Position numbers and translations under genes: made by a program. Shown piece by piece: positions 1 to 64,000 of a stretch of 64,000 nucleotides of DNA. The notes beneath the pieces are model-generated. The model was not told where the DNA came from. It did not search any database and saw only the letters and a list, made by a program, of their open reading frames with translations. How positions within the stretch are numbered: position 1 is the first letter of the stretch; each line of letters begins with the position of its first letter. This stretch comes from an uncultured Alphaproteobacteria bacterium (lineage in GTDB: Bacteria; Pseudomonadota; Alphaproteobacteria; CBDUZE01), in NCBI GenBank assembly GCA_965371625.1, contig CBDUZE010000002.1, forward strand, positions 92,960 to 156,959, given 5' to 3'.

Positions 1-1629
1 CTCGAGCCGGTGGCGCCCCAGGGCAGCGTGCTCAGGGTGGACCAGGCGCGAAACCTGCTCATCCTGTCGGGCACCGGGCGGGAGCTCGGGAACTTGCTCG
101 AGATGATCGACCTCTTCGACGTCGATTGGCTCGCCGGCACCTCGTTCGCGCTCTATCCCCTCGAAACGGCCGGCGCCAAGGACTTGGTGAGCGAGCTCGA
201 GAACGTTCTCGGCGGCGATGACGGCCCGCTCGGCGGACTCGTGCGGCTCGTCCCCATCGAGCGCATCAACACCGTGCTGGTCATCACGCCGCGCCCGGAA
301 TACCTGGCCGAGGTGGGAAAGTGGATCGAGCGGCTCGACCGCGGTGGCGACAGCGTCCAGCAACGGCTCTACGTCTACTACGTCCAGAATGGGCGCGCCG
401 CCGACCTCGCGGCCATCCTGAACGACATCTTCTCGTTGGCCGAGCCGCGTCGGGAGCAGCCCGTCGAGCTCGCCCCCGGGCTCACCCCCGCCGAGATCAG
501 GGGTCGCGGCGCGCCAGGGTCCGCTCGCACCACCGGGCGGGGGACGCTGAGCCCGGCCCGGCAAATGATCGAGGCGCAACGGGCCGCCACCGCCGAACAG
601 TTCCGACGCCTCGCCGGCGAGCAATCGCCTACCCAAGCCGGCGCCCCCGCGACCACAACGCCCGGGGCCCCGGCCTTGGCCCCGGCGCCGGGGCCGCAGC
701 GCGCGACGGGCGAGGTGGCGACGCCGCAAATCACCAGCGACGTCCGCATAATCGCCGACGAGGCCAACAACGCGCTGGTCATCCTGGCCACGCCCCACGA
801 GTATCGCCAGATCTCGGCGGCGCTCGCCAAGCTCGACATCGTGCCGCTTCAGGTGCTGATCGAGGCCACCATCGCCGAGGTCACGCTCAACGACGAGCTG
901 CGCTATGGGGTGCAGTGGTTCATCCGCGACCTGGAGGGCGTCGACCTCAGCTTGAGCCAGGTGGCCGAGGGCGCCTTGGCCCAGGCCTTTCCCGGCTTCT
1001 CGGCGATCTTCAGCAGCGGCGGCGACCCCCGGGTGGTGCTCAACGCGCTGGCCAGCGTCACCGACGTCAACGTGATCTCGTCGCCCCAGCTCATGGTGTT
1101 GGACAACCAGACGGCGCTTATACAGGTGGGCGATCAGGTGCCGATCGCGATCCAGCAGGCGGTCAGCGTCGGCGATCCGAACGCGCCGATCGTGAACTCG
1201 ATCGAGTTCCGCGATACCGGCGTCATCTTGACGGTGACGCCCAGGGTCAACGCCAGCGGGCTGGTCACCATGGAGATCCAGCAGGAAGTGAGCGACGTCG
1301 CCACCACCACCACCTCGGGCATCGACTCGCCGACCATCCAGCAGCGCCGCATCGAGAGCACCATCGCGGTGCAGAGTGGGGCCACGGTGGTGCTGGGCGG
1401 GCTCATCCGCGACCGCCAGGGGGTGACCAAGAGCGGCGTCCCGCTGCTCCAGAATATCCCCTTCTTGGGCGCGCTGTTCCGCGACACCTTGAGCACCGGC
1501 TTGCGTACCGAGATCCTGGTGCTGATCACTCCGCGAGTGGTGCGGTCGCACCAGGAGGCACGCGATGTCACCGAGGAGCTCAAGCGCCGCTTCCGCGCCC
1601 TCGTTCCGCTCGGCGCGAGGATCGAGTAA
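1..1629 (+). CDS. gspD: Type II secretion system secretin (GspD-like), C-terminal part; 5' end lies outside the window
   Basis: The ORF is open to the window edge in the same frame as 10..1629. The translation has a GspD/PilQ-type secretin C-domain motif (VISSPQLMVLDNQTALIQVGDQVPI...GLVTMEIQQEVS...ILVLITPRVV). Confidence 0.75.
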   Translation, partial: LEPVAPQGSVLRVDQARNLLILSGTGRELGNLLEMIDLFDVDWLAGTSFALYPLETAGAKDLVSELENVLGGDDGPLGGLVRLVPIERINTVLVITPRPEYLAEVGKWIERLDRGGDSVQQRLYVYYVQNGRAADLAAILNDIFSLAEPRREQPVELAPGLTPAEIRGRGAPGSARTTGRGTLSPARQMIEAQRAATAEQFRRLAGEQSPTQAGAPATTTPGAPALAPAPGPQRATGEVATPQITSDVRIIADEANNALVILATPHEYRQISAALAKLDIVPLQVLIEATIAEVTLNDELRYGVQWFIRDLEGVDLSLSQVAEGALAQAFPGFSAIFSSGGDPRVVLNALASVTDVNVISSPQLMVLDNQTALIQVGDQVPIAIQQAVSVGDPNAPIVNSIEFRDTGVILTVTPRVNASGLVTMEIQQEVSDVATTTTSGIDSPTIQQRRIESTIAVQSGATVVLGGLIRDRQGVTKSGVPLLQNIPFLGALFRDTLSTGLRTEILVLITPRVVRSHQEARDVTEELKRRFRALVPLGARIE

Positions 1630-1722
1630 CTTGGCGGTCAGCCGTCAGCGATCAGCCGTCAGCGAGCTGATCGCAGACCGCCGATAGCTGACCGCTGATA
1701 GCTGAATGCTGACCGCTGACCG
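1630..1722. repeat. Intergenic hairpin-rich repeat patch: tandem 'cagccgtcagcga' x2 and 'gctgaccgctga' units forming a ~17-bp imperfect inverted repeat (ggcggtcagccgtcagc / gctgaccgctgaccgcc)
   Basis: Read directly from the sequence between the secretin stop and the gspK-like start. The right arm overlaps the gspK start codon. Confidence 0.6.
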
Positions 1723-2776
1723 CCAACGAGGCCTCGCCCTGATCGCGGTGCTGTGGGGGCTGGTGCTCTTATCGGTGATCGCGATGAGCGTCGTCACCAC
1801 CACCCGCACCGAGGCTCTGCTCGCCCGCAACGTGGCGGAAAACGCCGAGGCCAAGGCGCTGGCGGACGCTGGCGTGGAACGAGCGATTCTCGACCTCCGG
1901 GGGTCGGTGGTCAGGGGCACTCTCGGCGCCCAGCGCGACGACCCGATGAAACCGGGCGAAGGCGCCGCGGCGCTGTCCGGAGGACGCGAGGCGGAAGCGG
2001 AAGGATCGCCGGCCGAGCCTGGTTACGGCGCGGCTGCGGCGCTTCCGCCGGACGGAATGCGGGTGGACGGCAGCGTCTATTCCTGGCGGGTGCGCGGCGG
2101 CGAGGTCCTGATCAGCGCCCAGGACGAGGGCGGCAAGATCGACCTCAACCGTTCCCCCGACGGCATTATCCGGGGCCTGTTCGCGGCCGTGGGCGTGGCC
2201 GAGGACGAGGCCGCGGCCCTCACCGACAGCATCGTCGACTACCGCGACACCAACAACGCGCGGCGCTTGAACGGGGCCGAGGACTCCGACTATCGCGCCG
2301 CCGGCCGTCAGTACGGCGCCAAGGACCGCCCCTTCGAATCGACCGACGAGCTCCTCCAGGTGCTCGGCATGACGACCGAGGTCTATGAGCTGGTGGCCCC
2401 GGCGCTGACCGTCCATTCGCGGCGCCGCCGGGTCAACCGGGACACCGCGCCGCCCCTTGTGCTCGCGGCCCTGCTCGGCCTCGATGTCGAGGAGCTGACG
2501 GCGCGCGAGGCCGAGGAGCCGGCGGTCGAGGAAGCGCTCTCCTCCGGCCGCTCCCTGCCACAGCTGCGCCCCAGTGCCACCGGCCTGGCGCGCTCGCGTA
2601 TCGGCGTCTTCACGATACGCGCCGAGGCCCGCGCCAACAGCGGCGCGGTGTTCGTGCGCGAGGCGGTGATCAACCTCAAGGGCGACCCCGGACATCTCTA
2701 CCGCGTGCTCGAGTGGCGACGGGGGCGCCTGCGGGCGCCCGGCGGCGGGGCGGGCCCGGAGGGCGAGGGAGGTTAA
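1706..2776 (+). CDS. gspK: Type II secretion minor pseudopilin GspK-like protein
   Basis: N-terminus RGLALIAVLWGLVLLSVIAMSVV, followed by a periplasmic domain with SGAVFVREAVINL, is the typical GspK architecture. The gene sits directly after the secretin gene on the same strand. Confidence 0.65.
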   Translation: MLTADRQRGLALIAVLWGLVLLSVIAMSVVTTTRTEALLARNVAENAEAKALADAGVERAILDLRGSVVRGTLGAQRDDPMKPGEGAAALSGGREAEAEGSPAEPGYGAAAALPPDGMRVDGSVYSWRVRGGEVLISAQDEGGKIDLNRSPDGIIRGLFAAVGVAEDEAAALTDSIVDYRDTNNARRLNGAEDSDYRAAGRQYGAKDRPFESTDELLQVLGMTTEVYELVAPALTVHSRRRRVNRDTAPPLVLAALLGLDVEELTAREAEEPAVEEALSSGRSLPQLRPSATGLARSRIGVFTIRAEARANSGAVFVREAVINLKGDPGHLYRVLEWRRGRLRAPGGGAGPEGEGG

Positions 2777-2952
2777 GGGCCGGTGGGGCGACGGGGCGTG
2801 ATCGGAGACCGCTACCGAGGAAGCGAACAGCGGCGACCCTCAGGGCTCGGCTGGCAGCGAGGCTTTAGCTGCGCACTCATAGGGCACGAGACGCTGCCGC
2901 GGTTAATGACCGCGGGGCCCGAAGGCCCTGCGGCAAGGTCATCAATGCGGGA

Positions 2953-4641
2953 TTATTCATTTTCAGGGATGATACGAATCTCATCCCCCCTACCATTTTC
3001 GGTGCCGTCCACAGTCTCAGACTTGAGCACGGTATCCGGTTCACCATCCTCGATCAAGAATTCGGCCCTTTCCGCCTCGCACACTGAATTGAAAAGCTCA
3101 TCAACATTGAGGTTCTCTTCTTCGCACAGTGCGACAAATTGCGGGCTCGGCAGGCCCTCGAATATAGTCTCGATTTCAGTTCCGTCTAAATTTGCACGCT
3201 GAATCCGGCCTTCGTCGGAATCCGCCCAGTACATTTTGCCGGCAGATAGGTCGAGGGCAATCCCGACGGGGCTCGTTAACCCTGTTGTGACAAGATCGTC
3301 AATGCGTCCAGTACCATCTAGATTAGCTCTCTGAACCTTCTGATTACCGCCATCGACCCAGTACATCTTGCCGCCAACGGGATCGAGGGCGATTCCACGA
3401 GGACTGCCGAGTCCAGTGACAAGTTCCTGGACTCCAGAGCCATTGAGGTTCGCTCGCTGTATCCGACGCGCAAATTCTTCAGTCCAATATATCTTGCCAT
3501 TAACATTATCCAGGGCGATTCCTACCGGAGAATCGAGTTCGGTCACTATTTCCTCAACTGGCCCTGTTCCGTCGACATCAATTCGCTGGACATTTCCTGT
3601 ACTGGCATCGACCCAATATACGTGCCGACCTGCCGGGTCTACCGTGAGCCCGACGGGAGAAACCAGCCCAGTTGTCACCAGGTCCGTAACCTCTGAACCA
3701 TCGAGATTGGAGCGTTGCACCTTTTGCGTGAGATTATCGACCCAGTAGATCTTGCCCCCCGCAGAATCGATAGCGATCCCGCGTGGCGATCCCAATCCGC
3801 TTATCATCAGGTCCTCGACATCCATCTCGTCGGGATTGGCACGCTGGATCGTGGCGTCAATTGCGTCGGTCCAATACAATTTCTTGGGAAAGGATTCGGC
3901 CAGTTCCCCCGATTGCGAGCCGATAGACGCCGCGGTCCCCGGCGAAGACGATCGTGTTCCTGATACCCTTGGCGCGCCACCCCGCCTGGACGCCCCGCGC
4001 TCAAGATCGACGTTCGGGCTCGACGCCTTGCTCCCGCGTAGCGTCCGATCGCCCTCCGTCGCACGCACCCCAGCGACAACCGAGCTCTCGCGGTCTTCGG
4101 CGCCTGACTCCGGGATCCGCACGTCAATGGTGCCCCTTGTAGCTCCCGGCGGAGAGAGGGTCGCGTCGGTTGGTGGTGACCAGGCACCGCCGGTCGCCGA
4201 ATACACGGTCACCCGTGCCGGGTGCTTTGTTTGCCCCTTCCACGACCAGACAATCAGATAGTTTGTGTCACGCAGCAGGCGCCGAAGACCGTCTTCGAGG
4301 GACAGTCCGACAAAGGCGGCGGTCACCGTCACATCCGCGCCAGAACCCTTGAAGTGAAACCGGATCGCGGCCTGACGGGCGATCGCCTCCATGACCTCGC
4401 GAAGTGTCGCCGCCCTCAGCGAGACGGTCAGCCTTCCGTCGCTGAGTGTCACGATCGATCGCGCCGCGTTCCGCGCCTCGTCCGTCGCCTCAACCGCCGG
4501 CACATGGAGAGATCGGCGCTCCTCCTCCTGGGTTACTTGCGCCGACCCAGCGGCAGCCGACAACAGCACGCTCGCCGCGAGGATGAAGAAACGCCAACTC
4601 TGGAATAAGGTGCGTCGGGCCATGAGCCTACTGGGGCTCAC
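2953..4641 (-). CDS. Secreted six-bladed YWTD (LDL-receptor class B) beta-propeller protein with an STN/FecR-C-like N-terminal domain
   Basis: Signal peptide MARRTLFQSWRFFILAASVLLSAAAGSAQ. Six ~43-aa repeats follow (KLYWTD, KIYWVD, HVYWVD, KIYWTE, KMYWVD, KMYWAD), each ending in a ...RANLDG... motif. The coding region has markedly lower GC than its flanks. Confidence 0.7.
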   Translation of the reverse strand: MSPSRLMARRTLFQSWRFFILAASVLLSAAAGSAQVTQEEERRSLHVPAVEATDEARNAARSIVTLSDGRLTVSLRAATLREVMEAIARQAAIRFHFKGSGADVTVTAAFVGLSLEDGLRRLLRDTNYLIVWSWKGQTKHPARVTVYSATGGAWSPPTDATLSPPGATRGTIDVRIPESGAEDRESSVVAGVRATEGDRTLRGSKASSPNVDLERGASRRGGAPRVSGTRSSSPGTAASIGSQSGELAESFPKKLYWTDAIDATIQRANPDEMDVEDLMISGLGSPRGIAIDSAGGKIYWVDNLTQKVQRSNLDGSEVTDLVTTGLVSPVGLTVDPAGRHVYWVDASTGNVQRIDVDGTGPVEEIVTELDSPVGIALDNVNGKIYWTEEFARRIQRANLNGSGVQELVTGLGSPRGIALDPVGGKMYWVDGGNQKVQRANLDGTGRIDDLVTTGLTSPVGIALDLSAGKMYWADSDEGRIQRANLDGTEIETIFEGLPSPQFVALCEEENLNVDELFNSVCEAERAEFLIEDGEPDTVLKSETVDGTENGRGDEIRIIPENE

Positions 4642-4650
4642 CTAACCATT

Positions 4651-4690
4651 GGACACCATACTTAATTCGGGAGAAATGAGTATGGTGTCC
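4651..4690. repeat. Perfect 12-bp inverted repeat (ggacaccatact / agtatggtgtcc) with a 16-nt loop, in the 5' leader of the YWTD gene
   Basis: Read directly from the sequence, 10–50 nt upstream of the minus-strand start codon at 4641. Confidence 0.6.
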
Positions 4691-4742
4691 CCTTAGTTCC
4701 GCAGGCACAGGCTGGACCGCCTCAGCCTCGATCTCCAGGCTC

Positions 4743-4922
4743 TTAAGGCGTGGGCATTGGGATATTTGGACCGAGTTCATCTGCAATCGGGTTGCCCACT
4801 GCCTCCTGAATCGTGGAGTAGTCTCCGGGCACGTTAATCGTCGCCGCCAGCGTCGGCGATGATGTAAGAGCTACGCCGATCGCCGCCGCGGCGCCCATCA
4901 GTGTCGCTAGTTTTCTTGTCTT
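4743..4922 (-). pseudogene. N-terminal fragment (signal peptide + ~25 aa) of a beta-helix protein paralog
   Basis: ...KLATLMGAAAAIGVALTSSPTLAATINVPGDYSTIQEAVGN... parallels the N-terminus of the 5625..6725 protein (MKRLAVLAGATLLAG...NYATIQGAVNG). It stops after ~60 codons, and the same conserved upstream element precedes it. Confidence 0.45.
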
Positions 4923-4924
4923 GA

Positions 4925-5128
4925 ACCTCCCTATTGTTCGGGTTTCGAAAACCGGGTTGCGCGAAGACCGCCCGCGCCCCGGGCGTAGTCTCGGGCGGCG
5001 ACAGCGGTGTACCGAGCCCTCGATGGCGGGAACAAACCCCGCCTCGGACTCGCGCCAGACCGCGCCGCGCCGCCCAGTTGTCAATACTCAAGCACGATCG
5101 ACGGGATGGTGCATCCCCCGAATGGAGT
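4925..5128. repeat. Copy A of a duplicated ~210-bp non-coding leader/divergent-promoter element (about 75–80% identical to copy B at 6726..6960)
   Basis: Alignable by eye to 6726–6960, including the shared block gtctcgggcggcga...aaaccccgcctcgg...cccccgaatggagta. Confidence 0.6.
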
Positions 5129-5404
5129 ATGGTGGTAGCTTTTCGCGCATGTGGTTCGAGCAGCGCAGCGGTCGACGGTCGGCTCGACGCGGCGGCGCGC
5201 TCGCGCATCCTCCGCCGCGTGATCGCTTTGGAAGCGGAGCCGCGGCCGCCAGGGGCAGGCAAACCGGCCGGCGCGGAAGGGTTCTGGCGCATCCGCGCAG
5301 GCGACTATCGGATCGTGTACACGATCGACGACGCGAACCGCCTCGTCCTCGTGGTCGCCGTCGGCCACCGCCGCGAGGTCTATCGGAGGAAGCCGGGAAG
5401 TTGA
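5129..5404 (+). CDS. RelE/ParE-family type II toxin-like protein with no obvious cognate antitoxin gene
   Basis: C-terminal RelE/ParE signature ...RILRRVIALEAEPRPPGAGKPAGAEGFWRIRAGDYRIVYTIDDANRLVLVVAVGHRREVY. The N-terminus is degenerate, and no RelB/ParD-like small ORF lies upstream. Confidence 0.55.
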   Translation: MVVAFRACGSSSAAVDGRLDAAARSRILRRVIALEAEPRPPGAGKPAGAEGFWRIRAGDYRIVYTIDDANRLVLVVAVGHRREVYRRKPGS

Positions 5405-5624
5405 GCGATCCGCACGTCAGGCGCTCCGCGATTCCGGGTCAACTCGATCGGAGCCCGGCCCCCGGCGCGGCGGAGAAGACAAACGGGGCCAGAGAGAACT
5501 CAGGAGAACTGTCTCTGTATCTCTGGCCCCGTCACTCGCTACTTCCGGAAATAAGTACACTGTCCTAAGTAAACTGTCCCCGGAATTTCTGAATTTCCCC
5601 GCAATTCCATTCCGAAAGTGACCC

Positions 5625-6725
5625 TCAGTCGATCACGTTGGCGTGCACCTTAGCATTGTCATCGGAGCCCGTAATAATATCATCCGTGCAGTTTATCGTG
5701 TTGTGGATCACTTTATTGTTGTTGGCGCCCGAACCAATCCACACGCCTTCATTATCTCCACCATTGCAGGAAAGCGTGTTGTTGGTTACCTTGTTGTTCT
5801 CGGCAGTGGCAGGATTTGGCCCCCAGTAACCCGCCCGAGCGTCGATGGCTACAGCCGTTGAACTACCCGTCACCGTGTTCCGGATGACTCTGTTGCCATT
5901 GGAACCGGGTGCAGCGTAGCCATAGGCTGCAATGAACACGCCGACCTCGTTATCAGTGAGAGTGTTTCTTTGAATCATCACATCGTCAGTCTCGAAAACG
6001 AGGATGCCGGTGGCGCTCCAATCGACACCTGGAAACCAGTTACCGGTAACTTCGTTTCTCTTAACGCCCGCCGTCGCACCACGGCTCACCTGGATGCCGT
6101 TTTGGGCAACAAACGGAGTCGGGCCAGCTCCCTCGGTCACGTTCTCCGAGATGGTTGCGTCCGAACCGGCATTATCGACGACGATACCGCCCTTGTAATA
6201 GCCGACAATCTCGTTGTTGGTAATCGTTGCCGTGCCCACGGCGCTCCAGAAGGCGCGCCCAACCCAGATCCCCTGGACAAACCCGTCGATCTCGTTGCCG
6301 TCAACCGTGGCATCACCGTTGCCACTCACATAGATGCCTATCGCGCCGCCCGTGGTCGGCCCGGTGATTGTGAAATCCCGAATGCTGACCCCGGTGGCTC
6401 CGGCGACATGGACGACAGCTTCGGGCGAGGCCATCGATAGGGGAGCGTCGATAATCGCCAACAGGGGCGTGACCGACATCAAGCTGAGATCATCGGTTGC
6501 CACTGTAACCTGTTCTGTGTACGTGCCGGGACAGACCAAAATGGTGTCGTCAGGGCTCGCGCCATTGACCGCGCCCTGGATAGTGGCGTAGTTGGGAGCG
6601 ACGTCACACGGGGCATCCTCTAGGCTTCCGTCGTTCACAAACCACGTTGTTTGGGCCAGCGCCTGCCCCCCTCCAAGAATTCCAGCGAGCAGGGTAGCGC
6701 CTGCCAATACTGCAAGTCTCTTCAT
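5625..6725 (-). CDS. Secreted right-handed parallel beta-helix repeat protein (pectate-lyase-like fold)
   Basis: Start chosen at the internal ATG, which has AGGAGG 6 nt upstream (caggaggtaactATG). It has signal peptide MKRLAVLAGATLLAGILGGGQALAQ and multiple N-rich beta-helix repeats (NNKVTNNTLSCNGG.., NNKVIHNTINC). The coding region is low-GC. Confidence 0.7.
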   Translation of the reverse strand: MKRLAVLAGATLLAGILGGGQALAQTTWFVNDGSLEDAPCDVAPNYATIQGAVNGASPDDTILVCPGTYTEQVTVATDDLSLMSVTPLLAIIDAPLSMASPEAVVHVAGATGVSIRDFTITGPTTGGAIGIYVSGNGDATVDGNEIDGFVQGIWVGRAFWSAVGTATITNNEIVGYYKGGIVVDNAGSDATISENVTEGAGPTPFVAQNGIQVSRGATAGVKRNEVTGNWFPGVDWSATGILVFETDDVMIQRNTLTDNEVGVFIAAYGYAAPGSNGNRVIRNTVTGSSTAVAIDARAGYWGPNPATAENNKVTNNTLSCNGGDNEGVWIGSGANNNKVIHNTINCTDDIITGSDDNAKVHANVID

Positions 6726-6960
6726 AGTTACCTCCTGTCTGTTTTGCGCCCCAGAGCCCCTTGCAGGGCGTCGTGCGCCCACGTCCCCGGGGGATTGTCT
6801 CGGGCGGCGAAGACGGCCTCGTGGGCCCCTCGACGGCGGGTGCAAACCCCGCCTCGGGCTCGCGCGAGACCGCGATGCGCCGCCGAGTTGGAGCGACTCA
6901 AGCACGCGCAATGGGTTGGCGCGTCCCCCGAATGGAGTACGGCGGTATGAATTCGCGTAG
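6726..6960. repeat. Copy B of the duplicated leader element, with a degenerate relE-like start region following at ~6950–7040
   Basis: Alignable to 4925–5128. Downstream sequence (atgaattcgcgtaggaggttcgag...) parallels the relE-like 5' end of copy A but is disrupted. Confidence 0.55.
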
Positions 6961-7043
6961 GAGGTTCGAGGGCCGGGGCGGTCAGGGGTGGGCAATCAGC
7001 GGTCAGCTCGATCGCGGCCGAGGGCTGAGAACGCGCGCCCTCC

Positions 7044-7742
7044 TCACGCCCTGACGGCGGCGGGGCCGCAGAGCACCAGGCTCACCAGCTCCGCCTGCCG
7101 GTGGGTATCGGTCTTCGAGTAGATGCGCCTCAGGTGGGTGCGGACGGTTTCCCTGGTGATCCCCAGCCCGTCGGCGACGTGGTCCAGGCTGCGGCCCCGC
7201 GCCAGCGCCTCCACCAGGCGCGCCTCGGCCGCGGTGAGGCCGTAGAGGCCGACCAGGGCGTCTTGCCTGAGCTCGGGCTGGCGCTCCGGGTCGCTGACGA
7301 AGACGGCCGCGGTGGCCCCGCCGTCCGCGGCCCCGTGGCCATCGCCGAGCAACGGCATCACCAGCACCGAGAGCGGCGTTCCGGGCGAGAGCCGGGAGAG
7401 GGTCATCGCGCCATGCTCGCCAAGCTTTTCGCCGTCGCCGGCCCGGGCCGCCTCGCCGATCAGCCTCCTTAGCTCGGGCGTCTCCTGGTCCGAAGCCGCG
7501 CGCAGGCGGCCGCAGGCCACGGCGATGCCGTCGTCCTGGCCCAGGATCTCCTTCGCCGCGAGGTTCATGAAGCGCGGCCGGCCGCGCGCGTCGACCACGA
7601 TGACACCGATGGGAAAGCAGTCGAGAATCTTGGCGTCCGGGTTCCGATCCGGCCCCGGCCCGGCGGACGATCGCCGCCGCCGCGGTTCGCCCGCGCGGTG
7701 AGCCGCGCCAGCGCCGCGCGCCGTGTTGGATTTCTCGTCCAT
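7044..7742 (-). CDS. LuxR-family transcriptional regulator with an N-terminal PAS-like sensor domain
   Basis: C-terminal helix-turn-helix LTAAEARLVEALARGRSLDHVADGLGITRETVRTHLRRIYSKT. Start chosen at the ATG preceded by GGGAGGGGG (MDEKSNT...). The longer ORF-track start is unsupported. Confidence 0.7.
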   Translation of the reverse strand: MDEKSNTARGAGAAHRAGEPRRRRSSAGPGPDRNPDAKILDCFPIGVIVVDARGRPRFMNLAAKEILGQDDGIAVACGRLRAASDQETPELRRLIGEAARAGDGEKLGEHGAMTLSRLSPGTPLSVLVMPLLGDGHGAADGGATAAVFVSDPERQPELRQDALVGLYGLTAAEARLVEALARGRSLDHVADGLGITRETVRTHLRRIYSKTDTHRQAELVSLVLCGPAAVRA

Positions 7743-7899
7743 CCCGGCAACCCCCTCCCTGCTCTTCCGGGCGCCTGCCGCACGGCGCACCCCAGGGCTT
7801 CTTTTTGGCGGCGGCGCCCGCGCCCCATTTGGACCTATCCGCGCGTCCAGGTCGCCGGCCGGGCACCGCACCCCGCCACTTAACCGGGAATACTACTCC

Positions 7900-8010
7900 T
7901 TGGCGACGGCATACGCATCATCCATCTGGATGAAAACTCGCGAAAAAATCTTTGAATTATTATATTTATCAATCAGAATAATGCGGTGGCCCACTTGCGA
8001 TAGGCGGGGA
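7900..8010. promoter_or_regulatory. AT-rich tract (aaaaaatctttgaattattatatttatcaatcagaataatg) upstream of the luxR-family gene
   Basis: A sharp AT-rich island in GC-rich DNA, 150–250 bp upstream of the minus-strand regulator start. Its promoter/operator role is inferred only. Confidence 0.3.
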
Positions 8011-8244
8011 GGCGACCACTCGCCAACCGACCCGCGAGGCGACGGTGGCGGCCGGTGGCGGCCGGTTGTACCCCGTCGCCGCCCGCCGAATCCAGGCCGG
8101 CGCGGGATTCACAATCCTTGATTGAGATCAATTCGTCAGGCGCGATCCCGACCGAGGCGGGCGGGTCGTGATGGGCGAAATCTCAAGACAACGGGGTAAG
8201 AGCCGAAGGGGTCCCCGCGGCCGAGGCCCCCTTGAGCCGCGGCC

Positions 8245-9207
8245 TCAAGCCTCGGCGTCGGGGGAAGCGGCGGCCGGCCGGGTGCGGTCCCTGAGATGCC
8301 CGAGCCAGCTCTGGGCCTCGATGAAGACCCGCGTCACCTCGGGGTAGGCCGCCTTGATGCGCCGCTCGAGCGCCGAGATCGCGGCCTCGACGTCGTTGGC
8401 CGACAGCTCGTCGGTAAAATCGAGGCTCAGGTTCACGAGCACGTCCGCGGGCCCGAGGTGCATGGTCAGGAGCTCGTTGAGCCGGGCGATCGCCGGTTCC
8501 TCGGAGATTATGCGCTCGATTCCGCCAACCACCCTTGGGCTCGCCGCCTCGCCGACGAGCAGGCTCTTGCTTTCGTACGCGAGCAGGGCGGCGATGGTGG
8601 CGAGAATGAGACCGATCAGGATCGAGGCCACGCCGTCGAGCTCCGGCGCGTCCAGCGCCTGCGCAGCGGCGATGCCGACAAAGGCCACCACCAGTCCGAG
8701 AAGGGCGGCGCTGTCCTCGAACAAGACCGTGAACACGGTCGGGTCCTTGCTGCTTCGGAGCGCCGCCAGGAAGCCCTGGCCGGCCCTGGCCTTGTCGAAC
8801 TCCTTGAAGGCGATCCACCAGGCGCCGGCCTCGAAGACCATGGCAATGGCGAGCACGACGTAGTTCACCGAGGGGTCGCTCGAGCGATGGGGATGCAGAA
8901 CCCCGGTCACGCCCTCGTAGATCGAGAGCCCGGCGCCGATGGCGAAGATGAGGATGGCGACCACGAAGGTCCAGAAGTAGACCTCCATGCCGTAACCAAA
9001 GGGATGGCTTTGGTCCGCGGGGCGCGCCGCGCGCTTGATGCCGTGGAGCAACAGCAGCTGGTTGCCGGTGTCGACGACCGAATGAATGGCCTCGCTCAGC
9101 ATGGCCGAACTGCCGGTCATCGCGGCGGCCGCGAACTTGGTGATGGCGATCAGCGAATTGCCGACGAGCGCCGCGATTATCACCTTGGTCGAGGACTGGG
9201 TGGCCAT
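8245..9207 (-). CDS. Cation diffusion facilitator (CDF) family divalent-metal efflux transporter
   Basis: Start at the internal ATG (MATQSSTKVIIAALVGNSLIAITKFAAAAMTGSSAMLSEAIHSVVD...) gives ~320 aa with six TM helices and a CDF C-terminal domain. The upstream part of the ORF-track frame is Arg/Pro-rich junk. Confidence 0.75.
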   Translation of the reverse strand: MATQSSTKVIIAALVGNSLIAITKFAAAAMTGSSAMLSEAIHSVVDTGNQLLLLHGIKRAARPADQSHPFGYGMEVYFWTFVVAILIFAIGAGLSIYEGVTGVLHPHRSSDPSVNYVVLAIAMVFEAGAWWIAFKEFDKARAGQGFLAALRSSKDPTVFTVLFEDSAALLGLVVAFVGIAAAQALDAPELDGVASILIGLILATIAALLAYESKSLLVGEAASPRVVGGIERIISEEPAIARLNELLTMHLGPADVLVNLSLDFTDELSANDVEAAISALERRIKAAYPEVTRVFIEAQSWLGHLRDRTRPAAASPDAEA

Positions 9208-9481
9208 CCTGGTGCCGTAGCTTGACGCCGAAGCGTCGGTTTTACAAATCGGATCTGCGCGCCCGGCCGGGCATCCACGCCGCGGCCGGGGAGGGGAGGG
9301 ATCGCGCGGGTATGGACCACGGTGGCCCGCTGGCCGGGCATCCCCGCGGGGCACGAAGGGCGAGCGCGGTTCGAGCCGGGGACTGTCTCGCCGCGTTTGT
9401 CGACTTGGAATACGAGGGCCTGAGCTCTTGTCCCCGGCCCGACCCGCGAGCGCTCGGTACCGAGGCCGAGGCCGAGGCCGA

Positions 9482-9991
9482 CTAGGCGATGCCCGTGTCC
9501 GCCGTGTCGACCCGTTTGCTGTTGTAGGTCCCGTAAACGTAACCGGTCTCGGTGGCGGCGTTCGAGCGCACCGGCATGAAGATGCTTCGGTAACGGATTT
9601 CGCCGCCCTCCGCGGGCGTGTACGAGCCCTCGACCTGGATTGGCTGGGACTCGGCTCGCGCCCGGCCGCAGGCCGCGCACAGCTCCTTTCTGATCGGGCG
9701 CGGCGCGACCTCCCAAAGGGTCTGTGCGACGGGCGCCGCCAGGAACTGCGATTCGGCGCCATAACCGCAGAGAATGAACACGCTCAAGCGAGGGTCGGGA
9801 TCCTCCTTGAGGAGAAAGCTGTAGCGCCCGCTTTCGCGTTCCTTGGAGGGGTCGAAATCACCCAGGGTGGGAATTCCGTCCTTGCCGCGCGCGCCTTCCC
9901 ATAGCGCTAGGGCGCGCGACGTGGCGCGGCGATCATCGAGCGGATTGGGATTAGGCGAATCTCGATCGATTTCGTCGGTCTCGCGGCGCAT
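9482..9991 (-). CDS. Hypothetical protein
   Basis: Clean 169-aa ORF in an otherwise gene-free interval. No family recognised. Confidence 0.4.
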   Translation of the reverse strand: MRRETDEIDRDSPNPNPLDDRRATSRALALWEGARGKDGIPTLGDFDPSKERESGRYSFLLKEDPDPRLSVFILCGYGAESQFLAAPVAQTLWEVAPRPIRKELCAACGRARAESQPIQVEGSYTPAEGGEIRYRSIFMPVRSNAATETGYVYGTYNSKRVDTADTGIA

Positions 9992-10442
9992 ACCCTCCCT
10001 CGCGGCGAGGATTGTTGGGCTTAGGGGCTATCGTCCTGGCGACGATCCCCGATGCGCGCCGCCGCCGACCCTACCTGAATATATCCTGACATCCCTATCG
10101 AGCGGGGGATGTGGCATAGATCACACCTTGGTGAATAACCGCACGCACCCCGCCCCCGGGAGCCGGCTGTTATCGCGATTATCGCTCGCATCAGAGTCTC
10201 ACACAACCCCGACAATCAATCGCGGAACCCGCCCGTGAATGGATCGGGATGACGACGGACGGGTCGGTGAACTCTTCCCCGACGACCTGAGGTCGAAGCC
10301 GCCGAGCCCCTTGCGACCAAGGCCTGGAGATCGCGGCGTTGCCGGCCAAGCGCCGCCATGATACCGGTGTCCTGGGCTTGGCAAGGGCGGTGACCACGCC
10401 CGCCTGTCCTGGTGGCGTCGGCCGCGCGTTGGGGAGATTGAG

Positions 10443-11348
10443 ATGGCAGCGGAGATTAGCGTCGGTTTCATCGGTCTGGGGGTGATGGGAGCGCCGATGT
10501 GTCGAAACCTCGCGCGCAAGCTCGACGGCGAGGTCGTCGGCTACGACGTGGTGCCCGAGCCCCTTGCCGCGCTCGCCGCCGATGGCGTCCGCGCCGCGGC
10601 ATCCGTGGCGGAGCTCGTGGAGCGCGCCGACATCGTCTTCCTGTCGCTGCCGGGCGACCCGGAGGTCCGCGAGGTCTGCCTTGGGCGCGGCGGAATCTCG
10701 AGCCACTGCCATGCGGGACAAACCGTGGTTGACTGCAGCACCACCACCGTGGCGCTGAGCCAGGAGCTCAGCACCGCCTTCGCCGACGCGCGCGTGTCCT
10801 TCGCCGACGCCCCGGTGGCGCGGACACGGGAGGCGGCGGAGCGGGGCACCCTCAGCGTCATGGTGGGCGGGGCGCCGGAGATTCTCGGGCGCATCCGTCC
10901 CTACCTCGATTGCTTCGCCACCGAGGTCACCCACTGCGGCGGAGTGGGCAGCGGTCAGGCGGTCAAGCTACTCAACAACATGGTGCTGTTTCAGACCGTC
11001 AACGCGCTGGCGGAGGCGCTCACGGTGGCTCGCCGAGCGGGGCTCGACGGGCGGCTCTTGTTCGAGACCCTGGCCAAGGGCTCCGCCGACAGCTTCGCGC
11101 TTCGCAATCACGGCATGAAGGCGCTGCTGCCCGAGCGCTTCCCGGAGCGCTCGTTCTCCACCCGCTATGCCATGAAGGACCTTTCGTGCGCGCTGGCGCT
11201 GGGGCAAGCGCACGGGGTCAGGCTCGAGGGCGCCGCCCTGGTCATGCGCCGCTTCGAAGAGAGCCTGAATCAGGGCCACGGCGATGTATACTTTCCCGCC
11301 CTGATCAAGGTCGTCGAATCGAAGATCGGGTCGGGCGCCGGGGGCTGA
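10443..11348 (+). CDS. NAD(P)-dependent oxidoreductase, 3-hydroxyisobutyrate dehydrogenase (HIBADH/tartronate semialdehyde reductase) family
   Basis: N-terminal Rossmann motif VGFIGLGVMGAPMCRNLA. The length (301 aa) and overall pattern fit the HIBADH family. Confidence 0.8.
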   Translation: MAAEISVGFIGLGVMGAPMCRNLARKLDGEVVGYDVVPEPLAALAADGVRAAASVAELVERADIVFLSLPGDPEVREVCLGRGGISSHCHAGQTVVDCSTTTVALSQELSTAFADARVSFADAPVARTREAAERGTLSVMVGGAPEILGRIRPYLDCFATEVTHCGGVGSGQAVKLLNNMVLFQTVNALAEALTVARRAGLDGRLLFETLAKGSADSFALRNHGMKALLPERFPERSFSTRYAMKDLSCALALGQAHGVRLEGAALVMRRFEESLNQGHGDVYFPALIKVVESKIGSGAGG

Positions 11349-11397
11349 CGCCGTAGCGCCGGCCGGGTCCCGCCCTTCCCATGGAGCAAGCCCGCCG

Positions 11398-12897
11398 ATG
11401 AGCGCTTCAGACGCTTATGACGTGGTCGTGGTCGGGGCCGGTAACGCCGGCCTCTGCGCGGCGCTCGCGGCGCGCCAGCGGGGCGCCCGCGTGCTGGTGC
11501 TGGAATGCGCGCCCGAGGAGCAACGCGGCGGCAACAGCCGCTTCACCGCCGGCGCCATGCGCGTCGCCTACGAGGGCATCGAGGATCTCCTCGAGTTGAT
11601 GCCGGACCTGAGCGAGGCCGAGCGTGAGAGGACCGACTTCGGCTCCTACGGCGAGCAACGTTTCTTCGACGACATCGCCCGACTGAGCGAATTTCGCGCC
11701 GACCCCGACCTGGCCGACATCCTGGTGCGCCACAGCCTCGAGACGCTTGGCTGGATGCGGCAGAACGGGGTCCGCTTCGCGCCCATGTACGGCCGCCAGG
11801 CCTTCGAGGTCGACGGCAGGTTCACCTTCTGGGGGGGGCTCGCGGTGGAGGTCTCGGGCGGCGGTCCGGGGCTCGTGGAAGCCCTGTTCGAGGCGGCGCG
11901 AGCGCAAGGCGTCGAGCTCTGGTACCGGGCCCGGGCGCTCGGCCTGGTGCCGCGAGACGGTGGCATCGGCGGGGTCACGGTGCGCGTCGGCGAGGCCACC
12001 ACCGAGATCGCCGCCGGGGCGGTGGTGCTCGCCGCCGGCGGCTTCGAGGCCAATGCCGAATGGCGCACCCGCTACCTGGGACCGGGCTGGGACCTGGCCA
12101 AGGTCCGGGGTTCGCGCTTCAACATGGGGGACGGCATCCGCATGGCGCTCGAGGTCGGCGCCCTTCCTTGCGGCAACTGGTCGGGCTGTCACGCCGTGGC
12201 CTGGGACCGCAACGCGCCCGAGTTCGGCGACCTCGCGGTCGGCGACGGATTCCAAAAGCACAGCTATCCCTTCGGCGTCATGGTCAACGCCCTGGGCCGC
12301 CGTTTCCTCGACGAGGGCGCCGATTTCCGCAACTACACCTATGCCAAGTACGGCCGCGTCATTCTCGAGCAGCCGGGTCAATTCGCGTGGCAGATCTTCG
12401 ACGCCAAGGTCCTCCACCTGTTGCGCGACGAATACCGCATTCGCCAGGTCTCGAAGGTCAAGGCCGCGAGCCTCGAAGAGCTGGCGGCCCAGCTCGAGGG
12501 CGTCGACGGCGCGGCGTTCCTGGCCGAGATCGAGAGCTTCAACGCCGCCGTCGACGACGGCCCGAGCTTCAATCCCAACCTCAAGGACGGCCGCCGCACC
12601 CGGGGCCTGGCCATCGACAAGTCCAACTGGGCCAACGCCATCGACGAGCCCCCGTTCGCGGCCTATGCCGTAACCTGCGGCATCACCTTCACCTTCGGCG
12701 GCCTCAGGATCGACACGGGCGGCGGCGTCATGGGGCGGGACGGCACCCCGATCGCCAACCTGTTCGCGGCCGGGGAGCTGGTCGGCGGCCTGTTCTACTT
12801 CAACTACCCGGGCGGCACCGGGCTCACCGCGGGCGCCGTGTTCGGCCGCCGCGCCGGCGCCGCGGCCTGCGCCGCCGCCCTGGGCGCGGGCGCGTAG
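11398..12897 (+). CDS. FAD-dependent oxidoreductase, tricarballylate dehydrogenase TcuA-like (fumarate reductase/succinate dehydrogenase flavoprotein superfamily)
   Basis: N-terminus YDVVVVGAGNAGLCAALAARQRGARVLVLECAPEEQRGGNSRFTAGAMR closely parallels TcuA. Length is 499 aa. Confidence 0.7.
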   Translation: MSASDAYDVVVVGAGNAGLCAALAARQRGARVLVLECAPEEQRGGNSRFTAGAMRVAYEGIEDLLELMPDLSEAERERTDFGSYGEQRFFDDIARLSEFRADPDLADILVRHSLETLGWMRQNGVRFAPMYGRQAFEVDGRFTFWGGLAVEVSGGGPGLVEALFEAARAQGVELWYRARALGLVPRDGGIGGVTVRVGEATTEIAAGAVVLAAGGFEANAEWRTRYLGPGWDLAKVRGSRFNMGDGIRMALEVGALPCGNWSGCHAVAWDRNAPEFGDLAVGDGFQKHSYPFGVMVNALGRRFLDEGADFRNYTYAKYGRVILEQPGQFAWQIFDAKVLHLLRDEYRIRQVSKVKAASLEELAAQLEGVDGAAFLAEIESFNAAVDDGPSFNPNLKDGRRTRGLAIDKSNWANAIDEPPFAAYAVTCGITFTFGGLRIDTGGGVMGRDGTPIANLFAAGELVGGLFYFNYPGGTGLTAGAVFGRRAGAAACAAALGAGA

Positions 12898-13119
12898 GGC
12901 CTCATTGCGAATCCGATGCCGCCGCGCCGGCGACGGGCACGAGGCGTCGGTGGTACGGGCGGCGGCGAAGTTGGGGTAAGCTTGCGGTCGATGTGGCGTT
13001 CCGGATGGCCCCAATCGACCGTCGTGGCGAGCGGCGGCGGCGAACCGGCCCAACTGGCGCTGCCTATTCCGCTCGTGACGATCCAGGGGGACCGATCACC
13101 GGCAAGAACGAGGCTGACC

Positions 13120-13401
13120 ATGTACCGTACCAGCGACGTAATAAGGCCCAAGACCAAGATTGCGGTTGAGCTCCGCAAGACCGACGGCTCCGTTCTCGAA
13201 GGTCACGTCTACGTGGCCGGATCGGAGCGCATCCTCGACGTCTTGAACAGCACCGCGCCGTTCCTCCCGATCGAGGTCAAGAGCGGCAAGGTTTTGCTCG
13301 TCAACAAGAACTCGATCAACGTCGTCGAGCCTTTCGACGAGGATTGGATGGAAGGCGAACCCATCGCCCAGACCACGTTCCAGCCCGGCGCCCGGTCATG
13401 A
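13120..13401 (+). CDS. Small hypothetical protein (93 aa)
   Basis: Internal ATG with GAGG 8 nt upstream. The upstream part of the ORF-track frame is Arg/Gly junk. Confidence 0.4.
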   Translation: MYRTSDVIRPKTKIAVELRKTDGSVLEGHVYVAGSERILDVLNSTAPFLPIEVKSGKVLLVNKNSINVVEPFDEDWMEGEPIAQTTFQPGARS

Positions 13402-13515
13402 ACGGATGACCCTTTCCGTGAGCGCGGCGCGCGCCATGCCGCGGCCCCGGTCCCGGCCCGGGCGCGCCGGGGCGCCTCGGGCCGCGCCGGCGGAGTCGGG
13501 GCACGACCGCGGACC

Positions 13516-14247
13516 ATGAGACGGCATGTTCTCCTGCTGGGAGTGCTAGCCGCGCTGGTGGTGGCGGCGCCCGAGGGACGCGGCGACGCGTACGACGAGG
13601 CCCGCGACCGGCTGCTGCGGGAGATCGAGCGCGATGCCGTCGCCACCTTGAGCTGGACCGGGCGCCGAGGCTTCACCGCGGCCACCATGCGGGCACTGCG
13701 CCAAGTGCCGCGGCACCTCTTCGTGCCGCGATTGCTCGAGTCACGCGCCTACGACAATCGGCCGCTCCCCATCGGCCACGGCCAGACCATCTCGCAGCCC
13801 TACATCGTTGCGCTGATGACCGATATCCTGGGGCTCGAGGAGGCGGCGCGGGTGCTCGAGGTGGGCACCGGCTCGGGCTATCAGGCGGCCGTGCTCGCCG
13901 CGCTCGGGGCAAAAGTCCACAGCATCGAGATCATCGAGCCCCTGGCGCTCGAGGCCAAGCGGCGCCTCGCCACACTGGGCTACGACAACGTCACCGTGCG
14001 CCAGGGCGACGGCTACTACGGCTGGGAGGAGGCGGCGCCGTTCGACGCCATCATCGTCACCGCCGCCGCGAGCCACATCCCCCCGCCGCTGGTGAAACAG
14101 CTCAAGCCCGGCGCCCGCATGGTGATCCCGGTGGGCGCCCGCTTCCTCACCCAATGGCTGGTGGTGGTGGAGAAGGACGACGCGGGCAAGGTCACCACCA
14201 GGCAGATTCTGCCCGTGAGATTCGTGCCGCTGACCGGGCAACACTGA
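13516..14247 (+). CDS. pcm: Protein-L-isoaspartate O-methyltransferase
   Basis: Motifs HGQTISQPYIVALMTD and LEVGTGSGYQAAVLA. N-terminal signal-like segment present. Confidence 0.85.
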   Translation: MRRHVLLLGVLAALVVAAPEGRGDAYDEARDRLLREIERDAVATLSWTGRRGFTAATMRALRQVPRHLFVPRLLESRAYDNRPLPIGHGQTISQPYIVALMTDILGLEEAARVLEVGTGSGYQAAVLAALGAKVHSIEIIEPLALEAKRRLATLGYDNVTVRQGDGYYGWEEAAPFDAIIVTAAASHIPPPLVKQLKPGARMVIPVGARFLTQWLVVVEKDDAGKVTTRQILPVRFVPLTGQH

Positions 14248-14250
14248 GCG

Positions 14251-16689
14251 ATGCCGCTGGTGCTGGCGATCTCGGTGCTCTCGGCCGCGGTCGTCGGTTA
14301 CGAAATCCTCTTAATGCGGTTGTTCTCGGTCATCCAGTGGCACCACTTCGCCTACATGATCATCAGCTTGGCGCTCTTGGGCTACGGCGCCAGCGGTACG
14401 CTGCTCGCCTTCGTCCGCGACTGGGCGAGCGCGCGCTTCACCACCGTCTTCGCCGCCGGCGCGATACTCTTCGGCATCTCGGCGGTGGCCGCCTTCGCGC
14501 TGGCCCAGCGCACCCCCTTCAACCCCCTCGAGGTGGTCTGGGACCCACGCCAGTTCCTCTATCTCCTGGTCCTTTACGTGCTGTTGGCGGTGCCCTTCCT
14601 CTGTGCCGCGTTCCCCATCGGCCTCAGCTACTACCGTTATGGCGAGCGCATCGGCGCGCTTTATCGTGCCGACCTGGTGGGCGCCGGCAGCGGCGCCGGG
14701 ATCGTCATCCTGATGCTCTTCGTGCTGAGCCCCGAGCGCGCGCTCGAGCTCCTGGGGGCGCTGGGCTTCGTCGCCGGTGCCCTGGTCAGTCTCGAACGGC
14801 GGCGCGGCCTGCCCCTGGCACTGGCACTGATCGCGGCCGGCGTCCTCTCGCCTTACCTGTGGCCCGATTGGGCCGTGGCCTTTCGCCTTTCGCCCTACAA
14901 GGCACTGAGCCAGGCCTTGCAGGTGCCGGGAGCGCGGGTGGTGGCGGAGCGCTCGAGCCCGTTGGGCGTGCTCACCGTGGTGAGGAGCCCGATCATCCCG
15001 TTTCGCCACGCCCCCGGGCTGAGCCTGATGAACCAAGCGGAGGTGCCGCCTCAGATCGCCGTTTTCAGCGACGGCGAATCACTGACCGCGATCACGCGCA
15101 GCGAGGGCGGGCGCGAGGATGAAGCGCGCGAGTCGCTCGGCTATCTCGACTTCCAGACCGCGGCGCTGCCCTATCACCTGCTCGAGCACCCCCGGGTGCT
15201 GGTGCTCGGAGCGGGGGCCGGCGCCGACGTTCTGCTCGCCCGCTTTCACCATGCCGACACGATCGACGCCGTCGAGCTCAATCCCCAGATCGTGGCCCTG
15301 GTACGCGACGATTTCGCGGACTTCGCCGGGCACCTCTACCAATCGCCCGGGCTCCGCGTGACGGTGGCCGAGGCGCGCCGCTTCGTCACCGCGAGCCGCG
15401 AGGCCTACGACCTCATCCAGATCTCGCTGCTCGACTCCTTCGCCGCCTCGGTGGCCGGGCTCTATGCGCTCAACGAGAGCACGCTCTACACCGTCGAGGC
15501 CTTCGAGAGCTATCTCCGGCGGCTCGCGCCCGGCGGCTTCCTGGCCATCACCCGCTGGCTCAAGGTGCCGCCCCGCGACAGCCTCAAGCTGGTGGCGACC
15601 GCGGGCGCGGCGCTGGCGCGCCAGGGCGTGGCCGAGCCGGCGCGGCAGATCGCGCTCATCCGCGGCTGGAACACCTTCACGCTGCTGGTCAAGAACGGCG
15701 CCTTGAGCGACGCCGAGGTGGCGGCGGTGCGGGCGTTCGCCGCCGCCCGCGCCTTCGACCTCGCCCATCTGCCGGGGCTCTCGGAGCACGAGGCCAACCG
15801 CTACAACCTGCTCGCCGAGCCCTACTTCCACGCCGGCGCCCGGGCCTTGCTGGGGGCCGACGCCCGGGCCTTCGTGCGCGACTACAAGTTCGACGTCGCG
15901 CCGGCCACCGACGACCGCCCCTATTTCTTCCACTTCTTCAAGTGGCGGCTGCTGCCCGAACTGGTGGCCCTGGGCCCGGCCGCAGCCCCGCCGCTCCTGG
16001 AGCTGGGATATCTCGTGCTGGTGGTGACACTGGTGCAGGCGGCGCTCGTCGGCGCGGTCCTGATCGTACTGCCGCTCGGCGTCCTGAGGCGCGCGGGCTC
16101 GGGGCCCGGGGCCGGGCCGCGCCTGGCACAGGTGTTTCTCTACTTCGGCGCCCTGGGCCTCGCCTTCCTGTTCATCGAGATTGCCTTCATCCAGCGTTTC
16201 GTTCTGTTCCTGGGCCACCCGCTCTACGCCGTGGCCGTGGTGCTCGCCGCCTTCCTGGTGTTCGCCGGAGTCGGCAGCGGTCTCTCGCCCCGCCTCAGGC
16301 GGAGCGCCGGCGCGCGAGCCACCCCGCTCGCGGTGGCGGCCATCGTTCTCCTCGCCCTGCTCTACATCGTGCTGCTGCCTCCGCTCTTCGATTGGCTTGG
16401 GCCGCTCCCCATCGCCGTCCGGATCCCGGCCTCGCTGGCGCTGATCGCCCCGCTCGCCCTGGCCATGGGCCTGCCCTTTCCGCTCGGCCTCAGGCGCTTG
16501 GCGGAGGCGGCCCCTCATCTCGTCCCCTGGGCCTGGGCCGTCAACGGCTGCGCCTCGGTGCTCGCCGCCGTCCTCGCCACCCTGCTCGCCATCCAGTTCG
16601 GCTTCACCGTGGTGGTGGTGGTGGCGCTGGCGCTCTATCTGCTGGCGGCCGCCGTCTCCACCGGTCGCCGCTTCGCCCCGGCCGGCTAG
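14251..16689 (+). CDS. Large polytopic membrane protein with an embedded spermidine-synthase-like methyltransferase-fold domain
   Basis: Many TM segments flank a soluble domain with VLVLGAGAGADV...DAVELNPQIV...DLIQISLLDSF (spermine/spermidine synthase-like). Confidence 0.6.
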   Translation: MPLVLAISVLSAAVVGYEILLMRLFSVIQWHHFAYMIISLALLGYGASGTLLAFVRDWASARFTTVFAAGAILFGISAVAAFALAQRTPFNPLEVVWDPRQFLYLLVLYVLLAVPFLCAAFPIGLSYYRYGERIGALYRADLVGAGSGAGIVILMLFVLSPERALELLGALGFVAGALVSLERRRGLPLALALIAAGVLSPYLWPDWAVAFRLSPYKALSQALQVPGARVVAERSSPLGVLTVVRSPIIPFRHAPGLSLMNQAEVPPQIAVFSDGESLTAITRSEGGREDEARESLGYLDFQTAALPYHLLEHPRVLVLGAGAGADVLLARFHHADTIDAVELNPQIVALVRDDFADFAGHLYQSPGLRVTVAEARRFVTASREAYDLIQISLLDSFAASVAGLYALNESTLYTVEAFESYLRRLAPGGFLAITRWLKVPPRDSLKLVATAGAALARQGVAEPARQIALIRGWNTFTLLVKNGALSDAEVAAVRAFAAARAFDLAHLPGLSEHEANRYNLLAEPYFHAGARALLGADARAFVRDYKFDVAPATDDRPYFFHFFKWRLLPELVALGPAAAPPLLELGYLVLVVTLVQAALVGAVLIVLPLGVLRRAGSGPGAGPRLAQVFLYFGALGLAFLFIEIAFIQRFVLFLGHPLYAVAVVLAAFLVFAGVGSGLSPRLRRSAGARATPLAVAAIVLLALLYIVLLPPLFDWLGPLPIAVRIPASLALIAPLALAMGLPFPLGLRRLAEAAPHLVPWAWAVNGCASVLAAVLATLLAIQFGFTVVVVVALALYLLAAAVSTGRRFAPAG

Positions 16690-16838
16690 AGCAATTCCAG
16701 GTCACCTGGAATCGCTCTTGATTCTTTTCGCTCACGGCAGCGGACCCAAGGGTCCGCACCTGCGCGGGCGCGCCGGAGGACCGGCGGGCCGCAGTCGCGG
16801 CCTGAGAGCGGTTCCAATTGACCTTGAACCGCTCTAGC
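16686..16838. repeat. ~150-bp hairpin-rich intergenic repeat element, copy 1 (RIME/REP/MITE-like): two terminal ~14-bp stem-loops flanking a GC-rich core that contains a gcggaccc-aa-gggtccgc hairpin
   Basis: Read directly from the sequence. A near-identical inverted copy lies at 51017–51172. Confidence 0.75.
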
Positions 16839-16978
16839 CCGGCGGCAGGCTTCCTGCCTGCGGGTGCCTTGGTAGATCGCATCGTGGTCGGGTAAGCTCG
16901 ATTTCCCGGTCCGCCGGGGGCCGGCGGCGCTGTGCTATCGCCGCTTCGGGCCCACACCGTCGCCTCGAGGAGAGCCCG

Positions 16979-17452
16979 ATGATCCGCCTTGCCGTGCTGC
17001 TCTTGCTATTGCCAAGCGCCGCCTTGGCCGACGCCGTCGGCTCGGCGCGGGTGATCGACGGCGAGACCATCGAGGTAGCGGGCCAGCGCTTCCGCCTCTA
17101 CGGCATCGACGCGCCCGAGCCCGGGCAGTCCTGCGAACTTCGCGCCAAGACCATCCGTTGCGGCTACATCGCCAAGACCGCGCTCATGGACTTGACCGCG
17201 GGGGCCACGGTGTCGTGCGCGCCCCGCGCAGAGGCCGCGGGCGGAATCGCCGTGGCGACCTGCCTCGCCGATGGCTTCGATCTCTCGCGCAACATGGTGC
17301 ACACCGGTTGGGCGCTCGCCGACCGCGGCGTCACCACGCGATACGTCGCCACCGAGGACAAGGCCCGAGCAGCCAAGCGCGGCCTGTGGCGGGGCCGCTT
17401 CGTGCCGCCCTGGGAGTGGCGGCGCGGCAAGCGGCTGGCGACGGAGCAGTGA
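16979..17452 (+). CDS. Secreted thermonuclease (staphylococcal nuclease-like) family protein
   Basis: Signal peptide, then VIDGETIEVAGQRFRLYGIDAPE...WRGRFVPPWEWRR, which is SNase-like. Confidence 0.75.
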   Translation: MIRLAVLLLLLPSAALADAVGSARVIDGETIEVAGQRFRLYGIDAPEPGQSCELRAKTIRCGYIAKTALMDLTAGATVSCAPRAEAAGGIAVATCLADGFDLSRNMVHTGWALADRGVTTRYVATEDKARAAKRGLWRGRFVPPWEWRRGKRLATEQ

Positions 17453-17506
17453 GGGCGGCTCGAACCCCTTGCTCGCCGCGCCCGCGAAGGGCCGGATCGG
17501 GTGAGT

Positions 17507-18958
17507 TCAGCGCGCCTCGCTCGCGGCCCTGGCCCGGGCCATGATCTCGTCCGGGTCCAGCACCCGGCCGCCCTTGACCACGCGATGAATGCGTCGCGTG
17601 TTGCGAATGTCGGCCAGGGGATCGGCATCGAGGATCACCATGTCCGCGAGCTTGCCCGGCGCGAGGGTGCCGAGGTCGCCGGCGCGGCCCATGACCCGGG
17701 ACCCGCCCCGGGTCGCGGCCACCAGCACCGCCGCGGGCGTGAGGCCGGCCACCACCATCAGCTCGAGCTCGCGGTGCAGCGCCGGGCCGTGCAGGGTGCC
17801 GATGTTGCCGGCGTCGGAGCCGGCGGCGACGGTGATCCCGCGCGCCCACACCCGCGCCAGGTTGGCGCCGACCACCGGGTCGAGCGGCGGGTCGAGCGGC
17901 GGGTCGAGCGGCGGCGGCGAGCGCGGGCGCAGCCACGACGGCAGCAGACGGCGAGACAGGGTCTCGAGGTCGCGAAAGCTGGCGATCGCCTCGGGATCGC
18001 CCAGACGGCGTTCGATGTCGCTCAAACGGAGGTCGAGGCCAAGCACCTCGCGATAGCCCTCCTTGACCACGATGGTGGTGGTGTAGACCACGTCGCGCGC
18101 CTTCATCAGCGCCAGCAGCCGGTCGTCGACGGGGCCGTCGTCGATGCTGTGCGCGAGCACGTCGACGCCGGCCTCGATCATCGCGCGGGCGACCCGACGC
18201 TGGGTGGCATGCGCCACCACGCGCACGCCGCCGGCGTGGCTTTCCGCCACCGCGGCCCGCACCCAGGCGATCTCCGGCCCGAGCTCCCGAGCCGGAAAGA
18301 CGAACCAGATCTTGATCAGGTCGGGGTCATGGACGAGCTGGCGTCGGACCTCGGCGCGGGCCTCATCGGGGGTGGCGATCCTGACGATCGGCGGGTCGGC
18401 GGCCGCCAAAGCGGGCGGCGCGTAGGTCGCCAGCAGCGGCCCCGCCACCGCCACCCGCGGCGCCAGCGGCGTGCGGGCGGCACGAGCCCTCACCTCGAAG
18501 TTCCACAGCGGTCCGCCGACGTCGACCACCGCGGTGACCCCGCTGGCGAGATAGCGGGCCAGGGTGAGCTCGATCCGCGCCTTGACCCCGGCCACCTCTT
18601 CGGCATAGGGCCGGTGAGCGCGCAGGTCGATGATATCGGGACGGGTGTAGGCGCCGCCCGACTGAAAGAAATGGATGTGGGCGTCGACGAGACCGGGAAT
18701 GATCCACTTGCCGCCCACCTCGACGATGCGGGCCCGGGCCGGAAGCTCGAGCGCCCGGCCGCGGGCCACGGCGACGATGCGCTCGCCCTCCACCAGCACC
18801 GTGGCCTCGGGGAGCGGCGCGGCGCCACTGCCGTCGATCACCGTGGCGCCGACGAAGGCGATAACCTCGCCCTCGGCGCGGGCCCCGGAAACGGCCAGCA
18901 GGATCAGGGCGGCCGCCGCGAGCAGCGGCCGCCCATGCCCGATCCGGTTACGCTGCAT
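17507..18958 (-). CDS. Secreted amidohydrolase-family metal-dependent hydrolase
   Basis: Signal peptide. Motifs IPGLVDAHIHF and HAT...D. It contains an in-frame (PPLD)x3 repeat. Confidence 0.7.
   Translation of the reverse strand: MQRNRIGHGRPLLAAAALILLAVSGARAEGEVIAFVGATVIDGSGAAPLPEATVLVEGERIVAVARGRALELPARARIVEVGGKWIIPGLVDAHIHFFQSGGAYTRPDIIDLRAHRPYAEEVAGVKARIELTLARYLASGVTAVVDVGGPLWNFEVRARAARTPLAPRVAVAGPLLATYAPPALAAADPPIVRIATPDEARAEVRRQLVHDPDLIKIWFVFPARELGPEIAWVRAAVAESHAGGVRVVAHATQRRVARAMIEAGVDVLAHSIDDGPVDDRLLALMKARDVVYTTTIVVKEGYREVLGLDLRLSDIERRLGDPEAIASFRDLETLSRRLLPSWLRPRSPPPLDPPLDPPLDPVVGANLARVWARGITVAAGSDAGNIGTLHGPALHRELELMVVAGLTPAAVLVAATRGGSRVMGRAGDLGTLAPGKLADMVILDADPLADIRNTRRIHRVVKGGRVLDPDEIMARARAASEAR
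17878..17913. repeat. 12-bp tandem repeat (gggtcgagcggc) x3 inside the amidohydrolase CDS, encoding PPLDPPLDPPLD
   Basis: Read directly from the sequence. Confidence 0.7.
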
Positions 18959-19066
18959 GACCTCGTCCCGGTCCCGACCCTCGCGCGGCCCGAAGGCCTA
19001 CTCTAGCGCCGAACGTGAGACCGCGGGCAGAGCTTTGTGTTGTTGGCGGCCGCTTGGGATGCGCTG

Positions 19067-19894
19067 TTAGGTGATCTTCTCGCGCAGCGCGACGAGCAAT
19101 CCCTCGATGTTGCCGCCGGCGCTCTGGATGATCGAGGCGAACTCGGAGCGTTGGGTAATCGCCATGCTCACGCCGCTGACGACCACGTCGATGATGCGGT
19201 ATCCGGTGGCCGACCCGCTCACCAGCCAATTCACTTCCACCGGCGGCATGCCGGGGCGGGGGCGGTGGATGAGGCTCTTGACGATGACGATGTTGCGCCG
19301 GCTGGGCAGGGCGCCGGTAATTGCCAAGCTCTCGCCCGAGTACTTGGCGATCCGGCTGATGTAGACCGAGACGATCAAGGCCTCGAACAGGCGCCGATAC
19401 TCCACCTGCTGCGCCGCCGTCGCCCGTCGCCAATGGCGGCCCAACACGATGCGGCTGATGGTATCGACATCGAATCCCTGCACCAGGACGGCGCGCAGGA
19501 CCAGGACCCGTTGCTCGGGCGTCAGCGAACGATCGCTCATCGTGGCGATGGTGCGGTCGCTCAAGGCCTTGACGAAGCGCACGGCGCCTTGGATCGATAC
19601 CTTCCCAGCGCTCGGCGCGATGCTGCCGAGTCGCCAGGCCTCGGCGTCCTCGGCGATGTAGGCCGAGGGCTGCCTGGCGCCGGCGTCGACCGCCGCGATC
19701 CTGGCCGCGCTCTCATCCGCTAGCGAGCTCGCGCAGCCCGCCAGCAGCACCGCCATTGAGGCCAGCACGTGGAAGCCAAGCCGTGACCCTGCCCGACCGC
19801 GACCGCCTGTCGGCTGACTCGTCCGATCGCGGCGCGACGCCCGATCTAACCCGAGATTTTGGGCATTCTTACCCCAACGCAGAATCATCTTCAT
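19067..19894 (-). CDS. MlaC/Ttg2D-family periplasmic lipid-binding protein (start uncertain)
   Basis: C-terminal region ...YSGESLAITGALPSRRNIVIVKSLIHRPRPGMPPVEVNWLVSGSATGYRIIDVVVSGVSMAITQRSEF is typical of the MlaC/toluene-tolerance family. The N-terminal boundary is unclear (MKMILRW... vs MAVLLAGC...). Confidence 0.55.
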   Translation of the reverse strand: MKMILRWGKNAQNLGLDRASRRDRTSQPTGGRGRAGSRLGFHVLASMAVLLAGCASSLADESAARIAAVDAGARQPSAYIAEDAEAWRLGSIAPSAGKVSIQGAVRFVKALSDRTIATMSDRSLTPEQRVLVLRAVLVQGFDVDTISRIVLGRHWRRATAAQQVEYRRLFEALIVSVYISRIAKYSGESLAITGALPSRRNIVIVKSLIHRPRPGMPPVEVNWLVSGSATGYRIIDVVVSGVSMAITQRSEFASIIQSAGGNIEGLLVALREKIT

Positions 19895-20008
19895 CGTTGA
19901 ACACCCCAGCCGTCCAAGAATGACAGCATTAACCGGCACGCCTTAAGGACGCGTTAATCGCCCCGCTCGCCGAGGCGCCGGCCGATCGCCGGGCGACTGG
20001 CCCGAGCG

Positions 20009-20383
20009 CTATTCGTCGCAGGGAAAGGCTTCGCTCAACGCCGCCGTCACGGCGGTCGCCGCCGCTTGGTCCAGGGTCTCGGAATGACGTCGTGCCCAGT
20101 CGGCGAAGAGAAGGCGCATCTCTTCGTTGTTCAAGGTCCCGCCCGGGAGGCAGAAGCGGGCGCGCGCGTCGTCGGTCTTCGCCACCAAGGCATGGGTGTC
20201 GCCGACCCCATTGAGGAAGCCGTAACACAGCACCAGCGCGAGCGCGGTGGGCATATCGCCCTCGGCGTCCGCCGGGTGATGGTCGCAATACCGCGCCAGG
20301 TCCGCGGCGTCGTGAATTTCCTGCGCCGAGGCCGCCGGAATGAGTCCGGCGAGTACCGCGGCTATGCCTGCAAGTCGCTTCAT
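20009..20383 (-). CDS. Small secreted hypothetical protein (Cys-containing, ~124 aa)
   Basis: Internal Met start gives signal peptide MKRLAGIAAVLAGLIPAASAQE. Four Cys are present. Confidence 0.45.
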   Translation of the reverse strand: MKRLAGIAAVLAGLIPAASAQEIHDAADLARYCDHHPADAEGDMPTALALVLCYGFLNGVGDTHALVAKTDDARARFCLPGGTLNNEEMRLLFADWARRHSETLDQAAATAVTAALSEAFPCDE

Positions 20384-20514
20384 GGGAGCTGCCCCAGACG
20401 GCGCAAGAATCAGTGGATATCGTAGAGCGCCCGGGAGGCGCGGGCAATCCAACAGCGCGCGCCGACGGCGATGGCTGCCAATCCCGCGGATCGCGGAGAT
20501 CGGTCATCATCCGA

Positions 20515-20703
20515 TCAGGCCTGGACGTAGTCGCGCTCGGCCGGATCGTCGTGCCGCACCCACTTGTAGAGCAAGCGACGGGGATCGCGGACGCGCCCGC
20601 ACTTCACGCACTCGACGACGCCGTAACCGCGCAGGGCGAAAATCGTGTGACCGCAACTACATTCGACGTCGAAACCCGTCGGGTTCTCTTCGGTGATCTT
20701 CAT
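20515..20703 (-). CDS. Small zinc-ribbon protein (62 aa)
   Basis: CSCGH...CVKCGR four-cysteine motif. A compact ORF. Confidence 0.4.
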   Translation of the reverse strand: MKITEENPTGFDVECSCGHTIFALRGYGVVECVKCGRVRDPRRLLYKWVRHDDPAERDYVQA

Positions 20704-20992
20704 GACAGGCCTCCAGGCTTTGAGCGGCGGGCCGTAAACTGCCGCATGGCGTCTTCTACGACCTCAAAGATGGCACGAGAAGGGCCGGGAGCCAGTGACC
20801 AACGTCACAGGGGGAGACGTTCTTGGCGGTGCGGTGTGACAAGGTCGGCACGAAAACGGAAAATTAACCAACCACACGTATCGTCGCAGCCACTTCGGTC
20901 GGGGTTGACCTTTAGATGGTCGTGGCCAAGCCGGCGGCGACTCGCCGGGCGCTGAGGCCGGCGGTTGGGGCCCAACGAGACAGAGTGCCGGA

Positions 20993-22135
20993 ATGGAGAC
21001 AAGCGGCGTCCAATACCTGGAGAGCCTGGCCAAGCTGGCGGAGGAGCGATCGCCCGAAAAACGTCGGGTCCTGCTCGAGCGCATCTCGGATCTGTTCATC
21101 GCCTCGGGGCAGGAGGTGAGCGACGACGAATCGGCGCTCATGGGCGACATTCTCAATCGGCTGGTCCACGACGTGGAGATGACGGTGAGACGCACCCTCG
21201 CCGAACGTCTGGCCGACCTCGACAAAGCGCCGCGCGAATTGATCACCACCCTGGCCAATGACGAAATCGATGTCGCCGCGCCAATCCTGTTGAGTAGCGG
21301 CGTGCTCCAGGACAGCGACCTCATCGAGATCGTCAGACACCGCACCAAGGAGCACTTGATGGTGGTGGCCCGGCGCGACGCCATCAACGAGCCGGTGAGC
21401 GACGCCTTGGTGGACAACGGTGACGAGGACGTCATCGAGACCCTGCTCTATAACCATAACGCGATGATCTCGCGCCGCGCGATCAGCTATCTCGCCACCG
21501 AGTCGCAGCGGGTGGATCGCTTCCAGAAGCCGTTGCTGACCCGCCCCGACCTGCCGGCCAACCTCGCTTACGAGATGTTCGATTGGGTGTCCGCCGCCTT
21601 ACGCCAGCACATCCTCAGCAGCTACGACATCGACGAGACGCTGGTCGACGGTGTGCTCGAGGAAACGAAAAGGACGGCGTTGGACGATGACGACCTCGGC
21701 GCCGCGAGCAACGAGGCGATGAAACTGGTCCAGCGGCTCGAAAAGGCCGGGATGCTGACGGAAAGCTTTCTTGTGCAGACGCTCCGGGACGGACGGATCG
21801 GCGTCTTCATATCCGCGCTGGCCACCAAGAGCGGCATCGACCTCCAGACCGCCCGGCGCATCTTCTTCGACCGCGGCGAGGAGGGGCTGGCCATTATCTG
21901 CAAGGCCAGCGGCTTCGATCGCTCGACCTTCGCCTCGCTCACCCTGCTGCGGCGGAAAAGCGCCGAGCAAAGCGGACCCATGGCGCCCACGGTGCTGGAG
22001 AAGTTGATGAGCATGTACGACACCATCACCGCGCGCAACGCGCGGCGCGTTCTGCGCTTCTGGAACATCCGACAGCACGAGATCGGGACCCCGCCGGCCC
22101 AGGGTAGCGGCGCGGCGGTTGCGACAAGCATGTAA
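20993..22135 (+). CDS. DUF2336-family protein (HEAT-like repeats), copy 1
   Basis: 380-aa protein identical to the copy at 22577..23719. Repeat-rich helical motifs (ILLSSGVLQDSDLIEIVRHRTKEHLMVVARRD...) recall the alphaproteobacterial DUF2336 family. Confidence 0.6.
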   Translation: METSGVQYLESLAKLAEERSPEKRRVLLERISDLFIASGQEVSDDESALMGDILNRLVHDVEMTVRRTLAERLADLDKAPRELITTLANDEIDVAAPILLSSGVLQDSDLIEIVRHRTKEHLMVVARRDAINEPVSDALVDNGDEDVIETLLYNHNAMISRRAISYLATESQRVDRFQKPLLTRPDLPANLAYEMFDWVSAALRQHILSSYDIDETLVDGVLEETKRTALDDDDLGAASNEAMKLVQRLEKAGMLTESFLVQTLRDGRIGVFISALATKSGIDLQTARRIFFDRGEEGLAIICKASGFDRSTFASLTLLRRKSAEQSGPMAPTVLEKLMSMYDTITARNARRVLRFWNIRQHEIGTPPAQGSGAAVATSM

Positions 22136-22199
22136 CGGCGGATCGATCCCGGGTGCCGGCGGGCCCGGAGACACCGGCATAGCGGCGGAGAGCGAGATC

Positions 22200-22384
22200 G
22201 TGCGCAGGTGTATTTCAGCTTCGGATACCAACGGGACCTTCATCGGGTCAACAAGATCCGCCAGCTGCCGTAAATCATTGCCGGCGCGGCGGCGGGATTT
22301 TAGAGCGCCAAGATTTGGCAGGAGGCAAAGCGCAACGGCGATGGGGCGGTCCGTGGCCTCATCAACGACGCCCTCAGTGGCACC
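22200..22384 (+). pseudogene. Degenerate 5' fragment of the TIR-like gene (1-bp deletion, in-frame TAA)
   Basis: Alignable to 23784–23968 but carries cagg-tgta (1-bp deletion), ctgccgTAAatc and ~10% substitutions. Confidence 0.55.
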
Positions 22385-23968
22385 AACGTCACAGGGGGAG
22401 ACGTTCTTGGCGGTGCGGTGTGACGAGGTCGGCACGAAAACGGAAAATTAACCAACCACACGTATCGTCGCAGCCACTTCGGTCGGGGTTGACCTTTAGA
22501 TGGTCGTGGCCAAGCCGGCGGCGACTCGCCGGGCGCTGAGGCCGGCGGTTGGGGCCCAACGAGACAGAGTGCCGGAATGGAGACAAGCGGCGTCCAATAC
22601 CTGGAGAGCCTGGCCAAGCTGGCGGAGGAGCGATCGCCCGAAAAACGTCGGGTCCTGCTCGAGCGCATCTCGGATCTGTTCATCGCCTCGGGGCAGGAGG
22701 TGAGCGACGACGAATCGGCGCTCATGGGCGACATTCTCAATCGGCTGGTCCACGACGTGGAGATGACGGTGAGACGCACCCTCGCCGAACGTCTGGCCGA
22801 CCTCGACAAAGCGCCGCGCGAATTGATCACCACCCTGGCCAATGACGAAATCGATGTCGCCGCGCCAATCCTGTTGAGTAGCGGCGTGCTCCAGGACAGC
22901 GACCTCATCGAGATCGTCAGACACCGCACCAAGGAGCACTTGATGGTGGTGGCCCGGCGCGACGCCATCAACGAGCCGGTGAGCGACGCCTTGGTGGACA
23001 ACGGTGACGAGGACGTCATCGAGACCCTGCTCTATAACCATAACGCGATGATCTCGCGCCGCGCGATCAGCTATCTCGCCACCGAGTCGCAGCGGGTGGA
23101 TCGCTTCCAGAAGCCGTTGCTGACCCGCCCCGACCTGCCGGCCAACCTCGCTTACGAGATGTTCGATTGGGTGTCCGCCGCCTTACGCCAGCACATCCTC
23201 AGCAGCTACGACATCGACGAGACGCTGGTCGACGGTGTGCTCGAGGAAACGAAAAGGACGGCGTTGGACGATGACGACCTCGGCGCCGCGAGCAACGAGG
23301 CGATGAAACTGGTCCAGCGGCTCGAAAAGGCCGGGATGCTGACGGAAAGCTTTCTTGTGCAGACGCTCCGGGACGGACGGATCGGCGTCTTCATATCCGC
23401 GCTGGCCACCAAGAGCGGCATCGACCTCCAGACCGCCCGGCGCATCTTCTTCGACCGCGGCGAGGAGGGGCTGGCCATTATCTGCAAGGCCAGCGGCTTC
23501 GATCGCTCGACCTTCGCCTCGCTCACCCTGCTGCGGCGGAAAAGCGCCGAGCAAAGCGGACCCATGGCGCCCACGGTGCTGGAGAAGTTGATGAGCATGT
23601 ACGACACCATCACCGCGCGCAACGCGCGGCGCGTTCTGCGCTTCTGGAACATCCGACAGCACGAGATCGGGACCCCGCCGGCCCAGGGTAGCGGCGCGGC
23701 GGTTGCGACAAGCATGTAACGGCGGATCGATCCCGGGTGCCGGCGGCACCGGAGACAGCGGCAAAGCTTCGGAGAGTGAGATCGTGCGCAGGGTGTACTT
23801 CAGCTTCGACTACCGATGGGACCTTCATCGGGTCAACAAGATCCGCCAGCTGCCGCAAATCATTGCCGGCGCGGCGGCGGGATTTCAGAGCGCCAAGATT
23901 TGGCAGGAGGCAAAGCGCAACGGCGACGGAGCGGTCCATGGCCTCATCAACGACGCCCTCAGTGGCAC
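22385..23968 (+). repeat. Tandem direct repeat unit 2 (1,584 bp)
   Basis: See unit 1. Confidence 0.85.
22577..23719 (+). CDS. DUF2336-family protein, copy 2
   Basis: Identical translation to copy 1. Confidence 0.6.
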   Translation: METSGVQYLESLAKLAEERSPEKRRVLLERISDLFIASGQEVSDDESALMGDILNRLVHDVEMTVRRTLAERLADLDKAPRELITTLANDEIDVAAPILLSSGVLQDSDLIEIVRHRTKEHLMVVARRDAINEPVSDALVDNGDEDVIETLLYNHNAMISRRAISYLATESQRVDRFQKPLLTRPDLPANLAYEMFDWVSAALRQHILSSYDIDETLVDGVLEETKRTALDDDDLGAASNEAMKLVQRLEKAGMLTESFLVQTLRDGRIGVFISALATKSGIDLQTARRIFFDRGEEGLAIICKASGFDRSTFASLTLLRRKSAEQSGPMAPTVLEKLMSMYDTITARNARRVLRFWNIRQHEIGTPPAQGSGAAVATSM

Positions 23969-24278
23969 CAGCGTCACCGTGGTCTGCGTCGGCCACACGA
24001 CCGCCCATCGCAAGTACATCGTTTACGAGCTTGAACGGTCGTTCGAGCGCGGTAACGGACTGGTGGGGATCACCATCAACCACCTGAGCGATGGACAGGG
24101 GAAGTCCGACCCCGAGGCCTCGATTCCCCCGCTGCTCACGATCTCGGAAGCAGGCATCTACAAGTACAGCAACAAGCGGGATCTGGTGAATTGGATCGAG
24201 CAGGCGGCGGAAGCCGCCGCGCGAGAGCGCCAGCACGATTATCAGCATCAGCTCGTGATCCAGGGCAGCCCGGCCTAA
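23784..24278 (+). CDS. TIR-like domain protein (DUF1863/ThsB-like), GTG start
   Basis: N-terminal RRVYFSFDYRWDLHRVNKIRQ... matches the '(K/R)VF(F/I)SFxY' opening of TIR-like DUF1863 domains. GGAGAG 7 nt upstream of the GTG. Length ~165 aa. Confidence 0.5.
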   Translation: MRRVYFSFDYRWDLHRVNKIRQLPQIIAGAAAGFQSAKIWQEAKRNGDGAVHGLINDALSGTSVTVVCVGHTTAHRKYIVYELERSFERGNGLVGITINHLSDGQGKSDPEASIPPLLTISEAGIYKYSNKRDLVNWIEQAAEAAARERQHDYQHQLVIQGSPA

Positions 24279-24305
24279 GAGAGCGCGATGCGAGCGCTGC
24301 CCCGC

Positions 24306-24995
24306 TCAGGGCGTGAAAGAAACCTCGGTCGGCAGCTCCACCCCCTCGAGCGCGACCACGCGGGCCGGCGCGCCATCCAAGCCCTCAAGTTTGAGCGGCA
24401 GGGCGAAGATCACGCAGCGCGGGCGCGAGATCGCCGCCAGATTGCGCACGTACTCGACGTTGCAGATGTCGTGGCCCAGGAGGCGGTGGTGAACGCTGCA
24501 ATCCTCGGCGCGAAAGCCCGGCTGGCGGACCACGTACTCCTCGGAGAAGTCATAGACCACGGCCTTGACGCCGCGCTCGACCAGCCAGTCGGCGCCCTCC
24601 ACCGTGAGGTAGGGGCCCTCGCGCCAGAACCTCTCGGTACCCCAGCAGGCATCGCTCCAGCCGGTGCGCAGGACGGCGATATCACCTCGTTTGGTGTGAC
24701 GGCCGCGGTCCTCGAGCGTGTCGCCGGCGATGCCGGCCTCGGGGCCGTGATCGCTGAGCTCAATCACCGCCGCCGGCCCCACCAGCTTGGCCAGCGGCAC
24801 CGCGTCGATCGCGGCGCCGCCGGCGATGAAGTGGCTGGGCGCGTCCACGTGGGTGCCGTAATGGCAGAACATGCTGAAGGTCGAGCCCGCCCAGCCCGCC
24901 TCGTCGAGGCGATACGGGGTTTCGAACGCCACCTCCAGGCCCATGCGGCCGTCGCCGTGGCGAATGGCTATCGAAAGGTCGATGAGGTCGGCCAT
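24306..24995 (-). CDS. Cyclase-family protein (kynurenine formamidase-like)
   Basis: HYGTHVDAPSHF motif and length (229 aa) are typical of the PF04199 cyclase family. Confidence 0.75.
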   Translation of the reverse strand: MADLIDLSIAIRHGDGRMGLEVAFETPYRLDEAGWAGSTFSMFCHYGTHVDAPSHFIAGGAAIDAVPLAKLVGPAAVIELSDHGPEAGIAGDTLEDRGRHTKRGDIAVLRTGWSDACWGTERFWREGPYLTVEGADWLVERGVKAVVYDFSEEYVVRQPGFRAEDCSVHHRLLGHDICNVEYVRNLAAISRPRCVIFALPLKLEGLDGAPARVVALEGVELPTEVSFTP

Positions 24996-25054
24996 GTCAG
25001 GGGCTCCCGGGACCGGACGGTAGGCCGCGAAGGCGCGCCGCCGCCGCGCGAGAT

Positions 25055-25128
25055 TGGCTGGGGCGGCAGGAATCGAACCTGCGATCGCGGGACCAAAACC
25101 CGCTGCCTTACCACTTGGCTACGCCCCA
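25055..25128 (-). tRNA. tRNA-Gln (anticodon TTG)
   Basis: Minus-strand sequence TGGGGCGTAGCCAAGTGGTAAGGCAGCGGGTTTTGGTCCCGCGATCGCAGGTTCGATTCCTGCCGCCCCAGCCA folds as a cloverleaf. Acceptor UGGGGCG/CGCCCCA, anticodon stem GCGGG/CCCGC with loop UUUUGGU giving anticodon UUG, T-arm GGTTCGATTCC, encoded CCA. Confidence 0.9.
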
Positions 25129-25242
25129 GCGGAGGGCGGCGCGTGGACCATAAGCAGAACTCATCGGCGCTTCAACATCGCCCGACCACGGCGCGCCGGT
25201 GAGGTGCCCGATTTGGGCCTCCGTCTCGGCGCCGCTCCGGCG

Positions 25243-26256
25243 TCAGGCGATGGTGCGTGTTTGCTGGGCGAAGATCCTGTGGCTCGCGCCGACCACAACG
25301 GCGTAGTAGCTCAGCGTCAGCAGCACCCAAAGGAGGGTCTGCTGGGGCCACGCCAGGGCCATCAGATTGGGCAGCGCCACCATCGCCAGGTAGACCGGCA
25401 AGGCCCGGCGCCAGGGCATCAGCCGCTCGAGAATGTGGTGCAGGTGGTCGCGGTCCGAGGTGAACGGCGAGCGGCCGCGCAACACCCGGGTTGCCATCAG
25501 GCGCAGACAATCCACCACCGGCACCAGGAACCAGAGCGCCACGATGTCGGCGGGCAAGGTCGCGAAGTTGACCTGATAGCAATAGATCGCCAGGAGACCG
25601 ACGGCGATGCTCAGCGAGTAGGTCCCGGAATCACCCAGGAACAGGCGCCCCGTCAGGTTGAAGACGAAACCGATGGCAAGCGTAATGGCGAGTACGGCGA
25701 GCAGGGGATAGAGGTGCCCCGGCGCGTAAGCGAACAACAACATGGTCCACACCAACGACAGCCCGAGCACCAGCCCGTTCTTGCCGTCCGCCATGTTGAC
25801 CGCGTTCTGCAGCCCCACCAGGCAGAGCAAGGTGAAGATCGGCCCCACCCAGCCGTCGAGGAACAGGGCCCGAGGCAGGAAGCTGAACTTCAGGAACGAG
25901 ATCTCGAAGGCGGGGACCGAAAGGATCACTACCAGTCCCAGGGTGAAGGACGCCGCCAGCCGCCATACCGGTCGAATGTGCTTGCGGTCGTCGACGAAGC
26001 CGAGCCCCAGAAACGCCGCTAGCGCCACCAACAAGGTGACGTAAAAGGGTCCGAACTCGGTGGTGGCGGCCTGGATCGCGGCCATCGCGCAGACCGAGAC
26101 CATGATCGCCAGCCCGCCGACCAACGGAGTCGGGCGATCGTGGGTCTTGCGCTGGCCGTCGGGCAGGTCGACGACGCGCAGCCAGCCGCCCACCGGGGTC
26201 GCGAACGCACACACCAGGAGCGTGAACGCGCCCAGCCCCAAATAAGCCGCAATCAT
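25243..26256 (-). CDS. Glycosyltransferase family 4 polyprenyl-phosphate N-acetylhexosamine-1-phosphate transferase (WecA/WbpL-like initiating enzyme)
   Basis: Polytopic. Motifs VDDRKHI and NAVNMADGKNGLVLGL (MraY/WecA signature). The ORF-track first codon is TTG, so the internal ATG (MIAAYLG...) was used. Confidence 0.75.
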   Translation of the reverse strand: MIAAYLGLGAFTLLVCAFATPVGGWLRVVDLPDGQRKTHDRPTPLVGGLAIMVSVCAMAAIQAATTEFGPFYVTLLVALAAFLGLGFVDDRKHIRPVWRLAASFTLGLVVILSVPAFEISFLKFSFLPRALFLDGWVGPIFTLLCLVGLQNAVNMADGKNGLVLGLSLVWTMLLFAYAPGHLYPLLAVLAITLAIGFVFNLTGRLFLGDSGTYSLSIAVGLLAIYCYQVNFATLPADIVALWFLVPVVDCLRLMATRVLRGRSPFTSDRDHLHHILERLMPWRRALPVYLAMVALPNLMALAWPQQTLLWVLLTLSYYAVVVGASHRIFAQQTRTIA

Positions 26257-26356
26257 TTGGAATTGCAGTCCAGTCCCAACCCGGTCGGCATCGGACGCCA
26301 ACGGCGATGCCTTGTCAAGGCCAATGATCGCCCGAATCCGGCGCGATTCGGGGCGC

Positions 26357-28192
26357 TCAGTCGGGCTCGAAGGCCGCGCGATAGTCGCGCTTCAGCTTGG
26401 GATCCTGGTGGTCTTTCTCGAGCAGGCAGTTGCCGGCGATCAGCACCTCGACCTCGGTGCCCATGAAGCAGCGAAAAGCGTCCTCGGGCGTGCACACGAT
26501 GGGCTCGCCGCGCACGTTGAAGCTGGTGTTGACGAGCACCGGGCAGCCGGTGCGCGCCTTGAAGGCGCTGATCAGGGCGTGGAAGCGCGGGTTGGTCGGC
26601 TGGTGCACGGTCTGCACCCGGGCCGAGTGGTCGACATGGGTGACCGCCGGGATCTCCGAGCGCGGCAGCTTGAGCTGCTCGATGCCGAAGAGCTCGGCGT
26701 CGGCGGCGCCGGTCTCGCGCCAGCGCTTCTTGGCGACGTCCGCCACCAGCAGCATGTAAGGGCTGTCGCCATCGAGCTCGAACCATTCGGCGACGTCCTC
26801 GCGCAGCACCGCCGGCGCAAAGGGGCGGAACGATTCCCGGTACTTGACCTTGAGGTTCAGCACCGACTGCATGGTCGGCGAGCGGGCATCGCCGAGGATC
26901 GAGCGCGCGCCCAGCGCCCGCGGCCCGAACTCCATGCGCCCCTGGAACCAGCCCACGGCCTTCTGATCGACGAGCGCCTGGGCGCCGGCCTCGATGAGGC
27001 CCTCGTCGTCGAGCACGGTGAAGTTGGCGCCCGCTTCGCCGAGCCGGCGCTCGATTTCGGCCTGATCGAACGAGGGCCCGAGATAAGCGCCCTTCATGGC
27101 GTCGAGACCCGGTGTCGGGGTCCGCCCCTGGTCCTGAAACAAGTGATAGGCGCAAAGCGCCGCCCCCAGCGCCCCACCGGCATCGCCCGCCGCCGGCTGG
27201 ATCCACAGCCCCGCGAAGCGGCCCTCCCTTTGCACCTTGCCATTGGCCACGCAGTTGAGCGCCACGCCGCCGGCAAGGCACAGGTTGCGCGAGCCGGTCT
27301 CGGCCGAGAGCGCGCGGGTGAGGCGCAGCACCACCTCCTCGGTGACCGCCTGGATCGAGGCCGCGAGGTCCATGTGGCGCTGCGTCAGCGGCTCGCCGGG
27401 AGCGCGCGGCGGGCCCCCGAAGAGGCCATCGAAGCGGCCGTTGGTCATGCTCAGGCCGGTGCAGTAGTCGAAGTAGGCGAGGTCGAGCCGGAACGAGCCG
27501 TCGGCCTTGAGATCCATGAGGTTGTCGAGGATCGCCTGGCTGTAGCGGGGTTCGCCATAGGGCGCCAGCCCCATGACCTTGTATTCGCCGGAGTTGACCT
27601 TGAACCCGGTGTAATAGGTGAAGGCCGAGTACAAGAGCCCGAGGGAATGGGGAAAATGGATCTCGCGCAGCATCTCGAGCCGATTGCCCCGGCCCCAGCC
27701 GACCGAGGTGGTGGCCCATTCCCCGACTCCGTCCATGGTGAGGACCACCGCCTCCTCGAAGGGCGAGGGGAAGAAGGCGCTGGCGGCGTGGCTCTGGTGG
27801 TGCTCGGCGAACAGCAACCGGCCCGCCCAATCGAAATCGGGAGCGTAACGCTCGAGCTTGCCACGCAGCAGGCTCTTCTGAAAGAGCTTCTCCTTGAGCC
27901 ACAGCGGCAGCGCCATGCGGAACGAGGTGAAGCCCCTGGGCGCGAACGCCAGATAGGTCTCGAGCAAGCGCTCGAACTTGAGGAACGGCTTGTCGTAGAA
28001 GGCCACGAAGTCGATCTCGTCGAGGCCCAGACCGGCCTCCTCGAGGCAGTATTCGATGGCCCTCTCGGGGTAGCGCGAATCGTGCTTCTTGCGACTGAAG
28101 CGCTCTTCCTGGACGGCGGCGACGATCTCGCCGTCCGCGATCAGGGCCGCGGCGCTGTCGTGGTAGAAGGCCGAGACCCCGAGGATGCGCAA
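26357..28192 (-). CDS. Carbamoyltransferase (NodU/CmcH/SxtI family)
   Basis: TTG start giving LRILGVSAFYHDSAAALIADGEIVAAVQEERFSRKKHD..., the canonical carbamoyltransferase N-terminus. Length 612 aa. Confidence 0.8.
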   Translation of the reverse strand: MRILGVSAFYHDSAAALIADGEIVAAVQEERFSRKKHDSRYPERAIEYCLEEAGLGLDEIDFVAFYDKPFLKFERLLETYLAFAPRGFTSFRMALPLWLKEKLFQKSLLRGKLERYAPDFDWAGRLLFAEHHQSHAASAFFPSPFEEAVVLTMDGVGEWATTSVGWGRGNRLEMLREIHFPHSLGLLYSAFTYYTGFKVNSGEYKVMGLAPYGEPRYSQAILDNLMDLKADGSFRLDLAYFDYCTGLSMTNGRFDGLFGGPPRAPGEPLTQRHMDLAASIQAVTEEVVLRLTRALSAETGSRNLCLAGGVALNCVANGKVQREGRFAGLWIQPAAGDAGGALGAALCAYHLFQDQGRTPTPGLDAMKGAYLGPSFDQAEIERRLGEAGANFTVLDDEGLIEAGAQALVDQKAVGWFQGRMEFGPRALGARSILGDARSPTMQSVLNLKVKYRESFRPFAPAVLREDVAEWFELDGDSPYMLLVADVAKKRWRETGAADAELFGIEQLKLPRSEIPAVTHVDHSARVQTVHQPTNPRFHALISAFKARTGCPVLVNTSFNVRGEPIVCTPEDAFRCFMGTEVEVLIAGNCLLEKDHQDPKLKRDYRAAFEPD

Positions 28193-28206
28193 AGCCGTCC
28201 CAAGCC

Positions 28207-28356
28207 TCAGAAGATGGTGTAGATGAAGGGCGCCACGGCGCTCCCCTGGGCCAGCACCAGGAGCCCGCCAAAGATCAGCATCACCAGGAGGACCGGCATC
28301 AGCCAGTACTTCTTGCGCACCCTCAAGAACAGCCACAGCTCGGCGAGAAAGGACAC
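28207..28356 (-). CDS. SxtK-like/DUF5989 small membrane protein (49 aa, GTG start)
   Basis: (M)SFLAELWLFLRVRKKYWLMPVLLVMLIFGGLLVLAQGSAVAPFIYTIF matches the conserved small partner of carbamoyltransferases. Confidence 0.6.
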   Translation of the reverse strand: MSFLAELWLFLRVRKKYWLMPVLLVMLIFGGLLVLAQGSAVAPFIYTIF

Positions 28357-28367
28357 CGGCCCGCTCC

Positions 28368-28790
28368 TCAGAACTGGTGACGCATGCTCTCGGGCGCCGG
28401 ACCCGGCGGGCGGCGCTCGATCCAATAGCTCTCGGCCTCGGGCTCGAACCGCCGCCTCAAGGGGTCCTTGCCGAGGAGCCGCATCACCAGGGCCGTCGGC
28501 GTCACCGCGAGGTAGAAGATGACGGCCATGACCAGGGGGTTGGTGAGGCGGTGGAGAACGAGGCCCAACCTCGCCCAGGCGCGGTTCAAGGGCGCCAGCA
28601 CGCGGGGCCGCGCCAGCGCCGCCACCAGGAAGAGCGCCGCCAGCAGGCCCAGCCACCAGCGCGGCGGCGCGCCGTCGAGCAGCGGCCACAGCGCCAGCCC
28701 GCCGAGGACGACGGCGAAAACCAGGCCGAAGGACCGTTCCGAAGATGCTTTCGTCTCGTCTCGTCCGCTGAAGTCTTCGTGCGCGCTCAA
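28368..28790 (-). CDS. SxtJ-like small membrane protein (TTG start)
   Basis: ...SSERSFGLVFAVVLGGLALWPLLDG... two-TM pattern typical of SxtJ-family proteins found beside carbamoyltransferases. GAGG upstream of the TTG. Confidence 0.55.
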   Translation of the reverse strand: MSAHEDFSGRDETKASSERSFGLVFAVVLGGLALWPLLDGAPPRWWLGLLAALFLVAALARPRVLAPLNRAWARLGLVLHRLTNPLVMAVIFYLAVTPTALVMRLLGKDPLRRRFEPEAESYWIERRPPGPAPESMRHQF

Positions 28791-28974
28791 GGTATTGACC
28801 TCGCCAGCCCGGGCAAGCCCGCCACTGGGGGCCTTCCTTAGCCCCTCGCGGCGGCGATTACAACGCCACCATGGCGCGCCGGCCGGGCGACGCGGCGAGC
28901 GCCGGAGCGGCGCCACGCTCCCGCGCCTCGTCCAGCGGCTCGGGCCAAGCGCCTGAACGCGGTTCCATCTTCCT

Positions 28975-29004
28975 CCGGCCCCGGCCCCGGCCCCGGCCCC
29001 GGCG
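28975..29004. repeat. Hexanucleotide repeat (CCGGCC)4–5; minus strand reads (GGGGCC)n
   Basis: Read directly from the sequence: ccggccccggccccggccccggccccggcg. It sits in the intergenic leader between the phoD-like stop and the sxtJ-like start. Confidence 0.8.
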
Positions 29005-29007
29005 CCG

Positions 29008-30675
29008 TCACCAGGGCGCCAAGTCCAAGCGCGCCAGCATCTGCCGCTTGGCGCCGGAGGCCGTCTTTTCCTCGATCAGCTCGCCCTTGGTGTCGAAGGC
29101 CCTGACCGTCACGGCGTGGTTCGCCTTGTCGACGTCGATGCGGCAATAGTTGTCCTTCTGGGTGAAGTTCCAGGCCCGGTAATTCATCTCGACGCCGCCC
29201 GAGAGCGAAAACGGATCGCTCTGCCCGGGTTTCCGTGAATCGTGGACGTAGTGCGAGGGCTCGCCGTCGGCGAACCAGAAGGGCCAATAGAAGGCCGACG
29301 AGGTGATCGCGAACGCCTTGATCGCGGCGGCCGCGTCGGAGCCGGAAAAATCCATCTCGGCCACGTTGGAGCAGTGGATGTCGCCGGAGACGAAGACGAC
29401 ATTCTGAATTTCCTGCTCGACGATGCGGTCCAGGAGCGCCTTGCGGGTTTGCGGGAAGCCCGGCCAGGAGTCGGTCTGTTCCATTCGCTTGGGGCTCGAT
29501 CCGGCCCGCGCCAGCATCGGGTTCGGCACGAAGACGCTCGACGAGACGATGAACTTGGGAACGTTGCCGCTCTCGTTCTGCTCGGTCTCGAGCCAGGCCA
29601 GCAAATGGTCGAGCTGATTCGGCTCGTCGGAGTCCAGCGAGGGACGGCCGAGCAAGTGATTGTCGTCGAGGCTGTCCTCGATATCGTCCATGTATCGCTG
29701 GGTGCGGGTATCGAGGACGAAGAACGGATAGCCGTCGCAATCGAAACGGCAGAACAGCCGGTTGTCGAAATCTCGCGGACCGTGGCTCCACTGGTAGCTC
29801 ATGTAGGCGCCGATCGCGAGGTTGAAGAGCCGCCGTTTTTCGCTCTTGCGGATGCGGTCCTGGCTCCAGTTGTCCTCGATCTCGTGGTCGTCGAGGATCA
29901 TGTAGGTGGGCACCAAGCGCAAAAGCTTGCGCATGTTGGTGGAGCCGAAGGCCTTTAGGTAGCGGTCCTGGAACTCTTCGTAGGTGTCGGCGAGTCCGAT
30001 TGGGATATGCCGATTGAGCATGTCGGCGTAGATCTGATCGCCGACCATGAGCACGAAGCTCACCGGCATGCCGTCGACCTCGGCCCGGACCTCCTCCCTG
30101 AGCGGGCGGAAGATCTGGTCGGCCTGCTTGACCTTCCATAGCAGGCCGGGATAGCGGCACGAGCCGACGATGAAGCTCAGTTGGTCGAGCGGTGCTTCGG
30201 CGGCGACCCGGAAGGTGCGCAACACCGCCTCCGATTTCTTGGCCGGCAAGTTCTCGAGTTCCTGGCGCCAGATCTCCGGGCTCGGCAAGCGGTCGACCAG
30301 ATCGTCACTCTCGACGATCTCGTCGTCGCTGAAGGGGTCGTCGATGGTCAACGTACCGATGCGCACGTGATACTTGGAATCCGCATCGAGCGGGTAGACC
30401 TCGCCGCGCTCGCCGAGACCGCGCTCTTGGCCCAGGTCGAACGACCCGGTGCGATCGTATTCGCGGCGCAACCGGAAATAGAACACCGGCGGCTCCGCGA
30501 TCTCGGCGTCATTCTTCTTCAGCACCGTGAGGACGCCGACGGTGCGGCGTTCGGACGACAGGCTCGCGCCCTCGTCTCCCGGATCGCCGGCGCGGATCCA
30601 GAGCCGGCAGGAGTTGGTCGTGGTGTGTCCTATGATTGGGCCCAGCCCGGGCGCACGTAAACTGCTCATGTTCAC
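29008..30675 (-). CDS. PhoD-like phosphatase (alkaline phosphatase D family metallophosphatase)
   Basis: Motifs FIVGSCRYPG, GDQIYAD, LDDHEIEDNW. GGGAGGTG RBS 5 nt before the ATG. Confidence 0.75.
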   Translation of the reverse strand: MNMSSLRAPGLGPIIGHTTTNSCRLWIRAGDPGDEGASLSSERRTVGVLTVLKKNDAEIAEPPVFYFRLRREYDRTGSFDLGQERGLGERGEVYPLDADSKYHVRIGTLTIDDPFSDDEIVESDDLVDRLPSPEIWRQELENLPAKKSEAVLRTFRVAAEAPLDQLSFIVGSCRYPGLLWKVKQADQIFRPLREEVRAEVDGMPVSFVLMVGDQIYADMLNRHIPIGLADTYEEFQDRYLKAFGSTNMRKLLRLVPTYMILDDHEIEDNWSQDRIRKSEKRRLFNLAIGAYMSYQWSHGPRDFDNRLFCRFDCDGYPFFVLDTRTQRYMDDIEDSLDDNHLLGRPSLDSDEPNQLDHLLAWLETEQNESGNVPKFIVSSSVFVPNPMLARAGSSPKRMEQTDSWPGFPQTRKALLDRIVEQEIQNVVFVSGDIHCSNVAEMDFSGSDAAAAIKAFAITSSAFYWPFWFADGEPSHYVHDSRKPGQSDPFSLSGGVEMNYRAWNFTQKDNYCRIDVDKANHAVTVRAFDTKGELIEEKTASGAKRQMLARLDLAPW

Positions 30676-30873
30676 CTCCCAACCATCATTGGCCCTCGGT
30701 CGACTTTCAGCGATCGGTTCTCGAGCGGGCGTTGATGGTTGTGAGACTCTACAAGAAATTCTCTTGGCGAGTCTTGCGAATTATTCCGCTGGTGGCGCGA
30801 TGGAAGGCGCCAAGCAATTGGTTCGGGGTGCAACCCAATCCTGACCCTTGGGCGCGGCCGCGATTGGCTCGAC

Positions 30874-31419
30874 TCAGGGTGCCGAGGGGCGCAGGGGGAG
30901 CACCAGGTAGCGGCACTCGGCGGTGTTGTCGATCACCCCGACCTCGACCTCGGGCGCCAACTCGGTGCCGAACTCGGCGAGCACGCCGCGCGGCTCGAAC
31001 ACCACGTGGTGGACCTCGGGCGTGTTCTCGAGCACCACGATCTTGGGGCCGGCGGTGTCGATGCCGAGCTCCGCCGCGGCGGCGTAGACGTCGTCCACCA
31101 GCGCGTCCCGCGCCGGGCCCTGGTAGGCGGGCCAGATGCGCTCCTGCTCGAACTGCACGTGGTAGACCGGCGGCTCGGGCAGACCGTCCTTGCCGAAGGC
31201 GTGCTGCTCGGCGTTGCGGTACCAGAACAGCACCCGGGCGAGGCGCGCGCGCACCTCGGCGAGCTTGGCCGCGATCTCGTCGATGTTGAAGATCTTGCGG
31301 CCGGGGTCGAAAAGGAGCTGCATCATGGCGTCGATGCGGCGCCCTGAGAGCGAGAGCCGATGCTCGCTCTGGTCGATGGGGCCGGCCTCGAGGCCGCCGA
31401 CGTCGTGGATCGCGCGCAT
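30874..31419 (-). CDS. Nitrile-hydratase-beta-subunit-like protein (N-terminal MRAIHDVGG motif)
   Basis: Internal ATG with AAGGAG 5 nt upstream. MRAIHDVGGLEAGPID resembles the NHase beta N-terminus. No alpha subunit is nearby. Confidence 0.45.
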   Translation of the reverse strand: MRAIHDVGGLEAGPIDQSEHRLSLSGRRIDAMMQLLFDPGRKIFNIDEIAAKLAEVRARLARVLFWYRNAEQHAFGKDGLPEPPVYHVQFEQERIWPAYQGPARDALVDDVYAAAAELGIDTAGPKIVVLENTPEVHHVVFEPRGVLAEFGTELAPEVEVGVIDNTAECRYLVLPLRPSAP

Positions 31420-31558
31420 GCTCCTTGCTCGCTCCTCTGACCGCGACAAACCAGACGCTGGCCCGGCCGCGCTCAAGCCTGGGCGGCCGTGGCGCCGAAT
31501 TTGACCTTGGTATGGGTTCGCCATCGGCTATGCTGCGGCGCGGGGCGAGTCCGGGACG

Positions 31559-32143
31559 ATGGACCTGAAGACTTTTTACGATGCCGAGTTCGCCGAGCAC
31601 GAGGCGGTGCTGCGCGCCACCCTCGAGGCGGTGCGGGCGCCTTTCGCGCGGCTCTTGGAGATTTGCGCCGAGGCGATCCGCGCGGGCCACAAGATCGTCC
31701 TCTTCGGCAACGGCGGCAGCGCCGCGGACGCCCAGCACCTGGCCACCGAGCTCACCGTGCGCTACCGCAGCGAGCGCCCGGCGATCGCCGCCCTGGCGCT
31801 GACCACGGACAGCTCGGCGCTGACCGCGATCGGCAACGACTTCGGCTTCGAGCGGATTTTCGCGCGCCAGCTCGAGGCCCTCGGCAAGGCGGGCGACGTG
31901 GCCCTCGCCATCACCACCTCGGGGGCCAGCGAGAACGTCATCCTGGGCCTCGAGAGCGCCCGCGGGCTGGGGCTGGTTGCGGCCGCACTCGCCGGCCATG
32001 ACGGCGGCCGGCTGGTGGGCCTCGCCGATCCGCTCTTGATCGTGCCGTCCAGGACCACCGCGCGCATCCAGGAGATGCACATCCTCCTGGGCCAGATGCT
32101 GTGCGCGGCGCTGGAGATCGAGCTCGGGCTGGTCGAGGGTTGA
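31559..32143 (+). CDS. gmhA: D-sedoheptulose-7-phosphate isomerase (SIS domain)
   Basis: IVLFGNGGSAADAQHLATEL ... ITTSGASENV are SIS/GmhA signatures. Length 194 aa. Confidence 0.85.
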   Translation: MDLKTFYDAEFAEHEAVLRATLEAVRAPFARLLEICAEAIRAGHKIVLFGNGGSAADAQHLATELTVRYRSERPAIAALALTTDSSALTAIGNDFGFERIFARQLEALGKAGDVALAITTSGASENVILGLESARGLGLVAAALAGHDGGRLVGLADPLLIVPSRTTARIQEMHILLGQMLCAALEIELGLVEG

Positions 32144-32357
32144 GGCGGGGGCGGGGCAGAGCGCCGCGCGCCGCTTGACCGCGGGCGTGGGCGGCGTTAG
32201 GTTTCCGCCATCGGCCCCGGCCGACCATTCCCGAAATCTAGCCTGGCGGGGAAGCGTCGCTTCACCCGAAGTGCGGAGCTTGGCAAGCGCCCGCGTCTGA
32301 TTTTTCGCGCGTTGGAGCGCGGCGGGCGGGCGCAAAGCCCCGGGACGAGAGCACGAC

Positions 32358-33380
32358 ATGGAGCTATTCGGCAAAGATTTGGATCACGAGATCGCCCTCG
32401 TTGCCGAGATCGGCGTCAACCACGAGGGCGACGTCGAGAAGGCCTCAGAGCTGGTGCGCCTGGCTTCGGAGTCCGGGGCCGACGCGGTCAAGTTCCAAAG
32501 CTTCACCCCGGCGCGCTACGCCTCGGCCTCGGATCGGGCGCGGCTCGCCCGCGTCACCGGCTTCGCCCTCGACGAGGCGGCGCACCGGCGGCTGGCGGCG
32601 GAGGCGGCGAAGCTCGGCGTGGTGTTCTTCTCGACCGCGGTCTCCGAGGACCTGGTCCCGCTCCTGGCCGAGATGTGCCCGGCGATCAAGATCGCCAGCG
32701 GCGACCTCGACTTCGAGCCGGTGATCCGCGCCGCGGCGGCGACCGGCAAGCCGCTGATCATCTCCACCGGACTCGGCACCCTCGACGAGGTCGACCAGGC
32801 GGTGGATTGGGTGCGCGACGAGGTCGGCGCGGCGGCGCTGCCCGAGCGCCTGGTGCTGCTGCAGTGCGTGAGCGCCTACCCGACACCCGTCGAGGAGGCC
32901 AACGTGCTCGCCGTGCCCTTGCTCGCCGAGCGCTACGGCGTCCCGGTCGGCTTCTCCAACCACGTGCTTGGGCCCGAGGCCTGCTACGCGGCGATCGCCC
33001 ACGGCGCCAGCCTGATCGAGGCCCATTTCACCGACGCCAAGGCGGGGCGCTCGTTCCGCGACCACGAGCTCAGCTTCGAGCCCCAGGAGTTCGCGACGCT
33101 GGCCGCGGCCGCGCCCAGGATCCGCGCCGCTCTGGGGAGCGGCGCCAAGGAGCGCCAGCCGAGCGAGAGCGCTATCCTGGCAGCGGTGCGCAAGGGCGTG
33201 GTGGCGGCGCGCGACCTCCCGGCCGGACACGAGCTCGCGGCCAAAGACCTGATGTACGCACGCCCGGCGACCGAGTTCGCGGCCCATGAGCTCCCCACCC
33301 TGGTGGGGCGGCGGCTGGTGGCGGCGGTGGCCACGGGCGAGCTCATCGCCCGCGACAACGTGGCAGGGGTCAAGTCTTGA
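32358..33380 (+). CDS. neuB: NeuB-family nonulosonic acid (sialic/legionaminic/pseudaminic acid-type) synthase with a C-terminal SAF domain
   Basis: HEIALVAEIGVNHEGD...AVKFQSF...FFSTAV... TIM-barrel motifs plus an SAF-like C-terminus. Confidence 0.8.
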   Translation: MELFGKDLDHEIALVAEIGVNHEGDVEKASELVRLASESGADAVKFQSFTPARYASASDRARLARVTGFALDEAAHRRLAAEAAKLGVVFFSTAVSEDLVPLLAEMCPAIKIASGDLDFEPVIRAAAATGKPLIISTGLGTLDEVDQAVDWVRDEVGAAALPERLVLLQCVSAYPTPVEEANVLAVPLLAERYGVPVGFSNHVLGPEACYAAIAHGASLIEAHFTDAKAGRSFRDHELSFEPQEFATLAAAAPRIRAALGSGAKERQPSESAILAAVRKGVVAARDLPAGHELAAKDLMYARPATEFAAHELPTLVGRRLVAAVATGELIARDNVAGVKS

Positions 33381-33448
33381 CATTTATCATTTTCCGGAGG
33401 TCGCGGCCGGTGGCGGAGGTAAAATGATAAATGTCAAGACTTGACCCC
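33366..33448. repeat. Perfect 28-bp AT-rich inverted repeat (ggggtcaagtcttgacatttatcatttt / aaaatgataaatgtcaagacttgacccc) around a 27-nt GC-rich loop
   Basis: Read directly from the sequence. The left arm overlaps the neuB stop codon and the right arm ends 13 nt before the asnB-like start. Confidence 0.85.
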
Positions 33449-33460
33449 TAAAGACTAAAG

Positions 33461-35314
33461 ATGTGCGGCATCGCTGGATCGTTGGGGCCTGTGGCGCCGG
33501 CGCCCGAGCGCGTCGAGGCCACGCTCGGCCTGATGCGGAACCGCGGCCCCGATGCCTCGGGCACCTGGAGCGGCCGGCTGGGCCAGTCGACGCTCACGCT
33601 CCTGCACACCCGCCTCTCGATCATCGACCTCGACCCCCGCGCCGACCAGCCCTTCGAATCGGGCGACGTGGTGATCGTCCACAACGGCGAGATCTACAAT
33701 TATCTCGAGCTCAGGGCCGAGCTCGAGGGGCTGGGCCACCGCTTCCGTACTTCGTCGGACACCGAGGTCATCGTCGAGGCCTACCGTCGCTGGGGCGAGG
33801 CCTGCGTCGAGCGCTTCGAGGGCATGTGGGCGTTCGCGCTGCTCGACCGTCGCGCCGGCCGGCTGATCTTGAGCCGCGACCGCTTCGGCGAGAAGCCGCT
33901 CTACTGGATGCGCTCGGGCGGCACCCTCTACTTCGGCTCCGAGGTCAAGTTCCTGGCCGGCTTGAGCGGCGCGGCGCCGGTGGTCGACGTCCAGCACCTG
34001 AGGCGCTATCTGGTCAACGGCTACAAGGCGCTCTACAAGCAGCCGGCCAGCTTCCTGGTGGGCGTCTCGGAGCTTCCCCCGGCCTCCTCCGCCACCCTCA
34101 CCGGCGCCGATGAGCCGGCTCCCCGGCGCTACTGGCAACTCGCCTACGAGCCCCGCGACATGACCATGGAGGAGGCCATCGCGGGCACCCGCGAGCGCCT
34201 TTACCGGGCGCTCGAGATCCGCCTCAGGGCCGACGTGCCGGTTGCCTTCTGTCTCAGCGGCGGCATCGATTCGAGCGCCCTGGCCTCGATCGCCACCAAG
34301 CACTTCGGCCAGCGCATCCACGCCTTCTCGATCATCGATTCGGATGAGCGCTACGACGAATCGGCCAACATCGAGGCCACGGTCGCCGACCTCGGCTGCG
34401 ACCACCACGTGACCCGGACCAGTACCGAGGGCTTCTTCGAGCGCATGGCGGAGCTCGTCACCTATCACGACGCCCCGGTGGCGACGATCTCCTATTACGT
34501 CCACGCCTTCCTGTCCGAGGAGATCCAGGCGCAGGGCTTCAAGGTGGCGCTCTCAGGCGGCGGCGCCGACGAGCTCTTCACCGGCTACTACGATCACTAC
34601 GGCTTCTGGCTCGCCGAGATGCACGGCTGCGAGGACTTCCCCGCGCTCCTCGACGACTGGCGCCGAAGCTACGGCGTCTTCGTCCAGAACCCCCTCCTCC
34701 AGGACCCGCTCGCCTTTCACCGTGACCCCGGCCAGCGTGGACATATCTACCTCAACCGCGAGCTCTTCGCCTCCTTGCTCAGCGAGCCCTTCGACGAGGA
34801 ATTCACCGAGACCGCCTACTGCTCGAGCCTGTTGCGCAACCGCATGCTCAACGAGCTCCACCACGAGGCGGTGCCGGTGATCCTTCACGAGGACGACCTC
34901 AACTCGATGCGCTATTCGGTGGAGAACCGCTCGCCCTACCTCGATCGGAATCTGGCCGAGTTCCTGTACTCGGTCCCCAGCGAGCACCTGATCAATGACG
35001 GCTATGCCAAGTGGTTGCTACGCGCCGTGGCCAAGGGCGTGGTCAACGACCAGGTGCGCCTCGACCGGCGCAAGCGCGGCTTCAACACCTCGATCGACTC
35101 GCTCATCGACCGCGCCGACCCCGAGACCCGCGAGCGCCTCTTGGCGCCCAGTCCGATCTTCGATCTGGTCAAGCGCGAGGCCCTCGAATCGTTCCTCGAC
35201 CGCGACATGACCGACAACAGCTTGTCCAAGTTCCTGTTCTCCTTCGTCTCGGCCAAGCTGTTCCTGGAATCGGACCTGGTCGCCGGCGCGCGTCCGGCGC
35301 GCGACGCGGCATGA
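33461..35314 (+). CDS. Asparagine synthetase (glutamine-hydrolysing) family amidotransferase (WbuX/PseA-like candidate)
   Basis: N-terminal MCGIAG nucleophile and an SGGIDSS PP-loop. Length 617 aa. Confidence 0.8.
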   Translation: MCGIAGSLGPVAPAPERVEATLGLMRNRGPDASGTWSGRLGQSTLTLLHTRLSIIDLDPRADQPFESGDVVIVHNGEIYNYLELRAELEGLGHRFRTSSDTEVIVEAYRRWGEACVERFEGMWAFALLDRRAGRLILSRDRFGEKPLYWMRSGGTLYFGSEVKFLAGLSGAAPVVDVQHLRRYLVNGYKALYKQPASFLVGVSELPPASSATLTGADEPAPRRYWQLAYEPRDMTMEEAIAGTRERLYRALEIRLRADVPVAFCLSGGIDSSALASIATKHFGQRIHAFSIIDSDERYDESANIEATVADLGCDHHVTRTSTEGFFERMAELVTYHDAPVATISYYVHAFLSEEIQAQGFKVALSGGGADELFTGYYDHYGFWLAEMHGCEDFPALLDDWRRSYGVFVQNPLLQDPLAFHRDPGQRGHIYLNRELFASLLSEPFDEEFTETAYCSSLLRNRMLNELHHEAVPVILHEDDLNSMRYSVENRSPYLDRNLAEFLYSVPSEHLINDGYAKWLLRAVAKGVVNDQVRLDRRKRGFNTSIDSLIDRADPETRERLLAPSPIFDLVKREALESFLDRDMTDNSLSKFLFSFVSAKLFLESDLVAGARPARDAA

Positions 35315-35931
35315 GCCTGGTCGGCATCATCGACTACGGCCTCGGCAACCTGCGCTCGGTGGCCGGCGCGGTGGCCAAGGTCGGCTTCGAGCCGGTGATC
35401 AGCGCCGAGGCGGAGACCCTGTGGCGCTGCTCGAAGCTGATCCTGCCCGGCGTCGGCGCCTTCGGCGACGGCATGAGGAACCTGGAGCAGAGGGGGCTGG
35501 TGGCGCCGCTCACCGAGATGGTGACGGAGGGCGGCAAGCCGGTGCTCGGCATCTGTCTCGGCTCCCAGCTCTTGACCCGCTCGAGCGAGGAGTTCGGGGA
35601 GCACCAGGGCCTGGGCTGGATCGCCGCCCGGGTACGGCAGTTCAAGCCCGCGGACCTTGAGCTCCGGGTGCCGCACGTGGGCTGGAACGACCTCATCCAG
35701 GTGCGCCCCAGCGTGCTCTTCGAGGAGGTGCCCGAGACGGCGCTGTTCTACTACGTGCACAGCTACTTCATCGAGGCTGAGTCCCAGGACATCGTCGTCG
35801 GCGAATGCGACTACGGCGCCCGCTTCGCCGCCGCGCTCGAGTGCGGCAATATCTATGCTACCCAGTTTCACCCCGAGAAGAGCCAGCGTCACGGGCTCAC
35901 CCTGCTCGAGAACTTCCTGTCGAGGACCTGA
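35311..35931 (+). CDS. Imidazole glycerol phosphate synthase HisH-like glutamine amidotransferase paralog
   Basis: IIDYGLGNLRSV...GVGAFG...H..E triad pattern. ATGA overlap with the upstream stop. Confidence 0.8.
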   Translation: MSLVGIIDYGLGNLRSVAGAVAKVGFEPVISAEAETLWRCSKLILPGVGAFGDGMRNLEQRGLVAPLTEMVTEGGKPVLGICLGSQLLTRSSEEFGEHQGLGWIAARVRQFKPADLELRVPHVGWNDLIQVRPSVLFEEVPETALFYYVHSYFIEAESQDIVVGECDYGARFAAALECGNIYATQFHPEKSQRHGLTLLENFLSRT

Positions 35932-35935
35932 GGCG

Positions 35936-36682
35936 ATGCTGAGGAAGCGCCTGGTCACGGTGCTGACGTTCTCGGACGGGGTGCTGTTCCGGACCAAGCT
36001 GTTCACGCCCGACTACCGCTATACCCTCAACTTCGTCGACGCCTGGTCGGTGGACGAGATCGTGGTCCTCGACGTGACCCGCCCCGGCCAGGGCCGCAAG
36101 GAGAGCTTTTTCGAGGTGATCCCGGAGTTCGCCTCGAAGTGCTTCGTGCCCTTGGCGGCGGGCGGCGGCATTCGCACCGCGGAAGACGTCAAGACCTACC
36201 TCGGCCTCGGCGCCGACAAGGTGGTGGTCAACACCGGCGCCTTGCGAACGCCCGAGCTCATTACCGAGATCGCCGAGTCCTACGGCAGCCAGTGCGTGGT
36301 GCTGTCGATCGACGCCAAGCGCGGCGCCAACGGCGCCTACGAGGTCTACTCGGACTTCGGCGCCAAGCCCTGCGGCCTCGAGCCCGCCGAGTGGGCGGCC
36401 AAGGCCGAGGGCTTGGGCGCCGGCGAGGTCCTGGTCACCTCGATCGAGCGCGACGGATCGTTGCAGGGCTACGACCTCGAGCTCTGCCGCCGGGTCGCGG
36501 ACGCGGTCAGCGTGCCGGTGCTGATCCTGGGCGGCGCCGGGAGCTGGAAGCACTTCGTCGAGGGCTTCAAGGAGGGCGGTGCGGCGGCGGCCTGCACCCA
36601 GAACATCTACCACTTCACCGAGAGCAGCATCCAGAGCGCCAAGGCCTACCTCAAGAATGCCGGCATCGATGTCAGGACCTGA
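35936..36682 (+). CDS. Imidazole glycerol phosphate synthase HisF-like cyclase paralog
   Basis: (beta/alpha)8 HisF pattern ...LDV...VPLAAGGGIRT...VVVNT...ILGGAGS. It sits adjacent to the hisH-like gene. Confidence 0.75.
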   Translation: MLRKRLVTVLTFSDGVLFRTKLFTPDYRYTLNFVDAWSVDEIVVLDVTRPGQGRKESFFEVIPEFASKCFVPLAAGGGIRTAEDVKTYLGLGADKVVVNTGALRTPELITEIAESYGSQCVVLSIDAKRGANGAYEVYSDFGAKPCGLEPAEWAAKAEGLGAGEVLVTSIERDGSLQGYDLELCRRVADAVSVPVLILGGAGSWKHFVEGFKEGGAAAACTQNIYHFTESSIQSAKAYLKNAGIDVRT

Positions 36683-37829
36683 GTCCGGTTCCGCGGCGGC
36701 GGCTGCCGCCTCGGGCGCCACCCGCGTGCGCTATTGCCGGGCCTGCCTGATGCCGGATACCCGGCCGCGCATCGTCTTCGACGAGGCCGGGGTCTGCAAC
36801 GCCTGCCACAACGCGCGCGAGAAGCGGGCGATCGACTGGCAGGCGCGCCGCGCCGAGTTCCTGGCGATCGTCGAGCAATCCCGGGCCGAGGGTCCTTACG
36901 ACTGCATCGTGCCGTGGAGCGGCGGCAAGGATTCGAGCTCCATCGCCCACAAGCTCAAGTTCGAGTTCGGCCTCAACCCGCTGCTGGTCACCTTCTCGCC
37001 GCTGCAGCCCAACGAGGTCGGCGTCCACAACCGCGAAGAGCTCCTCAAGTTGGGCTTCGACCACCTCATGGTGCGGCCCGACCAGCGGGTCAGCCGCGCG
37101 CTGGCGCGGCGCTTCTTCGTCGAGCGCGGCAATCCCAAGGTGCACTGGGACGCCGGCGTCAACGCGGTGCCGGTGCAAGTGGCGGTGAACTATCGCATCC
37201 CGCTGATCTTTTACGCCGAGCACGGCGAAAGCGAGTACGGCGGCCGGGTCTTGAGCGAGGAGCACAAGAAGATCCGCGACCTGGCCGAGGTACTGGAGCA
37301 TCAGATCGGCGATCATCCGCTCAACTGGGTCGACGACCAGGTGGCTGAGAACGATCTCGCGCCCTACGCCTATCCCGAGCCCGACGAGGTCGAGCGGGTG
37401 GGCGTGAAGGCGCTCTATTTCGCTTACTTCTTCAAGTGGAGCATGTTCGAGAATTACCAATACATCAAAGACAAGATGGATTTCCGTACGGTTCCGGCGG
37501 GACGCACGGACGGCACCTTCACCGACTTCGATAGCCTCGACGACAAGATCGACAACCTCTACTACTACATGCAGTTCATCAAGTTCGGCTTTGGCCGCGC
37601 CACCCGCGACGCCAGCCGGATGATCCAGAACGGACATCTGGAGCGCGCCGAGGGGCTCGAGCTGGTGCGCAAGTACGACGATGAGTTCCCCGCCACCTTC
37701 TTCGACGAGAACCTGGACTACCTCGGATTAAGCGAGACCGAGTTCAGGGAAACCGTCGACCTCCACCGCAATAGCGAGATCTGGGAGTTCGCGGGCAACC
37801 AGTGGAAGCTCAGGTTCCCGCCCGAGTGA
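36669..37829 (+). CDS. N-acetyl sugar amidotransferase (WbpG/LPS-biosynthesis PP-loop family)
   Basis: CRACLMPDTRP...GVCNAC zinc ribbon and a PWSGGKDSS PP-loop. Confidence 0.7.
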   Translation: MSGPESGSAAAAAASGATRVRYCRACLMPDTRPRIVFDEAGVCNACHNAREKRAIDWQARRAEFLAIVEQSRAEGPYDCIVPWSGGKDSSSIAHKLKFEFGLNPLLVTFSPLQPNEVGVHNREELLKLGFDHLMVRPDQRVSRALARRFFVERGNPKVHWDAGVNAVPVQVAVNYRIPLIFYAEHGESEYGGRVLSEEHKKIRDLAEVLEHQIGDHPLNWVDDQVAENDLAPYAYPEPDEVERVGVKALYFAYFFKWSMFENYQYIKDKMDFRTVPAGRTDGTFTDFDSLDDKIDNLYYYMQFIKFGFGRATRDASRMIQNGHLERAEGLELVRKYDDEFPATFFDENLDYLGLSETEFRETVDLHRNSEIWEFAGNQWKLRFPPE

Positions 37830-37889
37830 GGTCGGGGCCGGGGCCGGGAACGATGCCCCCGCCCCCAATCCAGCCGAATCACGAAAATC

Positions 37890-38765
37890 ATGAGCGACGA
37901 GGATTTCGCGACCTTCGACTGCGACCTCTGCGGCAGCCCCGACGCCGAGGAGATCGCCGTGGCCCGCAACTACACCGGCGACCAACCCATTCACGTTTGC
38001 AAGGGCTGCGGCTTCGTCTACGTCAGGCGCCGCCGCTCGGCTGCCCGCATCGCTGACGACTGGTCGGACGAGCTCTATGCGAGCAAGTACACCGCTCGCA
38101 TCCCGGCCATCAAGGCGCGCCACGTCTACGTCGCCGAGTTGATCGACACCACCATCGGGTTGAAGGACAAGGCGCTGTGCGACATCGGCGGCGGCGAGGG
38201 CCAGTTCGCCGACATGATCCGCGCGCCCGAGTACGGCGCCCGGGTCTTCGCCATCGAACCCTCGGCCGCAAACTGCGAGCGCATGCGCGACCTCGGCATC
38301 GAGAGTTTCACCGGCACCATCGAGGACTATGTGGCGGCGCCCGAGCATGCCGAGCGCAAGTTCGACATCGTCACCGTCATGTGGACGCTCGAGAACTGCC
38401 AGTCCTGCCGGGGCATGCTGGACGCGGCCTACCGGATCCTCGAGCCGGGCGGACACATCGTGCTGGCGACCGGGAGTCGCATCCTGGTGCCCTTCAAGAA
38501 GCCGCTACGGTACTACCTCGGCCCCAACCCCGCCGACACCCACGCCTTCCGCTTCAGCGCCAACACCTTGAACGGCCTGCTTGCCGTCAGCGGCTTCGAG
38601 GCCGCCCACGTCAACCGCTACATCGATAGCGACATCCTGTGCTTGGTGGCCGCGAGGACCGAGCGCGCCAAGGAGATCGCCTGGGAAGGCGACGACTGGC
38701 GCGAGGTGGTGGACTTCTTCGATCGCTGGGCCCATGAGAGCGAAGCCTATTATGCCGACGCCTAG
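37890..38765 (+). CDS. Class I SAM-dependent methyltransferase with an N-terminal zinc ribbon
   Basis: CDLCGS...CKGCGF, then the DIGGGEGQF SAM motif. Confidence 0.7.
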   Translation: MSDEDFATFDCDLCGSPDAEEIAVARNYTGDQPIHVCKGCGFVYVRRRRSAARIADDWSDELYASKYTARIPAIKARHVYVAELIDTTIGLKDKALCDIGGGEGQFADMIRAPEYGARVFAIEPSAANCERMRDLGIESFTGTIEDYVAAPEHAERKFDIVTVMWTLENCQSCRGMLDAAYRILEPGGHIVLATGSRILVPFKKPLRYYLGPNPADTHAFRFSANTLNGLLAVSGFEAAHVNRYIDSDILCLVAARTERAKEIAWEGDDWREVVDFFDRWAHESEAYYADA

Positions 38766-39543
38766 GGCCGCGCCGGAGGCCGCCACGGCGCCGGCGGCGA
38801 GCGCGGCGGCGGCGCTCCACTGGCGCCCCCAAGCCTTCGACTCGGAGCATCTGGGCGCGCCCGTGGCCAGGCTCACGGTCGAGGGAGTGGAAACCGCCGC
38901 GGCGCTCGAAGGGGCGCTGCCGGGGCTGGTCGAGGCCTGGCGCGAGCGTGGGGTGTGGCTGGTCTCCTGTCGCCTGCCGGCGGAATGGACCGCGGAAGGG
39001 CGGATGCTCGAGGCGGCCGGCTTTCGCGCCATCGAGACCCTGATCACCTACGCTCGCCCGCTGCTCCGGCTGCCCGAGTCCGCGCTTGCCGTTGCGCCGG
39101 CGCGCGCGGCGGATGCCGAGACCTGCATCGAGATCGGCCGCACGGCCTTCCGCTTCGACCGCTATCACGCCGACCCCGAGATCGATAACGGGGGCGCCGA
39201 CGCGCTCAAGGCGGCGTGGGTCAAGAACGCCCTCGGCGGCCGCGCCGACGCCTCCTTGGTGGTGCGCGAGGACGGCGCGGCCAGGGGCTTCGTGCTCTGC
39301 CTGCGGCGCGGCGAGGAAGCCGTCATCGACCTCATCGCCGTGGCGCCCGGGTACTGGGGGCGGGGTTTGGGAAGGGCGCTGGTGGTGGGCGCGCTCGCCC
39401 ACTACGCCGAGGCCGCCCACACCATGCGGGTCTCGACCCAGGTCACCAACCGGGCCTCGACCGCGCTCTACCAGGGGCTGGGCTTTCGCGAGCTCGGGCG
39501 CGCCCGCACCTACCACTGGATAAACCGGGAGGCGCGGCCATGA
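38752..39543 (+). CDS. GNAT-family N-acetyltransferase
   Basis: ...VIDLIAVAPGYWGRGLGRALV... acetyl-CoA binding motif. The start overlaps the upstream stop. Confidence 0.65.
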   Translation: MPTPRAAPEAATAPAASAAAALHWRPQAFDSEHLGAPVARLTVEGVETAAALEGALPGLVEAWRERGVWLVSCRLPAEWTAEGRMLEAAGFRAIETLITYARPLLRLPESALAVAPARAADAETCIEIGRTAFRFDRYHADPEIDNGGADALKAAWVKNALGGRADASLVVREDGAARGFVLCLRRGEEAVIDLIAVAPGYWGRGLGRALVVGALAHYAEAAHTMRVSTQVTNRASTALYQGLGFRELGRARTYHWINREARP

Positions 39544-40541
39544 AGCGGCTGCGTGTCGGCGTCGTCGGCCTGGGGGTCGGCGAGCAGCACGTGATCAGCT
39601 ATCGGGCCCAGCCCGAGGTCGAGGTCGCGGCGATTTGCGACCTCGACCCCGAACGCCTGCGGGCGGTCGGGGAGGCCCACGGCGTCGCCGCCCGTTACGC
39701 CGATTACCGCCGCCTGACCGAGGACCCGGAGCTCGACGCGGTATCGATCTGCTCCTACGACGACGCCCACGCCGAGCACTGCGTCTCGGCCTTCCGTAAC
39801 GGCAAGCACGTGATGGTGGAGAAGCCGGTGGCGCTCGACCGCGACGAGGCCGAGGCGGTGCTGCGGGCGCAGCAGGACTCGAAGCGTATCATCACCTCGA
39901 ACCTGATCCTGCGCCAGAGCCCCCGCTTCAGGGAGGTCAAGCGCATGGCCGAGGCGGGCGAGTTCGGCGACATCGTCTGCATCGAGGGCGACTACATCCA
40001 CCAGATCCTGTGGAAGATCACCGAGGGCTGGCGCGGCAAGATGGCGTTCTACTGCGTCACCTACGGCGGCGGCATTCACCTCATCGACCTGATGCGCTGG
40101 ATCGTCGGCCAGGAGGTCGACGAGGTCTGCGGCATGGGCAACAAGATGCTCAGCGCCGGGAGCGCCTACCGGTTCGAGGACACCATCGCCAACCTGCTGC
40201 GCTTCGCGGGCGGGACGCTCGGCAAGACCCTCACAATCTTCGGGCCGCGGCGGAGCAAGTTCCATTCCCTCAACGTCTACGGCACCAAGAAGACCTTCGT
40301 GAACGACATGCCCGACGGCAAGCTGTTCGACGGCGAGGAGCCGGAGGACGAGCATGTCATGGCCGCGTCCTATCCGGGCATGGAGAAGGGCGACATGATC
40401 CCCGAGTTCATCGCCGCCATCCGCGAGGATCGCGAGCCCGAGGTCGGCGCCCGCGACGTCTTTCGGGTCATGGACGTGTGCTTCGCGGCCTGGGAGTCGG
40501 TGCAATCCGGGCGCACCGTCAAGGTCAGCTATCAGATCTAG
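39540..40541 (+). CDS. Gfo/Idh/MocA-family NAD(P)-dependent sugar oxidoreductase
   Basis: MKRLRVGVVGLGVGEQH... Rossmann N-terminus and EKP motif (VMVEKPVA). ATGA overlap. Confidence 0.75.
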   Translation: MKRLRVGVVGLGVGEQHVISYRAQPEVEVAAICDLDPERLRAVGEAHGVAARYADYRRLTEDPELDAVSICSYDDAHAEHCVSAFRNGKHVMVEKPVALDRDEAEAVLRAQQDSKRIITSNLILRQSPRFREVKRMAEAGEFGDIVCIEGDYIHQILWKITEGWRGKMAFYCVTYGGGIHLIDLMRWIVGQEVDEVCGMGNKMLSAGSAYRFEDTIANLLRFAGGTLGKTLTIFGPRRSKFHSLNVYGTKKTFVNDMPDGKLFDGEEPEDEHVMAASYPGMEKGDMIPEFIAAIREDREPEVGARDVFRVMDVCFAAWESVQSGRTVKVSYQI

Positions 40542-40561
40542 CCGAGGCCGGACTTATCCTC

Positions 40562-41716
40562 GTGAGCAACGATCCCATCCCCTTCGGCCGGCCCATGCTC
40601 GACGCCGAAGAGATCGCGGCCGTGACCCGGGTGCTGTCGGGCCCGACCCTGGTGCATGGGCCGGTGAGCCACGCGTTCGAGCAGCGCTTCGCCGAGCGCA
40701 TCGGCAGCCGACGCGCGGTCAGCGTGTCGTCGTGCACGGCCGGGCTCCACCTCTCGCTCCTTGTCAACGACGTCGGCCCCGGGGACGCGGTCGCGGTGCC
40801 GGCGATGACCCACGTCGCCACCGCCCACGCGGTCGAGTTCTGCGGCGCCCGGCCGCGCTTCGTCGACGTCGAGGCCGACAGCGGCAACATCGATCCGGAG
40901 GACTTGGCCGAGGCCGTAACGCCCGAGCTCAAGGCGATCATGGTGGTGCACTATCTGGGCCTGCCCTGCGACATGGACCGCATCCTGGCGCTAGCTGAGA
41001 AGGCCGGCGCCTTCGTCGTCGAGGACTGCGCCCTCGCCGTCGACGCCACCTACGGCGGGGCCAAGGCCGGGACCCTGGGGCTCACCGGCTGCTTTTCGTT
41101 CTACCCGATCAAGCACATGACCACCGTCGAGGGCGGCATGGTGACCACGGACGACGAGGACGTGGCCGCCGCGATCGCCCAGCGCAAGGCCTTCGGCTAC
41201 GACCGCGCACTGGGCCAGCGCGCCAAGCCCGGCATCTACGACGTCACCGCGCTGGGCTACAACTACCGCATGAGCGAGGTCCAGGCGGCGGTCGGGCTCG
41301 CTCAGCTCGGCAAGCTCGACGCCTTCCAGCGCGCGCGGGCGGAGAACCACCGCATCCTCAAGTCCGCGCTCGCCGAGATCGACGAGATCACCGTGTTCGA
41401 GCCGCTCAAGGGCAAGGCCGTCTCGTCGCATTACTGCCTCAACGCGGTGCTGCCCAGGGACCGCAGCGTCGCGCGCGACGCCGTGGTGGCAAGCTTGAAG
41501 GAGGCGGGCGTCGGCACCAGCGTCCACTACCCGCGGGCGGTGCCCCTGATGACCTATTACCGTGACAAGTACGGCTATCGGGAGGGCCAGTTCCCGGTCG
41601 CGGAATGGCTCGCCGAGCAGACCATCTCGCTGCCGGTGGGGCCGCACCTGAAGGAGGGCGACGCGCTGCGCATCGCCGAGGCCTTCAAGGAAGCGGTGCG
41701 CCGCGCCCGCGCCTGA
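40562..41716 (+). CDS. DegT/DnrJ/EryC1/StrS-family PLP-dependent sugar aminotransferase (GTG start)
   Basis: IPFGRPMLDAEE...FYPIKHMTTVEGG (PLP-lysine region) is the typical family pattern. Confidence 0.8.
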   Translation: MSNDPIPFGRPMLDAEEIAAVTRVLSGPTLVHGPVSHAFEQRFAERIGSRRAVSVSSCTAGLHLSLLVNDVGPGDAVAVPAMTHVATAHAVEFCGARPRFVDVEADSGNIDPEDLAEAVTPELKAIMVVHYLGLPCDMDRILALAEKAGAFVVEDCALAVDATYGGAKAGTLGLTGCFSFYPIKHMTTVEGGMVTTDDEDVAAAIAQRKAFGYDRALGQRAKPGIYDVTALGYNYRMSEVQAAVGLAQLGKLDAFQRARAENHRILKSALAEIDEITVFEPLKGKAVSSHYCLNAVLPRDRSVARDAVVASLKEAGVGTSVHYPRAVPLMTYYRDKYGYREGQFPVAEWLAEQTISLPVGPHLKEGDALRIAEAFKEAVRRARA

Positions 41717-41745
41717 CCCCTGCCCCGTCCCGGAATGAACCGAAC

Positions 41746-42825
41746 ATGAGCGAAATTTCCCTAACCACCATCAAGGAGAAGCTCGGCGGCGAGCGCGTCC
41801 TGCTGGTCGGCGGAGCCGGGTTCATCGGCCACAACCTGGCGCTGGGGCTGCGCGAGATCGGCGTCGAGACCATGGTGGTGGACAACCTCATGATCAACAG
41901 CATCGTCGACAACGTCTACGCCGACCACAAGAACTCGTTTCAGGGCCAGGCCTACCTCAACTTCCTCTTGGACCGCTTCGCCCTCATGCGCGAGGCCGGC
42001 GTCGAGCTGCGCAACGCCGATGCCCGGCTGATGATCGACCTGGCGCGGGTGTTCGACGAGTTTCAGCCGAGCAAGGTGGTGCACCTCGCGGCCATCGCCA
42101 GCGCCGTCGAGGCGCACAAGGATCCGGGCCTGTGCTTCGACCTGCAGCTGCTGACGTTGCGCAACGTGGTGGAGCTCTGCCGCCTCAGCCACGACCAGGT
42201 CAACCAGGTGGTGCTGTTGAGCTCGAGCACCGTCTACGGCGACTTCGAGGGCCCCAGCGTCGACGAGAATACCCACCCGCAGCCGCGCGGCATCTACGCC
42301 AACACCAAGTACATGGCCGAGCGGCTGATCCGCACCTACCACTACCAGCATGGCCTGGGCATCACCATCATCCGGCCCAGCGCGCTCTACGGCGAGCGCT
42401 GCGTGAGCCGCCGCGTGAGCCAGGTGTTCATCGAGAATGCCCTCAATGGGAAACCACTGTTGCTCGAAGGGGGCGGCGACGGCCGTCTCGACTTCACCTA
42501 CATCCGCGACCTGGTGGACGGCATCAACCGCGCGCTGGCGCTCCATGGCGGTCCGGCGAGCTCGGAGACCTTCAACATCACCTACGGCAGCGCGCGCACC
42601 ATCGCCGAGCTCGCCGAGGTGGTCAAAGGCGTGGTCCCCGACGTCGCCCTCGAGGAGCGGCCGCGCTCCGAGGAGAAGCCGATTCGCGGCACGCTGTCCA
42701 CCGTGCGGGCCGAGCAGGAGCTCGGCTTCAAGGCGCAATGGCCGCTCGAGATCGGCTACCGGACCTATTGTGAGTGGTATGCCGAGCAATGGGAACGCGC
42801 GGCCAGGGAGCTGAGCCGAAATTGA
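41746..42825 (+). CDS. NAD-dependent sugar-nucleotide epimerase/dehydratase (SDR family)
   Basis: VLLVGGAGFIGHNL glycine motif and a YANTK catalytic Y-x3-K. Confidence 0.8.
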   Translation: MSEISLTTIKEKLGGERVLLVGGAGFIGHNLALGLREIGVETMVVDNLMINSIVDNVYADHKNSFQGQAYLNFLLDRFALMREAGVELRNADARLMIDLARVFDEFQPSKVVHLAAIASAVEAHKDPGLCFDLQLLTLRNVVELCRLSHDQVNQVVLLSSSTVYGDFEGPSVDENTHPQPRGIYANTKYMAERLIRTYHYQHGLGITIIRPSALYGERCVSRRVSQVFIENALNGKPLLLEGGGDGRLDFTYIRDLVDGINRALALHGGPASSETFNITYGSARTIAELAEVVKGVVPDVALEERPRSEEKPIRGTLSTVRAEQELGFKAQWPLEIGYRTYCEWYAEQWERAARELSRN

Positions 42826-43556
42826 GCGATTGTGCGCTGGTCGTCTTTGCGCGCCACGATTCGCGGCGCCTCCCCGGCAAGGTGCTGATGGATATCGGCG
42901 GACGGGCGATGCTCGGTCGCGTGATCGACCGGCTGCGGTTGGTGCGGGGAGGTGGCCCGATCGTGGTCGCCACCAGCGCACGGGCGCTCGACGACCCCGT
43001 CGCCGCTTACGCCGAGAGCGAGGACGTCGGCGCCTTCCGCGGCGCGGCGGAGAACGTCGCCGCGCGCGCGCTGGCTTGCGCCGAAGCCAACGGCTTCACC
43101 TGCTTCGTGCGCATTTCGGGCGACAGCCCGTTTATCGATCCCGAGATCGTGGCGCGGCTGATCGAGCGCCACCTGACGCTCGACCTCGACCTCGCCACCA
43201 ACGTCTGGCCCAGGAGCTTTCCCGCCGGCGCCAGCGCCGAGGTGATCTCGACGCAGGCGATGCGGCGGGCGTGCGCCGAGATGGACGACGACGAGGAGAG
43301 CGAGCACGTGACCCGCTACTTCTACCGCCACCCGGACGCCTTCCGCATCTTCAACTTGAGCGCCCCTGACGACCGCTACGCGGGCGTGCGTCTCGCGGTC
43401 GACGACGGGGACGACCTCGAGCGCGCCACCTGGATCGCCGAGCGCCTCGAGGACCCGGCCGAGGCGGCCCAGCTCGACGATATCGTGGCCCTGGCCCGCG
43501 CCTGGCAGCGGGGCCGCGGGCCCGCGGCCGGCGCGGCCAAGGCGCGGCGGGCCTGA
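42822..43556 (+). CDS. Cytidylyltransferase-family protein (CMP-nonulosonate synthetase/SpsF-like), TTG start overlapping the upstream stop
   Basis: ALVVFARHDSRRLPGKVL (nucleotidyltransferase N-motif) and the length fit. Start call uncertain. Confidence 0.6.
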   Translation: MSDCALVVFARHDSRRLPGKVLMDIGGRAMLGRVIDRLRLVRGGGPIVVATSARALDDPVAAYAESEDVGAFRGAAENVAARALACAEANGFTCFVRISGDSPFIDPEIVARLIERHLTLDLDLATNVWPRSFPAGASAEVISTQAMRRACAEMDDDEESEHVTRYFYRHPDAFRIFNLSAPDDRYAGVRLAVDDGDDLERATWIAERLEDPAEAAQLDDIVALARAWQRGRGPAAGAAKARRA

Positions 43557-43568
43557 GCGGAAAGCGGC

Positions 43569-44615
43569 ATGATCAGGTACGGAAAATCGAACGCGGAGTA
43601 CATGCGCCTGAAGTCCGTGTTCTACGACCCCGAGCAGAACCGCCGCTGGGCCGAGCTGGCCGAGAGGGTGTCGGGCATGTACCGCGAGCAGCCGCGCCGC
43701 GAGGCCTGCGTGGCCTGCGAGAAGGCGCTGGGCGAGCCGCTGTTCACGCTGCGCGGCGTCGACTACTGCGTCTGCGAGCGCTGCGGTCACTTGAACGGCG
43801 TGTTCGAGGATACCCTCGAGTTCGCCGAGTACCTCTACAAGGAGAGCGCCGAGGGCCAGACGCTCGACGTCTACGCCGACCAGGACCTCGAGGCCTACCG
43901 CCATCGGGTCGCCTCGATCTACCTGCCCAAGGCCGAGTTCATGTGCGACGCCATCCGCGACGACGGCACCGATCCCGGGTCGCTCAGCTTCGCCGACCTG
44001 GGCGCGGGCTCGGGGCACTTCGTCATGGCCATGCGCCAGTGCGGGCTCGACAACGCCATCGGCTACGACGCCACCCTGGAGCTCGTCGAGCAGACCAACC
44101 GCATGCACGGCGCCGAGATCCTCAGGCACAACGAGATCGACGAGCTCAACCGCATTGCCGCCGGCGCCGAGGTCGACGTCATCACCATGATCTTCGCCCT
44201 GGAGCACGTCAGGGGCCTGCGCGAGTTCCTCGGCGCCGTGCGCTCGAACCCGCGGGTGCGGTACTTCTTCTTCGCCGTCCCGGTGTTCAACCCCAGCGTC
44301 TTCCTCGAGGTGGTGACGCCCGAGGTGATGCCGCGGATCCTCGGTCTCGGCCACACCCATCTGTTCACCGACCGCTCGCTCGAGCTCCTGTGCCGGGAGT
44401 TCAAGCTCAAGCGCAGCGCCGAGTGGTGGTTCGGGGCCAACGCCTTCGACCTGCACCGCACGATCTCGGTCCAGCTCCAGGCGCTTGCCGCGAGTCCGGG
44501 GGCGCCCGAGGTGTGGAACGAGATGATGCTGCCGATGATCGACGCGCTGCAGCTGGTGTTCGATCATCAGAAGCTCTCGTCGGAGATCCACCTGTTGACC
44601 TCGATCGAGCGCTGA
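43569..44615 (+). CDS. Class I SAM-dependent methyltransferase with an N-terminal Cys4 zinc-ribbon
   Basis: CVACEK...CVCERCGH, then DLGAGSGHF. Confidence 0.65.
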   Translation: MIRYGKSNAEYMRLKSVFYDPEQNRRWAELAERVSGMYREQPRREACVACEKALGEPLFTLRGVDYCVCERCGHLNGVFEDTLEFAEYLYKESAEGQTLDVYADQDLEAYRHRVASIYLPKAEFMCDAIRDDGTDPGSLSFADLGAGSGHFVMAMRQCGLDNAIGYDATLELVEQTNRMHGAEILRHNEIDELNRIAAGAEVDVITMIFALEHVRGLREFLGAVRSNPRVRYFFFAVPVFNPSVFLEVVTPEVMPRILGLGHTHLFTDRSLELLCREFKLKRSAEWWFGANAFDLHRTISVQLQALAASPGAPEVWNEMMLPMIDALQLVFDHQKLSSEIHLLTSIER

Positions 44616-44655
44616 ACACTCCGCGCCAGCGTGATCTCGATACGACAGCGCTAAA

Positions 44656-45954
44656 TTGATGAATGATCTCGCCATCCTCGGCGGCACGCCGGTGCTCGAG
44701 GCCGAGCTGCCGCGTTACCGCTCCATGGGACAGGCCGAGCTCGACGCCGTGGTCGAGGTCATGGAGTCGGACTGCCTGTCCGGGTTCTACGGCAGCCCCG
44801 GTCCCGAGTTCCTGGGCGGCGCCAAGGTGCGGGCCTTCGAGAAGGCCTGGAGCGAAAGATTCGGCGTGCGCCACGCGGTGTCGGTGAATTCGGCCACCTC
44901 GGGCCTGTTCGCGGCCATGGGCGCCATCGGCATCGGCCCCGGCGACGAGGTCATCCTGCCGCCCTGGACCATGTCGGCCACGGCCATGGCGCCGCTCGTC
45001 TACGGCGGGCTGCCGGTCTTCGCCGACGTCGAGGCAGACACCTTCTGTCTCGATCCCCAGGCGGTGCGGGCCGAGATCACGCCCCGGACCAAGGCCATCC
45101 TAGTGGTCAACCTGTTCGGGCATCCGGCACGGCTCGAGGAGCTGCGCCTGATCGCCGAAGCGCACGGGCTGTGGCTGGTCGAGGACAACGCCCAGGCGCC
45201 GCTCGCCTCGGAGCACGGCCGGGCCGCCGGCACCGTCGGCCACATCGGCGTCTTCAGCTTCAACTTCCACAAGCACATCCACACCGGCGAGGGCGGCATG
45301 TGCGTCACCGAGGACGACCGGCTGGCCGAGCGCCTGAGGCTGATCCGCAACCACGGCGAAAACGCGGTCGAGGCGGGGGGGGGCGACGAGCTCGTCAACA
45401 TGGTCGGCTTCAACTTCCGTCTCACCGAGCTCAGCGCCGCCGTGGGCCTGGCACAGCTCGCCGACATCGACCGCCACGTGGGCCGCCGCGAGCGCGTGGC
45501 CGAGGCGCTCACGGCCGGACTCGATGGGCTCGATGGGCTGCGCGCGCCGATGGTGCGCGAGGGCTGCCGGCACAACTACTATTGCTGGTGCGTGCGCTAC
45601 GACGAAGCGGCGATGGGCTTGAGCCGGGACGCCTTCTGTAGGGCCCTCGCCGCCGAGGGCTTTCCCTTGGGCGTCGGTTACGTGCGCCCGCTCTACCTGC
45701 TGCCGCTGTTTCAGGAGCGCATCGCCATCGGCGCCGAGGGCTTCCCCTTCAGCCTCAGCAACCGGACCTACGCCAAGGGCCTGTGCCCGGTGGCGGAACG
45801 ATTGCACGAGAAGGAGGCCTTCCTGTTCGAGCCCTGCGCCTGGTCGCTCGACGAGCGCCACACCGAGCTCCTGGTCGAGGCCCTGCGCAAGGTGCACGGG
45901 CGGGCCGGCGAGCTCGCGGCCCTCGAGCGACAAGGCGAGGCGGCGTCGGCCTGA
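44656..45954 (+). CDS. DegT/DnrJ/EryC1/StrS-family sugar aminotransferase (second copy)
   Basis: Family pattern including FSFNFHKHIHTGEGG (PLP-lysine region). Confidence 0.8.
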   Translation: MMNDLAILGGTPVLEAELPRYRSMGQAELDAVVEVMESDCLSGFYGSPGPEFLGGAKVRAFEKAWSERFGVRHAVSVNSATSGLFAAMGAIGIGPGDEVILPPWTMSATAMAPLVYGGLPVFADVEADTFCLDPQAVRAEITPRTKAILVVNLFGHPARLEELRLIAEAHGLWLVEDNAQAPLASEHGRAAGTVGHIGVFSFNFHKHIHTGEGGMCVTEDDRLAERLRLIRNHGENAVEAGGGDELVNMVGFNFRLTELSAAVGLAQLADIDRHVGRRERVAEALTAGLDGLDGLRAPMVREGCRHNYYCWCVRYDEAAMGLSRDAFCRALAAEGFPLGVGYVRPLYLLPLFQERIAIGAEGFPFSLSNRTYAKGLCPVAERLHEKEAFLFEPCAWSLDERHTELLVEALRKVHGRAGELAALERQGEAASA

Positions 45955-45956
45955 GC

Positions 45957-46697
45957 ATGCCCCGCGTGGTCGCTAGCATCGAGGCTCGCATGGCCTCGTC
46001 GCGGCTGCCCGGCAAGATCCTGTCGGACATCAACGGCGCGCCCTCGCTGACACGGCTGGTGCGTCGGCTCAGGCGCTGCCGGCGGCTCGACGGCATCGTG
46101 CTCGCCACCACCACCGCGTCGAGCGACGACGCCACCGCGGCCTGGGCCGAGGCGGAGGGCGTCACCTGCTACCGCGGCAGCGTCGACGACGTGCTCGAGC
46201 GGGTGGTCGAGGCGCAGCGCAGCATGGAGTCCGAGATCGTGGTCGAGGTCGGTGGCGACACGCCCCTGCTCGACCCGGGCATCATCGACATGGCGATCGA
46301 GACCTTTCTCATCAACGACTGCGACGTGGTCAGCAACACCTGGAAGCTCACGTTCCCGCAAGGGGTGGACGCGCAGGTGTTCCGGCTCGGCGCGCTCGAG
46401 GAGGTGGCGCGGGCCTGCGACGACGCGGCGGTGCGGGAGCACGTCTCGCTTTACTTCTACGAGCACCCCGAGCGCTACCGCATCCTCAACCTGGTGGCGC
46501 CGCCCCGCTGGCGCGCCCCGGAGCTTCGCTTCCAGCTCGACTACGCCGAGGACCAGAGCTTCATCAACCGCGTCTATGCCCTGCTCGAGCCCGAGCACGG
46601 GGACGACTTCGGGGTCGAGGAGATCCTGGCGTTGCTGCGCCGCCAGCCGGCGCTGGCGGAGATCAATCGGCACTGCGAGGAGCGCGCGCCGAGATGA
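45957..46697 (+). CDS. Cytidylyltransferase-family protein (second NeuA/SpsF-like paralog)
   Basis: Internal ATG (MPRVVASIEARMASSRLPGKIL), the canonical N-motif. Confidence 0.65.
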   Translation: MPRVVASIEARMASSRLPGKILSDINGAPSLTRLVRRLRRCRRLDGIVLATTTASSDDATAAWAEAEGVTCYRGSVDDVLERVVEAQRSMESEIVVEVGGDTPLLDPGIIDMAIETFLINDCDVVSNTWKLTFPQGVDAQVFRLGALEEVARACDDAAVREHVSLYFYEHPERYRILNLVAPPRWRAPELRFQLDYAEDQSFINRVYALLEPEHGDDFGVEEILALLRRQPALAEINRHCEERAPR

Positions 46698-47722
46698 CCC
46701 CGCGGCCGCTCCGCACCGCGCTCATCGGCTTCGGCATGGCGGCCGACGGCTTCGGCGCCGACCCCCTGATGGCCCGGCACTTCAGCTACGCGAGCCACGC
46801 CCAGGTGCTGGCCGCGCACCCGGCCTTCGCCTGGCAGGCCGTGGTCGACCGCTCCGAGGAAGCCCGCGAACGCGCCCGGACCAAGTGGTCTATCGGCCAC
46901 CTGGCGGAGACGCCCGAGGCGCTGTGCCAGAGCTTCGACCCCGAGGTCGCGGTGATCGCGACGCCGCCCCGGGGCCGCCGCGAGATCGTCGAGCGGCTGC
47001 CAAACCTCAAGGCGGTGGTGGTGGAGAAGCCGCTCGGCACCTCGCTGCCTGAGGCGCGGGCCTTCCTCGACCACTGCCGCGCCCGCGGCATCCTGGTCCA
47101 GGTCAACTACTGGCGCCGCGCCGTCCCCGGCTTCCGTGAGCTGGCCGACGGCGGGCTGGTCGAGCTGATAGGCCGGCCGCAAGCGGTGTTCGCCACCTAT
47201 GGCAACGGCCTCCTCAACAACGGCTCGCACCTGGTCGACTTCGTGCGCATGCTGCTGGGCGAGGTGGTGTCGGCCGAGACGATCGGGGGAGCGGTTGCGG
47301 CCGCCGCGGCTTCGGCTGAGGGCGACGCCGAGGTCCCCTTCACGCTTGGGCTCGCGGACGGCGCCGTGGTGATGGCCCAGCCCCTCGACTTCCGGCATTA
47401 CCGCGAGGTCAGCCTCGACATCTGGGGTCGGGCCGGACGCCTGGCGCTGATGCAGGAGTCGCTTTCGGTGCTGCACTACCCGCTCGGCGACAACCGGGGG
47501 CTCGCCGCCGAGCGCGAGGTGGCGTCCGACCGGCCGCGCCGCATCCCGTGCCCGGTGGATCGGGCGTTCTACGAGATCTACGACAACCTGTGGGCCGCAA
47601 TCCAGGGCACGGCGCCGCTCCTGAGCCCGGGCGACTCGGCCCTCGCCAGCGAGACCGTGGTGCACGGTCTGCTGGGCCAGGCGGCGAGCGACGGACCCGC
47701 GCTCGCCCGCGCCGGAGGCTGA
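46694..47722 (+). CDS. Gfo/Idh/MocA-family oxidoreductase (second copy)
   Basis: LRTALIGFGMAADGF Rossmann N-terminus and VVVEKPLG motif. Confidence 0.7.
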   Translation: MTPRPLRTALIGFGMAADGFGADPLMARHFSYASHAQVLAAHPAFAWQAVVDRSEEARERARTKWSIGHLAETPEALCQSFDPEVAVIATPPRGRREIVERLPNLKAVVVEKPLGTSLPEARAFLDHCRARGILVQVNYWRRAVPGFRELADGGLVELIGRPQAVFATYGNGLLNNGSHLVDFVRMLLGEVVSAETIGGAVAAAAASAEGDAEVPFTLGLADGAVVMAQPLDFRHYREVSLDIWGRAGRLALMQESLSVLHYPLGDNRGLAAEREVASDRPRRIPCPVDRAFYEIYDNLWAAIQGTAPLLSPGDSALASETVVHGLLGQAASDGPALARAGG

Positions 47723-47735
47723 GCGGAGAGCCGGC

Positions 47736-48887
47736 ATGTCGTCCGCGACCGACGTTCTCATCTTCGTCGAGGATCCCGGCGCCGCAAACTACGTGGCGCC
47801 CCTGCCGGCGGCGCTCGGCGCGCGGGGCCTTCGGTGCCGGCTGGTGGCGGGCGGCGCCGGCGCGCAGGTGCTCACGCGAGAGGGGACGGCGTTCGATCCT
47901 TACGACGGCGGCAGTGCCGAGGCGATGCTCGCGGCCACCAACCCCCGGCTGCTGGTGGCCGGAACGGCCGAGGCCGCCGATGCCACGGGCCTCGCGCTCA
48001 TCGGAGGGGCGCGGGCGAGGGGAATCGTCACCGCCGGCGTGGTCGACAGCCCGGCCAATCCGGAATTTCGCTTCCGCGGTCACGGGCAGGCGCCGCTCGC
48101 CCACGCGCCCGAGTGGATCCTGGTGCCCGACGGCGAGACGCGCGCGGCGTTCGTCTCCCTCGGGGCGCCCGAGAATCGCGTGGTGGCTTGTGGCCACCCC
48201 GCGTACGACGCGGTCCGAGAGGGGCGCGCCACCCTCGAGGCAAGGGGCCGCGACGCGGTGCGGCGCTCGCTGTGGCCGGAAGCGCCCAGCGGCGCGCCCG
48301 TGGTGGTCTTCCTGGCCGAGATCTCGGGCGGTCCCGACCCCGCCCTCTATCGCCGCGGCCCTGACTACACGCTCGAGGGCACGAGCCGCAACGATGGCCG
48401 CACCGAGATCGTGCTCGAGGAGTTTCTCCACGCAATCGCGGGATTCAATCCCCGCCCACATCTGATCTTGAGACTTCATCCGAAGAACACGGCCCGGGAG
48501 TTCGACGCCTACCGCGCGGACCTCGATCGGATGAGCCAAGCGGACCCCATCGACGAGGTGATCTTCGCCGCCGACCTGGTGGTCGGAATGACTTCCGAGC
48601 CAATGCTGCGGGCGGTGCTGCTGGGCCGGCCCACCCTCTCGATCCTGCCGCGCGAGGTCGAGCGCGAGTGGCTGCACACAATCGTCGCCGGCATCACGCC
48701 TTGCGCGACCTCGCGCGAGGCCGTGCGCCGGGAGCTCGCCCGAGCGCTGGGCGCGCCGGAGCTCGAGCCTGGCCTGGTCGAGCGCTGGCTCCCGGCCGGC
48801 GCCACGGCGCGCGTGGCCGACCTGCTCGAGGGCCTGTTGCGCGACCGCGAGCGCTCGGCGGAACGGCGCCGTGCGGGCGCGCTCTGA
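47736..48887 (+). CDS. Hypothetical GT-B-fold-like protein, possibly a UDP-sugar 2-epimerase/hydrolase (NeuC/PseG-like)
   Basis: Only a weak resemblance of the C-terminal DLVVGMTSEPMLRAVLLGRPTLSI segment to epimerase/GT-B motifs. Placement within the nonulosonate cluster is the main support. Confidence 0.35.
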   Translation: MSSATDVLIFVEDPGAANYVAPLPAALGARGLRCRLVAGGAGAQVLTREGTAFDPYDGGSAEAMLAATNPRLLVAGTAEAADATGLALIGGARARGIVTAGVVDSPANPEFRFRGHGQAPLAHAPEWILVPDGETRAAFVSLGAPENRVVACGHPAYDAVREGRATLEARGRDAVRRSLWPEAPSGAPVVVFLAEISGGPDPALYRRGPDYTLEGTSRNDGRTEIVLEEFLHAIAGFNPRPHLILRLHPKNTAREFDAYRADLDRMSQADPIDEVIFAADLVVGMTSEPMLRAVLLGRPTLSILPREVEREWLHTIVAGITPCATSREAVRRELARALGAPELEPGLVERWLPAGATARVADLLEGLLRDRERSAERRRAGAL

Positions 48888-48891
48888 GGCC

Positions 48892-49470
48892 ATGGCGACG
48901 CCGCCTGAGCTCGAGTGCGAGCGCCTGCGCCTGGTGCCCTTCGCCGAGCAGCACCTGAGCGAACGCTACGTGGGCTGGCTCAACGATCCAGAGGTGGTGC
49001 GGTTCAGCGAGCAGCGCCATCGCCAGCACAGCCTCGAGTCGTGCCGCGCCTATTGGCGCTCCTTCGAGGACGCGCCCAACCTGTTCTGGGCCATCGTCGC
49101 CCGCGACCCCGGGCTCGGCCATATCGGCAATCTGAGCGTCTATGTCGACCCCCCCAATCGGCTCGCCGACGTCACCATCCTGATCGGCGAGAAGCGGGCC
49201 TGGAAGCGGGGCCTGGGGTCCGAGGCCTGGTCGGCGGTGTGCGACTACCTGTTGGCGGCGGGCGGCATGCGCAAGGTCTCGGCCGGCACGCTGGCCGAGA
49301 ACGCGGGCATGCTCGGCATCATGCGCCGCGCCGGCATGGTCGAGGACGGCCGGCGGCGGCGCCACTACCTGTTGGAGGATCGCGAGGTCGACGTGGTCCA
49401 CCTCGCCCTGTTCCGGAGCGTCCCGCGAGGGCATCGCCTTGCGCCCGACCTTGAGAAAGCCCGCACATGA
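48892..49470 (+). CDS. GNAT-family N-acetyltransferase (RimL-like)
   Basis: ...GNLSVYVDPPNRLADVTILIGEKRAWKRGLGSEAW... GNAT core. Confidence 0.6.
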   Translation: MATPPELECERLRLVPFAEQHLSERYVGWLNDPEVVRFSEQRHRQHSLESCRAYWRSFEDAPNLFWAIVARDPGLGHIGNLSVYVDPPNRLADVTILIGEKRAWKRGLGSEAWSAVCDYLLAAGGMRKVSAGTLAENAGMLGIMRRAGMVEDGRRRRHYLLEDREVDVVHLALFRSVPRGHRLAPDLEKART

Positions 49471-50963
49471 CCAGTCCCGACCCTCTCGCCTCAATAGGCT
49501 TTCGCTCGGGCATTCACTACCGCTATCTCCTCGGTGACGTGGCCGCTTTGCTCAAGCAGCGGCACGGCAGTGCCATCCACGTATTTTGCGCGACGCCGCA
49601 GGACGCGAAACATTACAGGGATCTCAACCAGGACGGGCGGTTCGACTCGATCACCGTCGAGGTCATTCCGCACCGGGTCGATCTCGAGACCGACCTCGAT
49701 CGCGAGGTCGTCGTCGCCGAATCCGAGGCCTGGGAGGAACGGCTCGGCATAACCATGAATTCACTGATAATGGGGAACCGCCACCTGGGACGAAGCTACT
49801 CGTTGGGTGGCTTTTATAATCCTCGCTCGCGCTTCTCAGAGAACGTGAATTACATCCAGGCGCTCCATGGCTTCAACAAGACATTGGAATTCTGGGAACG
49901 CCATGTATCCGAAAAGAAAATTTCACTCGCTCTTAATACCAGCAAGGAGCTCGCGGTAATCTGTCGGTTGCTCGGGGCTCTTCAGCGATCCCTGTCGTCA
50001 TCGGGCTACGAGGGCTATCATTTCTGGGGCGAAAACGAGTACTTCGAGAATCCGACGTTTGAAAAAGCCTACCATTTGGCGACGGGCTCGGAAACAGCTG
50101 AGATCGATAAACCCTATGTGCAGGCCATGGCGACCAGGAGTAGGGCCCTGGAAATGGCCACTGCCTTCTCGCTTGTGCGGGATCTGGCACGATACGCGGC
50201 ACAACACGCGTACGGCAGGATTCGACGTTACGACAAGGCAAAGGAACACATACTGTGGCAAGTCGTGAAGTGGCGCTCGAAGATCTATCTTGACTTCAAG
50301 GGTCTGGCCTCCCGGCAGAGTGTCACGCTTGAGGAGCTCGGCGAGTCACCGTTCGTTTTCTACCCCTTGCATGAGGAGCCGGAGACCACGCTCACCGTGG
50401 GCTCGCCGGAGTACTTCAACCAGATGCAAGCGATCGCCACCCTGGCACGGGACCTGCCGGCGGGGGTGCTGCTGGCGGTCAAGGAAACGCCGTACGGAGT
50501 GGGTCGCCGGCCCGATAACTTTTACGATCAGATCACCGAGTTCAAGAACGTGGTTTGGCTCGACATGCCCGAATTGGGCCCCAACGTGGTACGAAAAGCC
50601 GCCGCCGTCGCCACCATCGCGGGGACCGCGGGGTTCGAAGCGGCTGTTTTGGGCAAACCGGTGATCAGCTTCGGGCGCCACAACAGCTACAACTTTCTTC
50701 CTCACGTTTTCGTTGTTCAATCCGAGGATGAGCTAGCGGCACATTTGCGGGCGGCGCTTTCCGAGGGCTTCGACGGCAAGCGGGCCAAAGCCGACGGCGC
50801 CCGATTCCTCGAGGCGGTGGTCACCGAGTCCTGCGACCTTTTCGGATACGATTACATCAACGTCCGCGATTACGAGCAAGAGACGGTCGAAAACGCCTAT
50901 GGCGGCCTGTTGAGAAGCCTGTCGATCGAACGCCGAGACGAAAGCTTGAGACAAGTTGGTTAG
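49467..50963 (+). CDS. Capsule polysaccharide biosynthesis protein (KpsS/KpsC/LpsZ-like, PF05159-type)
   Basis: FVFYPLHEEPETTL...LAVKETPYG resembles the Capsule_synth family. The gene has visibly lower GC than its neighbours. Confidence 0.5.
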   Translation: MTSPDPLASIGFRSGIHYRYLLGDVAALLKQRHGSAIHVFCATPQDAKHYRDLNQDGRFDSITVEVIPHRVDLETDLDREVVVAESEAWEERLGITMNSLIMGNRHLGRSYSLGGFYNPRSRFSENVNYIQALHGFNKTLEFWERHVSEKKISLALNTSKELAVICRLLGALQRSLSSSGYEGYHFWGENEYFENPTFEKAYHLATGSETAEIDKPYVQAMATRSRALEMATAFSLVRDLARYAAQHAYGRIRRYDKAKEHILWQVVKWRSKIYLDFKGLASRQSVTLEELGESPFVFYPLHEEPETTLTVGSPEYFNQMQAIATLARDLPAGVLLAVKETPYGVGRRPDNFYDQITEFKNVVWLDMPELGPNVVRKAAAVATIAGTAGFEAAVLGKPVISFGRHNSYNFLPHVFVVQSEDELAAHLRAALSEGFDGKRAKADGARFLEAVVTESCDLFGYDYINVRDYEQETVENAYGGLLRSLSIERRDESLRQVG

Positions 50964-51016
50964 TATGGCGTCCCGAGCCGGCGAAGGGTGCGGGAGCTCG
51001 GCATGGGCCGCATGGG

Positions 51017-51172
51017 CTCTAGAGCGAGTCCAGGTCAATTGGAATCGCTCTCAGGCCGCGACTGCGGCCCGCCGGTCGTCCGGCGCGCCCGCGCAGGCGC
51101 GGACCCTCGGGTCCGCTGCCGTGAGCGAAAAGAACCTAGGGCGGTTCCGAGCAATGCGGAACCGCTCTAGGC
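51017..51172. repeat. ~150-bp hairpin-rich repeat element, copy 2 (inverted relative to copy 1 at 16686..16838)
   Basis: The reverse complement aligns to copy 1 with a near-identical ~100-bp core. The terminal stems carry compensatory changes. Confidence 0.75.
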
Positions 51173-52516
51173 GGCCGCGGGCACCACGATGGGCACCGAC
51201 TCAGGGCACACGGTCGCCGCCAGACCCAGCAAGGTGTAGTCGCCGTAACGCGGCGCCACCAGCTGCAGGCCGAAGGGCAACCCATGGGGCCCCGTGAACA
51301 AGGGTAGGCTAAGGCTCGGCGCCCCCGCCAGGGTCCAGATCAGAGCCGAATCGTCCGCTTCGACACCCTCGCTCCATTTCGGCGCTTCGCCGGCGACCGA
51401 AAGCGTGATCAAGGCGTCGAAGCCGTCCATTACCTCATGGAGCTGGCCCTCGATCGCACGCTGGCGCGCGGTCGCCGCGAGATACTCATCGGGCGTGATC
51501 CGCGCCCCTTCGTCGGTGATCTGGCGGAAGATGTCGCTGACCTTGTCGGGTTGCTGAAGTTCTTTCTCGAAGTAGTAGGAAAGCTGCTTGTGATAAATCG
51601 TGCGCAAGGTCTGGTGGGCGTCGGCGAAAAGTTGTCGAAGGTCGAGCTCCTCGACGCTGACGTCCGCACGGTTGGCCAACTGATTGGCGAACTCGACGAC
51701 CCCGTCGCGGGCATAAGCTTTGGCGCCGTCCCAAGTCGGCGGCAGCCCCAGTGCCACCTTCCAGCCCTGCGATCCCTCGCGCTTTGCCGCCGCGCGCGCG
51801 AGTCCGCGCTTCATCATCGGATAGTCGCGGCCCCGTACGCGCAGGGCCTCGAGCATCAGTCGGACATCGGCGATGCTCCGCGCGAGAAAGCCAATGGTGT
51901 CGAGCGTGTCCACGGTCTTCAGCACGCCGGTGCGTGGGATCAGTCCGAACGACGGTTTGAAGCCGACGACACCGCAATAGCTTGCCGGGCGGATGATCGA
52001 TCCCGCCGTCTGGGTCGCCAACGCCACCGGGACCATGCCGCAGGCCACCGCCACCGCTGAGCCAGTCGACGAGGTGCCGGGGATGCGATCCCGGTCACGT
52101 GGATTGCGAGTCGATCCCGGCGCGTGGGTGGCGAACTCCGCCGTGACGGTCTTGCCCACCATCACCGCGCCCAACAGCTTGGCGCGGGAGATGACTCGGG
52201 CGTCGTTCCCGGGGGTGAAACCGCGCCACAGGTCGCTGCCCATGGCGGTCGGCATGGCGCTGGTATTGAAGCAATCCTTGACCGCCACAGGTACGCCGGC
52301 GAGCAAAGGTTCGGGGCGGACTTTCGCCCACTCCACGCCATCCCGGTCGCGGGCAGCGTCGCGGGCAAGGGCGTGGTCGAGAAAGGCCCAGGCCCGAGCC
52401 TCGTCCTCGATGGCGGCGATGCGCGCCAGGCAGGCCTCCATCCACGCGCTCGGTTCGAGTTCGCCGGCCCTGACCCGGGCGGCACCTTCCGTAGCGGTTA
52501 GCGATACGAGGTCCAT
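51167..52516 (-). CDS. Amidase (amidase-signature family)
   Basis: GGSSTGSAVAVA...GSIIRPAS amidase-signature-like region. Start at the internal ATG (MDLVSLT...). Confidence 0.75.
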   Translation of the reverse strand: MDLVSLTATEGAARVRAGELEPSAWMEACLARIAAIEDEARAWAFLDHALARDAARDRDGVEWAKVRPEPLLAGVPVAVKDCFNTSAMPTAMGSDLWRGFTPGNDARVISRAKLLGAVMVGKTVTAEFATHAPGSTRNPRDRDRIPGTSSTGSAVAVACGMVPVALATQTAGSIIRPASYCGVVGFKPSFGLIPRTGVLKTVDTLDTIGFLARSIADVRLMLEALRVRGRDYPMMKRGLARAAAKREGSQGWKVALGLPPTWDGAKAYARDGVVEFANQLANRADVSVEELDLRQLFADAHQTLRTIYHKQLSYYFEKELQQPDKVSDIFRQITDEGARITPDEYLAATARQRAIEGQLHEVMDGFDALITLSVAGEAPKWSEGVEADDSALIWTLAGAPSLSLPLFTGPHGLPFGLQLVAPRYGDYTLLGLAATVCPESVPIVVPAAA

Positions 52517-52553
52517 CGGCGACTCCGCGGTAACCGCCGCGCGGTCGGGCGTG

Positions 52554-53720
52554 TTACGTCGCGCCGTCACGAGCCGCCTTGCGCCGGGCCGCATCCTCGA
52601 GCGCCGCCTGAATTTCCTCTCGCGTCAGCGCCCCGAGCGCCTCCCGGTGACCGTCCATGATGGCGAAGAACTCGTCCCGCGTGTAGCCCGCGCTCTCGAG
52701 GTAGTAGTCCAGGATCCCGGGCTCCACCGAGTCGGTCTCGCGCACCAGCTCGTAGCCCTCCTCGAGGGTCATCAGGCCGGCGCGGACGTCAAGCGCCATG
52801 TGGTCGGTGCCACGCCCGTAGCCGCGCTTGAGGAACTTGGTGAAGTCGTGGACGCCCGGCATGCGGCACTCGACGCTCTTGTAGCACTTGTAGGTGCCCT
52901 CGACGGTGTCCTCTTGCCAGCCGTAACGGTCGCGCAGGAACTCCATCTGCCGCTCGCCGTCCCAGAAGATGTAGTTGCCGAGGTGGAGGCCGAAGAAGCC
53001 GCTCTCCTTTATCTCCTCCTTGCTCGGCACCTTGAACGGCGCCAGGTCGCGCTCCGGCAGGTAGTCGCAGGCGAACTCCTCGGGGTAGTAGAACGCGGAG
53101 ACCTTGGTGAAGTAGTCCTGGTCGTACTCGACGATGTTCTCGTAGTCGGCGGTGGCCGAGGCCTCGGCCGCGGACTCGCCGTATACCATCAGCGGGATCT
53201 TGAACCTCACCGCCGCCTGCACCGGAAAGGAGCCGACGCCAGCGTGGCAGTGCCAGCACGAATCGCCGATCATCTCGAGCGAGCGCCGGGCGCAGCGGTT
53301 CACCAGGCCGCGGCTGGGCGTGAACATGACGTGGTCGACGTCGAAGGTCTCGAGACACCACTGCAGGTTCTTGCGCCCGGTGTCGGAGAACCAGTTGTGG
53401 CTGAAGGTGCAGGCCAGCGGCTTCATGTCGTAGACCTCGGTCATGAGGTAGAGCTGGAAGGCGCTGTCCTTGCCGCCGCTGATCGGCACGATGCAGTCGT
53501 AGTCGGAGCCGTCGCGGCGGCGAAAGCGATCGAGAATGGCGCGCAGCTCCTTGTCCTTCTCGCGCCAGTTTATGTGCATCTTCTGCTCCGACGCCCGGCA
53601 CGCTACACAGACGCCCAGTTCGTCGTACTTGGCCTCAGGCTCGGTGCTCGGCATGCCGCACCGGATGCAGTAATGGAGGCTCGAGAACATTGGTGATTTC
53701 GGGTCCGGGTTGTACGCCAT
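52554..53720 (-). CDS. N-acetyl sugar amidotransferase (WbpG-like PP-loop family), second paralog
   Basis: CIRCGMP...GVCVAC zinc ribbon and an ISGGKDSAFQ PP-loop. Confidence 0.7.
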   Translation of the reverse strand: MAYNPDPKSPMFSSLHYCIRCGMPSTEPEAKYDELGVCVACRASEQKMHINWREKDKELRAILDRFRRRDGSDYDCIVPISGGKDSAFQLYLMTEVYDMKPLACTFSHNWFSDTGRKNLQWCLETFDVDHVMFTPSRGLVNRCARRSLEMIGDSCWHCHAGVGSFPVQAAVRFKIPLMVYGESAAEASATADYENIVEYDQDYFTKVSAFYYPEEFACDYLPERDLAPFKVPSKEEIKESGFFGLHLGNYIFWDGERQMEFLRDRYGWQEDTVEGTYKCYKSVECRMPGVHDFTKFLKRGYGRGTDHMALDVRAGLMTLEEGYELVRETDSVEPGILDYYLESAGYTRDEFFAIMDGHREALGALTREEIQAALEDAARRKAARDGAT

Positions 53721-53934
53721 CCGTCGGCCTCAGCGTTGCATGTTGCACGAAACCTGCCGGCCCGGGCTTGACCACTCGGGTTGAGTTTCGGCCTCCCGCT
53801 GACCGCAGGCGGCGACCCGACTCAGGCGACCTAGCCGCATCGCTACCGGTTAGCGCGTTCCCGAGAGAATGTCAATTTGCCCGGTTTTGGGCGCCCGGCG
53901 TTGAAGCGAGCCCCCGCACGGAGAGCGCATACAC

Positions 53935-55722
53935 GTGCTAACGAAGATATTCAGTCTGCTCACCAGACCTTTGCAGCTCGAGGCCCTGGCGGTGCTCGTG
54001 GCGAGCCTGGTCATGGCCGCCGTCGAGGTCGTCGGCGTGGGCTCGATCTTCTGGTTCATCAAGCTGGTCGCCGAGCCGACGATCATCCAAGAGAACCAGT
54101 GGCTGGCCCGAGTCTACCGCGACTACGGCTTCTCGGACACCAAGGAGTTCCTGATCGTCGGTGGGCTCGCGTTGCTCGCAATCATACTGTTCCGAAACGC
54201 GTTTGCCGCCTTTGCGCTCTGGCTGCGCACCCATTTCGTCAACGTCGCCAACCTGGCGATCTCGAATCGCTTGCTCGGCAGCTATTTGCGTCGGCCCTAT
54301 GCCTACTTCCTCGCCACCAACAGCGCGCGCTTGAGCAACAACGTCCTGGTCGAGGTCTCGAACGTCGTCAACGGCGTCATCATGCCGACCGCGACCCTGG
54401 TCTCCGACGGCGCCGTGGCCATTGCAATGCTGGCGCTCCTGGTGTGGCACGACCCGCTGCTCGCAACCTCGGTCACCATGGTGATGGGAGTCTTGTTCGC
54501 GACGATCTATCTCCTGGTGCGATCTCGCCTCGGCCACATGGGCGCACTACGCAAGCGCGCCAACGACGGGCGTTTCAAGGCCACGAACGAGGCCTTCGCC
54601 GGCATCAAGGAGGTGAAGTTCCTGGGGCGGGAGCAGTACTTCGAGGAGGGCTACGCCTATTGGCATCGTATCTTCGCCCGGCTTCACGTGGTCAGTGCCT
54701 TGATCAACCAGCTGCCGAGGTTCGGGATCGAGGCCCTGGCCTTCGGCGGCATGATGGTGATCCTGGTCTACACCATCGCGCAGACCGACAGGGTTTCCGA
54801 GACCGTGGGCGTGCTGGCCCTTTACGGGGCCGCGGCCTATCGCCTGATGCCGTCGCTCAACCGCATTTTGAGCGCGCTCACCTCGATGCGCTTCAACCAG
54901 GCCGTGGTGGACATCATCTGCGCCGATATCGAGGAAGGCGAACGGGTCGCCGTCGCACGCGCGGATCGGGTCGAGCCGCTGCCGTTCGAGCGCGAGATCC
55001 GTCTGCGCGACGTGAGCTTCAAGTACCCGAGCGGCGACCGGGAGGTGCTGAGTTCGTTCTCGCTGTGCATTCCGCGCAACCTCTCGGTCGGCCTGGTGGG
55101 ACCCACCGGCGCCGGCAAATCCACCGTGGTGGACGTCATCCTCGGCCTGCTCTATCCGAGCCAGGGGACGTTGGAGGTCGACGGTCGGCCGGTGACGCCG
55201 GCGACTCTTGCGAGCTGGCAGGCCAGCGTCAGTTACGTGCCGCAGCACATCTTCCTCACCGACGACACCGTGTTGCGCAATATCGCCTTCGGGATGCCCG
55301 ACCACGAGATCGATCGCGAGGCGGCGATCGAGGCCGCGAAGCTCGCGCACATCCACGACGTCATCGTGGGCGAGCTTCCCGACGGCTACGACACCACTCT
55401 CGGCGAGCGTGGGGTCCGGCTGAGCGGCGGACAGCGCCAGCGCATCGGCATCGCGCGCGCGCTCTACCGCCGGCCCAAGCTCCTGGTGATGGACGAGGCC
55501 ACCAGCGCGCTCGACGGCATCACCGAGGCGGTGATCAGCGAGGCGGTCGCCGACCTCGCCGGTAACATGGCCATGATCATCATCGCCCACCGGCTCAGCA
55601 CGGTGCGCCAATGCGACGTGCTCTACCTCATGGAGGGCGGGCGCATCGTCGCTGAAGGAACCTTCGACGAGCTGATGAGCACCAACACCACCTTCCGCGC
55701 CATGGCCCGTCAGGTCAGCTAG
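53935..55722 (+). CDS. ABC exporter, fused permease + ATPase (MsbA/PglK-like lipid-linked glycan flippase candidate)
   Basis: Six N-terminal TM segments. Walker A GPTGAGKST, signature LSGGQRQRIGIARAL, Walker B LLVMDEATS. Confidence 0.85.
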   Translation: MLTKIFSLLTRPLQLEALAVLVASLVMAAVEVVGVGSIFWFIKLVAEPTIIQENQWLARVYRDYGFSDTKEFLIVGGLALLAIILFRNAFAAFALWLRTHFVNVANLAISNRLLGSYLRRPYAYFLATNSARLSNNVLVEVSNVVNGVIMPTATLVSDGAVAIAMLALLVWHDPLLATSVTMVMGVLFATIYLLVRSRLGHMGALRKRANDGRFKATNEAFAGIKEVKFLGREQYFEEGYAYWHRIFARLHVVSALINQLPRFGIEALAFGGMMVILVYTIAQTDRVSETVGVLALYGAAAYRLMPSLNRILSALTSMRFNQAVVDIICADIEEGERVAVARADRVEPLPFEREIRLRDVSFKYPSGDREVLSSFSLCIPRNLSVGLVGPTGAGKSTVVDVILGLLYPSQGTLEVDGRPVTPATLASWQASVSYVPQHIFLTDDTVLRNIAFGMPDHEIDREAAIEAAKLAHIHDVIVGELPDGYDTTLGERGVRLSGGQRQRIGIARALYRRPKLLVMDEATSALDGITEAVISEAVADLAGNMAMIIIAHRLSTVRQCDVLYLMEGGRIVAEGTFDELMSTNTTFRAMARQVS

Positions 55723-55726
55723 CCCA

Positions 55727-56797
55727 GTGTCGACATCCTCGCCACCGTTTCGGGAACCGGATCTCTCGAGCTTGCCGACGTTGTGCCCAGAAGCGTTGGA
55801 GCGGCTGGTCTACCTCGTCGGTCCGGCGCGCGGGGGCACCTCGATCATCAACGAGGCGATCGGCATCCACCCTGAGGTTCTAGGGCTGCCGAACATGAGC
55901 CATTTCGTGAACAACGTCTGGAACCACCGCGCCAAGGTGAGCGCCAAATTGTTCCGGACCATCTTTCGGTTTCCGCGGTACTTCGAGCTGCCGGAGCTCC
56001 TCGAGACGCTGTCGGCGGAGCAGGCGGAAATGCTGGCCCGACACGTGGTGCGGACCGTCAACGCCCGGCACAAGGACTTCCGCCGGCTTTACCAGCTCTA
56101 TCCGCTGCTCTATGCAATGACGGCGGCGAACCGGAAGGATCCGGCGCGCATCGTCTGCTGGCACGACAAGAGCAACGACTGGCGCAATATTCGGCCGGTG
56201 GCCCGGTATCTTCCCGAAGCGCGCTTCGTCTTCGTGACCCGCGACCCGCGCGGATCGACCGCCTCGTATGCCGATCGCATGACGAAGAAGACGGTTCGCG
56301 ACGTTACGGCCGGTAGGAACGTCCACGACGTGATCGACGGGGCCGTGTACTGGCGGATCATGATGGAGCAATTCCGGAGCTTCGCCCGAAGGCGGCCGGG
56401 CCGCTCCCTCTTGGTGCGTTTCGAGGACTTCATGCAGAAGCCCGAGTCGACCTTGAACCGTATCTTCGAGTTCGCTCTCGGCAGCCCGTTGCCGGACGAG
56501 GTCGTGCGCCAAGGCCTGGCGCGCCTCGGCGGCGGCGCCACCAACGACCCCAACGAGCTCTACCGCGGCATCAGCAGCGCACCGCTCGAGCGCTGGAAAG
56601 ACCACTTGAGCGAGGACGAGGTCGCCCTGATCGCGGCCATCGCCGGCGACACTGCGCGCAAGCTCGGTTACCCGATCGAGCCGGCGGCGTCGGCGACCAC
56701 CATCCTGCGGGTGGCCCGGCGGTTGAGCGGCGTGCGGCGCAAGACGATGTTCGGCGCCAAGATGCTCTACGCCAATGCCGTGCCCTTCATCGCTTGA
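55727..56797 (+). CDS. Sulfotransferase-family protein
   Basis: GPARGGTS PAPS-binding 5'-PSB-like loop and the overall sulfotransferase pattern (RDPR...). Confidence 0.6.
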   Translation: MSTSSPPFREPDLSSLPTLCPEALERLVYLVGPARGGTSIINEAIGIHPEVLGLPNMSHFVNNVWNHRAKVSAKLFRTIFRFPRYFELPELLETLSAEQAEMLARHVVRTVNARHKDFRRLYQLYPLLYAMTAANRKDPARIVCWHDKSNDWRNIRPVARYLPEARFVFVTRDPRGSTASYADRMTKKTVRDVTAGRNVHDVIDGAVYWRIMMEQFRSFARRRPGRSLLVRFEDFMQKPESTLNRIFEFALGSPLPDEVVRQGLARLGGGATNDPNELYRGISSAPLERWKDHLSEDEVALIAAIAGDTARKLGYPIEPAASATTILRVARRLSGVRRKTMFGAKMLYANAVPFIA

Positions 56798-56856
56798 ACG
56801 TCGACCAGCCTCGCCGCTCACCCGGCGCCTGGAACAATGAGGTTTGAAGCGGCCCG

Positions 56857-57756
56857 ATGACCGCGCTGCCCTGCATTCACATCGGTTATCCCAAAGCGGC
56901 CAGCAAGACGCTGCAAAACGGGCTCTTCGAGCCCCACTCGCAGATCGAGTGCGTCGGCAAGCCCTTCAAGAGCGAGAAAATCGAGCACTGGCTGGCCTCG
57001 ATCCACGCTCAGGACACGATCGAGTTCGATCCCGAGGCGTGCCGACAAGGGTACGAGGCCATCATTGCGCCGCTCATGTCCGGCACCAAGCCCCTGGTCG
57101 TCACGTTCGAGCTCTTCACATTGCCCAATCACGCCGACCGCGGTGTCGTCGCCCAGAGGCTCCGCGATCTCTTTGGCGAGGCCAAGATCATCGTCAACAT
57201 CCGCAGTCAGCCGGACTACTTGCAGTCGATGTACAGGTTCCAGTGGGGCCGGGCCAAGCATTCCTACTCGTTCCAGGAATACCTTGACGAGTACTGGGAC
57301 AACCGCGCCAACGGTTTCGTCTTCCACCTCGACTACTACAAGCTGATCAACGTCTACGCACGTCTCTTCGGGCGGCGGAACATCGGCGTCTTCCTGTTCG
57401 AGGAGTTGGCCCGCGATGCGGAGGGCTACGCCCGGAGGATGTGCGACTTCATCGGCGTCGACGCCGAGGAGGGCGTCCGGCACCTCGCCGGCAGGCACGA
57501 CAACCGGGGCCCGAGCGCGGCGCTCTCGGCCTACACCCGCATTCGCAAGTTGGTGCTGCCACAGGTACGCGTAAGACGGTTCGTGCCCGCGAACATCGCC
57601 GACGGCTTCAAGGAGCTTCTCAACAGGGGCCCCCGAGCGAACGTGAGAGCCTCGGCGGCTCAGCTCGAAGCGGTGGGGGCCCGTTTTCGCGACAGCAACC
57701 AGCGTCTGGCCCGCGAGTACGCCTTGCCACTCGAGGACTACGGATATCCCCTGTGA
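56857..57756 (+). CDS. Sulfotransferase-family protein
   Basis: IHIGYPKAASKTLQ 5'-PSB-like motif and a 3'-PB-like RSQPDY region. Confidence 0.55.
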   Translation: MTALPCIHIGYPKAASKTLQNGLFEPHSQIECVGKPFKSEKIEHWLASIHAQDTIEFDPEACRQGYEAIIAPLMSGTKPLVVTFELFTLPNHADRGVVAQRLRDLFGEAKIIVNIRSQPDYLQSMYRFQWGRAKHSYSFQEYLDEYWDNRANGFVFHLDYYKLINVYARLFGRRNIGVFLFEELARDAEGYARRMCDFIGVDAEEGVRHLAGRHDNRGPSAALSAYTRIRKLVLPQVRVRRFVPANIADGFKELLNRGPRANVRASAAQLEAVGARFRDSNQRLAREYALPLEDYGYPL

Positions 57757-57890
57757 GGCGCGGTCGGAGCCCTGCCGCCCAATCCCGCCGGCACCCCCCG
57801 GCGGCGGCGCGCCTGCCTGTTCGCGGAGACGGCCGATGCCGCCACGCAGCGCTCACCGGGTGTCTGATGCATCGCGGCTAATTCGCCACC

Positions 57891-59402
57891 ATGCTTTTCA
57901 ACTCGTTCGAGTTTATCCTGGTGTTCCTGCCGATCGTGCTGATCGGCGCGTACCTTCTGCTGCGCTCCGGCAGGGTGTCTACCACCATGGGCTGGGTGGT
58001 GGTGTGCTCGCTCGCCTTCTATGCCTATTGGAACCCGGCCCATATCTGGGTGATTACCTCGTCGCTGCTGATCAACTTCGGCCTGGGCAGCAGCATCTCG
58101 CGCCACTGGGAGCGGGCGGGCACGAAGCGATTGCTGCTGTTCGTTGGCGTCGCCTTCAACCTGCTGCTGTTGGGCTATTTCAAGTACCTCGGCTTCTTCG
58201 AGAACGTCTTCACGGTCCAGGAGGCCACCGATTTCACCAGCTTCATCGTCAGCCGGGCCCTGCCCATCGGCATATCCTTTTATACCTTCCAGCAGATCGC
58301 CTTCCTGGTCGACTGCTACCGCGGCTACCGCTGGACCTACAACCTCGTCGAATATGCCTTCTTCGTCACCTTCTTCCCGCAACTGATCGCCGGCCCGATC
58401 GTCCACCACGCCGAGGTCATTCCGCAGGCCAGGCGCATTGCCGAGCGGGTGCTGGGTTCGAACTATGCGGTGCGCTACTTGGCCCCGGGTCTCATCGCGT
58501 TCACGCTCGGTCTCGGGAAGAAGGTCGTGCTGGCGGACACCTTCGGCGGCTTCGCCGACAAGGCCTTCGGGGCCGCGCTCGCGGGACCGGTGAGCTTCCT
58601 CGAGGCCTGGGGTGGGGCCAGCGCCTATGCGTTTCAGATTTACTTCGACTTCTCCGGCTACTCCGACATGGCGATCGGTCTCGGCCTCTTTTTCGGAATT
58701 CGGCTTCCGGCCAATTTCTTGTCACCTTACAAAGGGAGATCCATCATCGATTTTTGGCGTCGCTGGCACATCACGCTGTCGCGCTTTCTGCGCCACTACC
58801 TCTACATCCCACTGGGCGGGAATCGTAAGGGCCCGGCTCGGCGCTACGTCAACCTGCTGGCGACGATGATACTCGGTGGATTCTGGCACGGCGCCAACTG
58901 GACCTTCATCCTCTGGGGGATGATCCACGGCGTCCTGCTCGCCCTGAACCACGGGCTGCGCAAGTTCTGGTCGTGGCGTCCTCCGGTGGCGCTGGGAATA
59001 GCCGCCACCTTCATCTTGGTGGTCTTCGCCTGGGTGCCGTTCCGGGCCGACAACCTGGAGGTGACCTGGAACTTCTACACGGCCATGGTGGGCACGCACG
59101 GCATCGCGGTGCCTGGACGCTACGAGGCCGTGATCACCCTGCTGGGGCCGCTTGCCAGGTGGCTCAACGTCCATACCGGCGTGGTCGCGAATCTGGGCGG
59201 CCTGCAACAGGTCGCCTGGACCGCGGTCGGGGCGATCATCGTGTTCGTTTTGCCCAACACCATGTGGCTCATGGATCGCCGGCGCTGGCGCTGGCTGCTC
59301 ACGAGCCGGTCGGTGCCGGCGTGGGGCGGCTTCGTCCTGGCGTTGTCTCTGGCGATCATGTTCTTCGGCCGGAACACGACCTTCCTCTATTTCCAGTTCT
59401 AG
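57891..59402 (+). CDS. MBOAT-family membrane-bound O-acyltransferase (AlgI/DltB-like)
   Basis: Polytopic. Conserved FWRRWHITLSRFLRHYLYIPLGG histidine motif. Confidence 0.85.
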   Translation: MLFNSFEFILVFLPIVLIGAYLLLRSGRVSTTMGWVVVCSLAFYAYWNPAHIWVITSSLLINFGLGSSISRHWERAGTKRLLLFVGVAFNLLLLGYFKYLGFFENVFTVQEATDFTSFIVSRALPIGISFYTFQQIAFLVDCYRGYRWTYNLVEYAFFVTFFPQLIAGPIVHHAEVIPQARRIAERVLGSNYAVRYLAPGLIAFTLGLGKKVVLADTFGGFADKAFGAALAGPVSFLEAWGGASAYAFQIYFDFSGYSDMAIGLGLFFGIRLPANFLSPYKGRSIIDFWRRWHITLSRFLRHYLYIPLGGNRKGPARRYVNLLATMILGGFWHGANWTFILWGMIHGVLLALNHGLRKFWSWRPPVALGIAATFILVVFAWVPFRADNLEVTWNFYTAMVGTHGIAVPGRYEAVITLLGPLARWLNVHTGVVANLGGLQQVAWTAVGAIIVFVLPNTMWLMDRRRWRWLLTSRSVPAWGGFVLALSLAIMFFGRNTTFLYFQF

Positions 59403-60602
59403 GTGCCTGCGGTGGTGGCCAAACAGGGACGAAAGGGAGCTTTCCTCGCCAGGTACCTAGCTTCCTTCGTCGTGTCGGGCCTGCTCTTCGTCGCTATCCT
59501 GGTAGTCTTTCTCGCCGCCACGAACGAGCTGTTCGTGTTCAGCCGAGACAACATAGAGACCGACGAGGACCTGTTGTGGGGAGCGGCATTCGGCCAGTCG
59601 CATGACGCCTACAAGCTTGCCAGGGCGCGCTACACGAAGCCGGACCTGTTGATCGTGGGGTCATCGCGCGTGACTCAGTTTCGCGATGTTATGGCCCCCG
59701 GCGCGCGTTTCTACAATGCCGGCCAGGTGAGCGACGCCTTCACCTCGACATTCCGTTTTCTGACCAACCTGTATCAATATCACAAACCTAAAGTGGTTAT
59801 CCTCGGCATAGATCCCTGGTGGTTCGATCCCGGCAGGCAGGACGATTGCGTTGTCGATAGAAGCGTGTGCTTCCGCCAAATCGATTTCGACTACCGAGGC
59901 CTAGTCACGGCAGCGGTGGCGGAGGGTTTCAAGCCAAGAATCCTCCTCGCCACCCTGCGCGGCAAGGTGCGGTTCGAGGAGGACTTTCTCGGCCACAGGC
60001 GTCCCGTCGGGCTGCGCGCCGCCACCACGGGGCAGGGCTTCCGACCCGACGGCAGCGACCAGTTCGCTGCCGTCGTGCTCAATGAATCGTTCTACAGACG
60101 GTGGGACGGTTACGGATATGATGACGGCTTCCGGTTCCACCGCCGTTTGATCGAGAACCACAAGGGTCGCTTCTCCTACACCGGACCTTTGTCGCAACCG
60201 GTCAAAGAGCTGTTCCGTGATATTCTGAGATTCAATCGTCAGAACGATGTAAATACCGTCATCTTCCTACCACCTATCTCTAAGTTGATATACGAAGTAA
60301 TAAACCGCAGCCCCGAACATCGAAAATACATCGCAAGATTTGAAAGAACAGTAGATTTTATTTGTCGGAGCGAGGGTATACCTTTTTTCAATTTCCAAGA
60401 TATTATGACTCTCGAACTTACGGACGAACACTTTTACGACGGTGTCCACGGAGACGAGGTTGTTTATCTAGAAATAATGCGGAAACTTACCGCTAACGTA
60501 CCGGAGCTACAAAGCCTCATCGATGTCGACCAGCTCGAAAGAACCGCAGTTCAAATGCGTTCCGAGAAGAGCCGTTACAATTTCTACACACTCCTCCGTT
60601 GA
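59403..60602 (+). CDS. AlgJ/AlgX/DltD-like accessory protein for MBOAT-dependent O-acylation (N-terminal TM anchor)
   Basis: Translationally coupled to the MBOAT gene. A single N-terminal TM. Assignment rests mainly on gene context. Confidence 0.4.
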   Translation: MPAVVAKQGRKGAFLARYLASFVVSGLLFVAILVVFLAATNELFVFSRDNIETDEDLLWGAAFGQSHDAYKLARARYTKPDLLIVGSSRVTQFRDVMAPGARFYNAGQVSDAFTSTFRFLTNLYQYHKPKVVILGIDPWWFDPGRQDDCVVDRSVCFRQIDFDYRGLVTAAVAEGFKPRILLATLRGKVRFEEDFLGHRRPVGLRAATTGQGFRPDGSDQFAAVVLNESFYRRWDGYGYDDGFRFHRRLIENHKGRFSYTGPLSQPVKELFRDILRFNRQNDVNTVIFLPPISKLIYEVINRSPEHRKYIARFERTVDFICRSEGIPFFNFQDIMTLELTDEHFYDGVHGDEVVYLEIMRKLTANVPELQSLIDVDQLERTAVQMRSEKSRYNFYTLLR

Positions 60603-61123
60603 GGATCGGCCGTCCGGCCGGCGAATCAACTGCCTGACCCGAACTCAGGGCCCCGAGCGAAGCCATGACCCACGTGGGAAGTTTTCCTGGATCGAGATCC
60701 GTCACCGTTATCTCTGGGCCGTTTGAACACAAGCGGACGTGGATAACGGCGGCGATCCGATCGCTCATAACTTGCGCTGCCGTGGCGGTAACCTGAGGGC
60801 GGATATGGCTCGTGCTGGATCGCAATTCGGCAACCCGGACCGTGCGGTCAGTCGCCATCCGGTCGCCAGCTCAAATGCGAAAACAGCGACAGTATCGTGA
60901 TCCCGGGTTGGTATCGCCGCCGCTCTTGCGGTTCCTACGTTTCCTTCGTTGTGGAGCTAAGCCCACGACCATCGAAATCTCTGTGGCGGCCGAGAACTTC
61001 TTGCCGCCATTATGGCCCGTCGTCGACGCTAGATCATCTCGCCCCCTCGGCTCCGGTCGAACCTGACAGGCCGCCATGCGAATACGACATGCGATCGCTC
61101 CTGCCAAGTAAAGCTGTACCCAA

Positions 61124-62092
61124 ATGAACGGCGAAACTTCAGTTTCCGGTAAGTTGAAGTTCATCCGTAGCCGCGACATAATCTATCGTTATGTTCTGCC
61201 ACGCCTTCCCGAGAGCTTCACTGGGTTCGCACGGAATAACCGCGCTTTACGGCAGGTCTTCTATACATTCCTCAAAATCACTCGGGCAAAAGACATAGAC
61301 CGTTCGATAAATCTAGGGACAATACCAAAATCTGGAACGAATTATTTCTTACAGTTTCTTGGGAACTACTTGCTTGTATTATACGAAAATCGAGACCACC
61401 CACTGCTCAATCGGGAGATTCAGAGGATATTCACGAACAATCGGCCTTCAATCATTCGAGGGCATAGAAAATACAAGAAATCTCATCCTGTGTTTTCAAA
61501 GACACCCTACGCAGATCTCTATTATGGTCACGATATAGTGTTCCTAGAGTATGTAAAAGGAAAGACAATAATATTATACAGAAATCCGCTAGATTATTTG
61601 GTTTCTTGGTATTATTACAGATATAAGAAGCGAGGAAGTGACACGACGCTGGAAGAGTGCGTTCGTGATTGGCTTCCACGGTGGATTGATAGGTATTTGA
61701 AGATTAGAGAATTACAGCATAGGCCAAACGTTCTCGTCGTCGCCTACGAGGATCTGGTATCCCAACCTGAACAGGTGTTCTCTGGGATATTGGAATGGTT
61801 AAACATTCCAGTTCGCCGCGATGCAATGAGAAGAGCTCTTGAGTTCGCGAGCATGGATACACTAAGAAGGGAGGAGGTCGAACACGGTCCAATCCAGGGT
61901 CTAGAAAGGTTTGAAGGATCGTTCATTCGATCGGGAAAGATTGGCGACTGGAAGAAAGAGATCGATTCCACGCTCGTGGCGTTGATATCAGAAGAGCTAC
62001 GGAGTCACGGCATTGAGCTCTCCGAATTCATTCTCACGTCGCCGCCCGCCGCCGAGGCTCAGCAGAAGTCGACTCGCGGGAATAACGGATAA
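61124..62092 (+). CDS. Sulfotransferase-family protein (low-GC, likely horizontally acquired)
   Basis: TIPKSGTNYF is the canonical 5'-PSB motif. Codon usage is AT-rich, unlike the neighbouring genes. Confidence 0.65.
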   Translation: MNGETSVSGKLKFIRSRDIIYRYVLPRLPESFTGFARNNRALRQVFYTFLKITRAKDIDRSINLGTIPKSGTNYFLQFLGNYLLVLYENRDHPLLNREIQRIFTNNRPSIIRGHRKYKKSHPVFSKTPYADLYYGHDIVFLEYVKGKTIILYRNPLDYLVSWYYYRYKKRGSDTTLEECVRDWLPRWIDRYLKIRELQHRPNVLVVAYEDLVSQPEQVFSGILEWLNIPVRRDAMRRALEFASMDTLRREEVEHGPIQGLERFEGSFIRSGKIGDWKKEIDSTLVALISEELRSHGIELSEFILTSPPAAEAQQKSTRGNNG

Positions 62093-62136
62093 CAGCGCGC
62101 TTCGGCTGTCATCGGAAAGATGCTTAGGGATTAGCG

Positions 62137-63264
62137 GTGGTGGGTTACAAGGACTGGCTCCGGCACATTGCCTTCGAACGCCAAGCAGACCTGCCCGCAC
62201 CATACCGGCAGGCGGTCTTCGACGAGGGATTGAGAGCGCACGACGAGGTCGTGCGGGCGCGTGGCCTCGAGATTCGGAAAGTCTTGGTTATCGGCGGCGC
62301 GGGCTACATCGGCACGGAGTTGACGAGTCACCTCTTGGACCACGGCTATCTGGTGCGCGCCACGGATGCCTTGCTGTATGACAACCACGTCTGCGTCCTG
62401 CCGTTTCTACGCCGCGCTAGCTACGACTTCATGTACGGTGACCTCGTCGATACCGAATTCAACGCCAAGACTTTAGAGGGAGTCACCGATGTCGTGATTC
62501 TGGCTGGATTGGTCGGCGACCCGATCACCAGGCGATATCCTGAAGCATCCGAAAAAATTAACGCGGAGGGAATAAGGCGTCTGATAGATCAGCTCGATGG
62601 CTGTGGACTCAATAAGGTAATATTCGTTTCTACTTGCTCGAACTACGGGTTCATGTCAAACGATGAGATCGCCGATGAAGACGCCAATCTGAAACCGTTA
62701 TCGCTTTACGCAGAAGCGAAAGTCAAAGCGGAACGACATCTTTTGTCTCTCAAAGGTAAAGTCGACTATCACCCGATCGTTTTGCGGTTCGCGACCGCCT
62801 TTGGACTGTCGCCACGGATGCGCTTCGATCTTACGATCAATGAATTTACCCGGGAAATTTATTATGGAAACGAGCTCTTGGTGTATGACGCGGAGACCTG
62901 GCGACCGTACTGTCATGTAAACGATTTTGCCCTGGTTATCCGGCGCGCCTTGGAGGCGCCTATCGAGCGGGTCAGCTTTGAGATATTCAATGCGGGAGGA
63001 GAGGCAAACAACCTCACAAAGAGAATGGTTGTGGAAACGATCCTGGGTTTTCTGCCAGGTGCGAGTGTACGATATCAAGCGCACGGTGGAGATCCTCGGA
63101 ATTACCGAGTGAATTTCTCGAAGATCAGGAAAATTCTTTACTTCGAGACGACTTACAAGGTGGAAGACGGCGTTCGGGAGCTCATTACCGCGTTGGAACA
63201 GAATTTGTTCCGGCGGGTCGATGAGAACCGCCGCTTCTACGGTAACTACGAGATTGAGTACTGA
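62137..63264 (+). CDS. NAD-dependent epimerase/dehydratase (SDR family); start uncertain (possible GTG at 62251)
   Basis: VLVIGGAGYIGTEL glycine motif and YAEAK (Y-x3-K). Confidence 0.7.
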   Translation: MVGYKDWLRHIAFERQADLPAPYRQAVFDEGLRAHDEVVRARGLEIRKVLVIGGAGYIGTELTSHLLDHGYLVRATDALLYDNHVCVLPFLRRASYDFMYGDLVDTEFNAKTLEGVTDVVILAGLVGDPITRRYPEASEKINAEGIRRLIDQLDGCGLNKVIFVSTCSNYGFMSNDEIADEDANLKPLSLYAEAKVKAERHLLSLKGKVDYHPIVLRFATAFGLSPRMRFDLTINEFTREIYYGNELLVYDAETWRPYCHVNDFALVIRRALEAPIERVSFEIFNAGGEANNLTKRMVVETILGFLPGASVRYQAHGGDPRNYRVNFSKIRKILYFETTYKVEDGVRELITALEQNLFRRVDENRRFYGNYEIEY

Positions 63265-63280
63265 GCGAGAGGCTTGGCGC

Positions 63281-64000
63281 GTGCCAAATGACGCAGTACC
63301 GCCCGCAGGCACCCGGCGACCGTCCTCGCTGTTTCGTCCCGAATCCGTGATCGAAGCTTTGACCGCGATTCTGCCCCGCCCGGCCGCCTTGCACGAGCCG
63401 GAGTTGGCCGGCAACGAGTGGGCCTATGTCAAGGAATGCCTGGATTCGGGCTGGGTGTCGTCGGCGGGGGAGTTCGTCGATCGCTTCGAGGCCGAGCTGG
63501 CCGAGTTCACCGGCGCCGGCCACGCGGTCGCGACCGTGAACGGCACCGCCGCCCTGCACGTCTGTCTCAAGCTGGCGGGGGTCGAGCCGGGAGACGAGGT
63601 CCTGGTTCCCGCGCTCACCTTCGTCGCCACCGCCAACGCGGTGGCGTATTGCCATGCGCTGGCGCATTTCGTCGACAGCGAGGCCCGCACCCTCGGCGTG
63701 GACCCGGCCAAGCTCGACGACTATCTCGGACAGATCGCCGGCTCGGCGGGGTCGGGCTGCGTCAACCGCGCCAGCGGCCGGCGTATCGGGGCGATGGTCT
63801 GCATGCACACCTATGGCCACCCGGTGGATCTCGACCCGCTGGTGGAGGTTTGCCGACGTTTCGGCCTGGTCCTGATCGAGGATGCCGCCGAGTCGCTGGG
63901 CTCCTATTACAAGGGCGCCCACACCGGCAACCATGGGCTGTTGTCGGCGCTCAGCTTCAACGGCAACAAGGTGATCACGACCGGCGGCGGCGGTGCCATC
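63281..64000 (+). CDS. DegT/WecE-type sugar aminotransferase, 5' part (continues past the window end)
   Basis: ...EPELAGNEWAYVKECLDSGWVSSAGEFVDRFE...NGTAALH...LIEDAAESLGS in a frame open to 64000. GTG with GAGAGG upstream. Not in the ORF track because there is no stop in the window. Confidence 0.7.
   Translation, partial: MPNDAVPPAGTRRPSSLFRPESVIEALTAILPRPAALHEPELAGNEWAYVKECLDSGWVSSAGEFVDRFEAELAEFTGAGHAVATVNGTAALHVCLKLAGVEPGDEVLVPALTFVATANAVAYCHALAHFVDSEARTLGVDPAKLDDYLGQIAGSAGSGCVNRASGRRIGAMVCMHTYGHPVDLDPLVEVCRRFGLVLIEDAAESLGSYYKGAHTGNHGLLSALSFNGNKVITTGGGGAI

What the first reader, a model, noticed from the sequence alone, without database searches (positions are those of the whole stretch)
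2953..6725. Low-GC islet encoding a bacterial six-bladed YWTD (LDL-receptor class B) propeller and a beta-helix protein
The 2.9–6.7 kb stretch is visibly less GC-rich than both flanks. It encodes two secreted proteins. The first has six tandem YWTD repeats (KLYWTD, KIYWVD, HVYWVD, KIYWTE, KMYWVD, KMYWAD), which is the eukaryotic LDLR/LRP/nidogen-type propeller and rare in bacteria. Before the propeller it has an N-terminal segment (TVSLRAATLREVMEAIARQAAIRFHF...LLRDTNYLIVWS) that reads like an STN/FecR-C-type domain. The second is a right-handed parallel beta-helix protein (pectate-lyase/adhesin-like). Composition and content suggest horizontally acquired surface or host-interaction factors placed right after type II secretion genes.
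Basis: partly seen in the sequence, partly recalled or inferred. Interest (0 to 1): 0.6.

Follow-up and report, generated by a model that had tools for sequence, protein, structure and literature searches.

The report
Low-GC islet with chimeric YWTD-propeller gene
A 4.2-kb patch of foreign-looking DNA next to a bacterial secretion-system locus carries a one-of-a-kind fusion of a secretin-type docking domain to an LDL-receptor-type six-bladed propeller, plus a small beta-helix protein and leftovers of duplicated genes; it is a real but fairly ordinary acquired islet whose proteins have no known function.

Summary
Window ~2.79-7.01 kb has GC 0.51-0.60 against ~0.70 in the flanks. GC3 is 0.55-0.77 against 0.87-0.92.

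ORF 2953-4623(-) has six 42-44-aa YWTD blades (Pfam Ldl_recept_b, E 3.5e-41) and matches LRP2/4/6, LDLR and nidogen structures. ORF 5625-6725(-) is a right-handed beta-helix protein.

The N-terminal "STN-like" reading is supported at fold level and by remote sequence links, but it does not reach Pfam's STN cut-off.

- The YWTD gene is a chimera. Residues 10-180 are 50% identical to a free-standing ~250-aa family. The propeller resembles the blades of large multidomain secreted proteins. GC3 drops from 0.70-0.85 to 0.40-0.60 along the gene.
- There is an orphan ParE toxin gene.
- There is a start-less, truncated beta-helix paralogue.
- A two-copy tandem repeat (spacing 1,810 bp) has a 187-nt core that is 76% identical between copies.

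Bacterial YWTD propellers are not rare: more than 3,800 database hits. No integrase, tRNA or clear target duplication was found. T2SS dependence is untested.

Verdict: a horizontally acquired, partly decayed mosaic islet. The domain combination is new, the protein function is unknown, and interest is modest.

The parts
10..1629 (+). Flank: gspD secretin gene. Its 5' end is cut by the window edge.
   Evidence: Pfam Secretin E 1e-47 and Secretin_N E 1.3e-25. GC3 0.92.
1706..2776 (+). Flank: gspK-like minor pseudopilin gene. It marks the left border of the islet.
   Evidence: Pfam T2SSK_1st E 1e-17. NCBIfam T2SS_GspK scores 87.9 bits, below its cut-off of 130. GC3 0.88. The gspD-gspK order is conserved in L001 and L002.
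2895..2952 (-). GC-rich stem-loop just after the YWTD stop codon. Terminator-like, but with no U-tract.
   Evidence: RNA fold -29.6 kcal/mol, z -2.95.
2953..4623 (-). Chimeric secreted protein gene, 556 aa (P0001). An alternative GTG start lies at 4641.
   Evidence: Exact protein in the database as a singleton cluster. Pfam results. GC3 falls from 0.70-0.85 to 0.40-0.60 along the gene.
4537..4623 (-). Predicted Sec signal peptide, residues 1-29 (MARRTLFQSWRFFILAASVLLSAAAGSA|Q).
   Evidence: Read directly from the translation. The homologue P0197 aligns from this region onward. No predictor was run.
4195..4458 (-). STN/N0-like domain, residues ~56-143, with strand-strand-helix-strand-strand-helix-strand-strand order.
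   Evidence: AlphaFold2 with a 30-sequence alignment gives pLDDT>90. Foldseek top hits are InvG, GspD, PilQ and XcpQ N0, FpvA and PupB signalling domains, PupR C-terminal domain and DotD, with probability up to 0.99. 442 homologous cluster representatives. Pfam STN is below its cut-off.
3886..4194 (-). Low-complexity Ser/Gly/Arg/Pro-rich linker, residues ~144-246. The junction between the two parental parts lies at about residues 220-226.
   Evidence: pLDDT ~50. P0197 homology runs to residue 180. P0002 homology starts at residue 226.
3112..3885 (-). Six-bladed YWTD (LDL-receptor class B) beta-propeller, residues 247-504.
   Evidence: Ldl_recept_b E 3.5e-41. Six blades of 42-44 aa, 47% mean pairwise identity. 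57% identity to P0002 blades. PDB hits to LRP2/4/6, LDLR and nidogen. The DNA repeat family D2 reflects the blades.
2956..3111 (-). Acidic C-terminal tail, residues 505-556, with no recognisable sorting signal.
   Evidence: No Pfam hit. No BLASTP match among the 345 fetched proteins.
4651..4690 (.). Near-perfect palindrome (18-nt arms) in the 100 nt between the pseudogene fragment and the YWTD start. It shares a motif with the repeat cores.
   Evidence: Inverted repeat I5. RNA fold -24.6 kcal/mol, z -4.2. The motif occurs three times against 0 expected.
4743..4919 (-). Truncated paralogue of the beta-helix gene: ribosome-binding site, signal peptide and the 'INVPGDYSTIQEAV' cap only. The start codon ATG has become ACA.
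   Evidence: Alignment with the 5' end of the intact gene. BLASTP to the N-termini of beta-helix family members, E down to 9e-5. No Pfam hit, as expected for 58 aa.
4977..5163 (.). Repeat core, copy 1. It is the divergent intergenic region between the beta-helix fragment and ParE, and overlaps the ParE start.
   Evidence: 76% identity to 6786-6973 with one gap, while the flanks fall to 38-55%.
5120..5404 (+). Orphan ParE/RelE-family toxin gene, 94 aa, with a divergent N-terminus and no antitoxin gene.
   Evidence: Pfam ParE_toxin E 7.8e-13, matching profile positions 24-89 only. No antitoxin-like ORF in any frame upstream or downstream. GC3 0.77.
5478..5531 (-). Strong stem-loop between the convergent ParE and beta-helix genes. 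On the minus strand it is followed by GUUUGUCUUCU, so it is the likely beta-helix terminator.
   Evidence: RNA fold -30.9 kcal/mol (minus strand) and -32.1 kcal/mol (plus strand), z -3.0 and -3.8. The Rfam 'mir-761' match here is sub-threshold noise.
5625..6725 (-). Secreted right-handed parallel beta-helix protein, 366 aa (P0121), with an AGGAGG ribosome-binding site 5 nt upstream.
   Evidence: Pfam Beta_helix E 4e-20 and NosD E 4e-11. 76 homologues, best 62% identical. The family profile finds only weak PDB matches. GC3 0.66.
6786..6973 (.). Repeat core, copy 2, upstream of the intact beta-helix gene.
6930..6983 (+). ParE 5' remnant in copy 2. ATG has become ACG, an in-frame stop follows after three codons, and the remnant is cut off near the islet's right edge.
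   Evidence: Frame translations. The alignment ends at 6983.
7044..7871 (-). Flank: PAS + LuxR/GerE-type regulator gene. It marks the right border of the islet and is convergent with gspK.
   Evidence: Pfam GerE E 6.5e-7 and PAS_8 E 1.8e-4. GC3 0.89.

Best explanation
The stretch is a ~4.2-kb horizontally acquired, partly decayed mosaic islet. It sits between the 3' ends of two convergent resident genes: gspK of a type II secretion locus and a PAS-LuxR regulator gene.

Contents:
(1) A chimeric gene. Its 5' part (signal peptide, an ~88-residue STN/N0-type domain and a linker) derives from a family of free-standing ~250-aa exported proteins. Its 3' part is a six-bladed YWTD propeller of the kind found in large multidomain secreted bacterial proteins.
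(2) Two copies, 1,810 bp apart, of a module made of a beta-helix gene and a ParE gene diverging from a shared intergenic region. Both outer ends are eroded. What remains is one truncated start-less beta-helix fragment, one full but antitoxin-less ParE, one intact beta-helix gene and one ParE stub.

Likely working (inferred, not shown):
- Both intact proteins are exported by Sec through cleavable signal peptides.
- In the fusion protein, the STN/N0-type domain acts as a protein-docking module, as such domains do in secretins, TonB-dependent transducers and FecR-type anti-sigma factors. A ~100-residue flexible linker tethers the propeller, which acts as the ligand-binding module.
- The beta-helix protein is a secreted polysaccharide-binding or polysaccharide-modifying protein of unknown specificity.
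- The orphan ParE is probably inactive, or is neutralised by an antitoxin encoded elsewhere.
For: Shown:
- GC and GC3 deviate strongly and unevenly across the islet: 0.55, 0.66, 0.73 and 0.77 against 0.87-0.92 in the flanks.
- Propeller identity.
- P0001 residues 10-180 align to P0197 (251 aa) residues 29-184 at 50% identity, E 2e-43. The P0197 gene has GC3 0.89.
- P0001 residues 226-499 align to tandem blades of P0002 (958 aa) at up to 57% identity.
- No protein among the best 120 propeller hits carries STN. None of the best 150 N-domain hits carries a propeller: their lengths are mostly 110-420 aa, and the longer ones are secretins, HEAT proteins or a giant repeat protein.
- STN/N0 fold. Sequence links to the STN/N0 arrays of true secretins.
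- Other members of the N-domain family carry helical or HEAT-repeat C-termini, so the domain is a portable N-terminal module.
- Repeat and pseudogenes.
- A distant beta-helix homologue (P0127, 46% identical) also lies convergent to a ParE-antitoxin pair.
- Hairpins bound the transcription units.
- Homologous propellers occur with dockerin, CARDB, FlgD-Ig and T9SS-tail domains, i.e. in exported proteins.
Against: - No mobility gene, tRNA or convincing target-site duplication marks the islet. Its mode of arrival is unknown.
- No close relative of the host genome was available to show an empty site. The nearest gspD is only 48-50% identical.
- The fusion protein is a database singleton. It may be an accident of decay rather than a working protein.
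- The signal peptides were judged by eye.
- The docking role of the STN/N0 domain is by analogy only. Family members show no conserved secretin, TonB-receptor or ECF-sigma neighbours.
- The two ParE proteins are only 33% identical, so the beta-helix/ParE linkage could be coincidence.
- Foldseek E-values are modest (0.017-0.4), although the hits are consistent.
Confidence: 0.55

Rival explanations
1. The two proteins are substrates or accessory factors of the adjacent type II secretion system. The N0-like domain of the fusion protein docks on the secretin or GspC, and the propeller is delivered to, or held at, the cell surface.
For: The islet is adjacent to gspD-gspK. The N-terminal domain has the fold of the secretin N0 domain, which is the part that contacts GspC; 3oss and 4jtm are among the hits. 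Both proteins have signal peptides, as T2SS substrates require.
Against: The YWTD gene is on the opposite strand, convergent with gspK, and of different composition. In the two nearest T2SS loci nothing similar follows gspK. N-domain family members elsewhere lie beside glycogen-synthase-like, ABC-binding-protein, exosortase and GSDH genes, never secretion genes. T2SS substrates cannot be recognised from sequence.
Confidence: 0.15
2. The 556-aa ORF is a non-functional by-product of islet decay. A deletion joined a P0197-like gene to a propeller fragment, and the product is not used by the cell.
For: The surroundings are visibly decaying: a start-less beta-helix fragment, a ParE stub and an antitoxin-less ParE. 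The architecture is a singleton. The linker and tail are low-complexity and have no homologues. GC3 changes along the gene.
Against: The 1,671-nt frame is intact in 59% GC DNA. It has an intact signal peptide, a confidently folding N-domain and six complete, regular blades. The codon-position GC pattern is that of a coding sequence in both halves. The same N-domain is naturally combined with other binding modules such as HEAT repeats, so a new C-terminal module is plausible.
Confidence: 0.22
3. The region is an array of integron gene cassettes without an integrase. The hairpins would be attC recombination sites.
For: Low-GC genes that appear promoter-less, together with a toxin gene, are typical cassette cargo. 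The palindrome at 4651-4690 is followed on the coding strand by GTTAGGT, which fits the GTTRRRY core, directly upstream of the YWTD start.
Against: The inverse core does not pair beyond AAC/GTT. The stem is perfect, without the extrahelical bases that attC sites need. The other gene boundaries (2776-2952, 5404-5625) show no comparable site. No integrase domain was seen in the islet or flanking ORFs scanned. The beta-helix gene has its own upstream region and ribosome-binding site.
Confidence: 0.03
4. The islet is a prophage remnant. The beta-helix protein would be a tailspike-like receptor-binding protein.
For: Beta-helices are common in tailspikes. A 32-nt stretch of repeat core copy 2 is 90% identical to part of a phage terminase gene in viral contig L037. 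One weak profile hit is to a putative tail fibre.
Against: The protein is small (366 aa), has a Sec signal peptide, and belongs to a family of similar free-standing exported proteins in non-viral contigs. The terminase match covers only 7 residues, is out of frame upstream, and was found after selecting on an exact 16-mer. No other phage gene is present. The PADLOC defence-system scan found nothing in the three islet proteins; PHROGs was not run.
Confidence: 0.03

Closest known systems
Eukaryotic YWTD / LDL-receptor class B propellers (LDLR, LRP2/4/5/6, nidogen)
   Same: Six ~43-residue blades carrying the YWTD motif. Highly significant sequence homology to the solved propellers.
   Different: No flanking EGF or LDL-A modules. 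The blades are far more regular (47% mean pairwise identity). The context is bacterial and exported. The ligand is unknown.
Bacterial multidomain YWTD-propeller proteins (for example P0002, 958 aa, with FlgD-Ig, PPC, dockerin or CARDB domains; annotated 'PQQ-binding-like beta-propeller repeat protein', 'YncE' or 'YvrE')
   Same: Closest propeller relatives, 40-57% identical over the whole propeller. Exported proteins.
   Different: Those proteins have 12 or more blades and C-terminal adhesion or anchoring domains. This one has a single propeller, an STN/N0-like N-terminal domain and an acidic tail. No functional study of this group was found in the paper library.
STN domain (Pfam PF07660) / secretin N0 domain / C-terminal domain of FecR-type anti-sigma factors
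   Same: Same fold and size by model comparison. Sub-threshold STN hits in the same register in 7 of 10 family members. Sequence matches to STN/N0 arrays of true secretins.
   Different: The family does not reach the Pfam STN cut-off. It is not part of a secretin, a TonB-dependent receptor or an anti-sigma factor. It occurs as the N-terminal module of small exported proteins with helical or HEAT C-termini.
Right-handed parallel beta-helix proteins of the NosD / CASH / pectinesterase type
   Same: Pfam Beta_helix and NosD repeats. The N-terminal 'Y-x-T-I-Q-x-A-V' cap is shared with pectinesterases and PL6 lyases.
   Different: It scores far below the NosD family cut-off (47 against 300 bits). 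No nos genes are nearby. The pectinesterase match covers the cap only, so no catalytic assignment is possible.
ParDE / RelBE type II toxin-antitoxin modules
   Same: ParE_toxin domain, small size, location in an acquired islet.
   Different: No antitoxin gene. The N-terminal 23 profile positions are not matched. A second, truncated copy is present.

Membership tests
YWTD / LDL-receptor class B propeller (PF00058) | Profile score above the Pfam gathering cut-off | tested here: met
   139.8 bits against 21, E 3.5e-41, 5 stretches.
YWTD / LDL-receptor class B propeller (PF00058) | Six tandem ~43-residue blades, each with a YWTD-type motif | tested here: met
   KLYWTD, KIYWVD, HVYWVD, KIYWTE, KMYWVD, KMYWAD. 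Blades of 42-44 aa.
YWTD / LDL-receptor class B propeller (PF00058) | Homology to experimentally solved YWTD propellers | tested here: met
   LRP2 9e-169, LRP6 2.5e-66, LDLR 3e-26, nidogen 1.9e-25.
YWTD / LDL-receptor class B propeller (PF00058) | Closed six-blade fold in three dimensions | not tested
The fold is inferred from homology only.
LDL-receptor family architecture | Propeller flanked by EGF and/or LDL-A modules | tested here: not met
   No EGF or Ldl_recept_a hit in Pfam. The protein shares the domain, not the receptor architecture.
STN domain (PF07660) / secretin N0 | Profile score above the Pfam gathering cut-off | tested here: not met
   16.3-17.5 bits against 28.4. Family members score 15-23 bits.
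STN domain (PF07660) / secretin N0 | N0/STN-type fold of two strand-helix-strand-type units | tested here: met
   Model pLDDT>90 for residues 33-120 of the construct. All top Foldseek PDB hits are N0 or STN domains, probability 0.9-0.99, target-normalised TM-score 0.66 to GspD N0 4jtm.
STN domain (PF07660) / secretin N0 | Sequence-level link to bona fide STN/N0 domains | tested here: met
   Whole-library phmmer E 3.7e-7 and 8.2e-7 to secretins P0248 and P0265. The matched stretches include regions that Pfam calls STN, GspD N0 and FecR_C.
STN domain (PF07660) / secretin N0 | Context: N-terminus of a secretin or TonB-dependent receptor, or C-terminus of a FecR-type anti-sigma factor | tested here: not met
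   The protein has none of those parts. Family members do not either, apart from the two secretins.
Right-handed parallel beta-helix (PF13229) | Profile score above cut-off | tested here: met
   72.5 bits against 25.9.
NosD (nitrous oxide reductase maturation) | NCBIfam NosD family score above cut-off, and a nos gene neighbourhood | tested here: not met
   47.4 bits against 300. No nos genes in the flanks.
ParE toxin of a type II TA system | ParE_toxin profile above cut-off | tested here: met
   47.5-49.2 bits against 23, but only profile positions 24-89 are matched.
ParE toxin of a type II TA system | Adjacent cognate antitoxin gene | tested here: not met
   No antitoxin-like ORF within 400 nt on either side. 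tblastn with the L031 antitoxin finds nothing nearby.
Genomic island (horizontally acquired) | Deviant base composition and codon usage with sharp borders | tested here: met
Genomic island (horizontally acquired) | Mobility hallmarks: integrase or transposase, tRNA target, flanking direct repeats | tested here: not met
   The only tRNA is at 25 kb. No recombinase domain appears in the islet ORFs. Only a low-complexity 12-mer is shared by the two borders.
Genomic island (horizontally acquired) | Absence from the same site in close relatives | not testable with these tools
   The source genome and its close relatives are not in the species-representative collection. The nearest gspD is 48-50% identical and shows no synteny beyond gspK.
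Type II secretion substrate | Export depends on the T2SS | not testable with these tools
   Needs experiment. Only adjacency and signal peptides are seen.
Integron cassette array | attC sites (paired R''/R' cores, extrahelical bases) at each cassette boundary | tested here: inconclusive
   One palindrome followed by GTTAGGT. The inverse core does not pair and there are no bulged bases. The other boundaries lack such sites. No dedicated attC model was available.

The most novel reading that the evidence does not exclude
The ~90-residue N-terminal domain defines an undescribed, widespread family of exported STN/N0-type adaptor modules: at least 442 cluster representatives, with no Pfam or NCBIfam model passing its cut-off. 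On this reading, the modules dock interchangeable binding modules (helical, HEAT-repeat or, here, a YWTD propeller) onto secretins or TonB-dependent transducers by beta-strand augmentation. The fusion encoded beside gspD would then be a secretin-associated ligand-binding factor.
Probability: 0.08. Interest if true: 0.6.

Novelty: new variant of a known kind. Interest (0 to 1): 0.3.

Why it matters
In itself this is a routine acquired islet.

Two points have some wider value.

First, it is a clean natural example of domain shuffling inside an island. The seam is still visible in both homology and codon usage: a docking domain of the secretin/TonB-receptor type has been joined to an LDL-receptor-type propeller.

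Second, it exposes two large groups of exported bacterial proteins with essentially no functional data. One is the YWTD propellers, with thousands of members. The other is a family of small STN/N0-like proteins that current domain libraries do not capture. If the N0-like module docks on secretins or transducers, the family would be a new class of periplasmic adaptors.

Tried and rejected
- Word-indexed homology search with the N-terminal 121 residues found nothing. Only the exhaustive search found the family.
- Single-sequence AlphaFold of the N-terminal region gave pLDDT 40 and was unusable.
- PDB sequence search with the N-domain gave only antibody light chains by chance, and HasR at E 0.69.
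- Rfam on 1-12 kb gave only two sub-threshold chance matches, to a microRNA and a snoRNA.
- gspD-based comparison found no close relative and no synteny past gspK, so no empty site could be shown.
- Contexts of the N-domain family came from short contigs with unrelated neighbours.
- Antitoxin search by ORF listing and by tblastn with the L031 antitoxin was negative.
- Repeat core as a coding sequence: the differences come in blocks rather than at third codon positions, and no frame resembles a protein. Rejected.
- Repeat core as a structured RNA: RNAalifold on the two copies predicts a long stem enclosing a hairpin, but most stem pairs are invariant, the DNA is GC-rich and there are only two sequences. 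Left open.
- Searches for more copies of the core in the fetched loci and in viral contigs gave only 16-mer chance hits, plus one 32-nt match inside a phage terminase gene that does not extend.
- PADLOC found no defence-system hit for the three islet proteins.
- The integron attC reading and the prophage reading were considered and judged unlikely (see rival explanations).

Full report

Yes. In 500-nt windows, GC falls from 0.68-0.74 (1-2750) to 0.51-0.65 between 2751 and 6750. It returns to 0.73-0.74 from 6751. The window mean is 0.663, sd 0.056.

Third-position GC gives the clearest signal. Six flanking genes have GC3 0.87-0.92. The islet values are 0.55 (propeller part of the YWTD gene), 0.66 (beta-helix gene), 0.73 (N-terminal part of the YWTD gene) and 0.77 (ParE).

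- The first scores Ldl_recept_b at E 3.5e-41, 139.8 bits against a cut-off of 21.
- It has six blades of 42-44 residues with the quoted YW motifs. Mean pairwise blade identity is 47%.
- It matches the solved propellers of LRP2, LRP4, LRP6, LDLR and nidogen at E 1e-169 to 1e-25.
- The second scores Beta_helix at E 4e-20 and NosD at E 4e-11.
- Both begin with sequences that read as Sec signal peptides. This is my reading of the translation; no predictor was available.

**2.

*(a) The YWTD gene is a chimera.*

- Residues 10-180 of the 556-aa product (P0001) align with residues 29-184 of a free-standing 251-aa protein, P0197, at 50% identity and E 2e-43. The P0197 gene has GC3 0.89.
- Residues 226-499 align with the tandem blades of P0002, a 958-aa multidomain secreted protein, at up to 57% identity.
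- GC3 along the gene drops from 0.70-0.85 to 0.40-0.60.
- No protein among the best 120 propeller relatives carries an STN hit.
- Among the best 150 relatives of the N-terminal domain, only P0001 itself has a propeller. The long ones are secretins, HEAT-repeat proteins or a giant repeat protein.
- P0001 is a one-member cluster.
- The linker (residues ~144-246) and the acidic 52-residue tail have no homologues among the fetched proteins, apart from the stretch of the linker shared with P0197.

*(b) Between the two genes lies a ParE/RelE-family toxin gene, 5120-5404(+).*

- Pfam ParE_toxin gives E 7.8e-13, matching profile positions 24-89 only.
- No antitoxin gene is present in any frame upstream or downstream.

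*(c) 4743-4919(-) is the stump of a second beta-helix gene.*

- It keeps the ribosome-binding site, a signal peptide and the 'INVPGDYSTIQEAV' cap.
- It matches the N-termini of beta-helix family members at E down to 9e-5.
- The ATG has become ACA, and homology stops after ~45 residues.

*(d) There is a two-copy direct repeat.*

- 4977-5163 and 6786-6973 are 76% identical with a single gap.
- Weaker similarity continues into the beta-helix 5' coding region on one side and the ParE 5' coding region on the other.
- In copy 2 the ParE start is ACG and a stop follows three codons later.
- Reading rightwards on the plus strand, the order is: beta-helix stump (reads leftwards), intergenic core 1, ParE (reads rightwards), beta-helix gene (reads leftwards), intergenic core 2, ParE stub (reads rightwards).
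- This is two tandem copies, start-to-start spacing 1,810 bp, of a module made of a beta-helix gene and a ParE gene diverging from a shared intergenic region.
- The left copy is cut where the YWTD gene region begins. The right copy is cut at the islet's edge.
- A distant beta-helix homologue (P0127, 46% identical) also lies convergent to a ParE-antitoxin pair in a metagenome contig. The two ParE proteins are only 33% identical, so the linkage may be coincidental.

*(e) Strong hairpins delimit the units.*

- One lies after the YWTD stop: 2895-2952, -29.6 kcal/mol.
- One lies between the convergent ParE and beta-helix genes: 5478-5531. On the minus strand it is followed by a U-rich run, so it is the probable beta-helix terminator.
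- One is a near-perfect palindrome at 4651-4690, just upstream of the YWTD start: -24.6 kcal/mol, z -4.2.
- A 20-nt motif in that palindrome recurs in both repeat cores: three matches against none expected.

**3. The N-terminal domain**

Pfam STN is below its cut-off (16-17.5 against 28.4 bits). A word-indexed search found no relatives.

An exhaustive phmmer search of 1.84 billion representatives found 442 proteins at E<=1e-3.

- Most are 170-350-aa proteins with an N-terminal signal-like segment and the domain, followed by either a helical region or HEAT repeats.
- None reaches a Pfam or NCBIfam cut-off for the domain.
- Seven of ten show sub-threshold STN hits in the same register.
- The hit list also contains two true secretins. 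Their N-terminal arrays of STN, GspD-N0 and FecR_C-type domains are matched repeatedly by the query.

AlphaFold2 with a 30-sequence family alignment gives pLDDT>90 for ~88 residues. The secondary-structure order is strand-strand-helix-strand-strand-helix-strand-strand.

Foldseek against PDB returns only N0/STN-type domains at the top:

- secretin N0 domains of InvG, GspD, PilQ, XcpQ and MxiD;
- signalling domains of FpvA and PupB;
- the C-terminal domain of PupR;
- DotD.

Probabilities are up to 0.99 and the target-normalised TM-score to GspD N0 (4jtm) is 0.66. The E-values are modest, 0.017-0.4.

I conclude that the domain belongs to the STN/N0 fold group but is a distinct, undescribed family.

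**4. 'Rare in bacteria'**

This is not supported. Of the 8,000 candidates scored, 3,859 had E<=1e-5.

- The best hits come from metagenomes and from MAGs named Caldilineaceae and Planctomycetes.
- They carry prokaryote-type partner domains: dockerin, CARDB, FlgD-Ig, PPC and the T9SS tail.
- These partner domains also indicate that such propellers are normally parts of exported proteins.
- I found no functional study of bacterial YWTD propellers in the paper library.

**5. The beta-helix protein**

It belongs to a sparse family of 76 homologues. The best is 62% identical, and most are 310-410 aa.

A family profile finds only weak PDB matches:

- the N-terminal cap of pectinesterases and a PL6 alginate lyase (E 1e-7 to 1e-4);
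- a stretch of NosD (E 2e-6).

It scores far below the NosD family cut-off (47 against 300 bits), and no nos genes are nearby. A polysaccharide-related role is a reasonable inference from the fold class, no more.

**6. Setting**

The islet lies between gspK (stop at 2776, plus strand) and a PAS-LuxR regulator gene (stop at 7044, minus strand). That is, it sits between two convergent 3' ends.

- The nearest gspD relatives are 48-50% identical: a Rhodospirillales MAG and Virgifigura deserti. The host is therefore probably an alphaproteobacterium of that neighbourhood (inference).
- In those loci gspD-gspK is conserved but nothing downstream is shared. An 'empty site' could not be shown.
- No tRNA, recombinase domain or credible target duplication marks the borders.
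- PADLOC finds no defence system in the three islet proteins.

**7. How it most likely works**

Shown:

- foreign composition;
- domain identities;
- the chimeric seam;
- the repeat and the pseudogenes.

Inferred:

- Both intact proteins are exported by Sec.
- The STN/N0-type domain serves as a docking module, by analogy with secretin N0-GspC contacts and TonB-receptor/anti-sigma contacts (established knowledge of those families).
- The long flexible linker tethers the propeller as a binding module.
- The beta-helix protein acts on or binds a polysaccharide.
- ParE is inactive or neutralised from elsewhere.

I give 0.55 to the overall statement. Most of that weight rests on the structural and evolutionary part.

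Rivals:

- T2SS substrate or accessory factor, 0.15. It rests on adjacency and the N0 fold only. The strand, the composition and the family contexts argue against it.
- Non-functional decay product, 0.22. The singleton status and the decaying surroundings favour it. The intact frame, the signal peptide, the confident fold and six regular blades argue against it.
- Integron cassettes, 0.03.
- Prophage remnant, 0.03.

**8. Novelty and score**

The parts belong to known families. The islet as such is ordinary. Two things are new: the domain combination (STN/N0-like plus YWTD propeller), and the recognition that the N-terminal module represents a sizeable uncharacterised family. I rate it 'new variant of a known kind', interest 0.3.

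The most novel reading not excluded is that this family is a class of periplasmic adaptors that dock variable binding modules on secretins or transducers. I give it probability ~0.08 and interest 0.6 if true.

Noticed in passing
window 20798-23982: Tandem duplication with a 1,584-nt spacing. 300 nt are 100% identical between copies, and a third partial copy is 93% identical. It produces two identical 380-aa ORFs (20993-22135 and 22577-23719, 'METSGVQYLESLAKLAEERSPEKRR...'). This is either a very recent duplication or an assembly artefact.
   Followed up: partly
window 49467-50963 and 57891-63264: Further low-GC stretches (down to GC 0.41 at ~61.3 kb). They encode a capsule-synthesis-like protein, an MBOAT acyltransferase, an unknown 399-aa protein, a sulfotransferase and an NAD-dependent epimerase. 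This is probably a surface-polysaccharide cluster, so low-GC patches are not unique to the islet.
   Followed up: partly
window 4977-5163 and 6786-6973: The 187-nt repeat core is much better conserved (76%, one gap) than the coding sequence on either side (38-55%). Differences fall in blocks. Both copies keep a GGCGGG-N7-CCCGCC hairpin enclosed by a GGGCGGCG/CGCCGCC(C) stem. It could be a shared divergent promoter/operator or a structured RNA. Two sequences cannot decide.
   Followed up: partly
window 4655-4674(+), 5114-5133(-), 6924-6943(-): The 20-nt motif ACCATACTCCATTCGGGGGA occurs three times (up to 3 mismatches allowed) against none expected. All copies are in the islet: one in the palindrome just upstream of the YWTD start, two in the repeat cores overlapping the ParE start or its remnant. 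It is a possible common operator.
   Followed up: partly
L031 1300-2000: In a metagenome contig, a beta-helix homologue (46% identical) is followed by a convergent ParE-antitoxin pair. That pair is itself bracketed by a ~55-nt direct repeat, as if the toxin-antitoxin pair had been inserted as a unit.
   Followed up: no
L015 1-2044: The closest relative of the N-terminal half (P0197) is encoded 5 nt downstream of a glucose/sorbosone-dehydrogenase-type six-bladed propeller gene. This is a second case of this small STN-like protein being paired with a beta-propeller, here as a neighbour rather than a fusion.
   Followed up: no
P0198 (3261 aa), residues 332-1928: A giant protein carries 17 tandem ~97-residue repeats that match the C-terminal half of the N-domain (query residues ~56-104), plus a planctomycete-type domain and a P-loop region.
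   Followed up: no
L037 1584-1614 against window 6924-6955: A 32-nt stretch of repeat core copy 2 is 90% identical to part of a phage large-terminase gene (coding '...CRRTPFGG...'). The match does not extend, and the frame differs upstream. It is probably chance after selecting on an exact 16-mer.
   Followed up: yes
window 2740-2751 and 7055-7066: The 12-mer CGGCGGCGGGGC occurs inside the 3' ends of both flanking genes, gspK and luxR. It is low-complexity GC-rich coding sequence and not a convincing target-site duplication.
   Followed up: yes

Follow-up and report, generated by a model that had tools for sequence, protein, structure and literature searches.

We propose, with a probability of about 0.7, that two inverted sequences in the window, the 64,000-nucleotide stretch of DNA from an uncultured alphaproteobacterium analysed here, are independent insertions of one new family of non-autonomous mobile elements of the MITE type that target CTAG/TA. 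The two copies are separate insertions, with no link to the 34-kb block that they enclose.

A repeat search of the window returned a single long inverted pair, 16676-16837 and 51019-51180, of 162 nt and 86% complementarity. The element pair announced in the original prediction is real: measured from CTAG to CTAG, copy A occupies 16686..16837 (+) and copy B, in reverse orientation, 51019..51170 (-), each 152 nt long and within 1-2 nt of the limits first given. The element is non-coding, with stop codons in five of the six frames, and overlaps the flanking genes only at a shared stop codon. The left flanking CTAG of copy A (16686..16689, +) holds at 16687-16689 the TAG stop of a spermidine-synthase-like gene (14251-16689, 812 aa), and that of copy B (51167..51170, -) holds the TAG stop (51169-51167) of an amidase gene (51167-52594, minus strand); the right flanking CTAGs lie at 16834..16837 (+) and 51019..51022 (-).

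Both copies have the terminal stem-loops and central GC hairpin described before, the former as 31-nt palindromic units, and each contains two further GC hairpins, CGCCGG-N4-CCGGCG and GGCCGC-AGTC-GCGGCC. In copy A (all on the + strand), the left terminal unit (16688..16718, AGAGCAATTCCAGG-TCA-CCTGGAATCGCTCT) is followed by a T-rich spacer (16719..16727, TGATTCTTT; family consensus CATTTTG), which leads to a conserved 75-nt core (16728..16802) made up of three GC hairpins: an extended hairpin 1 around GCGGACCC-AA-GGGTCCGC (16740-16757), hairpin 2 (16771-16786, CGCCGG-AGGA-CCGGCG) and hairpin 3 (16787-16802, GGCCGC-AGTC-GCGGCC). The right terminal unit closes the copy (16805..16835, AGAGCGGTTCC-AATTGACCT-TGAACCGCTCT). 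Copy B (minus strand) repeats this order with a left unit at 51138..51168 (AGAGCGGTTCCG-CATTGCT-CGGAACCGCCCT), a core at 51054..51128 (GC hairpins at 51099-51116, 51070-51085 and 51054-51069) and a right unit at 51021..51051 (AGAGCGATTCCA-ATTGACC-TGGACTCGCTCT) that includes two GANTC sites (51026 and 51042).

In a MAFFT alignment, the mean column identity of the two copies was 87%, and their longest identical run is 32 nt. Differences are found at 12/35 positions of the left unit, 4/84 of the spacer and core and 4/33 of the right unit; three stem pairs are altered on both sides, with pairing intact in each copy. The expected combination of a conserved core with compensatory changes in the end stems is therefore confirmed. 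Because the left unit of copy A is 88% identical to the reverse complement of the right unit of copy B (repeat family D7), it constitutes a true terminal inverted repeat; by hand count on the family consensus, ~21/31 positions agree between the left unit and the right unit when reversed, including an asymmetric TTTG loop.

The two copies belong to a dispersed family. A core-pattern scan yielded 61 loci in marine metagenome contigs, and a 21-nt core pattern yielded 7 loci in the genome collection, where L004 is clearly related and L007 has diverged; L001, L002, L003, L005 and L006 were rejected as family members, having only a short GC hairpin in common with the element. Using nhmmer, we obtained 63 instances at 57 distinct sites outside the window, to which the two sites inside it are to be added. 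The hairpin-unit pattern is expected 0.00 times by chance in shuffled sequence, which excludes a chance origin of the units. Genes adjoining the copies are of unrelated housekeeping types (SDR, ABC, ADH), and ORF clustering across loci, which would reveal a recurrent partner gene, gave only these families. A blastn search of 72,556 plasmids with copy A and the family consensus returned only short GC-rich chance matches, in Mesorhizobium and Azospirillum; viral contigs gave 0 matches with the core pattern and 0 with the left-unit pattern, and no paper came up when the full-text literature was searched with the core sequence. We conclude that this is an undescribed, apparently abundant repeat family of uncultured marine alphaproteobacteria, and one that breaks metagenome assemblies, with 15 of the 63 instances lying at or over contig ends.

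Most copies start and end with CTAG, with TTAG, CTAA and CCAG as variants. After application of a GC3 coding filter, at least one terminal TAG was found to be the stop codon of a real gene, in either orientation, in 23 of the 29 copies whose two ends could both be read. Taken singly, the TAG at the left end terminates a gene in 23/44 copies, and that at the right end, on the other strand, in 15/38. CTAG itself is scarce in the window: it occurs 34 times, where base composition predicts 199 and a Markov estimate 71.5.

Comparison with relatives revealed filled and empty states of the same sites. Relative L069 is 94.1% identical to the window up to 16692, where the alignment breaks off to resume at 16840, and lacks copy A; its empty site reads GGA TAG GGC, with a single TAG, and the filled site reads GGC TAG[...]CTC TAG CCC, so that the insertion in the window measures 147-148 bp. 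The more distant relative L070 (82%) has the empty site GTC TAG GCG and no element. At the purK stop codon, L076 and L078 carry a single CTAG and L010 and L077 carry the element. The empty site is clean on both sides for copy A only; the purK site is clean at the left junction only. A reading of L010 as a clean insertion at a point where two stop codons converge was rejected, since blastn showed that its right side had lost an hsp20 segment, a deletion of ~0.85 kb at the right junction relative to two close relatives; malQ there reads through to the element's TAG. On the sequence alone, the junctions would fit either a duplication (of TA, TAG or CTAG) or insertion beside a fixed cleavage tetranucleotide.

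The original prediction implied a special relation of the pair to the 34-kb block and suggested that it could invert the block. It appears extremely unlikely that the inverted pair flips the block or marks it as a mobile or invertible unit. In favor of such a role, the copies are inverted, their 32-nt identical run roughly reaches the shortest length that RecA-dependent exchange requires, and the deletion at the L010 copy shows that rearrangements beside copies do happen. However, the overall identity of the copies is only 86%, and there is no flip of GC skew at either boundary (16.7 and 51.1 kb). The genes beside the copies are spermidine-synthase-like, SNase, amidohydrolase, capsule-synthesis and amidase genes, with no invertase or integrase beside either copy, and no recombinase or transposase was found among the 28 window ORFs scanned. 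The 94% relative lacks copy A altogether, and the 82% relative, also without it, has the same gene order and orientation, being collinear and co-oriented with window positions 7213-25870 across the copy A junction. Copies also stand at 57 other distinct sites, facing either way with respect to genes, which unties them from the block. It had been allowed at the outset that the element might prove an ordinary repeat, present at many sites with no orientation bias and no inversion isomers, and this description largely applies. When the window is annotated, the two copies should not be taken to delimit a 34-kb island that is mobile or invertible, and they do not set apart the defence module, tRNA-Gln or glycan genes that they enclose.

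An affiliation with REP/RIME/MITE-type elements, also suggested originally, is supported by the multiple copies, the inverted terminal units, the CTAG on both flanks and the presence or absence of the element between close relatives. We favor the MITE within this range: the element is non-coding, shorter than ~300 bp, ends in terminal inverted repeats, has filled and empty sites and is dispersed in many copies. Bacterial MITEs usually feature terminal inverted repeats, a terminal TA and target duplication (PMC2229807). In our model, a transposase encoded elsewhere in the genome would move the element in trans and insert it at CTAG/TA sites, which would leave (C)TAG on both flanks. CTAG is rare in this genome of 66% GC and, as a palindromic target, would be tolerated mainly where it holds a TAG stop codon; surviving insertions would thus lie exactly on stop codons, and the TAG at both ends of the element would regenerate the stop in either landing orientation. 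That the two copies in the window face in opposite directions would then be a coincidence.

The enzyme is probably a DDE transposase with IS630-like or IS5/IS427-like targeting of TA in CTAG, an HUH single-strand enzyme being the main alternative. IS630 prefers TA within CTAG and duplicates the TA (PMC2170065), and IS711 duplicates the TA of YTAR (PMC2266754). No autonomous partner with the same terminal repeats was present in 514 kb of DNA, the 28 window ORFs, the plasmids or the viral contigs. L074 is the site of the one DDE gene seen; this transposase, in L074/L075 near an amidase homologue, was rejected as a partner, its ends being unrelated to those of the element. As a side effect, insertion may also alter how the upstream mRNA terminates or how stable it is. 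The element goes further than a textbook MITE only in its ends, which are palindromic and covary, and in its fixed GANTC sites.

Pairing in the element has been maintained across the family. The element strand folds far more stably than shuffled sequences (z = -8.0 and -5.4 for the two copies). Among 42 family members, 91% of cells in all five helices are paired, compared with 32-41% when the partners are slid. The end hairpins show changes on both sides in 12/15 and 8/12 stem pairs, values reached by 0/500 shuffles, and the core stems are nearly invariant, in part because the search pattern fixed 28 columns. Each terminal unit is an imperfect palindrome of 31 nt, and mismatches recur at fixed stem positions, columns 8-9/31-32 and 133/152 being unpaired in ~20/42 copies. 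Judged from the alignments, such compensatory changes would suit an RNA and a DNA hairpin alike. End hairpins with maintained pairing are not a requirement of DDE enzymes and would count against the MITE.

These hairpins raise the possibility, which we regard as unlikely, that the element is REP/BIME-like or IS200/IS605-like and moves as single-stranded DNA by means of an HUH tyrosine transposase of the RAYT/TIRYT type. Such an enzyme would recognise hairpin shape and cut at the adjoining (C)TAG, so that the repeated CTAG would be a cleavage tag and not a target duplication. Both ends are indeed hairpins kept by double changes, with recurrent stem mismatches, and there are parallels in the REP/RAYT system: flanking ORFs often take their TAG stop codon from a GTAG-tagged REP, the tag is cut by RAYT in hairpins of single-stranded DNA provided that the stem has a mismatch, and some RAYT-like genes are flanked by double-palindromic terminal repeats (PMC3733652). 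One derivative (L034:2875-2935) lacks exactly the left hairpin, which is bounded by CTAG on both sides, and retains one CTAG; another locus (L045) holds one tandem, BIME-like array of whole elements. By contrast, the tag is CTAG instead of GTAG or CGTC, only TAG being common with GTAG, and no solo or dimeric hairpin unit was found outside the composite element in the 514 kb of DNA examined, which covers the 29 remaining CTAG sites of the window as well. The element has the imperfect palindromes of REP/BIME, which measure 20-40 bp, and lacks the GTAG/CGTC tag and the single, dimeric or clustered units. An IS200/IS605-type element would have subterminal hairpins, go in on the 3' side of one fixed tetranucleotide with no duplication and show a strand bias with respect to replication; here hairpins lie at both ends beside CTAG, which in sequence would look the same as a duplication. 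The orientation relative to the upstream gene, 23 versus 15, shows no clear bias, and no Y1 transposase was seen among the scanned ORFs.

Divergent members introduce a further variant. The left unit is exchanged for unrelated hairpins in L031, L014, L009, L026, L041 and L052 and is missing in L004, L011, L023, L028, L030 and L065; the core is better kept than this unit, partly through ascertainment, because the search pattern selected for the core. With that qualification, a core that outlasts the left unit runs counter to expectation for a transposase-bound end. It would be explained, together with the unrelated CTAG-footed hairpins in place of the left unit, by a mosaic element whose CTAG-tagged hairpin ends are recognised by shape and moved single-stranded by an undescribed RAYT/TIRYT-like HUH enzyme, and whose three-hairpin core and paired GANTC sites are kept for their use by the host, in transcript 3'-end formation or CcrM-dependent control. 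We consider this unlikely; if true, it would make the family a marine counterpart of the poorly understood CcrM-associated intergenic repeats (CIR).

A role of the element mainly as a selected functional module at gene 3' ends, whether as a structured RNA acting in transcription termination or mRNA protection or as a small RNA, with spread being secondary, seems improbable. The predicted fold is very stable (-92 kcal/mol, with the z-scores given above), pairing persists in each of the five helices, the core varies mostly in its loops, and it is kept in hosts with proteins only 60-70% identical. A stop codon directly precedes most copies, and a short T-rich tract follows the left hairpin even where the hairpin sequence is unrelated. 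However, both orientations relative to the preceding gene occur (23 versus 15), and the reverse orientation has no T tract after the hairpin. The opposite strand of copy A folds equally well (z = -8.0), and G-U versus A-C asymmetry favors the forward strand for helices 2 and 5 and the reverse strand for helix 1. Paired changes in DNA can also arise without selection, when quasi-palindromes are corrected by template switching, and the orthologous site in the 94% relative is simply without the element. No promoter or terminator consensus was found at either copy. In Rfam gathering mode, only a tRNA at 25058-25128 passed in the whole window; in E-value mode, the element region gave chance-level matches far below threshold (mir-1829, 29 bits versus 60; CC1840, 15.9 bits versus 50).

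The GANTC sites point in another direction: the element could be a marine sequence related or analogous to the CIR of Caulobacter and Brucella and kept for its intergenic methylation sites, a reading to which we attach very little weight. GANTC stands at fixed columns in both arms of the right unit, in 35/42 and 26/42 copies, and amounts to 1.86 sites per element, against 0.47 expected. Its central N is free to vary and is unpaired in 20/42 copies, while the adjoining stem positions stay paired. CIRs, which are common to alphaproteobacteria, are ~110 bp long and have a similar architecture of two inverted-repeat arms and a linker with conserved GANTC (PMC2229807). On the other hand, GANTC is absent from the right unit of copy A and from several divergent members, it lies within the consensus of the terminal repeat (GCGATTCC) and could be incidental, and blastn found nothing similar in the 72,556 plasmids, which include rhizobial replicons.

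Set beside known systems, the element resembles, by description, Caulobacter CIR1-4 and Brucella Bru-RS1/2, alphaproteobacterial intergenic repeats of ~100-110 bp with inverted arms, a linker and GANTC; by the same descriptions it differs in carrying GANTC in the stem arms and not the loop, and in its greater length of 152 bp. With GTAG-tagged REP/BIME and RAYT/TIRYT it shares imperfect palindromes of 20-40 bp, an xTAG tag that often gives the neighbour its TAG stop, conserved stem mismatches and mosaic and tandem arrangements (PMC3733652); unlike these, it has a CTAG tag and hairpins that always flank a 75-nt core, and no RAYT gene was seen. IS711 of Brucella, from the IS427 group of the IS5 family, likewise has an alphaproteobacterial host and a YTAR/CTAG target, the TA being duplicated in IS711 (PMC2266754), but it is an 842-bp autonomous IS with 20-bp repeats, and here neither a transposase related to its own nor ends that match were found. 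Compared with the MITEs of the IS630/Tc1-mariner type, such as RUP of Streptococcus pneumoniae and the Correia elements of Neisseria, our element is GC-rich rather than A+T-rich, each of its terminal repeats is itself palindromic with covarying arms, and no cognate IS was found; it resembles them in being a non-coding sequence of ~100-160 bp with terminal inverted repeats, in the TA at its extreme ends and insertion at TA, and in its many dispersed intergenic copies near gene ends that fold into stable hairpins (PMC2229807, PMC2170065).

A repeat search of the window recovered one inverted pair far longer than every other, with arms of 162 nt at 16676-16837 and 51019-51180 that are 86% complementary. 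With the flanking CTAGs taken as limits, copy A occupies plus-strand positions 16686-16837 and copy B minus-strand positions 51019-51170, and 87% of columns are common to both when they are aligned in the same orientation. Each copy consists, in order, of a CTAG, a left unit, a spacer, a core and a second palindromic unit ending in CTAG. The left unit, whose first base pairs overlap the left CTAG, is a 31-nt palindrome of the form AGAGCRRTTCC-loop-GGAAYYGCYCT, and 9 T-rich nucleotides separate it from a 75-nt core holding three hairpins: an extended one around GCGGACCC-NN-GGGTCCGC, CGCCGG-N4-CCGGCG, and GGCCGC-AGTC-GCGGCC. Predicted folding energies were -92.2 kcal/mol for copy A and -91.5 kcal/mol for copy B (z = -8.0 and -5.4, respectively, versus shuffled sequence), and the opposite strand of copy A folded as well as the element strand. 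Differences between the copies fall at 12 of 35 positions in the left unit, 4 of 84 in the spacer and core, and 4 of 33 in the right unit; three stem pairs are altered on both sides with pairing kept. The original prediction of inverted, hairpin-rich copies with a conserved core and compensatory changes in the end stems was therefore correct. Its description omitted only two GC hairpins of the core, those built on CGCCGG and GGCCGC.

A strict 21-nt core pattern, run against a species-representative genome collection, returned seven loci, only two of which were apparently related: L007, an alphaproteobacterial MAG, holds the element in a diverged, modular form, and L004 carries 80 nt of core at 93% identity straight after a stop codon, without the left hairpin. 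A looser two-anchor core pattern applied to metagenome contigs yielded 61 loci, mostly in two marine data sets (prefixes SMVA01 and Ga0114949), and a profile subsequently built from these loci gave 63 instances at 57 distinct sites, with two copies only in the window. Fifteen of the 63 instances sit at a contig end or extend over it, which fits a repeat that breaks assemblies. The family consensus reads CTAG-AGCCGTTCCGATTTGATCGGAACCACT-CTAG-CATTTTG-[core]-GAGG-AGCGATTCCAGACAAACTGGAATCGCT-CTAG, and the adjoining genes are of unrelated housekeeping types (SDR, ABC transporters, zinc dehydrogenases). The hosts are uncultured bacteria. Among named homologues, those nearest to the 812-aa protein of the window, at ~60% identity, come from alphaproteobacterial MAGs and Geminicoccaceae, and PurK of the SMVA01-type host has 65-70% identity to Kiloniellales proteins. 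L004 (JADFKB010000100.1) is a 9.6-kb contig labelled as a Chloroflexota MAG; all other informative host signals are alphaproteobacterial. Binning of this contig may be wrong; alternatively, the element may have passed from one phylum to another.

The five-helix structure, comprising two terminal and three core stems, was tested on a 42-member MAFFT alignment of the family (A3). Cells were paired in 91.2% of cases versus 32-41% after sliding the 3' partners by 1-3 columns, and double-sided changes affected 25 pairs versus 9.8 in shuffles, with 0 of 500 shuffles attaining the observed values. Covariation was found mostly in the terminal units, at 12 of 15 pairs in one and 8 of 12 in the other. 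Core stems displayed almost no variation, which is uninformative because the search pattern fixed 28 core columns; within the canonical subfamily, the minor-allele frequency was lowest in free core columns (0.038), slightly higher in the left unit (0.054) and highest in the right unit (0.102). Template-switch correction can also give rise to paired changes where DNA is palindromic. Helices 2 and 5 have more G-U than A-C cells and helix 1 has fewer, so that no one transcribed strand is singled out. The core is retained in divergent members, some having an unrelated left hairpin with CTAG-like feet (L031, L014, L009, L026, L041 and L052) and others no left hairpin, with TAG directly before the spacer (L004, L011, L023, L028, L030 and L065). 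Among deletion derivatives, L034:2875-2935 lacks exactly the left hairpin, retaining one CTAG, and has an internal core deletion too, and L060:1009-1111 has a core deletion between GCGG repeats. L045:1-264 is a head-to-tail tandem pair with a common fused hairpin, and in L017:1-60 a 12-nt partial terminal repeat precedes the copy.

Contig L069 carries a homologue, 94% identical, of the 812-aa gene that lies upstream of copy A; by blastn, this contig matches the window at 94.1% over 13211-16692 and resumes at 16840 at 89.7% identity. The alignment stop and restart therefore indicate a clean insertion of 147-148 bp in the window. The empty site in L069 reads GGA TAG GGCGGCGGCAGG, compared with GGC TAG [AGC...GCTC TAG] CCCGGCGGCAGG at the filled site; L070, an 82% relative, has GTC TAG GCG at this position without the element. 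In L070, a ParE/HTH toxin-antitoxin pair (8095-8742) occupies the spacer matching that of copy A (window 16838-16979), and this intergenic stretch is a hot spot of gain and loss. Nearby, at 17507-18958 on the minus strand, the window has an additional amidohydrolase gene with no aligned counterpart in L070. Copy B is found at the same place in L073, a 97.3% identical contig that ends inside the copy, and is missing from a 70% homologue whose gene stops with TGA. At the purK stop, L076 and L078 (PurK 90% and 87%) have a single CTAG and L010 and L077 the element, with the same left junction as at copy A. To the right of the element in L010 (3625-3810), ~0.85 kb with an HSP20 gene is missing compared with L076:3159-4087 and L078:1231-2126, and malQ has lost its own stop, reads through and ends at the terminal TAG of the element. 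This loss and read-through rule out a simple insertion on that side; the hsp20 loss may stem from a deletion next to the element and associated with it, or from two copies having recombined.

The spread over 57 distinct sites and the clean insertion at copy A show that the element class first proposed, of REP/RIME/MITE type, was right. The accompanying idea that the pair could invert the 34-kb block between the copies found no support. Over window 7213-25870, L070, which has no copy A, aligns in a single orientation with gene order unchanged (PCMT, 812-aa gene, SNase, MlaC, Rap1a, DUF2336, ThsB-TIR, cyclase), neither 16.7 nor 51.1 kb marks a reversal of GC skew, and no transposase or recombinase was present among the 28 window ORFs scanned, which cover the glycan genes at 32-48 kb in part. 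The genes beside both copies encode ordinary enzymes. Rare homologous exchange between the copies may occur, their longest identical run being 32 bases; nothing suggests that it occurred here or that the pair differs from 57 other sites, and a special tie to the block is thus unsupported.

The window has other repeats. A perfect 300-nt direct repeat (20798-21097/22382-22681) and a 93% 191-nt repeat (22207-22397/23792-23982), both with a period of ~1,584 bp, accompany a tandem pair of DUF2336 genes, both of 380 aa (20993-22135 and 22577-23719), after which comes a ThsB-TIR gene (23703-24278); L070 has one DUF2336 gene and ThsB-TIR. Within the glycan locus, between ORFs 32358-33380 and 33461-35314, lies a perfect 29-nt inverted repeat (33365-33449; AGGGGTCAAGTCTTGACATTTATCATTTT and its complement, 27-nt spacer), AT-rich in a genome of 66% GC. 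A second type of small repeat, based on GCGGTCAGC/GCTGACCGC motifs, occurs at 1631-1726 and 6978-7008, as one inverted repeat of 34 nt, spaced by 28 nt, and a related arm 5 kb off. Over 58000-64000, where a sulfotransferase and an NAD-dependent epimerase are encoded, GC falls from ~0.65-0.70 to 0.55, and this stretch, as an end of the glycan locus, may have been acquired horizontally.

Family copies tend to land on TAG stop codons. Scoring the TAG of the left CTAG, or the other-strand TAG of the right CTAG, for closing a frame with a coding GC3 signature, we found that the left TAG closes a coding frame in 23 of 44 copies, the right TAG in 15 of 38, and at least one end in 23 of the 29 copies readable at both ends. 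The left TAG is the stop of the 812-aa gene at copy A and of an amidase gene at copy B. Because either end can supply the stop, the element is unoriented relative to the gene it follows. CTAG itself is strongly avoided in the window: composition predicts 199 sites and a second-order estimate 71.5, and 34 are observed. Judged by eye, many of those that remain fall at ORF ends. An element targeting CTAG or its TA would explain this placement if the survivors were insertions that broke no gene, and the TAG at its ends on both strands would regenerate the stop codon in either orientation. The main alternative to a MITE served by a DDE transposase is that an HUH tyrosine transposase of the REP/RAYT kind moves the element. 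Neighbouring ORFs often take their TAG stop codon from GTAG-tagged REPs, RAYT acts on a single-stranded hairpin in which cleavage of the tag depends on a stem mismatch, and some RAYT-like genes are flanked by double-palindromic terminal repeats (PMC3733652). This model accounts better for the palindromic, covarying, mismatch-bearing ends, but it fails on the tag, which is CTAG rather than GTAG, and on solo hairpins, since no hairpin units away from a core were found in the 514 kb of DNA scanned.

GANTC, the CcrM methylation motif, occupies fixed A3 columns in both arms of the right unit, 131-135 in 35 of 42 copies and 150-154 in 26 of 42, amounting to 1.86 sites per element versus 0.47 expected. 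Its central N varies freely and is unpaired in 20 of 42 copies. In copy B the sites lie at 51026 and 51042; copy A carries GANTC at 16709 and 16720, and none in its right unit. The significance of the family is modest, and would be greater if an HUH enzyme read its ends as hairpins or if a function emerged for the core or for the GANTC sites. Collectively, the family is new and the kind of element already known: it has the defining features of a MITE, save an identified partner IS. IS630 inserts at the TA within CTAG and duplicates TA (PMC2170065), and the IS5-family element IS711, from an alphaproteobacterial host, does the same with the TA of YTAR (PMC2266754), target choices that both fit the CTAG target of the element. 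The GANTC sites in both arms of the right unit further resemble, in a comparison by description only, the CIR repeats of Caulobacter, built from two arms joined by a linker and carrying conserved GANTC (PMC2229807).

What the first reader, a model, noticed from the sequence alone, without database searches (positions are those of the whole stretch)
20800..23968. Tandem 1,584-bp duplication with a homogenised gene and a decaying tail
Two direct repeat units give two DUF2336 genes with identical 380-aa translations. Over ~1,350 bp the units differ by essentially one substitution (gacaagg vs gacgagg near the unit start). The last ~235 bp of unit 1, corresponding to the start of the TIR-like gene, carries a 1-bp deletion, an in-frame TAA and roughly 10% substitutions relative to unit 2. 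The junction shows microhomology (cagtgacca / cagtggcacca). The uneven divergence suggests either gene conversion maintaining the DUF2336 copies while the truncated TIR fragment decays, or an assembly artefact. It could also mark an amplifiable locus.
Basis: seen in the sequence. Interest (0 to 1): 0.7.

Follow-up and report, generated by a model that had tools for sequence, protein, structure and literature searches.

The report
Old tandem duplication, gene copies homogenised
A 1.58-kb stretch carrying an SpbR-family (DUF2336) gene sits twice in tandem; recombination has kept the two gene copies almost identical while the duplicated stub of the neighbouring TIR gene has decayed, which is a clean example of concerted evolution and not a new kind of element.

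Summary
Unit 1 (20798-22381) and unit 2 (22382-23966) are direct tandem repeats. Their first 1,365 bp (195-bp upstream region, 380-aa DUF2336 gene, 27 bp after the stop) differ at one base (20841 A / 22425 G). The last 219 bp differ by 17 substitutions and a 1-bp deletion (8.2%, Fisher p=3e-15). That tail is the 64-bp spacer plus the first 61 codons of a ThsB-type TIR gene. In unit 1 it carries a frameshift, a TAA and a TAG. Six related loci (62-92% DUF2336 identity) share the synteny and have one DUF2336 copy followed by intact thsB, so the duplication is specific to this lineage. Polarising the tail differences with four of them gives 12 substitutions plus the indel on unit 1 and 5 on unit 2. 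The duplication is therefore old, about as old as the split from the 92% relatives. About 25 synonymous differences would be expected between the gene copies, and none is seen. The best reading is a microhomology-mediated tandem duplication (ACCA within CAGTG..ACCA.CGTCAC) followed by repeated recombinational homogenisation that stops at the diverged spacer. Assembly artefact is unlikely but cannot be tested without reads. This is a known phenomenon of modest interest.

The parts
20798..22381 (+). Repeat unit 1 (1,584 bp): upstream region, DUF2336 copy 1, spacer and decayed 5' stub of thsB
   Evidence: blastn of unit 1 against unit 2: 98.8% over 1,585 bp
22382..23966 (+). Repeat unit 2 (1,585 bp): upstream region, DUF2336 copy 2, spacer and the first 61 codons of the intact thsB
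20798..22162 (+). Homogenised tract of unit 1 (partner 22382-23746): 1,365 bp with a single mismatch at 20841/22425
   Evidence: Fisher test
20993..22135 (+). DUF2336 / SpbR-family gene, copy 1 (380 aa)
   Evidence: Pfam PF10098 1.1e-68; NCBIfam SpbR 194 bits, below the 400-bit cut-off
22577..23719 (+). DUF2336 / SpbR-family gene, copy 2 (380 aa, identical protein and identical DNA)
22163..22381 (+). Diverged tail of unit 1. It comprises 37 bp of the DUF2336-thsB spacer and the thsB' pseudogene stub (22200-22381). The stub has a frameshift at codon 3, TAA at 22271 and TAG at 22301.
22382..22385 (+). Duplication junction: ACCA perfect microhomology inside the imperfect CAGTG(GC)ACCA(A/G)CGTCAC match
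20795..20808 (.). Conserved palindrome GTGACCAACGTCAC in the orf62/DUF2336 divergent intergenic region. The left breakpoint of the duplication falls inside it. The copy in unit 2 (22377-22392) is GTGGCACCAACGTCAC, so the left half-site is broken.
20841..20841 (+). The only difference between the homogenised tracts (A here, G at 22425; close relatives have G or C). It is the last base of a -35-like hexamer, GTGACA vs GTGACG.
23784..24278 (+). Intact thsB-like TIR gene (GTG start, 164 aa), the source of the stub in unit 1
   Evidence: Pfam ThsB_TIR; PADLOC ThsB1 4e-38 and PDC-M50B 2.7e-32; PDB 6LHY/9B7D 2.8e-18; same length as the orthologues in L003-L005

Best explanation
This is a real, lineage-specific and evolutionarily old tandem duplication. 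Illegitimate recombination or template switching joined two short imperfect homologies 1,584 bp apart. One lies in the conserved palindrome upstream of the DUF2336 gene, the other in codons 58-63 of the downstream thsB gene. The event copied the DUF2336 gene with 195 bp of its upstream region, the spacer and the first 61 codons of thsB. The thsB stub had no function and decayed (frameshift, two stops, missense changes). The 1,365-bp part carrying the promoter region and the DUF2336 gene has been homogenised repeatedly by homologous recombination between the two units. Non-reciprocal gene conversion is the most likely route, and expansion-contraction by unequal crossover is also possible. The last such event was very recent. 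The homogenised tract ends 27 bp after the DUF2336 stop codon, where a cluster of 7 mismatches in 31 bp of spacer now blocks heteroduplex extension. Conversions that would copy the disabled stub into the working thsB would be removed by selection. Shown here: the repeat anatomy, single copy in relatives, polarity of the changes and heterogeneity of divergence. Inferred: the recombination mechanism, the barrier effect and selection for keeping two copies.
For: The junction microhomology is. Six related loci (L002-L005, L011, L012; 62-92% DUF2336 identity) carry a single DUF2336 followed by thsB, and where the contigs extend far enough the order is MlaC-Rap1a-orf62 | DUF2336-ThsB | cyclase. Polarising the tail differences with L002-L005 gives 12 substitutions plus the indel derived in unit 1 and 5 derived in unit 2. 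The excess of unit-2-derived changes in the tail is 5/219 vs 0/1365, p=5e-5. Only 2 window-branch changes are shared by both tails, so the duplication happened early on this lineage's branch. dS between the window and the 92% relatives is 0.06-0.18, against 7.8% tail divergence. About 25-28 differences would be expected between the gene copies without homogenisation, and 0 are seen in the gene (P~1e-11). Identity-tract divergence is about 1% (95% CI 0.02-5%) of tail divergence, which fits recurrent rather than one-off homogenisation. The stub's coding changes look neutral: 5 nonsynonymous or nonsense against 2 synonymous, plus a frameshift.
Against: There is only one assembled sequence, with no reads and no conspecific genome that has the duplication. 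Two searches for the junction in other data found nothing. If the contig came from a short-read de Bruijn assembly, sparse real differences inside the 1.3-kb repeat could have been removed by bubble popping, and the true copy number could exceed 2. Conversion in the direction thsB to stub should be neutral, so the escape of the tail from homogenisation depends on the inferred mismatch barrier or edge effect. A perfect 1.3-kb tandem repeat should be lost readily by RecA-dependent deletion, so its long persistence requires selection for two copies, for which there is no direct evidence.
Confidence: 0.8

Rival explanations
1. Homogenisation occurred by expansion-contraction of the array rather than by non-reciprocal gene conversion. 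An unequal sister-chromatid crossover would produce three units, and a second would return the array to two. The crossover points would lie near 20841 and 22162.
For: The identity tract reaches the extreme left edge of the repeat. Its only mismatch lies 43 bp from that edge, as expected if a crossover resolved there. A 1.3-kb perfect direct repeat is a good substrate for unequal crossover (established knowledge of bacterial duplications). The outcome matches conversion exactly, with the genes homogenised and the stub retained.
Against: It needs two specific reciprocal events instead of one non-reciprocal event. The data cannot tell the two apart. It is a variant of the same recombinational explanation.
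Confidence: 0.25
2. Assembly artefact. Either the second unit is not present in the genome (false tandem placement of strain variants), or a collapsed repeat was traversed twice so that the copies only appear identical.
For: The nearest relatives found are metagenome contigs and the only named ones are MAGs, so this contig is probably a metagenome bin as well. The exact protein is recorded on a single 280-kb contig. No independent sequence with the junction was found. The 1-bp deletion lies in a G run, a typical site for sequencing errors. Bubble popping can erase sparse differences in repeats.
Against: The junction sits in a 16-of-18 microhomology, as real illegitimate recombination does. The unit-1 tail has 12 unique derived substitutions, including two nonsense codons, that are absent from four outgroups. 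No functional strain allele would carry these, and an assembler cannot invent them. Copies diverged by 4-8% would assemble separately, so collapse could hide at most a few differences, not the 100-fold contrast. The window contains no Ns.
Confidence: 0.07
3. The duplication is young. The tail of unit 1 was hypermutated when it formed (error-prone break-induced or template-switch synthesis next to the junction), or it decayed unusually fast, so no homogenisation is needed.
For: The diverged segment abuts the junction. Most changes (12 plus the indel out of 18) are on the unit-1 side. Break-induced replication is known to be mutagenic (general knowledge).
Against: Five substitutions are derived on the unit-2 side, in the working thsB and its spacer, against none in the adjacent 1,365 bp of unit 2 (p=5e-5). 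A mutational burst in the new copy cannot explain these. The 12 vs 5 asymmetry is not significant (p=0.14) and fits pseudogene versus constrained gene. Changes are spread over all 219 bp and are densest far from the junction (7 in the 37-bp spacer).
Confidence: 0.05
4. Purifying selection alone keeps the two DUF2336 copies identical.
For: DUF2336 is under purifying selection (dN/dS about 0.25 to the 81% relative).
Against: The copies are also identical at all synonymous sites (about 19 synonymous differences to the 92% relatives) and in the 195-bp non-coding head, which differs from those relatives at 7-8%. Selection on the protein cannot do this.
Confidence: 0.01

Closest known systems
Concerted evolution of duplicated prokaryotic genes by gene conversion (e.g. 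tufA/tufB, rrn operons, amo genes; survey in PMC6053082)
   Same: Paralogues within one genome are far more alike than either is to orthologues, even though the duplication is old. RecA-type recombination between the copies is the accepted cause.
   Different: The copies here are adjacent (tandem, 1.58-kb period) and belong to a gene of unknown function confined to one lineage. They are not dispersed copies of core translation or energy genes. The age is read from an internal marker, the unconverted pseudogene stub, and not from a phylogeny of many species.
Short-junction (microhomology) tandem duplications of bacterial chromosomes (Salmonella/E. coli work of Roth, Andersson, Hughes and colleagues; from my own knowledge)
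   Same: Head-to-tail duplication whose join point lies in a few bases of homology, truncates a gene at the junction, and is prone to loss or amplification by unequal crossover.
   Different: Laboratory duplications are usually tens to hundreds of kb and are lost within generations without selection. This one is 1.6 kb and has persisted for about a species-level divergence time.
Thoeris ThsB and PADLOC candidate system PDC-M50 (gene B)
   Same: The gene truncated by the duplication is a ThsB-type TIR protein (PADLOC ThsB1 4e-38, PDC-M50B 2.7e-32; B. cereus ThsB 6LHY/9B7D 2.8e-18 with the YE(L/I) glutamate aligned).
   Different: No ThsA (SIR2/SLOG/Macro) or PDC-M50A partner lies nearby. A 50%-identical homologue in an Anaerolineales MAG does sit with PDC-M50A and a second TIR next to a restriction-modification system. 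Here thsB is inherited vertically in a conserved chromosomal block behind DUF2336.
Caulobacter crescentus SpbR (CC2323), the characterised member of DUF2336
   Same: Same Pfam family, and the NCBIfam SpbR model aligns over residues 12-314. SpbR is a dose-sensitive RcdA/ClpXP substrate whose overproduction blocks centromere translocation (bioRxiv 10.1101/2020.06.12.148478, citing Wang and Bowman 2019). Copy number of such a gene could therefore matter.
   Different: The score of 194 bits is well under the 400-bit equivalog cut-off, so this is a paralogue-level relative and not SpbR. Its function has not been tested.

Membership tests
Tandem duplication under concerted evolution (gene conversion) | Two head-to-tail copies with a definable junction | tested here: met
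   Units 20798-22381 and 22382-23966; junction ACCA microhomology
Tandem duplication under concerted evolution (gene conversion) | Ancestral state is single copy (orthologous loci) | tested here: met
   L002, L003, L004, L005, L011 and L012 all have a single copy in the same synteny
Tandem duplication under concerted evolution (gene conversion) | Copies much more alike than the age of the duplication allows, shown with an independent age marker | tested here: met
   Tail 8.2% diverged with changes on both copies against 0.07% in the 1,365-bp tract; P~1e-11 for 0 differences in the gene
Tandem duplication under concerted evolution (gene conversion) | Across strains that share the duplication, the two copies of each strain cluster together | not testable with these tools
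   No second genome with the junction was found
Tandem duplication under concerted evolution (gene conversion) | Physical presence of both copies confirmed by reads | not testable with these tools
   No read data available
DUF2336 (PF10098) | Score above the Pfam gathering threshold over the whole domain | tested here: met
   232 bits vs 34.6, profile positions 1-262 of 262
SpbR (NCBIfam NF052659 equivalog) | Score at or above the curated cut-off (400 bits) | tested here: not met
   194 bits: homologous, not an equivalog
Thoeris defence system | ThsB TIR-domain protein with the catalytic glutamate | tested here: met
   PF08937; PADLOC ThsB1; alignment to 6LHY/9B7D with the YE motif conserved
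Thoeris defence system | Adjacent ThsA effector (SIR2, Macro or TM domain with SLOG) | tested here: not met
   Neighbours are DUF2336, cyclase, orf62, Rap1a and MlaC. Gene tables of the related loci show no SIR2, SLOG or Macro domain.
Thoeris defence system | Protection against phage | not testable with these tools
   Requires experiment
PADLOC candidate PDC-M50 | Gene B (TIR-like) together with gene A (~135 aa) | tested here: not met
   B matches at 2.7e-32, but DUF2336, orf62 and Rap1a give no PDC-M50A hit. A is present in the Anaerolineales locus L009.
Diversity-generating retroelement (template/variable repeat) | Differences between the repeats confined to adenines of one copy | tested here: not met
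   The 17 substitutions involve all four bases on both copies

The most novel reading that the evidence does not exclude
DUF2336 and the ThsB-type TIR protein form a functional two-gene module that is inherited vertically. An ARM/HEAT-like SpbR-family protein would act as sensor, regulator or target of a TIR NADase or signal synthase, loosely like the ARM-TIR logic of SARM1, or as a Thoeris variant with a new partner. The duplication would then be kept by selection because it changes the DUF2336:ThsB dose to 2:1 and gives copy 2 an upstream region whose conserved palindrome is broken.
Probability: 0.1. Interest if true: 0.6.

Novelty: new member of a known kind. Interest (0 to 1): 0.3.

Why it matters
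The value is mainly illustrative. The unconverted pseudogene stub works as an internal clock. It shows that a small bacterial tandem duplication has lasted for roughly a species-level divergence time while its gene copies were homogenised again and again. That persistence suggests selection for two doses of an SpbR-family gene, a family whose one studied member is dose-sensitive. Such cases also warn annotators that identical tandem paralogues need not be young. The conserved DUF2336-ThsB adjacency is a minor lead on the function of orphan TIR genes in Alphaproteobacteria.

Tried and rejected
- **Exact look-up of the window's proteins:** The look-up of encoding contigs found no record for the window's DUF2336 or ThsB proteins, or for the identical P0001. 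The source contig and its reads could therefore not be reached.
- **Genome collection scan:** the genome-contig scan with the DUF2336 protein returned only one 32%-identical relative. It was uninformative for orthology.
- **Junction pattern in metagenomes:** the junction-specific DNA pattern gave 0 hits in JGI metagenomes.
- **Metagenome scan with an alignment:** a scan with the clade alignment A2 gave no confirmed locus.
- **Protein search across the junction:** a search with the frameshifted ORF that spans the junction gave no hit. No independent occurrence of the duplication was found.
- **Look-up of P0134:** this ThsB relative (67% identity, 180-kb contig) was not on record.
- **DGR-type mutagenesis:** rejected, because the substitutions are not adenine-specific.
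- **Other donor copies:** none exist in the window. tblastn and blastn find only the two units and the stub.
- **Relaxed or positive selection on DUF2336 after duplication:** dN/dS to the 92% relatives is 0.44-0.50 against 0.25 at longer range. The single-copy cyclase gene shows the same short-range inflation (0.32-0.35 vs 0.17), so there is no specific signal.
- **Rfam:** nothing in the unit; the only hit is tRNA-Gln at 25055-25128.
- **Promoter and terminator scan:** one sigma-70-like site against 0.7 expected, and no terminators. This is not informative on its own.
- **Structure of DUF2336:** the AF2 model (pLDDT 77) is all-alpha. Foldseek against the PDB gave no match with E<0.03, only weak ARM/HEAT solenoid hits. 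The sequence search of the PDB was empty.
Full report
**1. The observation**

The repeat finder reports direct repeats with a 1584/1585-bp period. A base-by-base comparison at offset 1584 shows that 20798-22162 equals 22382-23746 (1,365 bp) apart from one position, 20841 A against 22425 G. From 22163 onwards mismatches accumulate. After a 1-bp deletion in a G run (22206/7) the register shifts to 1585.

Between 22163 and the junction at 22381 there are 17 substitutions and 1 indel in 219 bp. That is 8.2%, against 0.07% in the rest of the unit (Fisher p=3e-15). blastn of unit 1 against the window finds only itself and unit 2, at 98.8% over 1,585 bp. The window has no Ns.

The units are 20798-22381 and 22382-23966. 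The tail is 219 bp at about 8%. Besides the TAA at 22271 there is a second nonsense codon, TAG, at 22301.

**2. What the parts are**

- **DUF2336 genes.** The two identical 380-aa ORFs (20993-22135 and 22577-23719) are full-length DUF2336 proteins (PF10098, 232 bits).
  - The NCBIfam SpbR model aligns over residues 12-314 but scores 194 bits against a 400-bit cut-off. These are relatives of Caulobacter SpbR, not equivalogs.
  - SpbR is an RcdA/ClpXP substrate that inhibits centromere translocation, characterised through overproduction (bioRxiv 10.1101/2020.06.12.148478, citing Wang and Bowman 2019; also PMC12700997).
  - An AlphaFold2 model (pLDDT 77) has 21 helices and no strands. Foldseek gives only weak hits (E of 0.03 or more), all to ARM/HEAT solenoids. 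phmmer against the PDB finds nothing.
- **thsB.** The gene after unit 2 (GTG 23784-24278, 164 aa) is a ThsB-type TIR protein.
  - It matches PF08937, PADLOC ThsB1 at 4e-38 and PDC-M50B at 2.7e-32.
  - It matches B. cereus ThsB 6LHY/9B7D at 2.8e-18, with the YE(L/I) glutamate aligned.
- **Tail of unit 1.** It consists of 37 bp of the 64-bp spacer plus the first 61 codons of thsB.
  - After correcting the frameshift it reads VRRVYFSFGYQRDLHRVNKIRQLP*IIAGAAAGF*SAK..., against VRRVYFSFDYRWDLHRVNKIRQLPQIIAGAAAGFQSAK... in the working gene.

**3. The junction**

The three relevant sequences are as follows:

| Position | Sequence |
|---|---|
| Upstream of unit 1 | CCAGTGACCAACGTCACAGG |
| thsB | TCAGTGGCACCAGCGTCACCGT |
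| Junction | TCAGTGGCACCAACGTCACAGG |

The crossover therefore lies in ACCA (22382-22385), within a 16-of-18 imperfect match. The upstream partner is a palindrome, GTGACCAACGTCAC (20795-20808). It is unique in the window and conserved in the orf62/DUF2336 intergenic region of relatives down to 71% protein identity. This is the signature of illegitimate, microhomology-mediated duplication.

**4. Relatives**

The closest DUF2336 proteins in the 5.8-billion-protein set are 92%, about 81% and 62-71% identical. I retrieved six loci that encode them:

- L003, L004 and L005 (92%)
- L002 (81%)
- L011 (71%)
- L012 (62%)

All have one DUF2336 gene followed by thsB. Where the contigs are long enough, the block is amidohydrolase-MlaC-Rap1a-orf62 | DUF2336-ThsB | cyclase-GT4, which matches the window. 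Single copy is therefore ancestral, and the duplication is specific to the window's lineage.

At 50% identity (L006-L008) DUF2336 sits with a histidine kinase and a second, convergent DUF2336, with no TIR gene. A 50%-identical ThsB in an Anaerolineales MAG sits with PDC-M50A and a second TIR next to a restriction-modification system.

**5. Age of the duplication and polarity of the changes**

L003-L005 and L002 serve as outgroups. Of the tail differences, 12 substitutions and the deletion are derived in unit 1 and 5 substitutions are derived in unit 2. The 12:5 asymmetry is not significant (p=0.14) and fits a pseudogene compared with a constrained gene.

The five unit-2-derived changes compare with none in the adjacent 1,365 bp of unit 2 (p=5e-5). 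A burst of mutation in the new copy alone therefore cannot explain the pattern. Only two window-branch changes are shared by both tails, which places the duplication early on the branch leading to this genome.

dS between the window and the 92% relatives is 0.06-0.18 depending on the gene. That is the same order as the 7.8% tail divergence. The non-coding head differs from those relatives at 7-8% and the gene at 4%.

If the DUF2336 copies had evolved independently since the duplication, about 25-28 differences would be expected. None is seen in the gene, and one in the head (P~1e-11). Protein-level selection cannot explain identity at synonymous and non-coding sites.

**6. Mechanism**

The best-supported history has three steps.

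1. A microhomology-mediated tandem duplication formed.
2. The functionless thsB stub decayed neutrally.
3. Homologous recombination between the units repeatedly homogenised the 1,365-bp part.

The residual divergence of that part is about 1% (95% CI 0.02-5%) of the tail's divergence. A single homogenising event would be unlikely to fall that late by chance, so ongoing concerted evolution is more likely.

The tract ends 27 bp after the DUF2336 stop codon, at a cluster of 7 mismatches in 31 bp of spacer. Mismatch density is higher in the 37-bp spacer than in the coding part of the tail (7/37 vs 11/182, p=0.017). I infer that this cluster now blocks heteroduplex extension, from the established log-linear drop of recombination with divergence. 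I also infer that conversions copying the disabled stub into the working thsB are removed by selection, because thsB is under purifying selection (dN/dS about 0.25).

Gene conversion and a three-copy expansion-contraction cycle give the same end product and cannot be separated here. A perfect 1.3-kb tandem repeat is normally unstable, so its persistence suggests selection for two DUF2336 doses. This is an inference without direct evidence.

dN/dS of DUF2336 to the nearest relatives (0.44-0.50) is higher than at longer range (0.25). The single-copy cyclase gene shows the same effect, so there is no specific sign of relaxed or positive selection.

**7. Artefact?**

I could not reach reads or the source record. 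I found no independent sequence carrying the junction. Three points argue against an artefact:

- The junction lies in a microhomology.
- The stub carries 12 unique derived changes, including two nonsense codons, that no functional strain allele would have.
- Copies 4-8% apart would assemble separately.

A short-read assembler could have popped a few sparse differences inside the 1.3-kb repeat, or under-counted the copies. 'One mismatch' and 'two copies' are therefore lower bounds. The roughly 100-fold contrast in divergence stands.

**8. Comparison with known systems and novelty**

This is concerted evolution of duplicated prokaryotic genes, a known phenomenon (PMC6053082). It follows a short-junction tandem duplication (my own knowledge of the Salmonella/E. 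coli literature).

- It is not a Thoeris system, because there is no ThsA.
- It is not PDC-M50, because there is no gene A.
- It is not a diversity-generating retroelement, because the substitutions are not adenine-specific.

I classify it as a new member of a known kind, with interest about 0.3.

The most novel reading not excluded is that DUF2336 and ThsB form a functional, vertically inherited pair and that the 2:1 dosage is selected. The adjacency is conserved from 62% to 92% DUF2336 identity, and no terminator-like site was found between the genes. I give this a probability of about 0.1.

Noticed in passing
window 20795-20808 (and the hybrid copy at 22377-22392): The palindrome GTGACCAACGTCAC lies in the divergent orf62/DUF2336 intergenic region. 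It is unique in the window and conserved in relatives down to 71% protein identity, so it looks like an operator. The duplication breakpoint cuts it, which leaves copy 2 with a broken left half-site (GTGGCAC...).
   Followed up: partly
window 20848-20873 and 22432-22457: The block CGAAAACGGAAAATTAACCAACC upstream of DUF2336 is the best-conserved part of the intergenic region across relatives. It contains TTAACCA, which resembles a CtrA half-site (3 in the window vs 0.97 expected, two of them in these repeats). A cell-cycle-type promoter is possible for an SpbR-family gene.
   Followed up: partly
window 20841 / 22425: The only difference between the homogenised tracts is the last base of a -35-like hexamer (GTGACA in unit 1, GTGACG in unit 2; close relatives have G or C). 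The promoter-like site is not significant by itself (1 found vs 0.7 expected).
   Followed up: partly
window 20515-20703 (-): A 62-aa ORF with a CxC...CxxC zinc-ribbon-like pattern is divergent from DUF2336. It is very strongly conserved (dN/dS 0.01-0.13 to the more distant relatives) but has no Pfam, NCBIfam or PADLOC match.
   Followed up: partly
window 20009-20452 (-) and 19067-19939 (-): A Rap1a-family protein (T6SS immunity-protein fold, PF18602) sits next to an MlaC-domain protein. The pair is conserved in the same position in the relatives whose contigs reach that far.
   Followed up: no
window 16675-16837 and 51019-51182: A 167-bp inverted repeat pair at 87% identity. Both copies lie almost wholly in intergenic DNA, overlapping the 3' ends of flanking ORFs by about 15 bp (the 812-aa membrane protein gene at one copy, the 475-aa amidase-like ORF at the other). 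It may be a small mobile or REP-like element or a shared RNA element.
   Followed up: partly
L009 5554-6992 (Anaerolineales MAG, GCA_030680795.1): The closest ThsB homologues outside this clade belong to a PDC-M50A + PDC-M50B + second ThsB/TIR_2 three-gene cluster beside an N6/N4 methyltransferase and a ResIII helicase. This shows the defence-island context that the window's thsB lacks.
   Followed up: partly
L006 6001-10099 (Alphaproteobacteria MAG contig_79059): In a 50%-identical relative, two convergent DUF2336 genes flank a PAS-HisKA-HATPase histidine kinase. This suggests that some DUF2336 family members work with two-component signalling.
   Followed up: no
window 25055-25128 (-): tRNA-Gln (TTG) lies between the cyclase gene and the GT4 gene. 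It is the only Rfam or ARAGORN hit in the 64-kb window.
   Followed up: yes
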